From: Pristiophorus japonicus | Lineage: Eukaryota | DNA: 64,000 bases | Reading direction: 5' to 3' | Assembly (NCBI RefSeq): GCF_044704955.1 | Contig: NC_091995.1 | Span: 16,058,001 to 16,122,000 of the forward strand | Shown here: piece by piece, positions 1-64,000 of the stretch | How positions within the stretch are numbered: position 1 is the first letter of the stretch | How the letters are laid out: each line of letters starts with the position of its first letter | Notes under the pieces: generated by a model | What the model saw: the letters and a program-made list of their open reading frames with translations, nothing else | Databases searched by the model: none | What the model was told of the DNA's origin: nothing | Program-made: the position numbers and the translations under genes

Positions 1-155
1 ACCTTCATGTCATGTCTCCCATATGGATAATAGCCTGCTGAATATGATACCAAACAAATCCTTGCAGGCTGAGGAACATTATCCCTACATCATTCATACA
101 TTCAGAAGATGGAAATATTTGATCAGATATACGTGAAGATAACTAAAATACAAAC

Positions 156-275
156 CTTTATTTCCCCATATCAGTCGAAATGTCAGAAATATGATTAAGA
201 CAGCTATCAAGGCCAGTGCGACCAGCAAAACCGGTGTTATATCGGTCTTCGCATTCTTTGGTACCTTTGTGCGGC
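156..275 (-). CDS. Gene A stalk/transmembrane exon (C)RTKVPKNAKTDITPVLLVALALIAVLIIFLTFRLIWGNK(G)
   Basis: Acceptor TCTGTTTATTTCAG, donor AAG|GTTTGT, 120 nt, phase 1-1, about 21 hydrophobic residues. Same length as the gene B TM exon, sharing the RTK start and ALAL core. Not in the ORF track. Confidence 0.85.
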
Positions 276-3200
276 CTGAAATAAACAGACTGAAGTCAGA
301 GTATTTTCATTGATATCGAAACGTAAGATAAATTATCAAAAGGAAACAGTTTCTATACTGAGTAAAAATGTTCACTTCTCAGTGGAACCAGAAGGTTTTG
401 TACACCTGCCAGACCTGTGTCATACCGGCAAAACCTCACCCTCACCGCCGTCCTTCCAGACGCTGATTTGCCCTCTGCATCAACGGCGCCACCTCCTTCA
501 AAGGTAATGGGGGAGGCAGCTAAGACCATTGTTCAAGTACAGACTTTCAAAGTCTCAGCAGAAAGAAGAAGCTGCTCCTCAAATTAGCATCGGCCTAAAT
601 TGGAACACCACTAAAAGATACTGAATTCAAAGTGGGTAGGAGACCGGGACTGTAAGTTGAGCGACGTGGAGCTCAAGATCATATTTTCAGAAAGAATGAA
701 GATGTCTCAGAAAGCAGTCACCCAATCTGCATGTTGGTCTCTGCAGTGCAGAAGGGACCACACCGTATATAGTAAATACTGGGCTAGTTTTCTCTGCTCC
801 TAAGCCTGGGGCTATCAGATCACCTGGGAACAATCAATCGAGGGGAGAGCATCCCACAAAACATCCCGGAGGAATTTACATCCATTGGCGTATGACCTGG
901 TAATCTCCCTTGCCGGCATGCACTCTTCCCCATCGGATTTTCTATACTCACCAGGAGTCATATCAACCTCGATTGAGATAGTAAAATGGGCGATATCGAA
1001 ATTTGCGCAAAATATTAATAGGCTGTGTCTGATCTTCCTTTCCATTGACTGTAATTGAAAGGAGAATCACGTGTTGTGTGTCGTGGGCGGCTGGTTCGAT
1101 ATCGCCCATTTTACAATCTCGCCCAAAGTTCAAAGTAGCTAAGAATATCCAACTCACCCTGTTGCACCAACAGAAATGTCGACCCTACAGTACTGTAGAT
1201 CGGGCGAGGTAATGCCATGGTTGTCCAACAGTGTTTGCGTATCTGGGCAATGAGTAAGCAGCTGTTACATCTACTGCTGCACGAAGTTAGTTAGGAGGAA
1301 CCTTTTTGCAGAACTTAAAAGTAGAAGGAAGGAATTCTTGGTGTTGGGATCATGTTGTAGGTGCAAGAAATGTCATGGGCTAATCTTGTCAATGCGGAGG
1401 TTGATGGTATGGAAGGTCACTCAAGTAGTGAAAGGAGGAATCAGGGATGATAGCAGAACAATGAAAAAGAGGGTCGGCGTTAAGCCTCTCGGTAAGAACT
1501 GAGACAACAGAAAAATATTAGTCCAGAGTGGGGTGGATGAGAATTCGAAAGGGGATTGTAGAAACATAAACAGCAAATGTCTTTGTGATAGTTTAGTTTA
1601 GGACGAAGAGATCAAGAGCAGGCAAAACCGCAGAGAAAGATGTATAGGAGAATGGAGAAAAAAGATCATCCTGTTCAAAAGTAAGACAGCAGCAAAGATA
1701 TCTCAGCATGAAGTCCAGCTTGGAATTCACTGAAGTGGATCAGGGTCAGAAAGGGTAACGTCAAAGGGAAGGGTCAAAACCTGGGAGCAGATGTCTTACT
1801 AAAGTGAAATTAAAAGGAAAGATCTGCTTGAAGAAAGTGAAGGGGAAGTGAGATGAGGGTGTGTGCCAATACCGAGAGCTGCATCGATTTCTTGTATTTC
1901 CCACCAGGCAACAGAGAGGGTTGATGAGGGCAATACAGTTGATGTAGTGCATTTGGACTTCTAAAGGGCGTTTGATAAAGTGCTACATTATAGGCTTTCT
2001 AGCAAAGTTGATGCCCATGGAATAAATGGGACTGTGGTAGCTTGGATATGAAATTGGCTAAGTGACATGAAGCAGAGTCGTGCTGAATGGTTGTTCTCGG
2101 ACTGGAGAAAGGAATACAGTGGTGTTCGCCAGGGAGCGGTACTCGGACCACTGCTGTTCTTGATATATTAATGATTTGGACTTAGAGGTACATTGCGTTA
2201 CTTCAAAATTTTAAGATGACACAACACTTGGAAGTATAGTGAACAGTGAGGAGGATAGGAGTAGACTTCAAGAAGGCATAGATAGGCTGGTGGAATGGGC
2301 GGACACATGGCAATGAAGTTTTAGCCATAAAAGTGCGACGTGTTACATTTTGGTAGGAAGAACCAGGAGAGGCAATATCAACTAAAGGGCACAATTTTAA
2401 TAGAGAATAGAGAGATCCAGGTGGCAGGAGAGGCTGAGAAAACAGTAAAAAAAAACGTATAGGATCCTGGGCTTTGTGAATAGATGCACAGAGGTCAAGA
2501 GCAGATCTGCCATGATCTTAATGAATGGCGGAGCAAGGTCGAGGGGCCAAATGGCCTACTCCTGCTTCTATTTCTTATGTTCTTATGTATAACAAAGTAG
2601 TTATGATGAACTTGTATAAAACACTGGTTCGGCCTCAACTGAAATATTGTACAATACTGGACAACGCACTTTAGAAAGACTTTGGAGAGGGCGCAGAATA
2701 GATTCACAAGAATGGTTCTAGAGATGAGGGACATCAGTCACGTGGATAGACTGGAGAAGCTATGGTTGTTCTCCTTAGAGCAAAGAAGGTTGAGATGAGT
2801 TTTGATAGATATGTTCAAAATCATGAGAGGTCTAGACAAAGTAGGGAGAGAGAAACTTTTACCATTGGTGGAAGGGCTGAGAACCAGAGGACACAGATTT
2901 AAGGTGCTTAGCAAAAGATCCAAAGGTGACATGAGGAAAAACATTTTTACGCGGCAAGTGGTTATGATCTGGAATGCACTGCCTCAAAGCGTATTGTTGG
3001 CAGATTCATTCGTGGCTTTCAAATGGGAATTTGATAAGTACTGGAAAGCAGGATAATGAAGGGCTACGGGGAAAGGATGGGGGAGTGGGACTAGCTGAGG
3101 TGCTCTTGCAGAGTGCCAGCACGAGCTCGATGTGCCGAATGGCCTATTTCTGTGCTGTAACCATTCTATGATTCTGTGCTTAACGTCTGTGTGCTTGAAA

Positions 3201-4938
3201 TGCTTCTCCATTCGCTTCTTTTTCTTCAATGTTATTAAACAACTTGATCATCATTCGGTTTTCAGTGTCTACACTGTCCTTCCTCCTTGCAGATGCTGAC
3301 AGACCTCCTGGGTGATGCAGCATTTATGGTGTGTTTTTTTTAATTTGATGAGACAATTGCTTGTTAATATTAACCATACAGCTGCATAAAATAAAGTGAC
3401 AATTATAACAATTTGACACTGGAAAACAAATTAACATGTGACCCCAAACCTGAGTAAAATCACGAAAAATGTTCTATAAATCATTATTTTCAATTGGTAC
3501 TTACATTTAATTTCTAGTGTGTTGCCATTGTCGACACCAGGCCACTCTCCTACTATGTTACAGTAATAGGTCTCTGAGTCTCGCTCCGTCAAGCCAAGGA
3601 TGTTACTGCAAACTCTTTCATTGCCAAACGCCTCCAGGTCTGCTTTCTGCAAGCGCCCTTTATACGTCGAGTGGTTGTCCAGATTTTCGCCAGCTGGTTG
3701 ACCTTTTGTCCATTGTGTTAAGTTGAATATTGAACGTTTTTTCTCAGAATGCAAGGTGCAATTCAATGTTACTGACTGGCTCTCTGTTGCAGTTACAAAG
3801 GGAGAGAACACAAAAATGGCACCATGACTCTGATTGTTAATTCTAAATTCCGTCAAATCTGTAATTTATACCAGTCAATTAGATATATCTGTCAAATGGA
3901 TAATGGGGAAAGGAGATCCTTCTCGTCTCCATTTCTCACGTTACAGATAAATATTAGTGAATTATATATTATATATTCATAATCATCATCTTCATCATAG
4001 GCAGTCCCTCGAAGCGAGGGTGACTTGCTTCCACGCCAAAAAGGGATGAGTTCACAGGTGTTTCAAGAAGGACCTAATATTAGAGATCCGGAACTACATC
4101 GTGAAGGGTGGAAGATGCCTGTACTTGGATTTTTTTAACGTGTGGTGGCCGTTGCACACCAGCCACTACATAGGCTTGACAGAGCTAGGTCTTGGTCCAG
4201 TGGCAAGGATTACCCAAGACTAATTGGAGACCAACTCTGCTGCACAGATGGAGCGTGCACACGCAGTGCGGGCTGGTCCCTCGCCTCTTCTGGGCCCCAG
4301 ATTTACGCCTCGCCTAGGCTCCGGTCACTTCCCTCTACGATCTCTTGCCGCTCCTTTGCCCCTCCTGCAGTGCTTGCCTGCACTGCAATCAACGACCTGG
4401 CTTCGTAGCCGTCGCCCTCTTGCAGCAAATATATATATATATATATATTTGGATTCCTCTTCCCCAGAGAGGGGTGGAGGCTGGGTCATTGAAACATAGA
4501 AACATTGAAGATAGGAGCAGTAGTAGGCCATTCGGCCCTTCGTGTTTGCACCGCCATTCAATATGATCATGGCTGATCCTCTATCTCAACACCATATTCC
4601 TGCTTTTTCCCCATACCCCTTGATGTCTTTTGTGTCTAGAAATCTATCTATCTCCCTCTTAAATATATTCAGCTACTTGGCTACCACAGCCTTCTGTGGA
4701 AGAGAATTCCACAGGTTCACCACCCTCTAAGTGAAAACATTTCTCCTCATCTTGAATTTATTTAAGGTGGAGATAAACAGATGTTTCAATGATAAGGGAG
4801 TCAAGGGTTATGGGGAGCAGGCAGGCAAGTGGAGTTTAGGCCAAGATCAGAGCAGCCATGATCTGATTGAACGGTGGAGCAGGTTCTAAGGGCTAAATGG
4901 CCTACTCTTGCTCCTATTTCTTATGTTCTTATGTATTC

Positions 4939-4974
<36 letters not shown>

Positions 4975-4979
4975 GTGTC

Positions 4980-5011
<32 letters not shown>

Positions 5012-8000
5012 CTACTCTAACAATCATCTATTATGTATTCAAATTTGGTTCTTCACTGCCTGTCATGTTCAGGTTCCCTGGCGCACATTTCACGAAATTC
5101 TGTATCATTAGCATGTTATGTTCCATCATTTAATTGACTCAAAGAGTTTATCCCTATCTGTTGAATCCGAGTGCTGCTGGAGCAGAAATTTCGCACCTTT
5201 CCTTCAAAGTGTCACATTTGGTTAGCAAAACAGAACAATCTTACTAAATAATTTTACTTTGAAATGGGCCATGGATTGCCCTAACATACCAATTTAGTGG
5301 ATATGGCTAATCTGATCGCTAGAATCATAGAATGATACAGCATAGCAGGACGACATTCGGCCCCTCGTTCCTTTGCAGGCTCTTTGAAATAGTTATCCAA
5401 TTGGCCCCACTTCCCTCCTCTTTCCCCATAGATCTGCAAATTTCTCCAGATCATGTAATTATCCAATTTCCTTTTGAAAGTTAATCTTGTATCAATTTGC
5501 ACCATCCTTTTATTCCATGCATTCCAGATCATAGTAACTCGCTCCTTAAAAAAATAATTCTCCTTATTTACTTTCTCAAAACCCCTCATAATTTTGAATA
5601 GCTCTGTTAAATCGCCTTTTGACCTTCTCTGCCCGAAGGAGACTAATTCCGGCTTCTCTAATCACTCCACATAACTGAGGTCCCTGTCCCATTACTCCTC
5701 AGGGATAATAGAGTAGATGTCCTAAAGAAGCTGAAGTGATACATGCAGTTCTTGGCACTAAAAATGAGCTCCAGGCTACCCTTAAACAACATCATCAAAC
5801 AGTCTCTAATCAGTAAGCATCCTGCTCAGAATAAATAATTACAGGCTGGTTCACTTGTGATTCTGCGTACTGCCCGCAACAAGGAAATGGTCTGGATCTA
5901 GCCACAGAATGGAACGTATTCCATTGGATAATTAGATACAATTTACTTATATAGTTGATTTATGTGACAAATTATAAATAATTATACCTCTTATGCTCCA
6001 TTATAGAGTAGAAAAGCAAGGAAGTTATGATGAAGCTTTATAAATCATTGTTTCGGCCCCAACTGGACTTTTGTATCCAATTCTGGGCACCGCACTTTAG
6101 GAAGGATCTGAAGGCTTTAGAGAGTGTGCAGAAAAGATTTACAAGAATGGTTCGAGGGATGTGGGACTTCAGTTATGTGGATAGGATGGAGAAGCTGGGG
6201 CTGTTCTCCTCAGAGCAGAGGAAATTTGATCGAGGTGTTCAAAATCTTGAGGGGTCTAGACAGAGTAGATACAGAAAAACTGTTCCCATTGGTGAACGGC
6301 TTGAGAACCAGAGGACAAAGATTTAAGGTGATTGGCAGAAGGTCCAAAGGCGACATGTGAATAAATCTGTTATACAGTGAGTGGTTAAGATCTGGAATGC
6401 AAGGCCTGAAAGGGAGGTGAAGGCTGATTCAACCATGGCTTTCAAAGGGGGTTAGATAATTATATGAAACAAACAAATTTTAGGGCTATAGGAAAAGACG
6501 GGGGTGTGGGACTAATGGAGTGCTCTTGCAGAGAGCTGGCATTGGCTTGTCGGGCCTAATGGCCTCCTTCTGTGTTGTAACCGTTCTATAATTTTATGCT
6601 CATCTACCTCCCAGGATTGACTGAGTGTTGATATCAAGATTCGTCACATTTTCAGCCTGTCATACTCATTCTTTCACCAGGAATTAAAACTGTGATATTC
6701 CGTACCTTCCAAGGGTTTTCCCTTCCTCCTTCAATTAACGGAGTGCCACAATCCCAGCTCGGCATCACCAAATCATTAGAAATTGATTTATCTTGTCATC
6801 TCTCCTAACCCACGCTCTCTCATGATGTTCTTTACAGTAGAGGATATTCATAATATTCCAACAGTGGATAGTCAAGGGGCTATAGGGAGGGAGGAACTTA
6901 ACAATCACTAAGGAGGTGGTACTCAGTAAGATAATGATATTAAAGGCGGATAAATCCCCTCGGTCTGATGGCTTACATCCTAGGGTCTTAAGAGAAGTAG
7001 CAACAGGGATAGTGGATGCATTGGTTGTAATTTACCAAAATTCCCTGGATTCTGGGGAAGTCCCAGAAGATTGGAAAACTGCAAATGTAACACTCCTATT
7101 TAAAAAAGGAGGCAGGCAAAAAGCAGGAAACTACAGACCAGTTAGCCTAACATCTGTGGTTGTGAAGATGTTGGAGTCCATTATTAAAGAAGCAGTAGCA
7201 GGACATTTGGAAAAGCAAAATTCGGTCAGGCAGAGTCAGCATGGATTTATGAAGGGGACGTCATGTTTAACAAATTCGCTAGAATTCTTTCAGGATGTAA
7301 CGAACAGGATGTATAAAGGGGAACAAGTGGATGTGGTATATTTGGCCTTCCAGAAGGTATTTGATAAAGTGCCACATAAAAGGTTACTGCACAAGATAAA
7401 AGTTCACGGGGTTGGGGGTAATATATTAGCATAGATAGAGGATTTGCTATCGAACAGAAAACAGAGAGCAGGGATAAATGGTTCATTCTCGGGTTGGCAA
7501 TCGGTAACCAGTGGCTGCTGCAGGAACCAGTGCTGGGACCCCAAATATTTACAATCTATATTAACGACTTGGGGGAAGGGACTGAGTGTAATGTAGCCAA
7601 GTTTGCCGATGATACAAAGATGGGAGGAAAAGCAATCTGTGAGGAGAACAGGAAAATCTTCAATAGACATAAACAGGCAAAATGAGTGGGCAAACTATTG
7701 GCAGATGGATTATAATGTTGGAAAGTGTGAGATCATGCACTTTGGCAGGAAAAATCAAAGAATAAGTTATTATTTAAATGGAGAAAAATTGCAAAGTGTT
7801 GCACTACAGCGGGACCTGGGGGTAATTGTGCATGAAGCACAAAAGGTTAGTAAGCAGGTACAGCAAGTGATCAGGAAGGCCATGGGATCGTGGCCTTTAT
7901 TGCGAAGGGGATGGAGTATAAAAGCAGGGAAATCATGCTACAGTTGTACAAGGTATTGGTGAGGCCACACCTGGAATACTGTATGCAGTTTTGGTTTCCA

Positions 8001-11000
8001 TAATTTACGAAAGGATATACTTGCTTTGGAGGCAGTTCAGAGAAGGTTCACAAGGTTTATTCCAGAGATGAGGGGGTTGACTTATGAGGAAAGGTTGAGT
8101 AGGTTGAGCCTCTACTCATTGGAGTTCATAAGAATGAGAGGTGATCTTATCGAAACGTATAAGATTATGAGGGGGCTTGACAAGGTGGATGCAGCGAGGA
8201 TGTTTCCACTGATAGGGGAGACCAAACTAGATGCATAATCTTAGAATAAGGAGCCTCCCATTTAAAACTGAGATGAAGAGAAATTTATTCTCTCAGAGGG
8301 TTGTAAATCTGTCGAATTAGCTGCATCAGAGAGCTGTGGAAGCTGGGACATTGAATAAATTTAAGACAGAATAGACAGTTTCTTAAACGATAAGGGAATA
8401 AGGGGTTATGGAGAGCGGGCAGAGAAGTGGACCTGAGTCTATGATCGGACCAGCCATGATCGTATTAAATGGTGGAGCAGGCTCGATGGGCCTACTCCTG
8501 CTCCTATTTCTTATGTTCTTATATTCTTATGTTGTTATGTTCTGCAATAGAGCCTTACAGATCTCAAACAACTTTCTGATTCTCCAGTAATTAGAGGTGG
8601 GGGTATTATTTCCAAGATTTGCGAACAGCTTTTGCACTGGCAGCGCTCCTCATTCTAGCCAGTAGAGCAATAATATGGCCACTGTAAGAAGGAACTTCTG
8701 AAGTATCTAACACTTGAATGACAGGTTACCGCGTAGGGACCTTTGGCAATGATTTGTCCCCTGGTCTCTGTGCTCATAAGTTTTATAATGTTGCTAGAAA
8801 TTTGATCTCTGAATGTCTTTTGGAACTGTTTACCACAGAATATAAATAAATCTATAAATGCATGCCACAGACGCTAATTCATAGAATCACAGAATAGTTA
8901 CAGCACAGTAGGAGGCCATTCGGCCCGTCGAGCCCATGCCGGCAAGAGCACCTCAGCTAGTTCCACTCCCCACCCTTTCCCGTAGCCCTTTAAAAAAATT
9001 CTTTCAGTTACTTATACGATTCCCTTTTGAAAGCAGTGATTGAGTCTGCATCCACCACCCTCTCAAGCAGTGTATTCCAGATCATAACCACGCACTATGT
9101 AAAAACGTTTTTTCACACGTCGCCTTTGGTCCTTTTGCCAATCACCGTAAATCTGTGTCCACTGGTTCTCGAATCTTCCGCCAATGCAAACAGTTTCTCT
9201 CTATCTACATTTTCTAGACCCTTCATGATTTTGAACACCTCTATCAAATCTCCTCTCAATCTTCTCTGCGCTAAGGAGAACAACCCCTGCTTCTCCAATT
9301 TATCCACGTAACTAAAGTCCCTCTTTCCTGGAATCATTCCCATAACTCTTTTCTGCACCTTTTCTAAGGCCTCCACGTCCTTCCTAAAATGTGGTGCCCA
9401 CAATTGGACGCAGAACTCCAGTTGAGGCAGGATCAGTGTTTTACACAGTTCGTCATAATTTCGACATTTTTGTAACCTTTACTTCGATTCATGAAGTCCA
9501 GCATCCGTAAAGCGTTTTTTAACTCCTTTCTCAACCTGCTCTGCCACGTTCAACAATGTGTGCACATATACCCCCAGGTCTCTCTGTTCATGCACACACT
9601 GGGATTGTTTACTTTATTTTATATTTCCTTTCCTCATTCTTTCTACCAAAATGTATCACTTCGCAGTTTTCTGCTTTAAATTTAATCTGCCACGTGTCGG
9701 TTCATTCCACCAGCGTTTTAATGTCGTCTTCAAGTCTATCACTATCCACCTCACGTTCACTATTCTACCAAGTTTTGTTTCATCTGCAAATTTTGAAATT
9801 GTGCCCTGTACACCCACATCCAAGTCATTAATATATATATAAAGCAAAGCAGTGATCCTAGAACCGATCCCTGAGAAACACCACAGTATACCTTCCTCCA
9901 GTCCGAAAACAACTGTTTTGGATTAATTAATTGTGGATGTGTTCTTTTGTATACATCTACTCGACTTTCTGCGCCGGTACTTTTAGTATTATTATAAGGT
10001 ACATATCCTGGGTTATATTTCCACGCTCATTAGCAGAATGGAGATGTTTTCTCGTGCCCTACAACTGTCTGAAACTACAGGTGAAGGATTCATACCCCAC
10101 ACATCATACGTGAATAGGATGGAGACTGAACGGTTCAAAGCTGAACCTCTAACGCATATCTATAGAATAAACCCATCAGACTTATTATTCGGATGCTATT
10201 GTCGAATCACAAAACTGTGGGCCTTTCTCTATTTAAGCAGTAAATACAGGACCCTTTGAGTAGAAGTTTCAATGCGGCTTCGCATCGCGTGAGGCATTGA
10301 AACAGTGAATGGCTTATCTGGAAATGGCAGCTGTATTGCACACGATATTCCTAGCATGAATGTCAATGGACAGAAAATCAATGGGTAATATTCGCGCGAT
10401 TTCCTGCAAGCCACTGCGTCAGCACCAGACCCAGAAAGTGGCGCTAGAAAAATATTCGCTCGGATTTCCAAAGTAAATGTAGGAGTGGAAGGTTCTGCTA
10501 GCGCTTCAGTGTTCAGGCTTATCCTTTTCCAAAACAGAATTAATCATACCTGGAGATCTGCATTGAGGATTTATTTTGGATATTTTCTGCGTTGACATTT
10601 TGCTGGACCTGAAATCGACTTAAGGCGATTCTGATTAAATCTACACCTGCATTAATGGCACTCGCTTACCGTCAGAAAAATTGAACCTTCGGTAGATTTT
10701 TTTGCCCCATCTATTTCGCATTCAGTGCCCGCTTCACCTGGCACTCTCTATCGGTGTTTGGTTTAATTTGCGGAGTGGGTAGGAGTCAATATAGCACAAA
10801 TTACGCCTTATCTGTATGGATTAATTAGAGAGTTCTAAACATATTCCACCGCACACGATTATTTTAAAACGTTCGATATTAATAATGACACTTGTGCAAC
10901 ATGCATCTTCAATACAATTAAATTACCAATCGACAGAGGACATATTGCCATTGAGGAATGGTACAGGATGTCATTTCTGATACTGACATTAATGTCCACA

Positions 11001-11323
11001 GATGAAGCACATCTCAGAAGCGATCAAGTCAAATATTTCTATGTCGGCATTATATATTCAATTAGGGTTCAACTTGAAGTTTTGGAGGAAATGGCAACCA
11101 TTAGTGCCAACGCAATTTATTGACAGAATCGTCTTAACATCAACATAGAAGACTGCAAATAATTCCCAATTGCTTAAAACCTTCAATTGAAAGTGGTGCG
11201 CCTTATCGCTGCATTGTACAATTACAACCGAAGAGAATAAATTAACTCACCGGTGCATAGTGCAAAGGGAATCAGTTGCATAAAGGCAATTCGCTGGATG
11301 AATTGCATCTTCTCTGTACACAT
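156..11323 (-). CDS. Gene A: NKp30/NCR3-like single V-J Ig-domain type I membrane receptor; spliced, 3'-partial (cytoplasmic exons lie left of the window)
   Basis: Three exons join in phase 1 with GT-AG introns and no stop: leader 11251-11308 (or 11323), V domain 3505-3858, stalk/TM 156-275. Exon sizes and phases mirror gene B (58/354/120 nt vs 58/342/120 nt). Confidence 0.85.
620..790 (-). mobile_element. Penelope-like element fragment
   Basis: Similar to 43120-43395 (GTCACCCAATCTGCAT...GGTCTC...ACCACA), the GIY-YIG part of the Penelope copy in this window. Confidence 0.5.
975..1120. repeat. 26-bp inverted repeat (hairpin), probably part of a MITE-like element
   Basis: GAGATAGTAAAATGGGCGATATCGAA (975-1000) vs TTCGATATCGCCCATTTTACAATCTC (1095-1120): one mismatch, 94-nt spacer. 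Confidence 0.75.
1915..3178 (+). mobile_element. CR1-clade LINE, 5'-truncated and degenerate (RT 3' half plus 3'UTR)
   Basis: Decayed DFxKAFDKV and GSVLGP motifs, ORF 2802-3056 (FKIMRGLD...RTRGH), ATTCTATG-type tail. A short second LINE/SINE 3' end is inserted near 2495-2590. Confidence 0.85.
3505..3858 (-). CDS. Gene A Ig V-set exon (NKp30-like, V and J-like strand in one exon)
   Basis: Lies inside ORF 3431-3856. Shows VTLNC...W...YKGRL...LTERDSETYYC...NGNTLEIK. Acceptor TAAATTACAG, donor T|GTAAGT, 354 nt, phase 1-1. Confidence 0.92.
3980..4426 (-). mobile_element. Retroposon 3' fragment with (GAT)n tail, RTE-like
   Basis: Minus strand ends GAGGGACTGCCTATGATGAAGATGATG. Clade assignment is from recollection only. 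Confidence 0.4.
4490..4935. mobile_element. Two CR1 3'-end fragments in opposite orientation
   Basis: CR1 3'UTR motifs (AATGGCCTACTC, TTCTTATG/TTCTATG tails) on minus at 4490-4750 and on plus at 4755-4935. Confidence 0.75.
4938..5010. repeat. Compound microsatellite (TA)n(TG)n
   Basis: Directly visible dinucleotide runs. Confidence 0.95.
5325..5690 (-). mobile_element. CR1 LINE 3' fragment
   Basis: ORF 5281-5589 resembles the CR1 ORF2 C-terminus; ATTCTATG tail. Confidence 0.75.
6000..6600 (+). mobile_element. CR1 LINE 3' fragment
   Basis: LYKSLFRPQLDFCIQFWAP...VQKRFTRM motifs, 3'UTR and tail. Confidence 0.85.
6826..8535 (+). mobile_element. CR1 LINE, 5'-truncated, RT domain with frameshifts and stops
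   Basis: KSPRSDGLHPRVL, NYRPVSLTS, QHGF, FDKVPH and KFADD motifs across broken ORFs; TTCTTATG tail. Confidence 0.92.
8878..9915 (-). mobile_element. CR1 LINE 3' fragment
   Basis: YINDLD...SKFADE and WAPHFRKD...[12 protein letters not shown] on minus. Confidence 0.88.
11251..11323 (-). CDS. Gene A signal-peptide exon (MCTEK)MQFIQRIAFMQLIPFALCT
   Basis: In-frame ATGs at 11323 and 11308; donor ACCG|GTGAGT, phase 1. Clearly homologous to the gene B leader [19 protein letters not shown]. Confidence 0.85.
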
Positions 11324-11400
11324 GGTAAAGTTATGTAGGATGTGATACAACCTCCAGATGGACAGTCTCAATATAATAACTGGGCGTGAATGGAAAAATT

Positions 11401-11434
11401 TGTGGTCTTTCTATTTAGGTACATGGAGTTCCTG
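11401..11434 (-). promoter_or_regulatory. Putative proximal promoter of gene A: RUNX site (TGTGGTC) and ETS-like CAGGAA
   Basis: TTTGTGGTCTTT lies about 90 bp upstream of the ATG, and the same 12-mer lies about 80 bp upstream of the gene B ATG. Confidence 0.45.
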
Positions 11435-11749
11435 TTATTGTTCGATGTGAAGGCAACATTTCAAAGCTTAGGGTGGCCAGTAAAAAAATAATCTCCAATG
11501 CCGATTAAAATATGTTTCAAGGCAAACCTCGTTATTGCTTATTTTGCAGTTCAGAGAGGAGACGGATGGTTTGAATGCAAATTATGTCCTTATCAACATA
11601 TAATCAAATAAATTGTGCACTGTTGATGTATGCTGACGGCGAATATCAGAAAAATCGATCACACTCTCGTTTTAATGGATGGGAAGCCACACATTCTGAT
11701 CGTGCTGAATTTCGCTGCATAAGTTCCAGGCGGGCTACAGGAGCCTGCT

Positions 11750-12480
11750 TTTTAATTATTTATCCCTGTGATGTAGGTGTCGCTGGCAAGGCCTAGCATT
11801 TATTTCCCCTCCCTAATTGCCTTAGAGAAGGTGGTGCTGAGCGACCTTCTTGAACCACTGCAGTCCGTGTGATGAAAGTGCTTCCACAGTACTGTTAGGG
11901 AGGGAGTTCCAGGATTTTGACCCAGTGACTATGAAAGAACTGCAGGTCAGGATGGTGTGTGACTTGGAGGGAAACTTGGATGTGATGGTGTTCCAATGTG
12001 CCTGCTTCCCTTATCCTTCATAAAAACATGGGAAGATAAGAATTCGGAGCAGGAATAGGCCATATGGTCCGATCGAGCCTGGTCCATCATTCAATAAGAT
12101 CTTCAACCACAACTCCAATTCCCACTCTTATCCCTATATTGCTTAGAGTCCAAAAGTCAATCTATCTCAACCTTGCATATACTCAACGACTGTACATCAA
12201 CAGCCCTCTGGGGCAAAGAATTCCAAAGATTCACAGCTGTTTGAGTGCAGAAATTCTTCCTTGTTTCATTCTTAAAGGCTGACCCCTTATCCTGAGACTA
12301 TGCCCCCGAGTTCTAGACTCAGCATCCATGGGAAACAATTTATCAACATCTATCCTGTCAATCCACCTCAGAATCTTATATGTATCAATTAAATTTCCTC
12401 TCATTCTTCTAAATGCCGAAGAGTATAGGCCTAGGCTACATTCCAGATGATAGAGGTCGCACCAATGAAATCTTTGCTCA
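11750..12480 (-). mobile_element. LINE 3' fragments (second CR1-like family at 11750-12020; CR1 at 12020-12480)
   Basis: The GCTGGCAAGGCC...CCCTAATTGCC...GAGAAGGTGGTG motif recurs near 14100, 14590, 27220 and (reversed) 52290. RMRGNLIDTYKI motif in ORF 12231-12503. Confidence 0.7.
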
Positions 12481-13322
12481 TAATCTAAATATTCCACCAC
12501 CAAATAAAGTGCACAGAATTAATAATTAATTTGCTTGCTATGTGTACCGACATTCGAAATATATTTCTTCTTAAACGCTTTTGAGGAGCTCACTGCAGAC
12601 AGCAGCCTAATCTATTCAAGGAGCTTCAAGTTAAGTACACATCACGGAAAGGTGATTGGATTATAGTCATAGCAACGAAGGTCATTAGCAATTGTCGTCA
12701 TACGTTCCATCTATGAGACTCATCCAGTGCTCTCTTGACCCTATTTCCACTAAAGTACTGACCACCAAACTTGCTTGCCTAGAACACTCCTCAAAAAAAC
12801 ATCCTTGACCCCTCTGTACTTGAAGACAACCGCCCCATATCCTGCCAAGAGTTTCCTCTCCAAAATCCTTCAACTTGTTTTCACTTCTAAAATCCGTGAG
12901 TATCTTTCCCGCAGTCCGAGGTTTGAATTTTTCCCATCAAGATTCTTCCCCTGCGGCATGAATGGCAAAGCAAGTGTTGTGCTGTGTCCATTCAATTCTC
13001 CACCTTTGGATTGAAGGGAGTGGAACGCGAGGGTGGCTGGTGGCACTGGGTGAACAGCTAGGGTGAGAGAGCTTCATGGTTCGACTGAGGAGAAAGTCGG
13101 AGGTGAGGACATGAGTGAACAGATCGACAGCTGAAAAAGTATTCTGGTGAATGGCGGTCCGAAGACTTGTCAGTTCGAAATTTGAAAGTGCCGTTGTAAG
13201 TGACTTTGTGAGAGGTTTTTTTCAGTGAAGTTTGAGTCAGTGAAGAAAAACAATTCGACCAAGCATCGCCCACGCTGCACCTAGATAGGTGACAGAAAAA
13301 GCCAAGTGCCTAAAATAAAACC

Positions 13323-13916
13323 TGATGAAAGGAGACTTATTTGTTTCCACAGCGTTCCAAAGTACAAAATTGAACCGCATGAGTGAGAAATGTTGTAGTA
13401 AAGCTTTGTTTGGGTTATTTACACCACAGTGACCTAATTACAAAGCAAATACGTTTATTTGTTCCGGATGACGTTGAAACATATTCCAAGCTTCAAAAAG
13501 ATGTCCACATGATAGTAAATTGTCATGAATTAGATACCAACCTTGGAGTAAGCACAAGCATAGTGTTACACCGGTGGCATACTGGTGCATTAAAATCACT
13601 TTTGGTTTGATGAAATCTCTTGGGTTGTACAATTTTTAAATGCATCCCTGTTATGTTATGTTGGTATTAGATTAATTGAAAGCCATGCCAAATGCCCTTG
13701 CCATATGAAAACTGGATTAGCACTGAATCAAATGATGTCATTCAGAGATGTAAAATAATAATTTTGAGTACCTTTCCTCAAATCATGTGCACGTCGCATT
13801 TTTAAATAATATTATAATGTTAATTTTGAAAGCCCTACAGTATGGTCCATGAACTTGATGAAAGGAGACTTATTTGTTTCCAAAGTACAACATTGAACCG
13901 GATGAGTGAGAAATGT
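13323..13916 (+). repeat. Pair of ~61-71 bp direct repeats (13323-13393 and 13856-13916)
   Basis: TGATGAAAGGAGACTTATTTGTTTCCA...AAGTACAA..TTGAACCG.ATGAGTGAGAAATGT occurs twice; the copies differ by a 10-bp indel. Confidence 0.85.
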
Positions 13917-14794
13917 GAGAAACACATCCGGGAGCTATCAACACTTATTGGCTTGTTTACTCAGCTTGTCTCCAAACATGGATTTATAATCCCATAATCC
14001 TCATATTTGGAATTTAGGAGTAGAAATTTTACATGCCATAGGAATCCACGATTGATTTTCGTGTATTTTATTCCTTTCTCTTTATTATATTTATTAATAG
14101 CTAGCAAGACTGGCACTACCTAACTGCCTTTGTAAAGGTGGAGCTGCCTTCTTGAACTGCTGCAGTCTGTGTGGTGAAAGTGTACTATTAGGGACAAAAC
14201 TCCAGGAATTTGATCCAGCGACGATGAAGAATGCAGTGCAGAAAAATATAATTCTGCACTTTGGATTTGTTTGTCTTGACTTTTTTTCAGTAATAAGATA
14301 CGTTTGACTCCTGTCGGATTTTGGCTTCTGTCTGCCAATTCTTTCCACTCCACTCCACATTGTGATGTGCGTTAATTACAGCCTCCAATAAATTTGTTCT
14401 TGTCGTCGTATCTTTCATTGACTGCTTTGACGCCAAGTCGCCTTGAGCTCAAAATGTTCGGTGATACCCCGAATGAAAAATAACTGGACCATGTCTTTGA
14501 CATCACAATTGAATGCCAAATTTTTTCTCTCATTATTCAAATGCGTGTCTAGGTTTTTTTTTAAAATTATCATTCATGGATGGGTGTCACTGGCAAGACC
14601 GGCATTTATTGCCAATCCCTAATTGCCCTTGAGAAGATGGTGATGAGCCGTCTTCTTAAACTGCTGCAGTCCGTGTGGGGAAGGTGCTCCCACATTGCTG
14701 TCAGGGAGGGAGTTCCAGGAGTTTGACCCAGCAACAACAAAGGAACAGCGATATATTTCCAAATCAGGATGGTGTGTGACTTGGAGAGGAACTT

Positions 14795-17700
14795 ACATAA
14801 GAACACAAAAACATAAGAAATAGGGCCTGTATAAGGTCATTCGCCCGCTTGAGACTGGCCCGCCATTCAATAAGGTCATGGCTGATCTTCTACCTGAACT
14901 CCACTTTACTGCACTCTCCCCATATCTATTGATCCCCTTAATATCCAAAAATCTAACGATGTCTGCCTTGAATCTACTCAACCACTGAGCTTCCACAGCC
15001 CTCCGGGTAGAGAATTCAAAAGATTCAAAAACCCTTTGAGTGAAGAAATTTCTCCTCAACTTAGTCCAAAATGGCCCACCGCTTATTCTGAGACTGTGAC
15101 ACATGGCTCTAGACTCCTCAGCCAGGGGAAACATCCTTCCTGCATCTACCCTGTCAAGTCGTGTAAGAATGTTGTGTGTTTCAATGAGATCACCTCTCAT
15201 TCTTCTAAACTCTAGGGAGTATAGGCCAAGTCTACTCAATCTGTCCTCGTCGGACAAACCCCCTGATCCCAGGAATCCATCTGGTGAATCTTTGATGCAC
15301 TCCCTCTATGGCAAGTATATCCTTCCTGAGGTAAGGAGACCATAACTGCACACAATACTCCAGATCTGGTCTCACAAGGACCCTATTTTATTGCAGTAAA
15401 ACTTCTTTATCCTTATAATCAAATACTCGTGTAATAACGGCCAACATGTCATTTGTTTTCATAATTGCCTGTTGTACCTGCGTGTTAAATTTCAGTGATT
15501 AATATGCAAGGACACCCAGGTCACTCTGAACAGCAACATTTCCCAATCTCTCACCATTTAAAAAATACTCTGCTTTTCTATTTTTTCGAACAAAGTGGAT
15601 AATTTCATATTTCTCCACATTTGATTCAATTAGCCATGTTCTTATCCTTTCACTTAGCCTGTCTATATCCCCTTGAAGTCTCTTTGCATTCTCCACACAA
15701 CTTACATTCCCACCTAGCCTTGTACCATCAGCAAACTTGGATACATTATATTTGGTCCCCTCATTCAAATCATTGATATAGATTGTGAATTGCTGAGGAC
15801 CAAGCATTGATCCTTGTGGTACCCCACTAGTTACAGCCTGGCAATGTAAAAATTACCTGTTTATTCCTACTCTCTGTTTTATGTCCATTAAACAATCTGC
15901 AATCTATGCTATTATATTACCCGAATCCCATGAGCCCGAATTTTGTTTAATAACGACTCCTGTGGCACTTTATCGAATGCCTTAGAAACATAGAAACATA
16001 GAAATTGGTGCAGGAGTAGGCCATTCGGCCCTTCGAGCCTGTACCGCCATTCAATAAGATCATGGCTGATCATTCCCTCAGTACCCTTTCCTGCTTTCTC
16101 TCCATACCCCTTCAACCCCTTAGCCGTAGAGGCCATATCTAACTCCCTCTTGAATATATCAAATGAACTGGCATCAACAACTCTCTGTGGCAGGGAATTC
16201 CACAGGTTAAAAACTCGCTGAGTGAAGAGGTTTCTCCTCATCTCAGTCCTAAATGGCCTACCCCTAATCCTAAGACTAAGTCCCCTGATTCTGGACTTCT
16301 CCACTCCCTCAATAGCAAGAACGACCTTCCTCAGATTAGGAGACCAAAACTGAACAGGTGAGGCCTCATTAAGGCCCTATGCAACAGCAGTAAGACCTCC
16401 CTGCTCCTATACTCAAATCGACTACCTATGAAGGCCAACATACCTTTGCCTTCTTCACGGCCTGCTGTAACTGCATGCCAACCTTCAATGCCTGATGAAC
16501 CATGACACCCAGGTCTCGTTGCACCTTCCCTTTTCCTAATTTGCCGCCATTCAGATAATATTCTGCCATCGTGTTTTTGCTCCCAAAATGGATAACCTCA
16601 CACTTATCCACATTATACTGCATCTGCCATGCATTTGCCCATTCACCTAACCTATCCAAGTCACCCTGCAGCCTCGTAGCGTCCACCTCACAGCTGACAC
16701 TGCCACCCAGTTTAGTGTCATCTGCAAACTTGGAGATATTACACTCAATTCCTTCATTCAAATCGTTAATGTATATTGTAAAGAGCTGGAGTCCCAGCAC
16801 TGAGCCCGGCGGCACTCCACTAGTCACTGACTGCCATTTTGAAAATGACCCATTTATCCCGACTCTCTGCTTCCTGTCTGCCAACCAGTTCCCTATCCAC
16901 GTCAGTACATTACCCCCAATACCATGCGCTTTGATTTTGTACACCAATCTCTTGTGCGGGACCTTGTCAAAAGCCTTTTGAAATTCCAAGTACAACACAT
17001 TCACTGGTTCTCCCTTGTCCACTCTGCGAGTTACATCTTCAAAAAATTCCATAAGATTCGTCAAGCATGATTTCCCTTTCATAAATCCATGCTGACTTGG
17101 ACCGATCCTGTCACTGCTTTTCAAATGCGCTGCTATTTCAGCCTTAATGATTGATTCCAACATTTTCCCCACTACTGATGTCAGATTAACCGGTATATAA
17201 TTACCCGTTTTCTCTCTCCCTCCTTATTTAAAAAGTGGTGTTATATTAGTTACCCTCCAGTCCATAGCAACTGATCCAGAGTCGATAGACTATTGGAATA
17301 TGATCACCAATGCATCCACTATTTCTAGGGCCACATCCTTAAGTACTCTGGGATGCAGACTATCAGGCCCCGGAGATTTATGGGCCTTCAATCCCATCAA
17401 TTTCCCTAACACAATTTCCTGCCTAATAAGGATTTCCTTCAGTTCCACCTTCTCACCAGACCCACTGTCCACTAGTACATTTGGAAGGTTGGTTGTGTCT
17501 TCCTTCGTGAAGGCAGAACCGAAGTATTTGTTCAACTGCCATTTCTTTGTTCCCCATTATAAATTCTCCTGAATCCGACTGCAAGGGACCTACATTTGTC
17601 TTCACTAATCTTTTTCTCTTCATATATTTAGAGAAGCTTTTGCAGTCAGTTTTCATGTTCCCTGCAAGCTTCCTGTCGTACTCTATTTCCCCCCAGTTAA

Positions 17701-20700
17701 TTAAACCCTTAGTCCTCTTCTGTTGAATTCTAAATTTCTCCCAGTCCTCAGGTTTGTTACTTTTTCTAGCCAATGTATATGCCTCTTCCTTGGTTTTAAT
17801 ACTATCCTTAATTTCCCTTGTTAGCCACAGTTGAGCCACCTTCCCCGTTTTATTTTTACTCCAGACAGGGATGTACAATTGCTGAAGTTCATCCATGTGA
17901 TCTTTAAATGTTTGCCATTGCTTATCCACAGTCAACCCTTTAAGTATCCTTTGCCAGTTTATTCTAGCCAATTCATGCCTCATACCGTCGAAGTTACCTT
18001 TCCTTTAGTTCAGGATCCTAGTTTCTGAATTAACTGTGTCACTCTCCATCTTAATAAAGAATTCGACCATATTATGGTCACTCTTCCCTAAGGGAGCTCG
18101 CACAACAAGATTGCTAATTAGTCCCTTCTCATTACACATCACCCAGTCTAGGATGGTCAGCTCTCTAGTTGGTTCCTCGACATATTGGTCCAGAAAACCA
18201 TCCCTAATACAGTCCAGGAAATCTTCCTCCGCTGCATTGCTACCAGTTTGGTTAGCCCAATCAATATGTAAATTAAAGTCGCCCATGATAACTGCTGTAC
18301 TTTTATTGCACACATCACATATTTCTTGTTTGATGCTGTCCCCAACCTCACTACTACTATTTGGTGGTCTGTACACAACTCCCACCAGCGTTTTCTGCCC
18401 TTTGGTATTCAGCAGCTTCAACCATACTGAACCACATCATCCAGGCTAATGTCCCTCCTTACTATTGCATTAATTTCCTCTTTAACCAGCAACACCACCT
18501 CGCCTCCTTTTCCTCTCTGCCTATCCTTCCTAAATGTTGAATATTCTTGGCTGTTGAGTTCCCAGCCTTGGTCATCCTGGAGCCATGTGTCCATGACGCC
18601 AATTACATCATATCCGTTAACTGCTGTCTGCGCAGTTAATTCATCCACTTTATTCCGAATATTCCTCGCATTGAGGCACAGAGCCTTCAGGCTTGCCTTT
18701 TTAACACACTTTGCCCTTTAGAATTTTGCTGTAATGTGGCCCTTTTTGTTTTTTGCCTTGCGTTTCTCGGCCCTCCTCTTTTACTATTCTCCTTTCTATC
18801 TTTTGCTTCTGCCTCCATTTTATTTCCCTCTGCTTCCCTGCATAGGTTCCCATCCCCCTGCCATGTAAGTTTAACTCCTCCCCAACAGCACTAGCTAACA
18901 CTACCCCGAGGACATTCGTTCCTGTCCTGCCCAGCTGCAGACCATTTGGTTTGTACTGGTCCCACCTACCCCAGAACCGGTTCCAATGTCCCAGGAATTT
19001 GAATCCCTCCCTTTTGCACCATTCCTCAAGCCACGTATTCATCTGGGCTAACCTGCGATTCCTACTCTGACTAACATGTAGCACTGGTAGCAATTCTGAA
19101 ATTACTACGTTTGAGGTCCTACTTTTTAATTTAGCTCCGAGCTCCCTCGATTCGTCTCGTAGGACCTCATCTCGTTTTTTAACTATATTGTTGGTACCTA
19201 TGTGCACCACGATAACTGGCTGTTCACCCTCCCTTTATAGAATGTCCTGCACCCGCTCCGAGACATCCTTGACCCTTGCACTAGGGAGGCAACATACCAT
19301 CCTGGAGTCTCAGTTGCAGCCGCAGAAACGCCAATCTATTCCCTTTAGAATCGAATCCCCTATCACTATAGCTCTCCTACTCTTTTTCCTGCCCTCCTGT
19401 GCAGCAGAGCCACCCACGGTGCCATGAACTTGGCTGCTGCTGTGCTCCCCCTCAACAGTACCCAAAGCGGTGCATCTGTTTTGCAGGGGGATGACCGCAG
19501 GAACCCCTGCACTAGCTTCCTTACACTGCTCTTCCTGTTGGTCACCCATTTACTATTTGGTTGCGTACCCTTTACCTGCGGTGAGACCAACTCAGTAATG
19601 AGTTATTCACTTCATTCTTAGCATCATGCATTCTCCAGAGTGAATCCACCTGGAGCTCCAGTGCCGCAATGCCATCCGTCAGGAGCTGGAGGTGGATACA
19701 CTTCCTGCACACATAGCCGTCAGGGACGCCGGAAGTGTCCCTGACTTCCCACATAGAACAGGAGGAGCATAACATATGTCCGAGCTGTCCTACCATGACT
19801 TAACCCTTAGATAAACTTAATTTGGCAACAACATTGCTAAATGTTACTTACTGATGTCGAAAAGAAAAAAAAACTTACTTACTAATTAGCAGCCAATCAC
19901 TTACCCCTTGGCTGTGACCTCGCCTTTGGATTTCTTTCTACTTCTTTTTGCGTTCTCTCCCTGCTGCAGCTGCACAAACTGGCCTTTATAGGTCTCTCCA
20001 GGCCTCAAACTCCAGCCTCTCCTCTGCCGCCGCCTTCTGCTGCCGCTGGGCCTTTGTAGGCCTCTCCACGCACCTTGAACTCCCGCCTCTCCTCTGCCGC
20101 CGCCTCCCGCTGCCACTGGGCCTTTATAGGCCTCTCCACGCACCTCGAACTCCCGCCTCTCCTCTGCTGCTTCTGACAATCCAAGTACACCAACCACATC
20201 CACTGGTTCCACCTTATCGATTCTGCATTAAAATTTCACAAAGCTCTTAACAGATTTGTCAAACATGATTTCCCTTTCATAAATCCGTGTTGACTCTGCC
20301 CAATCTTATTATTTTTCTTTAACTGCCCTGTTATCACTTCCTTAATAATAGATTCTAGCATTTCCCTATTACTGATGTCAGGCGAACTGGTCTGTGGTTC
20401 CCGATTTTTCTCTCCCTCATTTCTTAAGTAACCGAGTTCGATTTGCTACCATTCCATCTGCAGGACCAATTCTAGAATCTATAGAATTTTGGGAAATGAC
20501 AACCAATGCAACCACTATCTCTGTAGCAACCACTTTTAAAGCAATAGGATGTAGTTCATCAGTTCCAGGGGATTTATCAGCTATCAGGCCCATGAATTTC
20601 GCCAGTACTTTTTTTTACAAATACTAATTTATTTCAGTTTCTCATTCTTTCTAGACCCTTGGTGTTCCACTATTTCCTGGAGGGACAGACATAGAATATT

Positions 20701-21130
20701 TGTTTAATTTTTCTGCCATTTCCTTTTTCCCCATTATAATTTCTCTTGTCTCAGACTGTAATATTTATGTTTTGCCAATCTTTTCCTTTTTACATACCTG
20801 TAGAAGCGTTCAAAGTATGTTTTTAGTCCTCCAGCTAGTTTACTCATATATTCAATTTTCCCATTCTTTATCAATTTCCTGGTGATCATTCGCTGAACTC
20901 TAAAATTTCTCCCAATACTCAGGCTTACTGCTCTTATTGGCAACATCATAAGTCTCAATCTTTGATCTAATACTATCTTTAACCTCTCTTGTTAGCCACG
21001 GTTGAATCACATTTACTGTGGGATTTTTGTGCCTTAAACGAATGTATATTTGTTGTAAATTATGTACTAATTCTTTAAATGTTAGCCATTGCTTGTATAC
21101 CGTAATACCTTTTAACGTAATTTCCCCAAT
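14795..21130 (-). mobile_element. Older CR1 LINE (14795-15983 plus 20172-21130) split by a nested CR1
   Basis: The RT motif VYLDCQ|KAFDKVP is interrupted between about 20172 and 15983. Confidence 0.8.
15984..20171 (-). mobile_element. Near full-length CR1 LINE: 5' tandem monomers, ORF1 (Zn-finger plus SGNH/GDSL esterase), ORF2 (APE endonuclease plus RT), all disrupted
   Basis: ORF1 motifs CSSC...CRKC, VIGDS and HIGTN. ORF2 motifs GVVYRPPN, MGDFN, SDHN and KFADD. (TTTCTATG)n tail at about 15984-16002. Confidence 0.93.
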
Positions 21131-21139
21131 CTACTTGGA

Positions 21140-22350
21140 AATGATGATTGCTGCTCTAGCCGTTCTAGGTGGTAGAAGTCGATGGTTTGAGAGGTGCTGT
21201 CAAAGAAGCCTTCGCGAGCTGCTGCACTGCATCCTGTAGATGGTACACACTGCAGCCAGAGTGCGCTGGTGGTGGAGGAAGTCAATCAACTGGGTTGCTT
21301 TGTCCTGAAAGTTGTTGAGTTTCTTGAGTGTGGTGGAGCTGCACTCATCCAGGCAAGTTGAGAGTATTCCATCACAGTACTGATTTATTCCTTTTAGGTG
21401 GTAGAGAGGCTTTCAGGAGTTCAGAGGCGAGCCAGTCACCACAGAAGACTCTGCCTCTGACCTGCTGTAGTAGCCACTGTGATATATTCTTACGTCATTA
21501 AAAAATACACTCTATAAGATGGCTCCAACTGTCATCATATGACTTGACCCTGTTTTTTATACATCAGTAGTTGTATTACTACGGTACTCCACTAGGTGAA
21601 GCAGTAATCCTCCAGGGGGAGCTGTATTATAGCCAAGGCATTCATGTGGCTCATTCAGTTCAGTTTCTGGTCAAAGGTGAACGCCAGGATATTGATAGTG
21701 GGGCTTTCGCCGATGGTCATGTCATTAAATGCCAATTGGAGGTGGTTCTTATTGAAAAGGGTCATTTACTGGCACTTGTCCTTGCCACTGACCAACCCAA
21801 ACCTGAATGTTATCCAGGTCTTGCTGCATTTGGGCACGAACTGCTTCATTATCTGAGGAGTTGCGAATTGAGCTGAACACTGAGCAATCATCAGTGAGCA
21901 GCTTCATTTCTGACCTAGTTATGGATGCAAAGTCAATGATGAAGCAGCTGAAGGTAGTAAGGCCTAGAACACTTCCTTGACGATATCCTGAAGTAATGTC
22001 CTGGGCTGACATGATTGGCCTTCAACAACCACAACCATTTCCATTATGTCAAGTATGACCCCAGCCAGTGGAGAGTATTCCCCTTGATTCCCATTGACAT
22101 CAGTTTTCCAATGGATCCTTGGTGCTACATTGGGTCGAAGGATGCCTTGTAGTCAATGATCGTCACTGTCACCTCATCTCTGGAATTCTGTTCTTGCATC
22201 TACATTTGGGCCAAGGCTGTGCGGAGTTCAGGAGCGAATTGGTCCTGACAGAACCCAAAGTGAGCAGATTATTGGTGAATAAGTATTGCTTGATTGTACT
22301 GATAAATAATTCTTCCATCACTTTGCTGATGGTTGAGAGTAGACTGATGC
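21140..22350 (-). mobile_element. Degenerate LINE RT fragment (second CR1-like family)
   Basis: ORF 21749-22012 reads QGSVLG...LLTDD...MQQDLDNIQVW. Confidence 0.75.
21478..21631 (-). mobile_element. Probable short solo LTR (154 bp) inserted in the LINE
   Basis: Termini TGTGATAT...ATTATA, flanking 5-mers GCCAC/GCCAA, TATAAAA on minus near 21555-21561. Host LINE sequence resumes on both sides. Confidence 0.5.
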
Positions 22351-22359
22351 GAACATTAA

Positions 22360-23460
22360 TTCGAGAATGCTCTTCCTCCAGTTACTTTTCCTTCATAGCC
22401 TTGCCCCTTATCTCTGTAACCTCTTTCAGCCCTATAACCATCAAAGATCTCTGTGTTCCTCTATTTTTCGGTATTTTGTTCATCCCCACATCCATTGCCT
22501 CACCTTTGCTGGCCATCTAGTCCCTAATATCTGGAATTCCCTGTGCAAACCTCTCGACTTCTAAATTTCTCTCCCCTCCTTTCAGACCCTCCCCTAAACC
22601 TACCTATTTGACCAAGTATTTAGACACCCATCCTAATCTCTCCTTCTTTGGCACTCTATCAGTTTTTATCTGATTACACTTCTGTGAATAGCCTTGAGAT
22701 GATTTCCTATATAAATGCAAATTGTTGCTATTGTTTTAATAGGGCCACGAGTTTCTCAGGATGGTACAATGACTGATTGATAAAGGTTAATTTACTTAAA
22801 TTATATCAGTGCAAAGGCTGTCTTATTTCTACTAACCGTAACCTTGAGATAATGTTATGCATATGAAGTACTCCCTCATTAGTGATTCATGCAAAGACGT
22901 TTGACACATATAGAAACATTAGGAGGAAAATTGGTGCTTGACAGTACGCTAACTTGTACCAAGAACAGTTCACCCAACACCCCTGTGCTCACTACATTGT
23001 CTTCTGGTCCACCAAATTCATGACATTAAAATTCCAATCCGCCTGTTCAATTCGCTCCATGGGAATTCCTGGGATCTCTCCATTTCTGTAATCTGCTCCA
23101 GCTCTACACACATCCAAGCACTCTGTGTGCCTCCAACTCTGGCCGCTTGTCCATCACCTACATCTTTCCACCCACCATTGGTGGTCATGCCTTCAGCTGC
23201 CTGTGCTCTAATCTCTGGATTACCCTCCCCATACCTCTTCAAATTTTCACTTCTCTCTCCTTCGTTAATATTCCGTTTGAAACCTAACTATTCGAACCAG
23301 CTGTCCTAATGTCTACTCTGTGGATCGTGTCAATTATGCTCCTGTGAAGTGTCTTGGGACGTTTTACTACATTAAAGTGGCTATGTAAACAATAATAATA
23401 ATAACTTTTATTTATATAGCGACTTTAATGTAGTAAAATATCCCAAGGCACTTCACAACA
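22360..23460. mobile_element. L2-type LINE 3'-end fragments
   Basis: CTCTGTAA(C/T)CT...CAGC...CTGGAATTCCCT...CTATATAAATGCAA tail motifs, also seen at the 3' end of the L2 copy at 32762-33100. Confidence 0.55.
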
Positions 23461-23897
23461 GTTTTACTTCATATTAGATATTGACCATTGAGGAAAAGAG
23501 AGAACAGGCGTGAGAAGGAAGTATAAAAAAAAAGGTTAAAGGCTCGGGTCCGAAGCGGCAGCCAAAATGTGCATGTAGAGAGACACAGGTGAAAAAATGT
23601 TAAAATACAAATTCAAATTACGTTCTAAGTAATACAATAAGGAGTACACAATAGTAAAATCAGTACAATAAAGATTCATTATAATTACATAATATATACC
23701 ATAATTCTAAATTAAGTTAAAATCGGAAAATCAGCAATTGAAGCAAAATAAATCAGTTATTAGCTGTCTTTAAGATTCATTCGCTGTCCAGTGATTCAAA
23801 TAATCTGGAAGAACCAATCACTGTCCTCCATCTTTGCGATGTCATCATTTTATTACTTTTCATTTCTAATTTTGTCCTTTTGAGAGGATCTGTAATA

Positions 23898-25860
23898 GCT
23901 CCAGGCTCGAGCTGTCTCAGTTGTCAGGGACACGCTGTTGTTTAAATCTCAGAAATAACTATCTGTACTGTACTTTTTTAACAGACAGCCGTCCGTCCAA
24001 CTCCCCCCCCCCCCCCCTTGCCCATACTGCACTTTTATTTGACTGACAGGCGACAAGCTCCGCCCCCTGTCAAGCTCCGCACTCTCCGGGGGCCCGATTC
24101 ATTACCTTCACATGGTGCCGAGAAGCAGGACCGGAGGCCCAAGACTACGCTGAGGTCCCGGCTTCCGCCGCTGATTCACCGAGGACTCGCCCTCGCTCAG
24201 TCCCGACTCGCTCTGACTCTCCACCACCGACTCTCTTTCTCCCCCTGCAGGACTCGCTAGGCCCCGACTCCGCTCCCTCGGCGAATCTCTTTCTCCCCTC
24301 TCCAGGAATCGCTAGGCCCCGACTCGCTCCCGAAAGCTTCGGGCCTGGGCCCGAGCGCAAACGACATGGGCTCGATAGCGAGAGAGAGTCTGGAGGGGGG
24401 GGGGGTGGTGGGGAGAGAGTCAGGGCTGAGAGAGGGGCTGCGGGGGAGAGAGGCTGGGGACAGAGAGAGAGAGAGAGAGACACGGGCAAAGAGGGTGAGA
24501 GAGACGGGTGGGGTGAGGCGGGGGGGAAGACAGATAACGTTCTTCCAAACCCCTTCAAAGGATATCGTTGGAGTGAATTATACTTGGAAGTCACAACATT
24601 ATCATTATTCACATCTCACCTAATAAACCTATTAAGAATCCGTACACAATGCACAATGCCTGCCCCATCTATGGTGGGGGCGAGGGGCGGGGGTGGGAGG
24701 ATGCACTTGCACTTGCACTGGGATAAGGCACTTTGTCTGTGGGAGGGATGTACGTGGAAAGGGGTAATGCACTTCGACTGTGGGAGGCATGCACGCACTG
24801 GAATAAGGCACTTTGGCTGGGGAAGGCATATACTTGGACTGGGTTAAGGCACTTTGGTTGGGTGCAGCATGCTCTTGGACTGGGGTAAGGCACGTAGGCT
24901 GGGGGAGGCATGTACTTGGAATGGGGTAAGGCACTTTGGCTCGGTGTGGCATGCACTTGGACTGGGGTAAGGCACTTACATAGGGGGAGGCATGTACTTG
25001 GACTGGGGGAAGGCACTTTGGCTGGGGAGGCATCCATTTGTGCTGGGGTACAGCACTTCGTCAGGGGGAGATATGTACTTTGACACGGGTAGGGCACTTT
25101 GGCTGGAGGAGGGATGTACTTCGACTGAGGTAAGGCACTTAGGCTGAAGAAGGCATGTACTTGGACTGGGGTAGGGCAATTTGGCTGGTGGAGACATGCA
25201 TTTGGACTGGGGTAAGGCACTTTGGCTGGGGGAGGTATGTAATTGGACTGGAGAAAGGTAATTCGGCTGGGGGAGGTATGCACTTGGACTGGGGTAAGGC
25301 ACTTTGGCTGGGGAGGCATGCATTTGCGCTGGGGTACAGCACTACGGCTGGGGGAGAGATGTACTTTGACTGGGATAAGTCACTTTGACTGGGGGAGGGA
25401 TTTACTTGGACTGAGGTAAGGCACTGTGGCTGGGGGAGGGATGCACTTTGACTGAGGTAAGATACTTCGGCTGGGGGAGGCTTGCATTTGAACTGGGATA
25501 AGGCACATTGGCTGGCTCTTGCTCTCTTCTGCAGAGCTCCTCCTCTGTCGGTTCAGGAAGTCAAAGTGGATCGAGTTACAATTTGCAAAGTCAATGAGAC
25601 CTTGGAATGGGCAGTTCCAATTGCACATTACAGTGAAACTTCAGGGAGTGGCTTATCCTCCAAGGGGACCAATCATAGACAAAGAGTGGAGCAAGGTGGA
25701 CATTTTCACAGTACAAATAAGTGCGTCTTTGTATCTCCCTCCAACTGCTCCAGGCTCTCACTGCCTCTGTTGTCAGGAAGACGCTGATGTTTAAATCTCC
25801 ATCCAGCTGCTCCAGGCTTGAATTGCCTTCATCGTCAGGGAGATGCTGATGTTTTAAAAT
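23898..25860 (+). repeat. Three copies of a ~53-bp unit (23898-23950, 25747-25799, 25809-25860) bracketing a GC-rich block
   Basis: GCTCCAGGCT...GTCAGG...GCTG.TGTTT motif; copies 1 and 2 match at 45/53 positions by manual count. Confidence 0.8.
24700..25515 (+). repeat. G-rich minisatellite, ~41-bp unit, about 20 copies
   Basis: Consensus near ACTGGGGTAAGGCACTTTGGCTGGGGGAGGCATGTACTTGG, with an anchor recurring every 40-41 nt. This explains the repetitive Pro-rich ORFs. Confidence 0.95.
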
Positions 25861-26156
25861 TAAATTTGTTGTCAAAATTATCCGTTTTTATTTTAGAGGT
25901 AGTTACTTTTTATTTCAATTCAATTCGACTTGTTAACTATTTTAAAAAATCACATTTACCTATATGAAGCAAATAACTTAACTCATCGATATTATGGAAA
26001 GCATAGTTTGAAATAGTTATTCTTGTCAACCATTTTGTCCATTGGCTTGTAATATCAAAACCTTTTATAAAATTGCAAAACATCTACCAATATTTAATAA
26101 TTCTAAAATACATTGTAAAACAGCAAACTCAGGACATTCATTGTTTGACCTCTGCA

Positions 26157-26595
26157 GTATCAGCTGTGGCTCAATGGGTGGGACATTCGCCTCTGATTCA
26201 GAAGGTTGTGGGTTCAAGTACCATTCCAAGGACTTGAGCATTAAAAATTATAGGCTCCAGTGAAGTGCTGAGGGAGGAGTACTGGTCTGTCGAAGGTGCC
26301 TTCTTTCGGACGAGACATTAAACTGGGGCCCTGTCTGCTCTCCCAGCTGGACGTTAAAGATCCCATGGCGCTATTTTGAAGAAAAGCAAGGAATTTATCC
26401 CCAGTGTCCTGGCCAATAATTTTCCCTCAATCAACATAACAAAAGCAGATTTTTGGTCATTATCACATTGCTGTTTGTGGGAGCTTGCTGTGCGCAACTT
26501 GGCTGCTGCATTTTCCACATTATATTGACTGTAAAGTGCTTTGGGACATCCAGTGATCGTGAAAGGCACTATATAAAGGCAACTCTATCTTTTCC
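26157..26595 (+). mobile_element. tRNA-derived SINE, DeuSINE/SacSINE1-like
   Basis: A box TGGCTCAATGG, B box GGTTCAAGTAC, central GGTCATTATCACATTGCTGTTTGTGGGAGCTTGCTGTGCG, L2-like tail GGCACTATATAAA. Confidence 0.8.
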
Positions 26596-27134
26596 AAATA
26601 TCCCCGAGAGAATGCACCCGCACATAATGGATGGACTTACTTCTCCCTTGGGACATGCAGGACTTAGAACTGAAAGCTACTGCTAAATATTTGTATAACA
26701 CGGGAAACGTATGCTGTCCACTAACAAGATAGTTATAAAAACAAAACAGCGATTCGGATTATTATTATTCCCTCGAAAATCTCCCAATCAGTTGACTTAC
26801 AATGTTCGGTTCTGAGTTACAGTTAAGGAGAGACCTTGTAAGGTAAAACATTACAGAAGCAATTCACAATCTCAGAAACTCCTTGTGTTTTCATCTGGCT
26901 TTGCAGGCATTGTGGCCTCGACTATCACTGGGCGCATGTCACATTTAAACAAGGGAGGATGAAATCTATTCCTCTAATCAAGCCAGCAACTCTTACTCTT
27001 GGTTTTAAGACAGGTTTACTGCTTTCAATGATTGCCGAATTGTTGACTGACTGAGTGCTGATGCTGAGGAAATATGCATTCATTCGGTTGTGTTCGTGAC
27101 AATCCAGCAACGCCTTGATGAAGCTGCAATTCTA

Positions 27135-27141
27135 TTATTTC
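27135..27141 (-). CDS. Gene B probable terminal coding exon (R)K-stop followed by 3'UTR
   Basis: Strong acceptor TTTTTCATGCTCCCACAG|G AAA TAA TAG completes the phase-2 codon and gives tandem stops, followed by unique sequence. This is the least constrained exon of the model. Confidence 0.55.
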
Positions 27142-30100
27142 CTGTGGGAGCATGAAAAATCAGCATACAATTAATTCTGTAACAATGTTTTAATTTATTT
27201 ATTTGATGTGGGTGTCATCTGCAAAGCCAGCATTTATTACCCATCCGTAATTTCCTTTGAGAAGGTGGTGGTGAGCCACCATTTCAGTGGGTAATTAAGA
27301 GTCAACCACATTGCTTTGGGTCTGGGGTCACATATAAGCCAGACCATGTAAGAATGGCAGATTTCCTTCGGTAAAGGACATTAGTGAACCAGATGTGTTT
27401 TACAACAATCCAGTAGTTTCATGGCCACCATTACTGATATTAGCTATATTTAATTATTTAATTAATTGAATTTAAATTCCCCAGCTGCCGTGGTGGGATG
27501 TGAACTCACGTCTATTAGATCAATAATCCATAAGCATTCGGTTGTGAGTTGAAGCCTAGTAAATTGCTCGCGATTATCGACTGTGCCTTTTATTGTTGAT
27601 GCAATGCATTTAGTCTCGTTTAACTATTACCATTGAACAAGGTTTAAAGGGGGAGCGAGAAACAGGTAAACGGAGAAACTGGATCGAAGCATTTGTTGCT
27701 AAACTGAAGTCGCCATTAATAAAAATTGATAATTAATAATTTTGCTCAAAAGTCAGTGTCTACCAGCCCTGCTAGCTCTAAACTGTAGTGTTAGTGGATG
27801 GCAGGGAATATTAAACCAAGGTCGCGCACAAGAGATTTGTGTGCAAAATTAAAGCACATGGTGTTGGGGGTAATGCATTGTCGGGGATAGGGAATTGATT
27901 GGCAGACAGGAAGCAGAGATTCGGAATAAACAGGTCCTTTTCAGAATGGCAGGCAGTGACCAGTGGGGTGCCGCAGGGCTCAGTGCTGGGATCCCAGCTA
28001 TTTACAATATACATAAATGATTTAGATGAAGGAATTAAAGTAATATCTCCAAGTTTGCAGATGACACTAAGCTGGGTGGTGGTGTGAGCAGTGAGGAGGA
28101 TGCTAAGAGGCTGCAGGGTGATTTGGACAGGTTAGGTGAGTGGGCAAATGCATGGCAGATGCAGTATAATGTGGATAAATGTGGGGTTATCCACTTTGAT
28201 GGCAAAAACAGGAAAACAGAATATTATCTGAATGGTGACAGATTAGGAAAAGGGGAGGTGCAACGAGACCTGGGTGTCATGGTAGATCAGTCATTGAAGT
28301 TTGGCATGCAGGTACAGCAGGACGTGAAGAAGCAAATGGCATGTTGGCCTTCATAGCTAGAGGATTTGAGTATAGGAGCAGGGAGGTCTTACTGCAGTTG
28401 TACAGAGCCTTGGTGAGGCCACACCTGGAATATTGTGTTCATTTTTGGTCTCTTAATCTGAGGAAGGTCGTTCTTGCTGTTGAAGGAGTACAGCGAAGGT
28501 TCACCAGATTCATTCCTGGGGTGGCAGGACTGACAAATGAGGAGAGATTGGATCAACTGGAGAGACTGGAGACTGGGCTTGTATACACTGGAGATTAGAA
28601 GAATGCGACGGGATCTCATGAAAACATATAAAATTCTGACGGGATTGGACAGGTTAGAGGCAGGAAGAATGTTCCCCGATGTTGGGGAAGTCCAGAACCA
28701 GGGGTCATAGTCTAAGGATAAGGAGTAAGCTATTTAGGACCGAGATCAGGAGAAACTTCTTCACTTAGAGAGTGGTTAACCTGTGGAATTCTCTACCACA
28801 GAAAGTTGTTGAGGCTAGTTCGTTAGATATATTCAAAAGGGAGTTAGATATGGCCCTTATGGCCAAAGGGATGAAGGGGTATGGAGAGAAAGCAGGAAAG
28901 GGCTACTAAGGTTGAATGATCAGCGATGATCTTACTGAATGGCGGTGCAGGCTCAAAAGGCCGAATGGCCTGTCCCTGCACCTAATTTCTATGTTTCTAT
29001 GTAACTTTCTTAGTTACATTTTATAAAAAAATATACTAATCAAATTACTGTCGGTGAAAACTCATGATGTATGCATTTGAAACAAATAACTTTAGCTCAT
29101 TGTCCGTTCCCCTCGGAACATTAGTTGAGACATGCATCGTGTGAAGAGGCAACTTGCATTTTTTGTGGTATATATTTGATAGCTTGCAGAGTTGTGTGAG
29201 ATCGTACCTGTTCAGCTCACTGTAACTGTCCACACCTTTCAGCTCCAAACCCTTATAAAAATGGAAGAAATCCATATTATTTCAAACCCTTGAGATAGAA
29301 AAAGGCTGCTGTTAATTTATTCAGGATAATCAGTTCATGTATTTTACCATGTATGTAGAATCCACGTTAGTGTGATTACCGGTTTCAGTCTGCGAGACAC
29401 CTATATCGAAATAACGACACCAAATAACATTGAATAAATAAACTATTATAATGTTACAAGTACATCTTCTGTCTGCCTATCATCTATCTATCGATCTATC
29501 TACCTAGCTATCTCTCTATAGACACATGCAAACACAGAAAATTGGAGTAGGAGTAGGCCATTCGACCTTTCGAGCCTGCACCACAATTCAACAAGATCAT
29601 GGCTGATCAGTCACCTCAGTACCCCTTTCCTGCTTTCTATCCATACCCTTTGATCCCTTGAGCCATAAGGGTCATATCTAACTCCCTCTTGAATATATCT
29701 AATGAAGTGGCATCAACAATTATCTGCGGTAGCGAATTCCACAGGTTAAAAGCTGTCTGACTGAAGAAGTTTCTCCTCTTCTCGGTCCAAAATGGCTTGC
29801 CCCTTATACTTAGACTGTGACCCCTGGTTCTGGACTACCCCAACATCGGGAACATTCTTTCTGCATCTACCCTGTCCAGTCCCGTCAGAATTTTTAATGT
29901 TTCTATGAGATCCCTTCTCATTCTTTTAAACTCCAGTGAAAATAAGCCTAGTCAATCCAGTCTTTCTTCGTGTATCAGTCCTGCCATCCCAGGAATCAGT
30001 CTGGTGAACCTTCGCTGCACTCCCTCAATAGCAAGAACGTCCTTCCTCAGATTAGGAGAACAAAACTGAACCCAATATTCCAGGTGAGGCCTCACCAAAG

Positions 30101-33100
30101 CCCTGTAAAACTGCAGTACGACCTCCCTGCTCCTATACTCAAAGCCCCGAGCTATGAAGGCTAACATGCCATTTGCATTCGTCACCACCTGCTGTACCTG
30201 TATGCCAACTTTCAATGAGTGATGTACCATGACACCCACGTCTCGTTGTACCTCCCATTTTTCTAATCTGCCACCATTCAGATAATATTCTGCCGTCACG
30301 TTTTTGCCCCAAAGTCGATAACCTCACATTTATCCACATTATACTGCATCTGCCACGTATTTGCCCACTCACCTAACCTGTCCAATCATCTTGCAGCCAC
30401 ATAGCATCTTCCTCACAGCTCACACCGACACCCAGCTTAGTGTCATCTGCAAACTTGGAGATATTACAGTCAATTCCTTCATTTAATCATTGATATATAT
30501 TGTAAATAGCTGGAGTCCCAGCACTGAGCCCTGCGGCACCCCACTAGTCACTGCCGGCCATTCTGAAAGGGATCCGTTTATCCCGACTCTCTGCTTTCTG
30601 TCTGCCAACCAGTTTTCTATCCACATCAATACATTACCCACCATACCATGTGCTTTAATTTTGCACAACTATCTCTTGTGTGGGACCTTGTCAAAAGCTT
30701 TTTGAAAATCCAAATACATCACATCCACTTGTTCTCCCTTGTCCACTCTACTAGTTACGTCCTCAGAAAATTCTAGAAGATTTGTCAAGAAAGATTTCCC
30801 TTTCATAAATCCATGCTGACTTGGACCGATCCTGTCACTGCTTTCCAAATGCGCTGCTATTTCATCTTTAATAATTGATTCCAACATGTTCCCCACTGCC
30901 GATGTCAGACTAATCTGTCTATAATTCCCAGTTTTCTCTCTGCCTACCTTTTAAAAAAGTGGTGCTACATTAGCTACCCTCCAGTCCATAGCAACTGATC
31001 CAGAGTCAATCGATCTTTGGAAAATGATCACCAATGCTTCCACTATTTCTATGGCCACTTCGTTAAATACTCTGGGATGCAGACTATCAGGCACTGGCGA
31101 TTTACCGGCCTTCAATCCCATCAATTTCCCTAACACAATGTCCTGACTATTAAGGATTTCCTTCCGTTCTTCCTTCTCGCTAGATCCTCTGTCCCCTAGT
31201 ATTTCCGAAAGGTTATTTGTGTCTTCCTTCGTAAAGACAGAAGCAAAGTATTTGTTCAATTGGTCTGCCATTTCTCTGTTACCCATTATAAATTCACCTG
31301 ATTCTGACCTACGTTTGTCTTCACTAAGCTTTTTCTCTTCATCTATAGAAACTTTTGCAGATAGTTTTTATGTTCCCAGCAAGCTTCCTCTCATACTCTA
31401 TTTCCCCCTCCTAATTAAACACTTTGTCCTCATCTGCTGGATTCTAAATTTCTCCCAGTCCTCAGGTTTGCTGATTTTTCTGACCAATTTATGGGCCTCT
31501 TCCTTGGATTTAACACTATCCCTAATTTCCCTTGTTAGCCACGGTTGAGCCACCTTCCCCATTTTATTTTTACTCCAGACAGGGATGTACACTTGGTGAA
31601 GTTCATCCATGTGATATTTAAATGTGTGCTATTGCCTATCCACTGTCAACCCTTTAAATATCATTCACCAGTCTATTCTAGCCAATTCACATCTCATACC
31701 ATCGAAGTTACCTTTCCTTAAGTTCAGGACCCTAGTCTTTGAATTAATTGTGTCACTCTCCGTTTTAATAAAGAATTCTACAATATTATGGACACTCTTC
31801 CCCAAGGGGCCTCGTACAACATATTGCTAATTAGTCCTTTCTCATTAAACATCACCCACTCTATGATGGCCAGCCCTCTAGTTGATTCCTCGACATTATG
31901 GTCTAGAAAACCATCCCGAATACACTCCAGGAAATCCTCCTCCACTGTATTGCTACCAGTTTGGTTAGCCCAATCTATATGTAGATTAAAGTCGCCCTTG
32001 AAAACTGCTGTACCTTTATTGCACTCATCCCTATTTTTTTTTAGTTTGATGCTGTCCCCAACTTCACTACTACTGTTTCGTGGTCTGTACACAACTCCCA
32101 ATATCGTTTTCTGCCCTTTGATATTCCGCAGCTCTACCCATACAGAATCCATTTCATCCAAGCTAATGTCCTTCCTTACTATTGTGTTAATTCCTCTTTA
32201 ACCAGCAATGCTTCCCCACCTCCTTGTCCTTTCTGTCTATTCTTCCTGAATGCTGAATACCCTTGGATGTTGAGTTCCCAGCTTTGGTCACCTTGGAGCC
32301 ATGTCTGCATAATCCCAATTATATCATGTTCGTTAATAGCTGCCTGCGCAGTTAATTCGTCCACCTTGTTATGAATATTCATCGCATTGAGTCACAGAGC
32401 CTTCAGGCTTGTCTTTTTAACACACTTTCTCCCTTTAGAATTTTGCTGTAATGTGGACCTTTTTGATTTTTGCCTTGGGTTTCTCTGCCCTCCAATTTTA
32501 CTTTTCTTCTTTCTATCTTTTGCTTCTGCCCCCATTTTACTTCCCTCTGTCTCCCTGCATAGGTTCCTAGCCCTCTGCCATATTGTTTAACCTCTCCCCA
32601 ACAGCACTCTACCTATCTAGCGATCTATCAATCATCTATCTATCTATTATTCAAGTTATTGGGTGTTAACTATATTACATGAAAAGACATTACTCAATAA
32701 AGAACTCTAAACCCAACAATGTGCGTCAATGGCCGTTTAAACTTTACTGACCAACAGCTATAAAAACAACAAAAACTTGTATTTATATAGCGGCTTTAAT
32801 GTAGTAAAACCTCCCAAATGCTTCACAGGAGCGTTATTAAACAAAATTTGACAACGAGTCAGAAAAGGAGAAATTAGGTCGATGACCAAATTCTTGGACA
32901 AAGGACAGCTTTTAAGGGGCATTTTAAACGAGGAAAGAGAGGTAGAGAATCGCAGATGTTTAGGGCCTTGGCAACTGAAGTGAGAGCTACCAATGACTGA
33001 GTGATTAAAATCATGGATGCACAACAGGCCAGAATTTGAGGAGCACAGGTTTCTCAAGGGATTGTGGGGCTGGAGAAGTTCGCAGAGAAAAGGATGGGCG

Positions 33101-36100
33101 AGGTGATGGAGGGATTTTAAAACAAGGATGAGAATTTAATATTGCGGTGTTGTTTAACTGGGAGTCAATGTCAGTCAGCGAACACAGGGGTGATGGGTGA
33201 ATGTGACTTGGTGCGAGCTAGGACACAGACAACAAAGTTTTGGATAACCTCAAGTTTATTTAGGGTAGAATGTGGGAGGCCAGCGAGGAATGCATAAGAA
33301 TATCCGAGTCTAGAGGTAACAAAGGCATGCATGCGGTTTTCAGTAGCAGATGATCTGAGGCAGGAACGGAGTCAGGCAAAGTTATGCAGGTGGAAAAACA
33401 TGGTTTTATATATGCCATGGATATGTGGTTAGAAGAACATATCAGGGTCAAATATGACAGCAAAGTTACGAACAGCCTGGTTCAGCCTCATACGGAGGCT
33501 TGGAAGATGATGGAGTCAGTGGCTAGGGAATGGAAGTTGTAGCGGGGACCAGCCACAAGGACTTTGGTCTTCCCAATATTTGGTTGGAGGATACTTCACC
33601 ACATCCAGTACTGGATATCAGACAAGCAGTCTGACAATTCAGAAACCATGGAGGTATCGAGATAAGTGGTGGTGAGGCAGAGTTTGGTGTCATCAGCGTA
33701 TATGTGGAAATGAATGCTTTGTTTTCAGATTAAGGGACTTCATGTGGATGATGAATAGGAAGAGGCCAAGGATAGACCCTTGGGGGAGACCAGATGTAAT
33801 GATGTGGGATCGGGAAGAGAAGCCATTGCAGGTGATTCACTGGCTACGATTTGAAAGATAAAAATGGAAGCAGGCGAGTGCAGTCCCACCCCGTTGAACG
33901 GCGATGGAGAGGCATTTGAGTAGGATAGAGTGATCAACCATTTCAAAGGCTGTCGACGGGTCAGGAAGAACTAGGAGTGATAGTTTACCTTTGTCGCAGT
34001 TACCAAGGATGCCATTTGTGACTTCGATGAGAGCCATTTCAGTACTGTGGCAGGGGTCGAAACCAGATTGAAGGGGTTCCAAAAGGATTCCCGGGAAAGA
34101 TATGCACGGGTTTGGGAGGTAACAACACATTCAAGGAATTTCAAGAGGCAAGCGATGTTATAGATGGGGTGATTGTTTACAAGGACGGAGGGGTCAAAGG
34201 TTGTTTTTGGAAGAGAGGAGTAATGATGGCAGATTTGAAGGAGAAAGGGACAGTACCTGAGGAGAGAGAATCATTAACAATATCAGCTAACACGGGAGTC
34301 AGAAAAGGAAGTTGGATGGTCAGCAGTTTTGTGGGATTCGGGTCAAGGAAGCAGTGGGTCTCATAGACAAGATGCGCTCGGAGAGTGCATGAGGGGAGAT
34401 CAGAGAGAAACTAGAGATAGATGTAAGTTCAGGGCTAGAGGGGAAGCCTTAGAGGGAGTTTGGTCCTCTGGGCTTGGGAAAGGAAGGAAAGTGGCAGAGG
34501 CAGATGATCGGATGGTCCAAAACTTAGAGACAAAGACTCCATGAGCTCATCGCACTGATTCCTGGTGAAAATGGAGGAGACAGGGAAGAGGGATGTAAGA
34601 AGATGGTTTGCAGCACAGAAAAGAAACGGGGAGTTATATTTGCATCACAGAAAGATCCTGCAATAGTGAGCAGTTTTTGAAGACGAGAGCAGGATCCCGA
34701 TAGCGCTTTATGTGGTCCAGCCAGATCTGGTGGTGAATGGCTAAACCAGTTGTCTGCCATATCCATTCAAGTCTGCATCTCTACGACACATGGGAGCGGA
34801 GATGAGAGTCGTATCAGGGGAATAGCCAAGGTGAGAAAGAGTAATGGTTTTTAATAGGAACCAGGGCAAGAAAGGTGGTGGTGAGGATGTGGTTGAGCAG
34901 GTCGGTAGCTGTAGAAATGTGGTGAATGGAGGAACAAAGGCTAGACAGTTGGGATTTTGTAAGTACAGTTGTAAGTAAGGTTATTTGAAGTGGTAAGTTT
35001 GGATAAATATGTGTCTATAGCGATGTGCTAGATATAACAGGATGATTTACTGGGATGGTTATTGCAAGCGTCGTGCTAGAAATGTTGGATATTTGCAATT
35101 TCTACAGATGTCACAATGGATGAAAAATTGCTCTGGTCGTAATGTTTTGTCACAGCCAAAATAAATTTAAAAGAACATGGAGCATTACAAATGTTAAAGC
35201 CCTGTTCAACAAAGGGAAGAGCGATAAATCTGGTAACTACCAGCCAGTCCGTCGAACAATGAGTACTGGAAAGCCACTTGGGACTACTGCCAAGGACATC
35301 AATAATTCTCACTTGGAGAATATGGGACAGCGAGCATGGATTTCATTAAGGCAAATTGTGCCTGACTGACACGATTGAGTTATGTGTTGAAGTAACAGAG
35401 ATGGTTGAATGTGGCAGTGGATGATAAAGACTTACTCGGAAAATAGAAAAACGTGGTAATAAAGAGATGGTGGTAACTTAGGTCCGGAATTTGCTAAGTG
35501 ATCGGAGGTCGGCCTCAACTGGAGTATTGTGTCCAATTCTGGGCACGACACTTTATGAAGGTTTAATAAAGATTTACGAGAATCGTTCCAGGGATGAGGG
35601 ACTTCAGTTCGGTGGATACTCTAGAGCAGCTGTGATTGTTTTCCTTAGACAGGAGAAGTTTCAGAGGATATTTTAAAGAGGTGCTCAAAATAATGAGGCG
35701 TCTAGACAAAACATACATGGATAAAACTGTTCCTATTTTCAGAAGTGTCGAGAACCAAGGACACAGATTGAAGGTGATTGGCAAGAGAACCAAAGGCAAA
35801 ATGAGGAAAATCTTTTTTTACGCAGTGAGTGGCTGAGATCTGGAATGCACTGCCTGAGAGGTTGGTAGAGGCAGATTCAATTGTGGCTTTCAACAGGGAG
35901 TTGGATAAGTCCCTGAAGGAAAAAAATTACAGGGCTATCGGGAAAGAGATAAGAGAGTGGGACTAGCTGAAGTGCTCTTGCAGAGAGCCGACATGGGCTC
36001 AACGGGCCAAATGGCCTATTTCTGTGCTGTAACCATTCTATGCTTCTATCTGATGATATGGTTAATGGATGTTTTTTTCTGACTGGAGTGAAGTATACAG

Positions 36101-39100
36101 TTGGGTCCAGAAGAGGTCGCTATTAGTACCATTGCTTTTCTTGCCATATATAAATGACATGGATTTGGATATTGGGAGCACAATTTCGAAGTTTGCGGGC
36201 GATACAAAATGTGGCAAGTAGTAAATAGTGAGCAGGATCGTAGTGGATTTAGGAAGACATCGGACGACTGGTGGGAACAACAACATGCAGAGGCAATATA
36301 ATCTGGATTGTACTATTTTGAGGGGGTGCAAGAGCAAAGGGACCTGGGGTTTCACAAATCTTTGATAGTGGCAGAGCAATTTGGCAAGGCGGTTAAAAAA
36401 GCATATGAGACTGTTGACTTTGTAAATAGGCATATCAAATGCAAAAAGAAGGAAGTCATGCTAAACCTTTCAGATCACTGGGTCGGCGTCAGCTAGATTA
36501 TTGCTGTACAATTCGGGGCACTGCACTTTAGAAAGAAGGGTGAGGGTACAGAGGAGGTTTACCATGGATGAAGGACTTCCGTTATGTCGAGAGCTTGAAG
36601 AATGGAGACTGGGATTGTTCTGTTTGGTGCAGAGAAGGTTAAGAGGAGACCTAATAGAGGCATTCAACATCAGAAGGTCTTTCGATGGAGCAAGCAACTG
36701 AGTCCTCTGGCAAGTGAATAGACAACTACATTTTAAATAATTGGCAAAAGAACTAGAGGGGAAATTGGGAGAATATTTTCACACAGAGGATTGTTAAAAT
36801 GTGTAATGTACTGTCTGAAATGGCGGTGGAAGCAGATTCGATGGGAGCTTTCAAAGAACAATTGGACACGAACTTGAAACTAACTAATTTGTAGGGTTGT
36901 GGGGACAAATCTGGGGTGTGGGATTGGACAGCTCTTTCCAAGTGCCGGTACAGGCACGACCGGCCATATGGCCTACATCTGGTCTGTAAGATTCTATGAT
37001 TCATCATCTTTGATGCCGCTACACATAACAACCAGAGCAATTCTCTCCTGCAGAAGAAATCTCATTGCTATGTTAAGACTAAGTATTAGCGGCAGCGGGG
37101 ATTGTTCCTCGTGTCACCTAATAGCAGCATTGACCAAAGGATGTCCGTATACATTCCACACCAATAAATCATAATTTAAGTTATTTCTGTCGAAAGTTCA
37201 ATAATTGTCGAACCTGATGTCCAAAGTCAAAAAGTATAAAAAGCAAAATGTAATCAATAAATTTACAGCGGTTTTAATATGACCACGCACTTTACAAACT
37301 TCTCTATAGATTCCAAAATATCCCATTGCAATAGTTTTCAAATGAATATTGCATTTTTGCATTCATCATTTTGGTTTTAAAGGATTATTCCAAACACTTA
37401 AGGACATTGTTTCCTTCTCTTAGTTTTCTTCAGGCCACAAAGTGTACGAACTAGAGTGCCAGGCTCCTAATATCTCATCATGAGCGTCCATCGCGTTGTA
37501 AATCTTTCAATTTTATTTCTTAATCATAGAATAGTTACAGCACAGAAGGAGGTCACTGGGCCCATCGAGTCTGCACTGGCTCTTTCGAAGAGCAAGCCAG
37601 TTAATCTCACTCCCCACCCCCTTCCCTGAAATATTTACTCCGTCAAATATTTACCCCGTCAAATATTTACTCAATTCGCGTTGGACGGCTACGATTGAAT
37701 CTACACTTGCAATGTTATGCATTCAAATTCGAACCACTCCTTGAAAAAAGTTGTTTCCTCATGTCACCTCTGGTTGTTTTGCCAACCATCTTATATCTGT
37801 GTCCTCTGGTTGTCGATGTTTTGAAACAGTTCCTCCTTATGTAATCTAACTAAATCCTGCATGATTTAAAACAAATAACTAATGAAATAAGGTCTTGCTC
37901 ATTTCGGTTGTTCTGCTGACTACAATATATTCGATTTACACCATGGAAATATAATGGTTAATCATATCAGTTCTGATTCAATGGGTAGAAATTAGACCTG
38001 GTGGTTAGTGTAAAAGGATCTTGAAAGAAAAGCGGATGGGGTAAACCGGGCTGACGATTCGCTATCGTTCATTTTGCGGTATCGTTCAAGAGAAATTATT
38101 CTCAGTATTCCAGGCATTTCATCGAATAGATTGATGCTTTCTACCCCACCCAGACAGGGTTAAAGTTTACAGTTAAACTCGTTTAAAAAAAATTGAAATG
38201 TCAATTATACTTGCAGTTTCATACAGTGCGTCGGTGTTGCACGAGACCATGGTTTAAAAGAAATTTATAGCGTGCATTATCAGAGAGTGACCCGTTGATG
38301 GTGATATTCCATTTGAAAAGATACTTACCACTGCATTTCCATTTCAGTATGCATGCTAGTGTTATCACGATTAGAGCAGCCAGCAAGGCTAGTGCGCTGC
38401 ACAGTCCAGCTGTAAAACCAGTCTTTGGGGCCTGGGACTTTGTCCTTCCTGAAATGATGAAATTAAATCAGTGTTTTTGTTTCTATTGCCAGCATAAAGC
38501 TTAGGAACAAAGGTGACTGACTGTTCTACCCAAGGCAGTAAATTAATATTTTAAATGAATATCTGCATAAACAACAATGTGTATAAATAATGGCGAATCA
38601 GCCCTAGTTTTAATTCTCTGTCTCTCTCTAACATATAAATAAGCCATTCATCTCTGTTCCAACGCACCGAAACAGAAACAGTTGCGTGTTCATTTTAACC
38701 TTCTACAACATCACAATAATTAACTCAGAGAAATAGCACCTTGTAACCAAGGGACATGTCTGAATCATTGGTACGGTTTCTTTATCGAAAGCATTATTTT
38801 TAATATCAACACTTGCCTGATTTGCAGTTTGGTCACATTCCTCTCACACTTTCCCCATTCCCGTCATCGTGGTCGTTATAGGGATCTAAGCCTGTCCCCC
38901 TATCCCATTAGATATTTTAGTACGCATTCTCCTAGTGTCAACCAAGCAAGTGAGTGGCCGTCCCATCACGGAGGGAATCGCATTTTCGCCCAAGCTTGTC
39001 TTCGGCGATATCTATATTCTTCACTTTTCATTGGGTTATGCCCAGATTTCTGAAACCGACATAATTATCCCCACCCCCATCCCCAACCCCTCCCCAACCC

Positions 39101-42100
39101 CTCCCCAACATTTGCAGTGCCCCTACTGACAGAAATTAACTCATTAAGCACTGACCCCGAAGTCGAACGCGGGTTTTTCGTGCTCAGTATAACTCAATGC
39201 CGCTCCCGCATTTGGAGAAAGGTTTATAATATGTTGAATAGACGCTTCATGAAATGTTGGCGTGACGGAAAATATGAGAAGGAAGCAGAATAAAAATGAA
39301 AAAAAGACTAACATTTCTACAGGACATCAGGACATCAGGACATCCCAAAGCACTTTATAGCCAATGAAGTACCTTTGAAGGGTAGTCATTGTTGTAATGT
39401 AGGAAACACAGCAGCCAATTTGCGCACAGCAAGCTCCCACAAATAGCATTGACCAGATAATCTGTTTTTAGTGACGTTTATTGAAGAATAAATATTGTGC
39501 AGGCATGAGGGAGCACACCCTTGCCCTTCTCCGAAATAAGGCCATGGATCTGTCATGTCTACCTGAGAGGGCAACTGGAGCCCCTGTTTAACGTCTCATC
39601 TGAAAGACGGCACCCCCGACAATGCAGCGCTCTTTCAGGATTGCACTGCCGGATTTGAACCCACAAACTTCTGACTCAGCAGGCGAGAGAGTGCTACCCA
39701 CTGACCCACACTGTCAGATAGTAAACTGATAAGAAACGATATTGCCCTCGCTCTTAGCCAAAAGGCCAAGATATAAATAAGATCACAACATTTAAACCTT
39801 ACACTTGAATTTCGTAAACTACTGAGTGAAATAAATCGATGTAAATATATGAACTGTCATTTGGTGTCCATGATGGTGACGTTTCGGAGGTTGAAAATAT
39901 AACTATAATGTAGGGAAAAGTAAGAAAATATTAATGAACAATCCCTTCACTTTGACTCTCGGGATGAAAAAATATGGCGCAATAATTACGCATGCCAATT
40001 AGTTATTAATTTCGATTGCCCGCTATTTAAAGACAGACACAAATTTATTGATTACAACAAATAAAAGCCGATGTCAAAATTGTGTGAGGAGATGTAGCAC
40101 TGTCTAATTTTGCCACACTTGCCTTACTATCATGTGCTGAGCGAGACACGCCACCACGTTGCAGATTATTAAGTAGTGTAAACAATGCACTGCACTGGCA
40201 TGCGGCAAACTAATACTACAGTCATTGAAACAGAGAGAACGGAATCATGCCAATACTCTACCTGTAAAATTAGAACAGATTTATTTTATCAAGAATGGTT
40301 GGTATTTGCAACTTACGTATCACTTCCAATTTGGTGCCATTTCCGTATCTCTCCCCTTCTCCCATTAAGTCTATCCGGCAATAATAGATGTCTGAGTCTT
40401 TCTCAGTTAAGTCGGAGATGTTAATGAATATTCTGCTGTTGGCAAATGAATATCTGTCGGATTTCTGCAGCCGGTCTGCATAAAACGGACTGTCGTTCAG
40501 TTTGTACCCATTTGGATTTCCCCGTGTCCAATCAGCAATGCCGACCGGAAGTAGGGTTCCTTCAAAAGCCATGGCACAGTGCAGTGTCACTGACTCCCCC
40601 TCTGTCGTACTTATAAAGGGAGGGAACTGGTAGACCGTGATATTCATCGTCCCACCTGCTGAAAAATTAAGTTTAATCTTTAAACCAGATGAATACTGCC
40701 CTCCACACCTGGCTAATGCTGATCAGTTTTCTGATCTTAAAGGTAATCATGCCTTTCACATTATATAAAGACAATTATAAAAAGTTAAACTTAGAACATA
40801 AGTAATAAGAGCAGGAGTAGACATTTGGTCGCTTGAGCCTGCTCCACCATTCAATAAGATCATGGCCGATCTGACCTTGGCCTCAACTGCATTTCCCTGC
40901 CCGCTCCCCATAACCCTTGACTCCTTTTTCGTTCAGAAATCTGTCTATCTCCACCTTAAATATATTCAATGAAACTTGAAGGCTGAAAACTCAAAATGCT
41001 GCAAATATACAACTGACTCTAGAACTATACAACATATGCAGGGTTATTCGGCCACTCAAATCAGCTATTGAACTAAAAATGAGATTTTGAATGCTATGAC
41101 ATTTATAATTTCTCGTTTATTCAGAAATTGTGTTTGCACAGAGTTGGGTGAATCTGCTAAACCGAGTGGCAACGAGAATTTAGTGCGTGTGAATTCAGTG
41201 ATAAGTAACGGGTAATTAGAACAGATTGCATCAACCTGAAATTTATCAACATTTTCTTATTCTAAAGCTGTGAATCATGCAAGTTAACAGTCAATTACCT
41301 GACTAGCTGTTAATTCTAAAAACAAAATATTGTGGATGCTGGAAATCTGAAATAAAAACGGAAAATACAGGAACTGATACACGAACTATCAGAATGATAC
41401 CCGGATTAGCATAATAATATTCAGATTTCAAGGGTTAAGTTATGAGGATAGCTTACACAAATTAGGGTTGTATTCCCTAGAATTTAAATGTTAAGGGATG
41501 ATTTGATCAAAGTTTTCAGGAACAGCTAGGGGAGATAGAGATAAACTATTTCTGCTTTTTAGGGAGTCTAGGACTAGGAGCCATAGTCGAAAAGTTAGAG
41601 CCAGGCCATTCATGAGTGAAATTAGGAAACACTTCTACACACAAAGGGTGGTAGAAGTTTGCAACTCTTTTCTGCAAATGGCAATTGACGCTAGATCAAT
41701 CATTAATTTTAGATGTGAAATTGATAACTAACCATATTAAGGGATATGGAGAAAAAGCCGGTATGTGGAGTTAAATCGCAGATCAGCCATAATCTCATTG
41801 AATGGCAGAACAGGGCTGAATCACCTCCTCCTATTACTATGTTCCTATGATCCTAAATACCCAACAGGTCAGGCAACATCTGTGGAGAGAGAAACAGGGT
41901 TAATGTTTTAGGTCATAATAACATAAGAGCATAAGAAATAGGAGCAGGAGTACGCCATTTGGCCCCTCGAGCCTGCTCCACTACAAGAGTAAGATTCAAT
42001 ATCAAAGATGTTATCTGGATATGATGGGAGCCCTGAGCTGGCTAAACAAAACGTACACAAGATGACGACTCGTTGCTCTTTGATCTCGGAATCAATGGAG

Positions 42101-45100
42101 CAATAAAGGACATCCAATGAGGATCTAATATAACCATATAACAATATAAGGCGAGTGACACCTGGAAGAAGGGAACAAATGGATATTTGATCGTGGGTTG
42201 TTACAAACAATCACGTGACTGTTAAGGTCTGTCCACGAAGACACTCATGTGCTAAAGCCTGTATAATTGAGGTGCAATTTCAACAGCTCGTTGGAGATCC
42301 TCTCTCAGCTGGCTGAGAAGTGAGATGCTCCCCCTTCACGTGTTGGAATTAAAGTCATTGAAATGTATCCAATGTATCCGTCTGTTGAACCCGGACTTGT
42401 TAAGAGAGGAGAAGGGTGATTCTCCCCATCATCCGCCATTCAATAAGATCTAGGCTGATCTGATCATGGACTCAGCTCCACTTCCCTGCCCGCTCCCCAT
42501 AACCCTTTAGTTCCTTATCGCTGAAAAATCTTCAATGATATCCACAGCTCTCTGGGGCAGAGAATTTCATAGATTTACAACCCTCGAAGAGAAGAAATTT
42601 CTCATTATCTCAGTTTTAAATCGGCGGCCCCTTATTCTGAGATTATGTCCCATAATTTTGCTTTCCCCTCTGAGTGGAAATATCCTCTCTGCATCCACCT
42701 TGTCGAGCCCCCTCATTATCTTATATGTTTCAATAAGATCACCTCTTATTCTTCTGAACTCCAAGGCCCAACCTACTCAACCTATCTTCATAAGTCAACC
42801 CCTCATCTCCGGAATCTCTAGTGAAAGGTCATTGAACTTTCATCAGAACTGGAAAAAGTTAGAGACGTTACAAGTTTAAGCAAGTGCAGGAGCAGGGAAA
42901 GGAGGTGAGAAGAAGAAAGAACAAAATGGAAAGTCTGTGATAGGGTGGAGGGCAGGAGTGATTAAATAACAAACGGGGTAACGGGCAAAGCAAAAGGAGG
43001 TGGTAATGGGACAAGCAAAGACACAAAAGATGACTCAGGAAGAGGTGTAAATGGTTAGATAAGAACAATTACCAGTACCTGCTGCACGAAATAAATGAGA
43101 GCAGTGATTATGATCTGAAATTGTTGAATTCACTTTTGAGTTCAGAAGGCTGTATAGTGTTTGATTGAAAGCTGAGGTGCTGTTCCTCGAGCTTCTGTTG
43201 AGCTTCGTTAGAACAGTGGAGGGGGCTGAGGAGAGAGAGCTCAGATTTGGGATGGGCACCGGAGAATTAAAATGAGAATTAAAAAGGTTCACGCTTGTGG
43301 ACTGACCGAAGATGTTCAGCAAAGCGGTCACCCAATCTGCATTTGGTCTCCCAGTGTGGAGGAGACCACATCGTGAGCAGCGAATACAGTATAGTAAATT
43401 GTCAGAAGTACAAGTAAATCTCTGCTTCACCTGGAAGGAGTGTTTGGGGCCCTGGACTGTGGGATAGGAGGAGGTAAAAGGGCAGATGTTGCATCTGCTG
43501 CACTTGCACAGGACGGTACCGTGGGAAGGGGAGGAGGTGTTGAGAACATAAGAACATAAGAATTAGGAACAGGAGTAGGCCATCTAGCCCCTAGAGCCTG
43601 CTCCGCCATTCAACAAGATCATGGCTGATCTGGCCGTGGACTCAGCTCCACTTACCCGCCCGCTCGCCATAACCCTTAATTTCCTTATTGGTTAAAAATC
43701 TATCTATCTGTGATTTGAATATATTCAATGAGCTAGCCTCAACTGCTTCCTTGGGCAGAGAATTCCACAGATTCACAACCCTCTGGTAGAAGAAATTCCT
43801 TTTCAACTCGGTTTTAAATTGGTTCCCCCGTATTTTGAGGCTGTGCTAAAACCGAGTTCTAGTCTCCCCGACCAGTGGAAACAACCTGTCTGCCTCTATC
43901 TTGTCTATCCCTTTCATTATTTTAAATGTTTCTGTAAGATCACCCCTAGAGGAGTGGTTCAGAGTGTCTCAAAGGGAACTGTCAGGCGCAGTGGAAGGGA
44001 ATCATTGGCTGAGGAAAAAGGAACGCATATCGGAAGCACTAATATGGAAGGTGCGATCGTCAGATCAGATGCAATGGAGATGAAAAAACTGGGAGACTGG
44101 AGTAGAGGCCTTATAGGAAGCATGTTTGGAGGAACTACAATTAAAGTATCTGTGGGATTCAGTGGGATTATCGTAGATATTAGTCAATAGTCCATGGAGA
44201 TAGAGAACTCGAGGAAAGGAGGGGAAGAATCAGAGATGGGCCATGTGAATGCGATGGACGGGTGGAAATTGGAAGCAAAGTTGATGATATTTTCCGGTTC
44301 AGGGCGAGAGAAGAAAACCGTGTCAATTCCAGTACAATACTGGAAAAAAAGGTTAGCGAGGGGACCAGAGTATGACTGTAACAAAGCATGTTCCACATAT
44401 CTCACGAAAAGGCATGCATATCTAGGACCCATACAGGTTCACATAGCAGCACCTTTTATTTGGAGGAAGTCAGTGGCGTAAAAGGAGAAGTTGTTGACTG
44501 TGAGAACACTTCTAACCAGGCGGAGGAGGGTGGTGGTAAATGGGAACTGGTTAGTCCTCCGTTCAAGGAAGAAGCGGAGCGCCCTCAGGCCATCCTGGTC
44601 ATGGATGTAGGTGTAGGGGACTGGTGTTAATTTTTGTGGCTGGCTGTTGGCTGACTAATTGTAACTCGTGTTTTTCTCAACGATATGTATTAGAGGGATA
44701 TTTGCTAAACATTCAGAGCTGTCTGTGCAGAGCTGGGTGAATCTGTTAAATGGAACAGCAGCGGTAATTTGGTGAGAGGTGGAATTCTGTGCAGAATATA
44801 AAGGAGGTGTAAAGTGCGTTAAACATAAGAACAAAACAAATAGAACAGGAGTAGGCCCTTTGGCCCCTAGAGCCTGCTCCGCCATTCAATAAAATCATGG
44901 ATCATCTGATCTTGGGCGCAGCTCCACTTCCCTGCCCGCTCGCCATAATCTTTGACTCCCTTAAACTAAGGGGCACTTGATGAATATATAAATAATCACA
45001 ATAAGTAATTTGAGGATACCAACAGTAAAGGGATCCAAATTGCATTAACTGAAATCTGATATAGATAAATAATTAAGTAATGAATAGGAGTAAGGCGGAT

Positions 45101-48100
45101 ACTAAAATAAAACATATATATATAACATAAGTAGATAATAAAATGATGTGACAGCTGAGACCCGTTGCCTGCAATTCCTATGCCATTTCCAGCACGTTTC
45201 TTGCATCCTGCATAATCATGTGTACAGGAAGTGCCTGCAGTTGCTCAAACTCGAGTTCAGGGTTTCTAAGCTTGAGGAGCGGCTGGACTCAATGCAGGTC
45301 ATACGGGAAGCTGGTAATTATCTGGAACCCAGGTTTCACGACGCAGCAAGTACAGAGAGCACCGGAGAATAGTAAGTGGGTGGCCATCCGGCAGGGTAGG
45401 TGGAGGAAGGTAGTGCAGGAATTCTCCGGAGTGTAGCACTCTGAAATTGGTTTTCTGTACGGAATACTTTGGGGCAAATAACTGCACAGGGAGACACAGC
45501 AAAGTATAGAAATGCAGTCGTCATAGGAGATTCGATAGTCACGGGAATATACACGCATCTCTGAAACTAACCACCTGAATCCCTCAGGGTGTGTTGCCTC
45601 CCTGGTGCCAGGACAAACTACATGACTGAGACGATACAAAACATTTTGAGGGGGGAGGGGAATAGCCAGATGTTGTGGCCCATGTGGGAACCGATGGCAT
45701 AGGAAGGAAAATGGGTCCTGCAATTCGAGTTTCATAAGCTACGGAGGTAATCAAAGATTACGAGCTCAAAAGTAGCAATCTCTGATTTACTCCCAGTGCC
45801 ACTCGCTAATGTATATAGAATAGTAGGATAAGATAGGTTAACACGTGCCTGATGAAATGGTGCAGGAGGAAGGATTTCACATTTCTGGGACAATGGGACC
45901 AGATCGGTGTGATTGGGGTGGGGGATTGGGGCGGATCTGTACAAGCTGGAAATATGGCATCCCAATAGAACAATGAGAGGTGATCGCATTGAAACATACA
46001 AGATTCTGCAGGGGGGTTGACAGGGTGGATGCTGAGAGGCTGTTTCCCCTGGCTGGAGCGTCTAGAACTAGGGGGCACAGTTTCAGGATAAGGGGTAGGC
46101 CATTTAAGACAGAGAGAAGGAGGAATTTCTTCATTCAGCGGGTTGTGAACCTTTGGAATTCTCTGCCCAATCTTATTGAATTGTGGAGCAGGCTCATCGA
46201 GCCGTAGGGCCTACTCCTGCTCCCAATTCTTATGTTCTTATGTAGAACTGGTACCAATATCCACATGGGATGGTTAACTGGTGCAATGGAGAAGGGTTTA
46301 AATGAATTTGGCTGGGGTATTGGCACAACCATGAAACAATAGCGAGGAGAAACAATGTGCACAGAGGACTGGGAGAGACAAATAGCACTAGAGTAAAGAA
46401 CAGTTCAGAAATAGGAGGATTTAGATGGGAGGAAAAGGCACTTCAGACTAAGATGGATCTGGAGTTCATGAGCATAAATGCACGTAATGTGCTAAATAAT
46501 ATTGGTGAGCTGCAGGCACAAATCGTCACATGTTACTTTGATATTATGGCAAAAAAAGAGACCAGATTCAAAGAAATGGGGAATTGGGAACTATTCCTGG
46601 CTATTAGGTACTCATGAAAGATAGAGAAGGAAAAAAGGAGGCGTGGCAATATTGATCAAATAAACTATTATAACACTGGAAATAGATGGTATAGTTGAGG
46701 GCTCAAAGCAAAATCTATTTGGGTAGAGTTAAGGAGCAATTGGGCTACTGGGTGTATACTATAGGTAACCAAATAGTACGAAAGCGTAAATTTTCAGGCA
46801 AATTACAGAACGATGCAAGAATTACAGAGTAGTGATAATGGGGGAATTCAAGTATCCTAATTTGGACTGGGATAGTAACAGTGTAAGGGGAAAAGATGTG
46901 AAGGAATACCTGAAATGTATACAAGAGAACTTGCACAATCAGTGTGTTTCCAGCCCGACGATGAAGGAAGCAGTGCTGGATCTCGTTCTGCGGAATGGAG
47001 TGCAGCAAGCGAAGTATATTTAAGTGGGGTATCATTTGGGGAGCAGTGATCAAAATATCATCAGGCTATGGAAAAGGACCAGGAATAATCAAGCATAAAA
47101 GTATTAACTAGGAGGGCTAATTTCAGTGAGTTAAAAATGAATCTGGCCCAGGTGGATTGGATCAACCATTGGTAGGCAAAACATTGATTGAACAATGAGA
47201 GGCCTTCAAAGAAGAGATGGTTCAACTAGGGAATAGAAACATTCCCATCAGAAGGAAAGGAATGTCATCCAAAGCTAGGGCTCTCTAAATGACTAAAGAT
47301 ATAGAGGTTACAAATAGGCAAATAAAGGAGGCCTATGATAAATGTAAGGTTCATAACACAGTAAAGAACGAAGCTGAATAGAGAAAGTACAGAGGAAATC
47401 TATAAAAGGAAATGAGGTACGAAGAGAGAGTATCTGAATAGATTAATGTTTAACATAAAACTGGACCTGAAAATCTTTTATAAACACATAAATAATAAAA
47501 GGGTAGTCAAAGGAAGGGTGGACCAAAAGAACCTAAAAGGAGATATGCTTGGCTGCAATAGTAAATGAGTACTTTGCAGCTGTCTTCACTGGAGAGGAGA
47601 CTGCTGCAAAGGTAGCGGTAAATTAGGAGGCAGTAGTTATATTGGATGGGATACAAATAGATAAAGAGAAGGTAATTGAACGTTTGGAAGTCCTCAAGAT
47701 CGAAATGTTACCCGGTCCGGATGGGATGCATCCTAGGTTGCTTTTGCAAGTAAGGGACTAAATTGCAGAGGCCCTGGCTACAATCTTCCAATCCTGCTTA
47801 GATATAGGGGTGGTACCAGAGGACAGGAGTATTGCAAATGTTACACTTCTGTTTAAAAAAGGGGAGTGGGTTAAACATGGCAATTGCAGGCCAGTCAGCC
47901 TAATGCCCGTGGTGGGGTTACTTTTAGAGATAATAATCCAGGACAAAAGGAATTGTCACTTGGAAAAGTATGGACTAATAAATAAAAGTCAGCGCAGAAT
48001 ATTTAAAGGCAAATCGTGTTTGACTAGCTTAATCGAATTCTATCATGAAGTATCGGAGAGGATTGCACTTTCAAAAGGCCTTTGACAAATTACCCCCGAA

Positions 48101-49641
48101 TAGACTTGTTAGCAAAATTGAAGCCCAGGGGATTAAAAGGACAGTGGTAACATGGATACGAAGTTAGCTAAGGGACATAAAGCAGACTGTAGTGGTGAAT
48201 GCTATTTTTTCAGAATGGAGAGAAATATACAGTGATGTTCCCCAGCGATAGGTAGAGAACCACTGCTCCTTTTGATATATATTAATTACATTGACTTGGG
48301 TATACACGGCATAATTTCAAAGTTTGCAGATGACAGGCAACTTGAAAATGCAGTAAATAATGAGGAAGATAGTAACAGACTTCAGGAGGGCATGGACAGA
48401 CTTGGTGAAATGGGGAGACACATGGTAAATGCAATTTAACGAAAATAAGTGTGAAGTGATATTTTTTGATGTGAAGAATTAAGAGAGGGAATATGAACTA
48501 AATGGTACAATTTAAATGGGGAGTACAGGAACAGATGGACCTGCGAAGTCAGGATCGAGTCTGTCCGGAAATTAGTAATTCACAAAACATTCGCCTAAAT
48601 ATGATTTAATCGGTCCTGCATTGGTTATGCAACTATGTCAGGTCTATAATCTGTCTGAATTTAAGGTGTCTTTTTCAATCTGCGCTTCAATGACTTTAGA
48701 ATGAAAATACACAAATTCATCCCAACATAAGTATTACCAGCAACATATATATTCTGTGATTCGCTTATAGTTTCTGCAGATGACTGCAGAGTTTTATTTA
48801 AATACTTGTACCGTTAGTGTGGATACCGAAGATGAGCGGCCGATGCAACTGGCCGAATTTTAAAATATATCAGAGAAAAACAGTCGTACGCGTTATTAAT
48901 AGTGCAGTAAGAATTCTATCTCTTAGCGACATGGCTGAGTGCATTCAGAAAGATTTTTCAGAAGCTGTGAAAAGTAAACTGAACTCTTCACTTACTTACT
49001 ACCTCGCTTACAATTAGTTTTCAGAGGAATTCCTGCTCTGCAAATTTAGAGCACCGAATGAAATTAATTCAGATCCATGCCCGGAAATGAAATACCAAAT
49101 AAAAAGAAAGTGTCAATTGATCGAATATTATCATTGGAGAGCACCGAGCACAAACAAGCTAGCATCATTCGAAAGTGGCACAAGTGATAGAGAAAATCGG
49201 GATTGCTGAAATCCATAGGTTACAGTATGGCAACTGTCTATGCATAATGGCACTATCACTTCACATTTTGTGAAAAAAACGTACCCTTATTACAGGAAAA
49301 TCACAGTAAGATAAGATCGGATGGCACGTAAGCAAATAATATATTCACCGATATACTGACATCGTTTCCAACACGCTAATTGTGTGCAAAGTATTCAATT
49401 TAAATGTATTTCAACATTATATTCAGAATTATACAGTACTATAAGGTAACGATGATAATAAGTTAACTAGAGCATCACAGATTACCCAGTTGTCTAACTT
49501 AACTACCTTAACTAGAATGTCAAATAGTACCGACTGGTATAAGTAGAGCATTATATAATAACGAATAATATAAGTTAACTAACCGGTGCTTAGCATAAAG
49601 AGAATCAGCTGTATAAAATTAATGTGTTGAATTAAAACCAT
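27135..49641 (-). CDS. Gene B: NKp30/NCR3-like single V-J Ig-domain receptor with uncharged TM and cytoplasmic ITAM, six coding exons, 207 aa
   Basis: join(49584-49641,40317-40658,38329-38448,29348-29400,29208-29251,27135-27141) is 624 nt and open throughout. All introns are GT-AG, phases 1,1,1,0,2. Domain order is leader-V-stalk-TM-ITAM-stop. Confidence 0.88.
27815..29002 (+). mobile_element. CR1 LINE, 5'-truncated, in the last intron of gene B
   Basis: [18 protein letters not shown] and RRFTR motifs; TTTCTATG tail. Confidence 0.92.
29208..29251 (-). CDS. Gene B cytoplasmic exon 2, [14 protein letters not shown] (distal ITAM half)
   Basis: Acceptor TTCCATTTTTATAAG, donor CAG|GTACGA, 44 nt, phase 0-2. 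Lies inside ORF 29045-29275. Confidence 0.8.
29348..29400 (-). CDS. Gene B cytoplasmic exon 1, (G)[17 protein letters not shown] (proximal ITAM half)
   Basis: Acceptor TTATTTCGATATAG, donor ATG|GTAAAA, 53 nt, phase 1-0. It supplies exactly the phase change needed between the TM exon and exon 29208-29251; a 96-nt intron follows. Confidence 0.8.
29530..32610 (-). mobile_element. CR1 LINE, disrupted near-complete ORF2
   Basis: Endonuclease (GVVYRP, GDFN) through RT ([18 protein letters not shown]) in broken minus-strand ORFs, plus 3'UTR. Confidence 0.92.
32762..34970 (-). mobile_element. L2-clade LINE, degenerate
   Basis: [18 protein letters not shown]...[26 protein letters not shown] near 33690-33702, GCTATATAAATACAAGT tail. 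Confidence 0.85.
35150..37000 (+). mobile_element. Two consecutive old CR1 3' fragments (35150-36050 and 36060-37000)
   Basis: GNYQPV and [11 protein letters not shown] remnants; two ATTCTATG tails. Confidence 0.75.
38329..38448 (-). CDS. Gene B stalk/transmembrane exon (R)[39 protein letters not shown]
   Basis: Acceptor TTTCATCATTTCAG, donor GTG|GTAAGT, 120 nt, phase 1-1. About 24 uncharged residues followed by a KWK stop-transfer. Not in the ORF track on this strand. Confidence 0.9.
39300..39715 (-). mobile_element. tRNA-derived SINE, DeuSINE/SacSINE1-like
   Basis: Reverse-complement homolog of 26157-26595 (TTTGTGGGAGCTTGCTGTGCGCAAATTGGCTGC; B box GGTTCAAATCC). Confidence 0.78.
40317..40658 (-). 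CDS. Gene B Ig V-set exon, natural cytotoxicity triggering receptor 3-like
   Basis: ORF 40270-40647 reads [20 protein letters not shown]...VGIADW...YADRL...[31 protein letters not shown], resembling the NKp30 end CRVEVLGLGVGTGNGTRLVV (recalled, not aligned computationally). Acceptor TTTTTCAG(CAG), donor C|GTAAGT. Confidence 0.94.
41982..42431 (+). mobile_element. Probable solo LTR (450 bp) in intron 1 of gene B
   Basis: Interrupts a CR1 3' end with a 5-bp TSD, TCCAC/TCCGC. Ends ...CATCA, with TATAAT at 42262 and ATTAAA at 42348 in U3-R-U5 order. It starts TA rather than TG. Confidence 0.6.
42820..44630 (-). mobile_element. Penelope-like retroelement (RT plus GIY-YIG remnants) with a CR1 fragment nested at about 43545-43948
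   Basis: [15 protein letters not shown] (PLE RT) and [20 protein letters not shown] (GIY-YIG). Further terminal pieces near 41318-41370 and 41860-41915. Confidence 0.82.
44650..48540 (+). mobile_element. Old CR1 LINE, ORF1 and ORF2 remnants, 3' end missing
   Basis: Remnants [31 protein letters not shown] and SKFADD with many stops. Small CR1 inserts near 44820-44965 and 45970-46245. Confidence 0.8.
49584..49641 (-). CDS. Gene B signal-peptide exon [19 protein letters not shown]
   Basis: ATG at 49641 in ACGATGG context, hydrophobic 19-mer, donor ACCG|GTTAGT, phase 1. Paralogous to the gene A leader. Confidence 0.87.
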
Positions 49642-49721
49642 CGTCGATGTGCACAGCGCAGGAGGGATTAGATGTGATGCTGCTCACAGACGAATACTGT
49701 CAACACACCGATTAAATTATT

Positions 49722-49744
49722 TGTGGTCTTTGCATTGACGGAAC
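49722..49744 (-). promoter_or_regulatory. Putative proximal promoter of gene B: RUNX site (TGTGGTC)
   Basis: TTTGTGGTCTTT is conserved in position and orientation with the gene A upstream region, while flanking DNA has diverged. Confidence 0.45.
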
Positions 49745-50061
49745 AGCATTGGCAGACTACAGTGTTTCAGAAAATGAAACGTGTGTTGGCCTTCGTTCAG
49801 CGCAGAATTTTAACATTTAACAAGTTACATGAATATTCTACGGGCTGTAAATTTAGAGCTGGATAAATACAGAATGCTGTACGTGTCAAGAATGACACGC
49901 TATACTGAAATATTTCCTGTTCTATGCGTGCAATAACCTCACCGCACTACCTCTATGTTTAGAGAACTGTTAGACCCGTTAGAATCGCTTCGATCTTCGC
50001 CATCACTGAATTAAGAAAACGGAAAAGGCAAATAAAGATGTGATAATGCAGCTTTGGCAAA

Positions 50062-50490
50062 TAGTAACAGGAGGAGACTATTCAGCCCCTCGAGCCTGTT
50101 CCACGATTCAATGAGATCATGTCAGATCTGTGACCTAGCTCTATGTACCCTCCTTTGGCCCATGTCCCTTATTACTTTTGGTTAGCAGAAAGCTATCAAT
50201 CTCAGGTTTAAAGTTAACAATTGATCTAACGTCAATTGCCATTTGCGGAAGAGTTCCAAACTTCTACCACCCTTTGTGCGTAGAACTGTTTCCGAATTTC
50301 AATCCTGAAAGACCTGGCTCGATTTTTTTAGGCTATGCCCCCTAGTCCAAGAATCCCCAACCAGCTTAAAAAGTTTCTCTCTATCTACCATATCTGCACC
50401 CCTTATTATCTAGAAAACGTCGATCAGATCACCCCTGAACCTTCCAAATTCTAGGGAATATAACTCTAATTAATGCAATCTAATAACTCA
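50062..50490 (-). mobile_element. CR1 LINE 3' fragment
   Basis: Homologous to 41400-41855 in reverse; CR1 3'UTR motifs. Confidence 0.7.
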
Positions 50491-51699
50491 GCCCTTGAAG
50501 CTTACATGTTAAATGCAGATTAAATTGTATCTTTCAGATAAAATGACAACACAAACTATGAACGAGCACCAGAAGGACTGAGAATGACCTAGCAATGTTT
50601 AGTAAAAACGATGGTATATTCTTGGATAAGGTTACATGTGCACAGTGTGTAAGATCTTAACAATAGGTCCGTTGCCATTTAGAAAGGTAATGTGTACTGT
50701 AAACTGTGTAACTTTTGCTGAATTAGTGCGAGTGCCTTGAGAGTGGCGTTGCACTAATAACAACGAGCAAATAGTAGGCTTTATCAATGCCTCTTTAGGG
50801 ACCTTTATGCAATAAAGAGCAGTGAATATTAGAATCGATATCCGGCCAGTTCTAATCTCAACTGAAGAAACTAGGGAGGTTAAACAGACCACTGCTGAAC
50901 CTCATTGTTCTCTTGCCCCAAAATGAACAAGGGCCACTTGATCGAAATAGCAAGGGACGATAGTCAATCACCATTTGAACACTTAGCAACATAGGAATTT
51001 CTAGATGTAAAAAGACGAGGATCGATCTAGTTCGCCTTCTACCATCCTCGTCGTCCTATGATACAATGATAATGGAATTTTTGACTAGTCATAGCAATCC
51101 ATGCCTATCCGTTAGTCTACAACACACCCAGACAGGACACCAGGACACCCCCAAAAGGTGGAGAAATTTGGGAAACACAGGTCCAAACTCCAAATTTAAG
51201 TTTTTCCTCCCAAGCCTATCCGTTAGTCTCTCCAATTACTCAAATACTTTCCCACACATCATCTCTCCAATTACTCAAATACTGTATCCCAAAATGTAAT
51301 TTTGTGACGTAACTCTATCTAATCTGCATTTGCATGAGTCAATCCTAACTACTTGCACCATCTGCTAGGTAGACTTTTCCATAGATTGACCGCTCCTTCA
51401 CTGAAATATTAATTTTCAGTTTAACCATATGCTCTGGTTGTACTACTCTGGACAAGGTGAAATAGCTTGCCATGATCTAAATTTTCTGGTCCTTTTAGAA
51501 TCTTAAAAGCAGCCATCATATTACCCCTCAACCTTTACTTTTTCAATTTATATAATCATTCCCCTTAATCCAGTCCCTCCCGCTCCTCAATCACTCTGGT
51601 TGGTATCTTCTGTATCCTGTCAATGGCTGCAATAGCCTCGTTGTCGAAATTTTCAGTATGTTTACTTGAATGCATCGGCCGTAATGGGACGAAAACGTG

Positions 51700-52320
51700 G
51701 TTGGAGAAAGCAACATAAAACCAAACCTATTAAAGTGTTTAGAACATAACATGCACATTTCCACAATATGGGATAAGCAGCTGTTGAATTGGACCAATCA
51801 CATTAATACTGTGGCAACAAGAGTAGTTAAGAGGCTGGGTATTCTGTGGCGAATGCCTCATCTCCTGACACCCCAAAGACTTTCCACCATCTGCAAGGCA
51901 AAAGTCAGGAGTTTGATAGAATACTCCTCACTTGCCTGGATGAGAACAACACTCAAGAGGTTCGACACCATCCAGGCCAAAGCAGCCCGCTTGATCGTCG
52001 CCCCATCCAGCACCTTAAAAATTCACTCCCTCCACCACTGCCGCATCATGTACCATCTATAAGGTGCACTGATGCAACTCACCACGGCTTCTTTGGCAGT
52101 GCCTCCCAAACCCCCGACCTCTACCATCTAGATCGACAAGGGCAGCAGGCGTATGAGAGCACCATTACTTGCAAAGTCCCCTTCACCATTGCGGGTCCAA
52201 AGCCTGGAAAACCCTCCCCAAAGCACTGTGGAAGAACCTTCACCACAAGGACTGCAGCGCTTCATGAAAGCGGTTTACCACCACCTTCTCAAGGGCAATT
52301 AGGGATGAGCATTTATTTTA
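51700..52320 (+). mobile_element. LINE 3' fragment (second CR1-like family)
   Basis: LNWTNHIN...KRLGIL...KAKVRSLIEYS...IQAKAARLI...SLHH. Confidence 0.78.
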
Positions 52321-54589
52321 CAATTTAGTCGTTAGAGTCAACAGTAAATAACAATTCCTCAACAATTTTCGCCTGTGGAAACAGCATCTATGGCGAGCTC
52401 AATGGATTATTTTGTTCCTTCCAAGTCAGGAAGCAAGCCTAAAAGGCTGTATCCCCAGTTAACGCTTGTTGTTTCCAGAGACTGCACAGCCATCCCAACA
52501 AACTCAGGGCGTGAAATCCGGATCTGCGACCTGTTTTACACCCTACCGGCATCTTTTTATATTCTCTTGAAGGGATGCAAACACGGACTGTCCGCTTTGC
52601 GCTGCGGCCCAAGGACCAATTTCAAGGACACGTTTGTATCCCATTGAAATCGATAGGATGAAAATCAGACCGGTACCTTAAAGCGGGAGGGGGGAGGGGG
52701 AGATCAGATTACCCTCCAGGCGGTGACGATGAACTGAATCTCTCAGAGGGGAGATTAAAATGTGCAACAGCTTCACAGAGTGGGTGCGTTCGCAGAAGCA
52801 TTTGAAAAATGAACTAAAAACATGGAATCCTAAAGTATTCACCCTGCTTAAAACTTATGAGCACCATAACCACTTGTGTATTAAAGACAATTTGCCCCTC
52901 AGTAATGTTCTCCGGAGAATTCACTGAATGGAACTGTTGGAGATGTCTTTAAATTTCCTTATACCTCACATCGGCTTTGAGTTTAATTATACCCGAAGTC
53001 ATGGCAATAGACCTCTCCGTAGTATGTGTCAATGTCTGGCCTGCTACGTGACTCGAAGCATGTTTAAACCAAAGCGAAAAACACGATTTAGGTCCGTACA
53101 TATTTGAAGATTTTTCGCCAGCAATGCGTTTTGCACCTGCGCCTGGTTCCATTAATAGTTAGAGAAAACCTAGTAGCAACTCTGGAACTTCAATAAATAT
53201 GTGTGATTGTATAGCACATTCAGCCGGCTCTGCGCCATCGAATAAGTGGGTGGTGCAGATTGTTGCTAATTGCATAGAATATCTAAAAATGTCCGTTCGT
53301 GCTTAAACCTTTCCCACATTAACCGATAAAAGAAAGAATGACTTGCATGTATATAGCGTCTTTCACGAACACCGGATGTCTCACAGGCTTTGCAGCCAAT
53401 TAAGTACTTTTGGACTGGCCACTATTGTAATGTGGGAAATGATATTAAGAAAACGTTGTTATTGCAGAGCACACTTTCAACACTTCGGTGCAATTGCAGC
53501 CGCAGAAAAGAACATAAGAACAGACGAAATAGGAGTAAGAGGAGGCCATACGGCCCCTCGAGCCTGCTCCATTCAATAAGATCATGGCTGATCATCGATC
53601 TCAATTCCACTTTCACGCCCGATTTCCATATCCCTTGATTCCCCTAAGAAACTGTAACGTGTCAGTGTGTCCGTCCAATTCAATTTAAACAATTGTAACA
53701 ATGGGTCCGCTAAGTAAGCTTCTGCAACATGCAAAGTAGGTGATATGTCTTTCGAAGTGATAACCATAGGCCTGGTTGTGAGTACATTAAAATTGTACCA
53801 GGCATCAGTGTATCTCCTGCTTCCAGGGGCGGCAGAGTATTGGAAATTGAAGTATTCTTTCAAGGATGCGATGTAAACAAACACACACATAACAACAACA
53901 ACTTTAGGTGCTGTATTAATACAGCACCTATTACATAGTAAAACATCCCAAGACGCTTTCCAGGAGTATTATAAGACAAAAAAAATGACACAGAGCCATA
54001 AAAGGAGAAATTAGGGCAAAGTAATAGGTTTTAAGTAGCACTTGAAGAAGGAAAGAGATGTAGAGAGGTGGAGAGGTTTAGGCATGGAATTCCAAAAGGT
54101 AGGTAACAGAAGGCACGGCCACCAATGGTTGAGCGATTATAAACACGAACGATTAGTGGCCATCGGAGGTGCTTTATTAGCTGGAGGATTAAGAACCTCA
54201 GATGTCCTGACTCTGAGTCAGGTAGCCTGATTCAATCGGACATTTTGTCCAGTTATCTAGCCTTTTAATGAAGGGTATGCATGTGTGTTGGTGTGTGTGC
54301 TTGTGTATCTCTATGTATGTGTTTCTGTGTGTGCTCGTGTGGTCTCTATTATTTGTGCATCCTGTTTCTGTGCATTTATGGGACATGTGAGCTTTGCAGC
54401 TCCCAGTTATGCAATGCCTTGATTTCAAAATTCCCATAATTGTTTTCAAATCCCTCCATGCCCTCGTCCCTCCCTATCCCTGTAACCTCCTCCAGCCCCA
54501 TATAGCCCGGAGATATCTACACGCCTCGAATTCTGCCCTCTTGAGCACCCCTGTTTATAATCGCTCAACCAGGTGGGCTTCATGAATAC

Positions 54590-57408
54590 CCTGTATAAAT
54601 GTAGCAAGACTTCATTGCTTTTGTACTCCATCCCCTTTGCAATAAAGGCCAAGATTCCATTGCCTTCCTGATTACTTGCTGTACCTGTTTTGCCCACTTG
54701 GAATACTGCGTGCAATTTTGGTTTCCATATTTAAGAAAGGATATACTTGCTTTGGAAGCACTTCAGAGAAGGCTCACTAGAATGATTCCGGGGATGAGGG
54801 GGTTGACTGATGAAGAAAGGTTGAGTAGGTTGGGCCTCTACTCATTGGAATGCAGAAGAATGAGAGGTGATCTTATCGAAACATATAAGATTATGAGGGG
54901 GCTTTATAAGGTGGATGAAGAGAGGATCTTTCCACTGACAAGGGAGACTAGAATTAGGAGGCATAATCTTAGAATAAGGGACTGCTCAATTAAAAATAAG
55001 ATGAGGAGAAATTTCCGACCAAAGTGGATAACCTCACATGTTCCAATATTGTACTGCATCTGCAATTTTTTTGACCGATTAACTTAGCCTATATATAACC
55101 TTTTGTACATTATACGCATCTTCCTCACAACTTGCTTTCCCACCTATCTTATCAGCAAATTAAGCACGTGGCTCAAAGACGGGTGTGGAGAAATGGGTTT
55201 TGGTTTGTGGGACATTGGCGCCAGTACCGGTGTAAGAGGGAGCTGTTGCATTGGAACGGGCGCCATTTAGAGTGTGGTGGGACTAGGGTCCTGGCGAATT
55301 GAATAATTAGAGCTCTAGAGAGGGCTTTAAACTAACTATGACAAGGGAGGGTTCAGGTCAGCGAAAATTTAAAAAGTCGAAGAATAAGGAGAAGGCAATA
55401 GAGCAGGTTAGCACTGGGGTAAATGAAAACCAGAGCGTGACAGGAAGGGACAGAAGGTACAAACATGAAGGTAAATCAGAAAGTGGGGTTCATCCACCTT
55501 ATAAAGCCCCCTCATAATCTTATATGTTTAGATAAGATCACCTCTCATTCTTCTGCATTCCAATGAGTAGAGGCCCAACCTACTCAACCTTTCTTCATCA
55601 GTCAACCCCCTCATCCCCGGAATCAACCTAGTGAGCCTTCTCTGAACTGCTTCCAAAGCAAGTATATCCTTTCTTAAATATGGAAACCAAAAAGCATGCA
55701 GCATTCATAACAAATTAGATGAGTTGACGGCACAAATAGATACAAATGGGTATGATCTGCTAGCCATTACAGAGACGTGGTTGCAAGGTGACCAAGGCTG
55801 GGAACTAAATATTAAGGGGTATTTACCAATTCGGAAGGAGAGACAGAAAGGAAAAGGTGGTGGTGTAGCTCTGTTAATAAAGGGATCCGTGCGTTAGTGA
55901 GAAATGACATTGGCTCAGAAGATCACGATGTTGAATCAGTTTGAGTGGAGTTAAGGAATAATAAGGCGGAAAGTCACTGGTGAGGGTATTCTATAGCCCC
56001 TAACATTAGCTACATAGTTGGATGGAGTATAAGTGAAGAAATAATGGAGGCTTGTAAAAAAAGGAACGGCAATAATCTTGAGCGTTTTTAACCTTCATAT
56101 TGATTGGACAAAGCAAATTGGCCAGTGTAGCCCTGAGGAAGAGTTCATTAAGTGTATCTGGGATAATTTGCTTAAACAGTATGTTGCAGAACCAACCCGG
56201 GAGCAGGCTATCTTATATCTGGTGATGTGTAATGAGACAGGATTAATAAATGATCTCCTAGTAAAGAATCCTCTAGGAATTAGTGACCATAACATGGTTG
56301 AATTTTAAATTCAGTTGGATGGTGAGAAAGTTGGATCTCAAACCAGTATCCTACGCTTAAATAAAGGAGACTTCAAAGGAATGAAGACAGAGCTGGCTAA
56401 AGTGGACTGGAAAAATAGATTAAAGTGTGGGACGGTTGATGAGCAGTGGCAGACATGTAAGGGGATATTTCATAACACTCAACAAAAATATATCAATGAG
56501 AAGAAAATAATTTAAAAGAAGGGATAACCATCCGTGGCTAGCTAAGGAAATAAGGGTGGTATCAAATTGAAAACAAGGGAATACAATGCGGCCAGAGGAT
56601 TGTGAAACTTTTAAAAGCCAGCAAAAAACGACAAAAAAAATAATAAAGAGTGGGAAGATAGATTATGAAAGTAAACTAGCACAAAATATAAAAACAGATA
56701 GGAAGAATTTCTACATGTATATAAGAAGGAAAAGAGTGGCTAAAGTATAATGTTGGAAAGTGTGAGGTCCTGCACTTTGGCAGAAAAAAAATCAAAGAGC
56801 AAATTATTATTTAAATCGAGAAAGATTGCAAAGTGCCGCAGTACAGCGGGACCTGGGGGTCCTGGTGCATGAAACAGAAAAGTAGAGTATGCAGGTACAG
56901 CAAATGATCAGGAAGGCCAATGGTATCTTGGCCTTTATTGCAAAGAGTATGGAGTATAAAAGCAGGGAAGTCTTGCTACAGCTATATAAGTATTGGTGAG
57001 GCCACACCTGGAATATTGCGTGCAGTTTTGGTTTCCATATTTAAGAAAGGATGTACTTGCCTTGGAGGCCGTCCAGCGAAGGTTTACTAGGTTGATTCCG
57101 GGGATGAGGGAGTTGACTTATGAGGGAAGGTTGAGTAGGTTGGGCCTCTACTCATTGGAATTCAGAAGAATGAGAGGTGATCTTATCGAAACGTATAAGA
57201 TTAGGAGGGGGCTTGACAAGGTGGATGCAGAGAGGATGTTTCCATTGATGGGGGAGACTAGAACTAGAGGTCATGTTCTTAGAATAAGGGGCCGCCCATT
57301 TAAAACAGAGATGAGGAGAAATTTCTTCCCTCAGAGGGTTGTAAATCTGTGAAATTTGCTGCCACAGAGAGCTGTGGAAAGCTGGGACATTGAATAATTG
57401 TAAGACAG
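54590..57408 (+). mobile_element. Rearranged CR1 cluster, including an internally deleted CR1 at 55160-57408
   Basis: ORF1 end, endonuclease and C-terminal ORF2 motifs, with abrupt strand switches near 54690, 55015, 55489 and 55692. Confidence 0.8.
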
Positions 57409-58276
57409 AAACATAAGAACATAAGAACATAAGAATTAGGAACAGGAGTAGGCCATCTAGCCCCTCGAGCCTGCTCCGCCATTCAACAAGATCATGGCTG
57501 ATCTGGCCGTGGACTCAGCTCCACTTACCCGCCTGCTCCCCGTAACCCTTAATGCCCTTATTGGTTAAAAATCTATCTATCTGTGACTTGAATACATTCA
57601 ATGAGCTAGCCTCAATTGCGTCCTTGGGCAGAGAATTCCACAGATTCACAACCCCCTGGGAGAAGAAATTCCTTCTCAACTCGGTTTTAAATTGGCTCCC
57701 TCGTATTTTGAGGCTGTGCCCCCTAGTTCTAGTCTCCCCGACAAGTGAAAACAACCCTCTGCCTCTATCTTGTCTATCCCTTTTATTATTTTAAATGTTT
57801 CTATAAGATCACCCCTCATCCTTCTGAACTCAACGAGTAAAGACCGAGTCTACTCAATCTATCATCATAAGGTAACCCCCTCATCTCCGGAATCAGCCTC
57901 GTGAATCGTCTCTGTAACCCCTCCAAAGCTAGTATATCCTTCCTTAAGTAAGGTGACCAAAACTGTACGCAGTACTCCAGGTGCGGCCTCACCAATATCC
58001 TATAAAGTTTCAGAAGGACCTCTCTGCTTTTGTACACCATCCCTCTCGCAATGAAGGCCAACATTCCATTCGCCTTCCTGATTACCTGCTGCACCTGCAA
58101 ACTAACTTTTTGGGATTCATGCACAAGGACACCCAGGTCCCTCTGCACCGCAGCATGTTGTAATTTCTCCCCATTTCAAATAATATTCCCTTTTACTGTT
58201 TTTTTCCCAAGGTGGATGACCTCACACTTTCCAACATTGTATTCCATCTGCCAAACCTTAGCCCATTCGCTTAATC

Positions 58277-61200
58277 TCGGGATTGCTACCAGTGCCACGT
58301 GATAGTCAGAGTAGGAATCGCAGGATAGCGCAGATGAATACGTGGCTTGAGCAGCGGTGAGGCAAGGTGGGATTCAAATTCCTGGGGCATTGGAACCGGA
58401 TCTGGGGGAGGTGGGACCAGTACAAACCGGACGGTCTGCACCTGGGCAGGACCGGAACCAATGTCCTAGGGGGAGTGTTTGCTTGTGCTGTTGGGGAGGA
58501 GTTAAACTAATATGGCAGGGGGATGGGAACCAATGCCGGGAGACAGAGGGAAACAAAAAGGAGGCAAAAACAAAAGACAGAAAGGAGATGAGGAAAAGTG
58601 GAGGGCAGAGAAACCCAAGGCAAAGAACAAAAAGGGCCATTGTACAGCAAAATTCTAAAAGGACAAAGGGTGTTAAAAAAACAAGCCTGAAGGCTTTGTG
58701 TCTTAATGCAAGGAGTATCCGCAATAAAGTGGATGAATTAACTGTGCAAATAGATGTTAACAAATATGATGTGATTGGGATTACGGAGACGTGGCTCCAG
58801 GATGATCAGGGCTGGGAACTCAACATCCAGGGGTATTCAACATTCAGGAAAGATCGAATAAAAGGAAAAGGAGGTGGGGTAGCATTGCTGGTTAAGGAGG
58901 AAATTAAGGCAATAGTTCGGAAGGACATTAGCTTGGATGATGTGGAATCTATATGGATAGAGCTGCAGAACACCAAAGGGCAAAATACGTTAGTGGGAGT
59001 TGTGTACAGACCTCCAAACAGTAGTAGTGATGTTGGGGAGGGCATCAAACATGAAATTAGGGGTGCGTGCAATAAAGGTGCAGCAGTTATAATGAGTGAT
59101 TTTAATATGCACATAGATTGGGCTAACCAAACTGGAAGCAATACGGTGGAGGAGGATTTCCTGGAGTGCATAAGGGATGTTATTTTAGACCAATATGTCG
59201 AGGAACCAACTAGAGGGTAGGCCATCTTAAACTGGGTGTTATGTAATGAGAGAGGATTAATTAGCAATCTCGTTGTGCGAGGCCCCTTGGGGAAGAGTGA
59301 CCATAATATGGTGGAATTCTGCATTAGGATGGAGAATGAAACAGTTAATTCAGAGACCATGGTCCAGAGCTTAAAGAAGGGTAACTTTGAAGGTATGAGG
59401 CGTGAATTGGCTAGGATAGATTGGCGAATGATACTGAAGGGGTTGACTGTGGATGGGCAATGGCAGACATTTAGAGACCGCATGGATGAACTACAACAAT
59501 TGTACATCCCTGTCTGGCGTAAAAATAAAAAAGGGGAGGTGGCAAAACCATGGTTATCAAGGGAAATCAGGGATAGTATTAAAGCCAAGGAAGTGGCATA
59601 AAAATTGGCCAGAAATAGCAGCGAACCCGGGGACTGGGAGAAATTTAGAACTCAGCAGAGGAGGACAAAGGGTTTGATTAGGGCAGGGAAAATGGAGTAC
59701 GAGAAGAAGCTTGCAGGGAACATAAAGACGGATTGCAAAAGTTTCTAAAGATATGTAAAGAGAAAAAGGTTAGTAAAGACAAACGTAGGTCCCCTGCAGT
59801 CAGAATCAGGGGAAGTCATAACGGGGAACAAAGAAATGGCGGACCAATTGAACAAGTACTTTGGTTCGGTATTCACTAAGGAGGACACAAACAACCTGAC
59901 GGATATAAAAGGGGTCGGAGGGTCTAGTAAGGAGGAGGAACTGAGGAAAATCCTTATTAGTCGGGAAATTGTGTTGGGGAAATTGATGGGATTGAAGGCC
60001 GATAAATCTCCAGGGCCTGATGGACTGCATCCCAGAGTACTTAAGGAGGTGCCCTTGGAAATAGTGGATGCATTGACAGTCATTTTCCAACATTCCATTG
60101 ACTCTGGATCAGTTCCTATGGAGTGGAGGGTAGCCAATGTAACCCCACTTTTTAAAAAAAAAGGGAGAGAGATAACAGGGAATTATAGACCAGTCAGCCG
60201 GACATCGGTAGTGGGTAAAATGAAGGAATCAATTATTAAGGATGTCATAGCAGTGCATTTGGAAAGAGGTGATATGATAGGTCCAAGTCAGCATGCATTT
60301 GTGAAATGGAATTCATGCTTGACAAATCTTCTGGAATTTTTTGAGGATGTTTCCAGTAGAGTGGACAAGGGAGAACCAGTTGATGTGGTATATTTGGACT
60401 TTCAGAAGGCTTTCGACAAGGTACCACACAAGAGATTAATGTGCAAAGTTAAAGCAGATTGGGATTGGGGGTAGTGTGCTGACATGGATTGAGAACTGGT
60501 TGTCAGACAGGAAGCAAAGAGTAGAAGTAAATGTGGACTTTTCAGACTGGCACGCAGTGACTAGTGGGGTACCGCAAGGTTCTGTGCTGGGGCCCCAGCT
60601 GTTTACACTGTACATTAATGATTTAGACGAGGAGATTAAATGTAGTATCTCCAAATTTTCGGATGACACTAAGTTGGGTGGCAGTGTGAGCTGCGAGGAG
60701 GATGCTATGAGGCTGCAGAGCGACTTGGATAGGTTAGGAGAGTGGGCAAATGCATGGCAGATGAAGTATAATGTGGATAAATGTGAGGTGGTAAAAACAG
60801 AGAGACAGACTATTATCTGAATGGTGACAGATTAGGAAAAGGGGAGGTGCAAAGAGACCTGGGTGTCATGGTACATCAGTCATTGAAGGTTGGCATGCAG
60901 GTACAGCAGGCGGTTAAGAAAGCAAATGGCATGTTGGCCTTCATAGCGAGGGGATTTGAGTACAGGGGCAGGGAGGTGTTGCTACAGTTGTACAGGGCCT
61001 TGGTGAGGCCACACCTGGAGTATTGTGTACAGTTTTGGTCTCCTAACCTGAGGAAGGACATTCTTGCTATTGAGGGAGTGCAGCGAAGGTTCACCAGACT
61101 GATTCCCGGGATGGCGGGACTGACATATCAAGAAAGATTGGATCAACTGAGCTTGTATTCACTGGAGTTCAGAAGAATGAGAGGGGACCTCATAGAAACG

Positions 61201-61583
61201 TTTAAAATTCTGACGGGGTTAGACAGGTTAGATGCAGGAAGAATGTTCCCAATGTTGGGGAAGCCCAGAACCAGGGGACACAGTCTAAGGATAAGGGGTA
61301 AGCCATTTAGGACCGAGATGAGGAGGAATGTCTTCACCCAGGGAGTGGTGAACCTGTGGAATTCTCTACCACAGAAAGTTGTTGAGGCCACTTCACTAAA
61401 TATATTCAAAAAGGAGTTTGCTGAAGTCCTTACTACTAGGGGGATCAAGGGGTATGGTGAGAAAGCAGGAATGGGGTACTGAAGTTGCATGTTCAGCCAT
61501 GAACTCATTGAATGGCGGTGCAGGCTAGAAGGGCCGAATGGCCTACTCCTGCACCTATTTTCTACGTTTCTATGTTTCTATGT
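58277..61583 (+). mobile_element. Young CR1 LINE: ORF1 3' end plus nearly complete ORF2 with a few stops and frameshifts
   Basis: [34 protein letters not shown] and KFSDD motifs in successive long ORFs; TTTCTATG tail. Confidence 0.95.
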
Positions 61584-63524
61584 AAATCTCTTTGCAGCCT
61601 TTCTGTGTCCGCTACACGACCCGCTTTCCCACTAATCTTTGTGTCATCTGCAAATTTTGTTACACTACACTCTGTTCCCTATTTCAGGTCATCTATGTAT
61701 ATTGTAAACAGTTGTGGTCCCAGCACCGATCCCGGTGGCACACCAATAACCACCGATTTCCAACCCTAAAAGGACCCATTTATCCCGACTCTCTGCTTTC
61801 TGTTCGCCAGCCAATTCTCTATCCATGCTAATACATTTCCTCTGACTTCGCGTACCTTTATCTTCTGCAGTAATCTTTTGTGTGCCACGTTATCGAATGT
61901 CTTTTGGAAATGTAAATACACCACATCCATCGGTACACCTCTATCCAACATGCTCTTTATATCCTCAAAAAATTCCAGTAAATTAGTTAAACCTGATTTC
62001 CCCTTCATGAATCCGTGCTGCGTCTGCTTATTACACTATTCCTATCTAGATGTCCCGCTATTTCTTCCTTAATGATAGTTTCAAGCATTTTCCCCACTAC
62101 AGATGTTAAACTAACTGGCCTATAGTTCCCTGCCTTTTCTCTGCCCCCTTGTTTAAACAGAGGCGTTACATTAGCTTATTTCCAATCCCCTCGTACCTCC
62201 CCAGAGTCCAGAGACCTTTGGTAGATTATAACGAATGCATCTGCTATAACTTCCGCCATCTCTTTTAATACCCTGGGATGCATTTCATCAGGACCAGGGG
62301 ATTGTCTACCTTGAGTCCCGTTAGCCTGTCCAGCATTACCCCCCTAGTGATAGTGATTCGCTCAAGGTCCTCCCTTCCCACATTCCTGTGACCAGCAATT
62401 TATGGCATGGTTTTTGTGTCTTCCACTGTGAAGACCGAAGCAAAATAATTGTTTAAGGTCTCAGCCATTTCCACATTTCCCATTATTAAATCCCCCTTCT
62501 CATCTTCTAAGGGACCAACATTTACTTTAGTCACTCTTTTCCGTTTTATATATCTGTAGAAGCTTTTACTATCCGTTTTTATGTTTTGCGCAAGTTTACC
62601 TTCGTAATCTATCTTTCCTTTCTTTATTGCTTTCTTAGTCATTCTTTGCTGTCGTTTAAAATTTTCCCAATCTTCTATTTTCCCACTAACCTTGGCCACC
62701 TTATATGCATTGTTTTTTAATTTGATACTCTCCTTTATTTCCTTGATTATCCACGGCTGGTTATCCCTTCTCTTACCGCCTTTCTTTTTCACTGGAATAT
62801 ATTTGTGTTGAGCACTATCAAAGAGCTCCTTAAAAGTCCTCCAATGTTCCTCAATTGTGCCACCGTTTAGTCTGTGTTTCCAGTCTACTTTAGCCAACTC
62901 TGCCCTCATCCCACCGGAGTCCACTTTGTTTAAGCATGGTACGCTCGTTCGAGACACTACTTCCTCATCGTCAATCTGTATTACAAATTCAACCATACTG
63001 TGATGACTCATTCCGAGAGGATCTTTTACTAGGACATCGTTTATTATTCCTGTCTCATTACACAGGACCAGATCTAAGATAGCTTGCTCCCTTGTAGGTT
63101 CTGTAACATACTGTTCTAAGAAACAATCCCGTATGCATTCTATGAATCCCTCCTCCAGGCTACCCCATGCGATTTGATTTGACCAAGAGATATGTAGGTT
63201 AAAATCCCCCATGATTACTGCCGTTCCTTTTTCACATGCCTCCATTATTCCCTTGATTATTGCCCTCCCCACCGTGAAGTTATTATTTGGGGGCCTATAA
63301 ACTACTTTTTTGCCTTACTATCTCTAATCTCCGCCCACAATGATTGAACATTTTGTTCATTAGAGCCAATATCGTCTCTCACAACTGCCCTGATATCATC
63401 CTTTATTAACAGAGCTACCCCACCTCCTTTCCCTTCTTGTCTATCTTTCTAAATCGTCAGATACTCCTGAATGTTTAATTCCCAGTCTTGGCCACTCTGC
63501 AACCACGTTTCTGTAATTGCCACT

Positions 63525-63812
63525 AAAAAGGGCCACTGAATATAAAGGGGCTGCAGGAGGCGTCAAAACTAAAAATCATGGTTTAAAAACTAGTATTAAA
63601 ACACTCTACCTGAACGCACGGAGCATTCGAAATAAAGTAAATGAGTTGACGGCACAAATCTTTACCCAGTTGTAATGATTTGTGCCGTCAACTCATTTAC
63701 TTTATTTCGAATGCTCCGTGCGTTTAGGTAGAGTGTTTTAATACTAGTTTTTAAACCATGATTTTTAGTTTTGACCCCTCCTGCAGCCCCTTTTTATTCA
63801 GTGGCCCTTTTT
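63525..63812. repeat. Long palindrome: 136-bp arms, 16-bp spacer
   Basis: 63525-63660 is the reverse complement of 63677-63812 with 3 mismatches by manual count. Confidence 0.93.
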
Positions 63813-64000
63813 GTTTTTTGCCTTGGGTTTCTCTGCCCTCCACTTTTACTCATCTCCTTTCTGTCTTTAGCATTTGTCTCCTTTTTGTTTCCCTCTGTCT
63901 CCCTGCATTGGTTCCCATCTCCCTGCCATATTAGTTTAACTCCTCCCCAACAGCACTAGCAAACACTCCCCCTAGGACATTGATTCCGGTCCTGCCCAGG

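What the first reader, a model, noticed from the sequence alone, without database searches (positions are those of the whole stretch)
156..49641. Tandem cluster of diverged paralogs, a possible paired-receptor family
Seen: two same-strand genes have matching architecture (58-nt leader ending ACC G|GT, phase 1-1 V exon, 120-nt TM exon starting xRTK). They share only 24/50 identical residues between the V-domain Trp and the second Cys, and both lack a charged residue in the TM core. Gene A's tail is outside the window. Inference: this is an old duplication in a multigene cluster. If gene A ends in ITIMs, the locus is an activating/inhibitory pair where both partners signal through intrinsic motifs.
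Basis: partly seen in the sequence, partly recalled or inferred. Interest (0 to 1): 0.7.

Follow-up and report, generated by a model that had tools for sequence, protein, structure and literature searches.

The report
Shark NKp30 receptors with on/off tails
These two shark genes belong to a large cluster of relatives of the human killer-cell receptor NKp30; one is predicted to carry its own 'on' switch and the other an 'off'-type tail, so the family likely balances immune activation and restraint without the adaptor protein that human NKp30 needs.

Summary
Observation confirmed. Both genes are shark NCR3/NKp30-family VJ receptors in a cluster of 37 V exons over 2.3 Mb, on the contig that also carries MHC class I. 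Gene B has a consensus ITAM split by a phase-0 intron over two small exons in the window (29400-29208). Gene A's tail lies 1.5-3.6 kb left of the window and carries two ITIM-like tyrosines; its sevengill-shark orthologue has two strict ITIMs. So both tail types exist, but A and B are not a true pair: their V domains are 39% identical. B's closest partners are three ITIM genes on the opposite strand 69 kb away (67%, dS 0.21). B's V exon matches theirs while its membrane exon does not, so B is likely a chimera. A second ITAM gene sits on an unrelated V subtype. Splicing and signalling are predicted only; no RNA was available. The family and ITIM-type tails are already in databases, and this scan noted them in other shark genomes. 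I found no ITAM-tailed NKp30 in print, but the key paper (Kinlein 2021) could not be read.

The parts
49584..49641 (-). Gene B leader exon, 58 nt, phase-1 donor
40317..40655 (-). Gene B germline-joined VJ exon (G-strand GNGT motif in the same exon); best PDB match human NKp30; 71% to nurse shark NCR3 QTT61901
38329..38448 (-). Gene B stalk/TM exon, 120 nt, uncharged core, consensus GTAAGT donor; single copy in the genome search
29348..29400 (-). Gene B cytoplasmic exon 1 (53 nt, phase 1 to 0), ends D-S-T-Y-M, the first half of the ITAM; acceptor is moderate
29208..29251 (-). Gene B cytoplasmic exon 2 (44 nt to a possible donor, or terminal with read-through to a stop near 29046); completes the ITAM (YxxL-x7-YSEL). 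An alternative acceptor at 29288 would give GLK-stop
11251..11308 (-). Gene A leader exon, 58 nt
3505..3858 (-). Gene A VJ exon; weak upstream acceptor (3858) gives a whole V domain, stronger internal acceptor (3783) drops strands A/A'; first Gly of the GxG motif lost
156..275 (-). Gene A stalk/TM exon, 120 nt. The tail continues outside the window: 29-nt exon at G000:C19:16056554-16056526 and terminal exon from 16054611 with QYYAQL and VEYASI

Best explanation
The two genes are members of the shark NCR3/NKp30 receptor cluster, in which gene B is predicted to be an activating receptor with its own ITAM and gene A a likely inhibitory receptor, with B's likely counterpart being the neighbouring ITIM genes C/D/E rather than A. 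Shown in sequence: open exon chains with GT-AG sites, uncharged TM cores, a consensus ITAM in B, tandem ITIM-like tyrosines in A and C-E. Inferred mechanism: ligand clusters B, Src-family kinases phosphorylate the ITAM and Syk/ZAP-70 bind, with no CD3zeta/FcRgamma adaptor needed; A and C-E would recruit SHP-1/2 (pathway knowledge, recalled). Inferred origin: B is a chimera of a C-type V exon and a different TM-ITAM back half, and its ligand-facing loops then diverged, as in CEACAM1/CEACAM3-type pairs.
For: V(B): four best PDB hits are human NKp30 (E 7.7e-10); best of 182 library hits is nurse shark NCR3, 71%. Cluster: 37 of 38 genome hits lie on C19 at 15.67-18.00 Mb; 22 of 41 MHC class I hits and 9 of 33 complement-TED hits (three loci) are on the same contig; NCR3 genes are listed on shark and sawfish MHC chromosomes in the supplement of PMC10751288. 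B chain is open for 258 aa and fits D/ExxYxxL/I-x6-8-YxxL/I with the phase-0 split that PMC5112662 calls characteristic. A second cluster gene, F (V at 17.499 Mb), has a matching 44-nt exon, 26 of 44 nt identical, and a shark multi-Ig receptor family uses the same cassette. A's exon chain matches database models P0158 (Heptranchias, LHYSQL + LEYASV) and P0011. B-C V exon dS 0.21 against 1.0 for B-A; TM exons B-C 42 of 117 nt against A-C 66 of 117; apart from repeats and the leader, B-C DNA similarity is a 528-bp block around the V exon. B and C are divergently oriented. Loop dN/dS 3.5 against 0.45 elsewhere (Fisher p 0.035).
Against: No transcript evidence for B's TM-to-ITAM splice across an 8.9-kb intron; the first tail acceptor scores only 5.8 on my crude scale, against 8-11 for B's other acceptors. 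No database protein joins a C-type V to an ITAM: none of the 9 relatives shows one (6 read, regex over stored proteins), and no model of B of 197 aa or more was found. A loose split-ITAM pattern fires 19 times in 1.06 Mb, mostly by chance, and misses B. B-C identity (67%) is below the 80-93% of Xenopus CEACAM pairs, and B and C differ at 6 of 11 ligand-site positions. The B+C/D/E grouping was 98/83 in one tree but unresolved in a second. The loops were chosen after seeing the sequences and the test is pairwise. A's motifs are non-strict, and its annotated V lacks strands A/A'.
Confidence: 0.7

Rival explanations
1. A and B are the activating/inhibitory pair for one shared ligand.
For: Adjacent, same strand, same exon sizes, opposite tail types. 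Both lie in one V clade (100/99), and a B+A clade was not rejected (p-AU 0.215). B's leader is slightly closer to A's (40 of 58 nt) than to C's (34 of 58).
Against: V identity 43 of 111, dS about 1.0, 1 of 11 ligand-site positions shared; C/D/E are much closer to B.
Confidence: 0.07
2. B is not expressed with the ITAM: it stops after the TM exon or at the alternative acceptor, and the ITAM exons are an orphan remnant of a lost gene.
For: No RNA or database model for the join; 8.9-kb repeat-rich intron; moderate first acceptor; a competing acceptor at 29288 scores 8.2 against 9.4; no clear last exon was found.
Against: The TM donor is the full consensus, phases match, the motif is intact, no other V, leader or TM exon was found between them, and gene F shows the same TM-then-ITAM layout.
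Confidence: 0.13
3. The tails are as predicted, but the genes are independent receptors for different self ligands (for example different B7H6-like proteins) with no pairing logic; the ITAM cassette is an old option in the family rather than a recent graft.
For: ITAM tails sit on two unrelated V subtypes (B+F one clade rejected, p-AU 0.0004); B is as close to nurse and bamboo shark C-type V (77-78 of 113) as to its own C (75 of 112); no recent conversion (dS 0.21); B and C differ at 6 of 11 ligand-site positions.
Against: B's V exon is far closer to C than its TM exon is; the inverted arrangement matches the one described for CEACAM pairs; none of the C-type orthologues read shows an ITAM.
Confidence: 0.1

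Closest known systems
Shark NCR3 family (Kinlein et al. 2021, seen only as a reference-list title; nurse shark QTT61901 = P0002, QTT61898 = P0104)
   Same: Single-exon VJ domain, TM, MHC chromosome, multigene cluster; V(B) 71% to QTT61901, whose tail has VEYATI.
   Different: B has an ITAM tail on a V subtype whose database members read here carry ITIM-type tails or no motif; the cluster here has 37 V exons against 5 NCR3 rows for white shark in the PMC10751288 supplement. I saw 2 of the 8 nurse shark proteins.
Human NKp30 (NCR3, CD337)
   Same: Best structural-database match by sequence for V(B); highest TM-score among the listed fold matches for V(A) (0.75, rank 19 by E-value).
   Different: Human NKp30 has a TM arginine, signals through CD3zeta/FcRgamma and has no signalling motif of its own (PMC6514059 passages). 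A and B have uncharged TMs and their own motifs. Only 3 (B) and 1 (A) of 11 B7-H6 contact residues are identical.
CEACAM1/CEACAM3-type paired receptors (mammals, Xenopus; PMC2832619, PMC5112662)
   Same: Intrinsic ITIM versus intrinsic ITAM, phase-0 split ITAM, opposite orientation, similarity confined to the V exon, non-synonymous excess in loops.
   Different: Different IgSF family; CEACAM pairs are 80-93% identical with recent conversion, B-C only 67% with dS 0.21.
Shark multi-Ig receptor family (P0060, Chiloscyllium XP_043552676; 14 exon copies in this genome)
   Same: Same ITAM exon design (TYM | xL-x7-YSEL; 24 of 43 nt identical in the second exon).
   Different: Unlinked and multi-domain; the intron core shows no homology to B's (461 of 1000 shuffles as good), so a donor relationship is not shown.

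Membership tests
NCR3/NKp30 family | Single-exon, non-rearranging VJ domain | tested here: met
   V and G-strand in one exon with a splice donor; no RSS nonamer within the scanned 550 bp; one heptamer-like word inside B's coding sequence
NCR3/NKp30 family | V domain closest to NKp30/NCR3 | tested here: met
   B. A: no NKp30 hit by sequence against PDB (3 weak antibody hits) but groups with B and nurse shark NCR3 at 100/99
NCR3/NKp30 family | Linkage to the MHC | tested here: met
   Same contig as 22 class I exon hits (40-57 Mb) and three TED-domain loci (36.6-41.0 Mb), 19-41 Mb away; the DDAH2 neighbour and class II could not be located
NCR3/NKp30 family (mammalian type) | TM arginine and adaptor-dependent signalling | tested here: not met
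   No charged residue in either TM core; two other cluster members do have Arg at the start of the TM
NCR3/NKp30 family | Binds B7-H6 | not testable with these tools
   Only contact-residue conservation was checked: 3 of 11 (B), 3 of 11 (C), 1 of 11 (A); no B7H6 gene was searched for
ITAM-bearing receptor (gene B) | D/ExxYxxL/I-x6-8-YxxL/I with phase-0 split of the first YxxL | tested here: met
   consensus from PMC5112662; depends on the predicted splice
ITIM-bearing receptor (gene A) | I/L/V/S-x-Y-x-x-L/V | tested here: inconclusive
   QYYAQL misses position -2 and VEYASI ends in I; both positions are strict in the Heptranchias orthologue
Paired receptors (A with B) | Highly similar ligand-binding domains | tested here: not met
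   43 of 111 residues, 1 of 11 ligand-site positions
Paired receptors (B with C/D/E) | Similar ligand domains, opposite motifs, inverted orientation | tested here: inconclusive
   Opposite motifs and orientation met; 67% identity and 5 of 11 ligand-site positions are intermediate
Paired receptors | Shared ligand and overlapping expression | not testable with these tools
   needs binding and expression data

The most novel reading that the evidence does not exclude
Shark NKp30 is a three-mode receptor family in the MHC: ITIM brakes, Arg-TM adaptor users like human NKp30, and a self-sufficient ITAM class made at least twice by grafting a portable two-exon ITAM cassette behind unrelated VJ domains. 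Gene B would be a CEACAM3-like decoy built from an inhibitory receptor's V exon, its loops under positive selection, which would make the shark cluster a KIR/LILR-scale NK and T-cell tuning system and human NKp30 its reduced remnant.
Probability: 0.3. Interest if true: 0.65.

Novelty: new variant of a known kind. Interest (0 to 1): 0.42.

Why it matters
Human NKp30 is one adaptor-dependent activating receptor. If sharks use dozens of NKp30 relatives with inhibitory, adaptor-coupled and built-in ITAM tails, the oldest conserved NK receptor began as a balanced family, and a non-rearranging antigen-receptor-like domain can signal on its own. It gives named, testable candidates (B against C/D/E) for how cartilaginous fish regulate cytotoxic cells, which is poorly known. 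The surprise is moderate: the family, its MHC linkage and ITIM-type tails are already on record, and ITAM/ITIM pairing is known from CEACAMs.

Tried and rejected
Expression: no RNA holder was listed for the B V exon; no evidence either way. Kinlein 2021, Flajnik 2012 and Ohta & Flajnik 2015 are not held, so prior description of an ITAM subtype is open; ten paper searches showed none in the listings or passages read. Protein search with B's TM exon: 33 candidates, none scored (weak evidence). Genome searches with A's terminal exon, B's TM exon and B's ITAM DNA each found only themselves. MHC class II and DDAH profile searches were blank, which does not show absence. A fossil ITIM exon behind B was not seen. 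B's last exon is unresolved. Descent of B's cassette from the multi-Ig family: the whole-cassette alignment beat 300 of 300 shuffles but the intron core did not, so it was dropped. Two apparent ITAM halves near 17.53 Mb were rejected as repeat-derived. My second-exon query and two chains were off-frame by one base; corrected. The pattern was built from three known exons, so those hits are by construction (18 hits, 1 in the reversed control). No complex prediction was run.

Full report
1. Observation. The window is G000:C19:16058001-16122000 of a 5.9-Gb genome; about 59% of it is repeat covered five times or more in the DNA held. A named sawshark (Pristiophorus japonicus) protein model, P0011, matches gene A's V exon at 99% and runs through its TM and tail exons, so this is likely that species. 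Both genes are on the minus strand and every stated feature holds: 58-nt leaders ending ACCG|GT, phase 1-1 V exons, 120-nt TM exons starting xRTK, 24 of 50 identities, uncharged TM cores.

2. Family. V(B) hits human NKp30 first among 211 PDB sequences (E 7.7e-10) and nurse shark NCR3 QTT61901 first among 182 library hits (71%). V(A) is more diverged: it has no NKp30 hit by sequence, but its model (pLDDT 81) is a V fold whose highest TM-score among the listed matches is NKp30 (0.75; SIRP-alpha ranks first by E-value), and it groups with B and the nurse shark protein at 100/99. A genome search with V(B) gave 38 matches, 37 on this contig between 15.67 and 18.00 Mb. The contig also carries 22 of 41 MHC class I hits and three thioester-domain loci (9 of 33 rows). 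The supplement of PMC10751288 lists NCR3 genes on the MHC chromosomes of white shark, catshark and sawfish. This is the known MHC-linked shark NCR3 family.

3. Gene A's tail. It lies left of the window: a 29-nt exon (C19:16056554-16056526) and a terminal exon from 16054611, giving an open chain with GT-AG sites and the motifs QYYAQL and VEYASI. The Heptranchias orthologue P0158 has the same exon pattern with two strict ITIMs. By the consensus in PMC5112662, each motif of A misses by one position, so A is ITIM-like and perhaps weakened. Both database models start the V exon at the internal acceptor (3783), which scores 8.9 against 3.7 for the upstream one and removes strands A/A' of the model. 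Whether that short domain folds is unknown.

4. Gene B's tail. A 53-nt exon (29400-29348) and, 96 nt on, an exon from 29251 join in frame to D-S-T-Y-M | G-L-x7-Y-S-E-L, a full consensus ITAM with the phase-0 split typical of ITAMs. Chance check: a loose split-ITAM pattern fires 19 times in 1,064,000 bases and misses B because of its moderate first acceptor, so the motif alone proves little. Stronger support: a tighter pattern modelled on B finds only B and one more exon in the same DNA; that exon belongs to gene F (V at 17.499 Mb), follows a TM exon in frame, has the same length to the donor-like site and 26 of 44 identical bases. A bamboo shark multi-Ig protein retrieved by V similarity ends in a near-identical ITAM (P0060), and its relatives in this genome use the same two-exon design. 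A genome-wide pattern built from these three exons gave 18 hits against 1 in the control: B, F, 14 of the multi-Ig type and 2 unassigned. Against: no RNA or database model shows the join, and an alternative acceptor would cut the ITAM in half.

5. Who pairs with whom. I held 1.06 Mb of and around the 2.34-Mb cluster. Eleven two-tyrosine ITIM-type exons were found: 9 of the 10 regex rows (one row was a dinucleotide repeat and was dropped) and 2. Two genes have ITAM tails and two have Arg at the start of the TM; many V exons remain unassigned. A and B share 43 of 111 V residues with dS about 1.0. B shares 75 of 112 with C, D and E, three ITIM genes on the plus strand whose first start codon is 69 kb from B's, facing away; dS is 0.21. 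B's TM exon is not close to C's (42 of 117 nt, against 66 of 117 for A-C), and apart from repeats and the leader B-C similarity is a 528-bp block around the V exon. This fits a V exon copied or converted onto a different back half, the pattern reported for CEACAM pairs (PMC2832619 and PMC5112662 passages), but older and looser than their 80-93%. In trees of 51 and 18 V domains, B with C/D/E was supported once (98/83) and open once; B+F as one clade was rejected (p-AU 0.0004), B+A was not (0.215), and a clade of the C-type ITIM rows without A and B was not rejected either (0.08). Three loops (36 codons) show dN/dS 3.5 against 0.45 for the other 75 codons (p 0.035); the loops were picked after seeing the sequences. 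At 11 positions equivalent to the NKp30 contacts with B7-H6 (table in PMC3135353), B and C agree at 5, A and B at 1.

6. Mechanism. Shown: exon chains, motifs, uncharged TMs. Inferred: B signals through its own ITAM to Syk/ZAP-70, A and C-E through SHP-1/2 (recalled pathway knowledge). Human NKp30 instead uses a TM arginine and CD3zeta/FcRgamma and has no motif of its own (PMC6514059 passages). Ligands are unknown.

7. Novelty. The family and its MHC linkage are published, and ITIM-type tails are in public proteins, also in NCR3-like proteins of newt and lungfish. Earlier notes of this scan describe such clusters in other sharks. I found no ITAM-tailed NKp30-family gene in ten paper searches, in the stored proteins apart from an ITAM-spaced pair in the long multi-tyrosine tails of P0164 and P0032, or in the notes shown. 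Kinlein 2021 and its supplements could not be read and may already describe one. Papers seen: PMC12227049 abstract and passages; PMC10751288 passages and supplement rows; PMC6514059, PMC3135353, PMC2832619, PMC11599192, PMC11302387, PMC12272517, PMC10450919, PMC12863176 passages; PMC5112662 abstract and passages; Kinlein 2021, Flajnik 2012 and Ohta 2015 as reference titles only.

8. Verdict. A real, intact-looking part of a known receptor cluster with one likely new feature, built-in ITAM tails on two unrelated NKp30-family V subtypes. Interest 0.42; new variant of a known kind.

Noticed in passing
G000:C19:16172001-16302000 (L016-L028): Genes C, D and E lie in three 50-kb units about 98-99% identical over 30 kb: a recent triplication or an assembly artefact. 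C has VEYDTI where D and E have VEYATI. Each unit holds broken V fragments of the same subtype.
   Followed up: partly
L001:8689-8671: A 19-nt stretch in gene A that looks like gene C's first small tail exon but has AT in place of the GT donor; skipping it keeps A's tail in frame (by eye).
   Followed up: partly
L001:6611-6440: Gene A's terminal exon has a second open frame that also contains an ITIM-consensus word (IEYARV).
   Followed up: no
G000:C19:17395063-17413079 (L042-L044): Four tandem VJ exons about 1.6-2.3 kb apart followed by one TM exon: a multi-domain NKp30-family receptor.
   Followed up: no
G000:C19:17609138-17598433 and 17872374-17864059: Genes like Heterodontus P0033: a VJ exon followed by small exons with YDDI/YDEI motifs and no TM exon found.
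   Followed up: no
G000:C19:17547387 and 17251276: TM exons with Arg near the outer end, the human NKp30 type.
   Followed up: partly
G000:C3:316.6-319.3 Mb: Nine near-identical MHC class I matches with alpha1 and alpha2 in one open frame (intronless), off the MHC contig.
   Followed up: no
G000:C9 and unplaced contigs (C691, C699, C1414, C1816, C2277, C2571, C3782, C3961, C4060): A large multi-Ig receptor family with at least 14 copies of an ITAM second exon.
   Followed up: partly
G000:C6:165212296 and C6:213663630: Two unassigned matches to the ITAM-exon pattern; could be chance.
   Followed up: no
window:20946-19906 and gene A: Database model P0011 fuses repeat-derived pieces, gene A and the next gene on the left into one 480-aa protein; likely an annotation error.
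   Followed up: yes
G000:C13:85287380-85287655: One weak V match off the cluster.
   Followed up: no

Follow-up and report, generated by a model that had tools for sequence, protein, structure and literature searches.

We predict that a gene of the Japanese sawshark (Pristiophorus japonicus), here called gene A, encodes an ITAM-bearing, adaptor-independent activating counterpart of a conserved inhibitory subtype of NCR3 (NKp30), which would have originated via a swap of tail exons. We assign a probability of about 0.55 to this reading. The gene is located in a window of 64 kb (the whole stretch of DNA that was analyzed), together with a neighboring paralog (gene B). It is a member of the large shark NCR3 multigene family and not an isolated oddity.

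Exon structure of gene A

The original prediction comprised six minus-strand exons that splice in frame. All six were found at the positions listed in Table 1, with canonical splice sites and matching phases. The signals and phases were read directly. The leader exon has the donor g/gttagt and leaves in phase 1. The V exon (acceptor ttttcag, donor c/gtaagt) and the transmembrane (TM) exon (acceptor tttcag, donor G/gtaagt) are phase 1 on both sides. The acceptor of the V exon is of the NAGNAG type, with a second AG 3 nt downstream, so that this exon starts at either 40658 or 40655. Stop codons and frameshifts are absent from the leader, V and TM exons, all three of which are intact. The first ITAM exon (exon 4) has the acceptor atatag and the donor ATG/gtaaaa (phase 1 in, phase 0 out), while the second (exon 5) has the acceptor ttataag and the donor AG/gtacga (phase 2 out). 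They are separated by a short intron of 96 nt with a good pyrimidine tract. Exon 6 has the acceptor ccacag and reads G AAA TAA. The coding parts sum up to 58+342+120+53+44+4 = 621 nt, corresponding to 207 codons, and the junction codons are GCA, CGA, GGT and AGG.

Table 1. Exons of gene A and of the neighboring paralog gene B (positions within the 64-kb window).
Feature	Position	Strand	Remarks
Gene A exon 1	49584..49641	-	ATG start and signal peptide; 19 codons plus 1 nt
Gene A exon 2	40317..40658	-	germline-joined VJ-type V domain; 342 nt
Gene A exon 3	38329..38448	-	11-residue stalk, 24-residue TM, K-W-K stop-transfer; 120 nt
Gene A exon 4 (predicted)	29348..29400	-	first ITAM half, ending in D-S-T-Y-M
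Gene A exon 5 (predicted)	29208..29251	-	second ITAM half: G-L, seven residues, Y-S-E-L-N
Gene A exon 6 (predicted, least certain)	27135..27141	-	completes Arg, followed by Lys and stop
Gene B leader exon	11251..11323	-	context; neighboring paralog
Gene B V exon	3509..3817	-	context; inhibitory NCR3-family paralog
Gene B TM exon	156..275	-	context; 120 nt; cytoplasmic exons beyond the window start

An interspersed repeat abuts exon 6 upstream, within the intron (27188-27280, matching 11750-11846 and 14581-14649). If exon 6 is not used, read-through at the donor of exon 5 keeps the ITAM whole (ORF 29045-29275). Candidate poly(A) signals were found at 26098 (ATTAAA) and at 25914 and 25892 (both AATAAA), and the 3' UTR would extend to the signals near 26098 or 25914. 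The introns had been described as LINE debris. This stands for one intronic ORF, which matches the reverse-transcriptase family PF00078 (1.5e-6, just short of the Pfam cut-off), while the other ORFs that were tested gave no match.

Gene A as a member of the NCR3 family

Homology searches were performed with the exons of gene A taken singly and not with the spliced product. When 751 ATG-to-phase-1-donor candidates from the window were scored against the leaders of four ortholog-type shark NCR3 proteins, the leader of gene A scored best (31.2), followed by that of gene B (24.0). The two leaders both end in GCACCG/GT. Their Smith-Waterman score is 44, compared to 16 +/- 3.5 for shuffled sequences (0/5000 reach 44), and the DNA alignment agrees. 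The TM exons of the two genes are equal in length (120 nt) and are also related (score 45 versus 20 +/- 4 for shuffles, p=0.0002). On the minus strand between 27000 and 49700, there are only two hydrophobic exon candidates that are phase 1 on both sides, and the TM exon of gene A is the stronger one (mean KD 2.79). The other candidate (39152-39316) was rejected because of its odd layout and its position on the upstream side of the TM exon. A likeness of the TM to that of a gecko protein (A0ACB8EGK5; 13/23 identical, E=0.015) was set aside as too weak and too distant. As had been predicted, the TM is uncharged: none of its 24 residues carries a charge, so there is neither a basic residue of the kind that pairs with CD3zeta/FcRgamma nor an Asp or Glu.

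The V exon codes for a whole VJ-type domain (Pfam V-set, 1.4e-9) and has both Cys residues, the Trp, a YYC and a J-like motif (G-N-G-T-K-L-E-V), the last of which was read directly. A phmmer search against PDB returned human NCR3 as the top match (1e-9), with antibody V domains following only about one order of magnitude behind. A structure model of the domain was computed with AF2 (pLDDT 90.3). When this model was compared to PDB by Foldseek, NKp30 structures (3NOI, 3PV6 and 6YJP) occupied ranks 1-3, with TM scores of 0.77-0.79. The nearest proteins are named shark NCR3. The V domain shares about 70% identity with nurse shark NCR3 (QTT61901.1) and falls into a clade with the QTT61901-type NCR3 subtype (support 87/89), the inside of this clade being unresolved. 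The NKp30-like character assigned to this domain at the outset is thus backed by sequence as well as by fold. Judged from their sequences, the leader, V and TM exons of gene A are true NCR3-family exons.

Close V-domain relatives with a complete tail are known from six shark species (nurse, bamboo, horn, cat, hound and sevengill shark), and all of them have a conserved ITIM tail. These inhibitory relatives, all from other species, show 59-70% identity to the V domain of gene A, while the V exon of gene B in the same window is only 41% identical (tblastn). Gene B is itself 100% identical over 92 residues of its V exon to a predicted protein from Pristiophorus japonicus (UPI00398E9DB9), the tail of which carries a V-E-Y-A-S-I ITIM. 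For gene A, a tblastn search downstream of the V exon detected neither an ortholog-type ITIM tail nor the TM exons of that type. V-exon queries of 113 and 128 residues matched only two bamboo-shark fragments. A profile search found ITIM-tailed relatives, yet no sawshark protein model of gene A. Among the 167 proteins fetched, there is no NCR3-like single-V protein with an ITAM, and the database searches retrieved no protein that joins a gene A-type V exon to an ITAM. Kinlein et al. 2021 reportedly described shark NCR3 as a large multigene family, nurse shark NCR3 included, and are said to have found it to be linked to the MHC. No MHC marker gene was recognized within the 64-kb window.

The ITAM exons and their proposed connection to the NCR3 exons

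The tail of gene A seems to carry an ITAM of its own. It reads D-S-T-Y-M/G-L, seven residues, Y-S-E-L and fits the pattern D/E/NxxYxxL/I-x7-YxxL/I. The motif is split over two exons at a phase-0 boundary after Y-M, and such a two-exon layout is that of the classical ITAM (PMC4536121). The exact ITAM that had been proposed for the tail is thus classical in its sequence and in its layout. A further correspondence is found in a multi-VJ receptor from the bamboo shark Chiloscyllium plagiosum (XP_043552676.1). In this protein, the first ITAM half has the identical D-S-T-Y-M, and Y-S-E-L recurs unchanged as well, so that five residues not prescribed by the consensus (S, T, M; S, E) are common to both.

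Since its donor matches the consensus, the TM exon needs a splice partner, and a further exon is expected downstream. The ITAM exons are phase-compatible (1 into 1) with the only credible TM exon upstream of them, which is that of gene A. A search for hydrophobic exons between 29400 and 38329 revealed no credible rival TM or adaptor exon, which makes it improbable that the ITAM exons belong to an adaptor gene of their own. The predicted join of the TM exon to the ITAM exons thus rests on phase, on splice signals and on no alternative having been found. The 9-kb length of the intron to be bridged and the repeat next to the terminal exon weigh against it.

The same observations argue against a different arrangement, in which the NCR3 exons and the ITAM exons do not belong to one transcript. 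The ITAM pair would then be what is left of a multi-VJ/ITAM gene that was broken or rearranged, namely its stranded 3' end, and gene A would be a tail-less, truncated or decaying NCR3 copy that has lost its ITIM exons. We consider this unlikely, though far from negligible. It would account for ITAM residues that resemble the tail of XP_043552676.1 and not that of any NCR3, and it is consistent with a 9-kb intron full of retroelement fragments, with the inhibitory nature of all relatives and with the lack of an annotated protein that joins an NCR3 V domain to an ITAM. However, neither V nor TM exons of the multi-VJ type occur in the window, and the NCR3 exons do not show the stop codons or frameshifts of a decaying copy.

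It is very improbable that the ITAM of gene A is a chance motif in non-coding DNA. The number of split ITAMs expected by chance under a loose pattern is 2.75 per 64 kb on both strands, and a match of this kind is not significant. In a strict search, both acceptors had to be rich in pyrimidines, the first one also being in phase 1, and the donor had to read GT[AG]. With these splice and phase criteria, the chance expectation drops to 0.06 per 64-kb strand; for the 11.2 kb that follow the TM exon, it is 0.0105. The gene A site is the sole match in the real window. The first ITAM exon is unique sequence and not a repeat. The residues shared with the bamboo-shark tail and the short, well-formed ITAM intron also speak against a chance origin.

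That gene A is simply a known ITAM adaptor chain, an ortholog of CD79a/b or CD3, is suggested by its single Ig domain, TM and single ITAM and by CD79b being among the fold matches (ranks 7 and 29), but this has a negligible probability, as neither CD79 nor CD3 is closest to the V domain (NKp30 is on top by sequence and by fold, while CD79b reaches an identity of only 22-24%), the nearest proteins bear the name NCR3, the gene belongs to an NCR3 cluster beside a paralog with homologous leader and TM exons, and the TM lacks the acidic residue present in all such adaptors (PMC4536121).

Proposed product and its origin

According to our preferred reading, gene A would be an intact member of the NCR3 family in the Japanese sawshark, with ITIM-type cytoplasmic exons being absent from this copy. 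We infer that the TM exon is spliced over a 9-kb retroelement-filled intron to the two short ITAM exons, and that the resulting transcript is expressed and signals. The product would be a type I receptor of 207 codons, in which a single NKp30-like domain for ligand binding is followed by a short stalk, an uncharged TM and a tail of 41 residues. Upon clustering by a ligand, Src-family kinases would phosphorylate both ITAM tyrosines, and Syk/ZAP70 would dock on the phosphorylated ITAM via its tandem SH2 domains. The cell would thus be activated without CD3zeta, FcRgamma or DAP12 as a partner. Because its nearest relatives are inhibitory, gene A may best be regarded as the activating member of a receptor pair.

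The ITAM module was possibly derived from the multi-VJ receptor family that has its own ITAM. It is tempting to speculate, albeit tentatively, that exon shuffling in a squalomorph shark retained three exons of a deeply conserved inhibitory NCR3 subtype (leader, ligand-binding V and TM), while the ITIM exons were replaced by an ITAM module that is related to that of the multi-VJ receptors, a family that is possibly G6f-like.

To our knowledge, NKp30 is the one NK receptor that can be traced from sharks to humans. Its VJ domain is often discussed as kin of the antigen-receptor ancestor. Mammalian NKp30 activates through adaptors, and the closest shark relatives that were fetched are all inhibitory. 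If our prediction is correct, an activating function can be built into the NCR3 chain itself, and paired activating and inhibitory NCR3 receptors arose through tail-exon swapping. Opposing receptors could then read the same class of ligands, with the activating arm being independent of CD3zeta, FcRgamma and DAP12. This would be a natural one-chain design within the family that is closest to the V-J precursors of antigen receptors. It would also offer a simple construct for testing ligands of shark NCR3, since any cell competent for Syk/ZAP70 can serve as a reporter for a receptor made of one chain. The original prediction combined a ligand-binding V domain and a docking module for Syk/ZAP70 in one chain. 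This reading is supported in part, namely in the NKp30 likeness and in the classical nature of the ITAM. The principle is not new, as fish are already known to have single-chain Ig receptors that bear an ITAM themselves (NILT, G6f-like). The weight of gene A is further tempered by the diversity of shark NCR3 having already been published and by the gene model being a prediction from sequence.

Comparison with known systems

Mammalian NKp30, which has an arginine in its TM, lacks an intrinsic ITAM and uses CD3zeta/FcRgamma for signaling. It shares with gene A a single germline-joined VJ-type V domain encoded in one exon, a short stalk and a type I TM. However, the identity is only about 33%, and gene A has an uncharged TM and its own predicted ITAM.

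Shark NCR3 proteins of the QTT61901 type are much closer. They have a homologous leader and V domain (59-70% identity), share the leader/V/TM exon plan and also belong to an NCR3 paralog cluster. Their own features are a conserved TM (L-G-L-G-G-A...), a juxtamembrane Q-N-K-V-I-L-R-L-K-R and an ITIM tail with H-x-E-Y-A-T-I. In contrast, gene A has a different TM, which is closer to that of gene B, and an ITAM instead of the ITIM. Members of this type are C. plagiosum LOC122541531, Heterodontus NCR3-like X2, Mustelus LOC144497821, Scyliorhinus LOC119976781 and Heptranchias XP_067829801. A literature search, with Kinlein et al. 2021 outside its reach, found no account of an ITAM-bearing shark NCR3, which is no proof of absence.

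Teleost NILT proteins are single-V receptors that occur in ITAM-bearing or ITIM-bearing forms (according to the titles of Stet et al. 2005 and of Ostergaard et al. 2009, both cited in PMC3031540). Their V domain is, however, NKp44/TREM-like and not VJ/NKp30-like, and they belong to the bony fish lineage. The teleost G6f-like receptor (G6fL) signals via Src and Syk-type pathways without an adaptor (PMC3528668). Like gene A, G6fL and the bamboo-shark multi-VJ receptor XP_043552676.1, which has A-V-Y-E-N-V in addition to the ITAM, are Ig receptors with their own two-exon ITAM, and the ITAM residues of the latter match those of gene A. Both possess at least four Ig domains together with a Grb2 site (YxN), whereas gene A has one NKp30-like V domain and no YxN. 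As a guess, XP_043552676.1 may be a relative of G6fL.

CD79a/b and CD3 resemble gene A in combining a single Ig domain and a TM with one classical ITAM encoded by two exons. They are, however, adaptors with an acidic TM residue and without independent ligand binding, whereas gene A has an NKp30-type V domain and an uncharged TM. In human CEACAM3 and FcgammaRIIA, ligand binding and an ITAM-like motif are combined in one chain, as in gene A, but their ectodomain families are unrelated to that of gene A, and their ITAMs are non-classical in spacing or sequence.

Exon structure

All six exons of the minus-strand NCR3-family (NKp30) gene model (gene A; exons 4-6 are predicted) and their borders were read directly on the minus strand, and the coordinates and peptide fragments of the original prediction proved correct. 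The junction phases are 1, 1, 1, 0 and 2 (5' to 3'), and the coding total is 621 nucleotides (207 codons). The two ITAM exons are 96 nt apart. Poly(A) signals are found at 26098 and 25914/25892. A neighbouring paralog (gene B), also on the minus strand, is predicted to have an inhibitory tail. The exons of both genes are listed in the table.

Exons of the two NCR3-family genes (slash: exon/intron border)
Gene	Exon	Position	Strand	Features
A	leader	49641-49584	minus	ATG start; 3' end ...ACC G/gttagt
A	V	40658-40317	minus	acceptor ttttcag; 3' end ...ATA C/gtaagt
A	stalk and TM	38448-38329	minus	120 nt; acceptor tttcag; 3' end ...AGT G/gtaagt
A	ITAM exon 1 (predicted)	29400-29348	minus	acceptor atatag; 3' end TAC ATG/gtaaaa
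A	ITAM exon 2 (predicted)	29251-29208	minus	acceptor ttataag after T-rich tract; 3' end AAC AG/gtacga
A	last exon (predicted)	from 27141	minus	acceptor ccacag; reads G AAA TAA
B	leader	11251-11323	minus	paralogous to gene A leader
B	V	3509-3817	minus	NCR3-family V exon
B	TM	156-275	minus	120 nt; paralogous to gene A TM exon

The V exon acceptor of gene A is a NAGNAG (cag/cag/g, 40655-40660); splicing to the second AG would shorten the protein by one residue where leader and V meet. For the TM exon, a phase-1 donor is available at either of two sites separated by 3 nt (A/GTGG and G/GTAAGT, 38329-38332), the second being the consensus. Copies of an interspersed repeat (~80% identical) are found at 27188-27280, immediately 5' of the predicted last exon of gene A, and at 11750-11846, 14581-14649 and 52277-52307. 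A G+C-rich minisatellite (24711-25515; 41-bp unit, ~20 copies, with a 286-bp period as an alternative scoring) is intergenic, between the 3' end of gene A and the leader of gene B, and causes the local GC peak of 0.53. Short tandem repeats occur at 19981-20167 (70-bp unit, 2.7 copies) and 24228-24331 (54-bp unit, 1.9 copies).

Assignment to the NCR3 family

The assignment of gene A to the NKp30 (NCR3) family is solid. Its V exon codes for a V-set domain (Pfam, 1.4e-9). Among solved structures, human NKp30 is the closest by sequence (1e-9), with antibody V domains trailing by about one order of magnitude. The AlphaFold model of the domain (pLDDT 90.3) has three NKp30 crystal structures at ranks 1-3 of the fold search (TM-score 0.77-0.79, 31-33% identity), while SIRP, CD79b, IgNAR and antibody V domains rank behind. 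In an exhaustive HMMER search, the best representative was nurse shark NCR3 (QTT61901.1; 70% identity, 3e-44), and a profile search added counterparts from Chiloscyllium, Heterodontus, Mustelus, Scyliorhinus and Heptranchias. The V domain forms one clade with these relatives (support 87/89); branching inside this clade is not settled. The original prediction of an NKp30-like V domain holds. The diversity of shark NCR3 is the subject of a key publication, Kinlein et al. 2021.

The leader and TM exons agree with this assignment. When scored against the leaders of QTT61901.1-type proteins, the gene A leader outranks every other leader-exon candidate in the window (751 in total). It is clearly paralogous to the gene B leader (alignment score 44 versus 16 +/- 3.5 for composition-preserving shuffles), as are the two TM exons to each other (45 versus 20 +/- 4). 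Both genes have a long leader-to-V intron (9 kb in gene A, 7.4 kb in gene B).

Over 92 residues, the V exon of gene B matches a predicted Pristiophorus japonicus (Japanese sawshark, a squalomorph) protein with 100% identity. The predicted gene B product ends in an ITIM, and this tail is encoded outside the window, past its start. In the public predicted protein UPI00398E9DB9 (480 aa), gene B is fused to an unrelated N-terminus and a second V+TM unit, which suggests a mis-merged gene model.

The ITAM exons

A loosely defined split ITAM is expected 2.75 times per window by chance and is not significant. A strict test demanded four features: a phase-1 acceptor rich in pyrimidines, an open exon, a GT[AG] donor immediately following Y-x, and a second acceptor that is likewise pyrimidine-rich. 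The ITAM exons of gene A are the only match in the real window, the expectation in Markov-shuffled sequence being 0.06 per 64-kb strand, which corresponds to ~0.01 in the 11.2 kb that follow the TM exon. The ITAM is non-random, and its exons are unique sequence, not repeated. The exon boundary falls after Y+1 in phase 0, the layout given for all classical ITAMs (PMC4536121) and also present in the fish G6f-like ITAM (PMC3528668). The ITAM sequence of the original prediction is borne out.

Among 167 proteins fetched, the only membrane receptor with a comparable terminal ITAM is XP_043552676.1 from the bamboo shark Chiloscyllium plagiosum. Both ITAMs have D-S-T-Y-M and Y-S-E-L in common, including five non-consensus residues, from which we infer that the two modules may share a common origin. 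No V or TM exons of its multi-VJ family were found within the window. The database name of this protein is [quoted passage not shown]; it is in fact a receptor that combines several VJ-type V domains with a TM, a YENV site and, at its C-terminus, an ITAM. Its A-V-Y-E-N-V is a YxN site like that of G6f-like, and one may guess that it is the shark counterpart of teleost G6f-like.

Proposed connection of the TM exon to the ITAM exons

As predicted, the TM has no charged residue. Its exon ends in a consensus donor and so must splice onward. On the minus strand of 27000-49700, there are only two hydrophobic phase-1/1 exon candidates: the TM exon and, upstream of it, one with an odd layout. The latter (39152-39316, minus, between the V and TM exons) is open with AG/GT borders; it is unlikely to be an exon, its hydrophobic stretch being at the very start, with no stalk. 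The stretch from the TM exon to the ITAM exons contains no such candidate. The ITAM exons therefore lack a TM that would go with them alone, and a separate adaptor gene is accordingly less likely.

All close V-domain relatives with a complete tail (six species) have in common a conserved TM, the sequence Q-N-K-V-I-L-R-L-K-R next to the membrane and a terminal H-x-E-Y-A-T-I ITIM. A search with their TM and tail sequences gave no match in the window downstream of the gene A V exon. The most economical reading is that the inhibitory tail exons of an NCR3-family gene were replaced by an ITAM module; a conserved inhibitory receptor would then have an activating counterpart in the gene A product. 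It is plausible that the chain carries its own ITAM (probability roughly 0.55). For the predicted adaptor-independent activating receptor, the exons, splice signals, phases, homology of exons 1-3, absence of ITIM exons and the non-random ITAM are shown, while the join from TM to ITAM (38329 to 29400) is a putative splice. Use of the last exon (adjacent to a repeat), expression of the gene, phosphorylation of the ITAM and docking of Syk/ZAP70 are likewise predicted steps.

Mammalian NKp30 depends for signaling on a TM arginine and CD3zeta/FcRgamma. Unlike it, the gene A product, whose TM is uncharged and whose ITAM is predicted to lie in the same chain, would signal in the manner of CD79, G6f-like or NILT-type chains.
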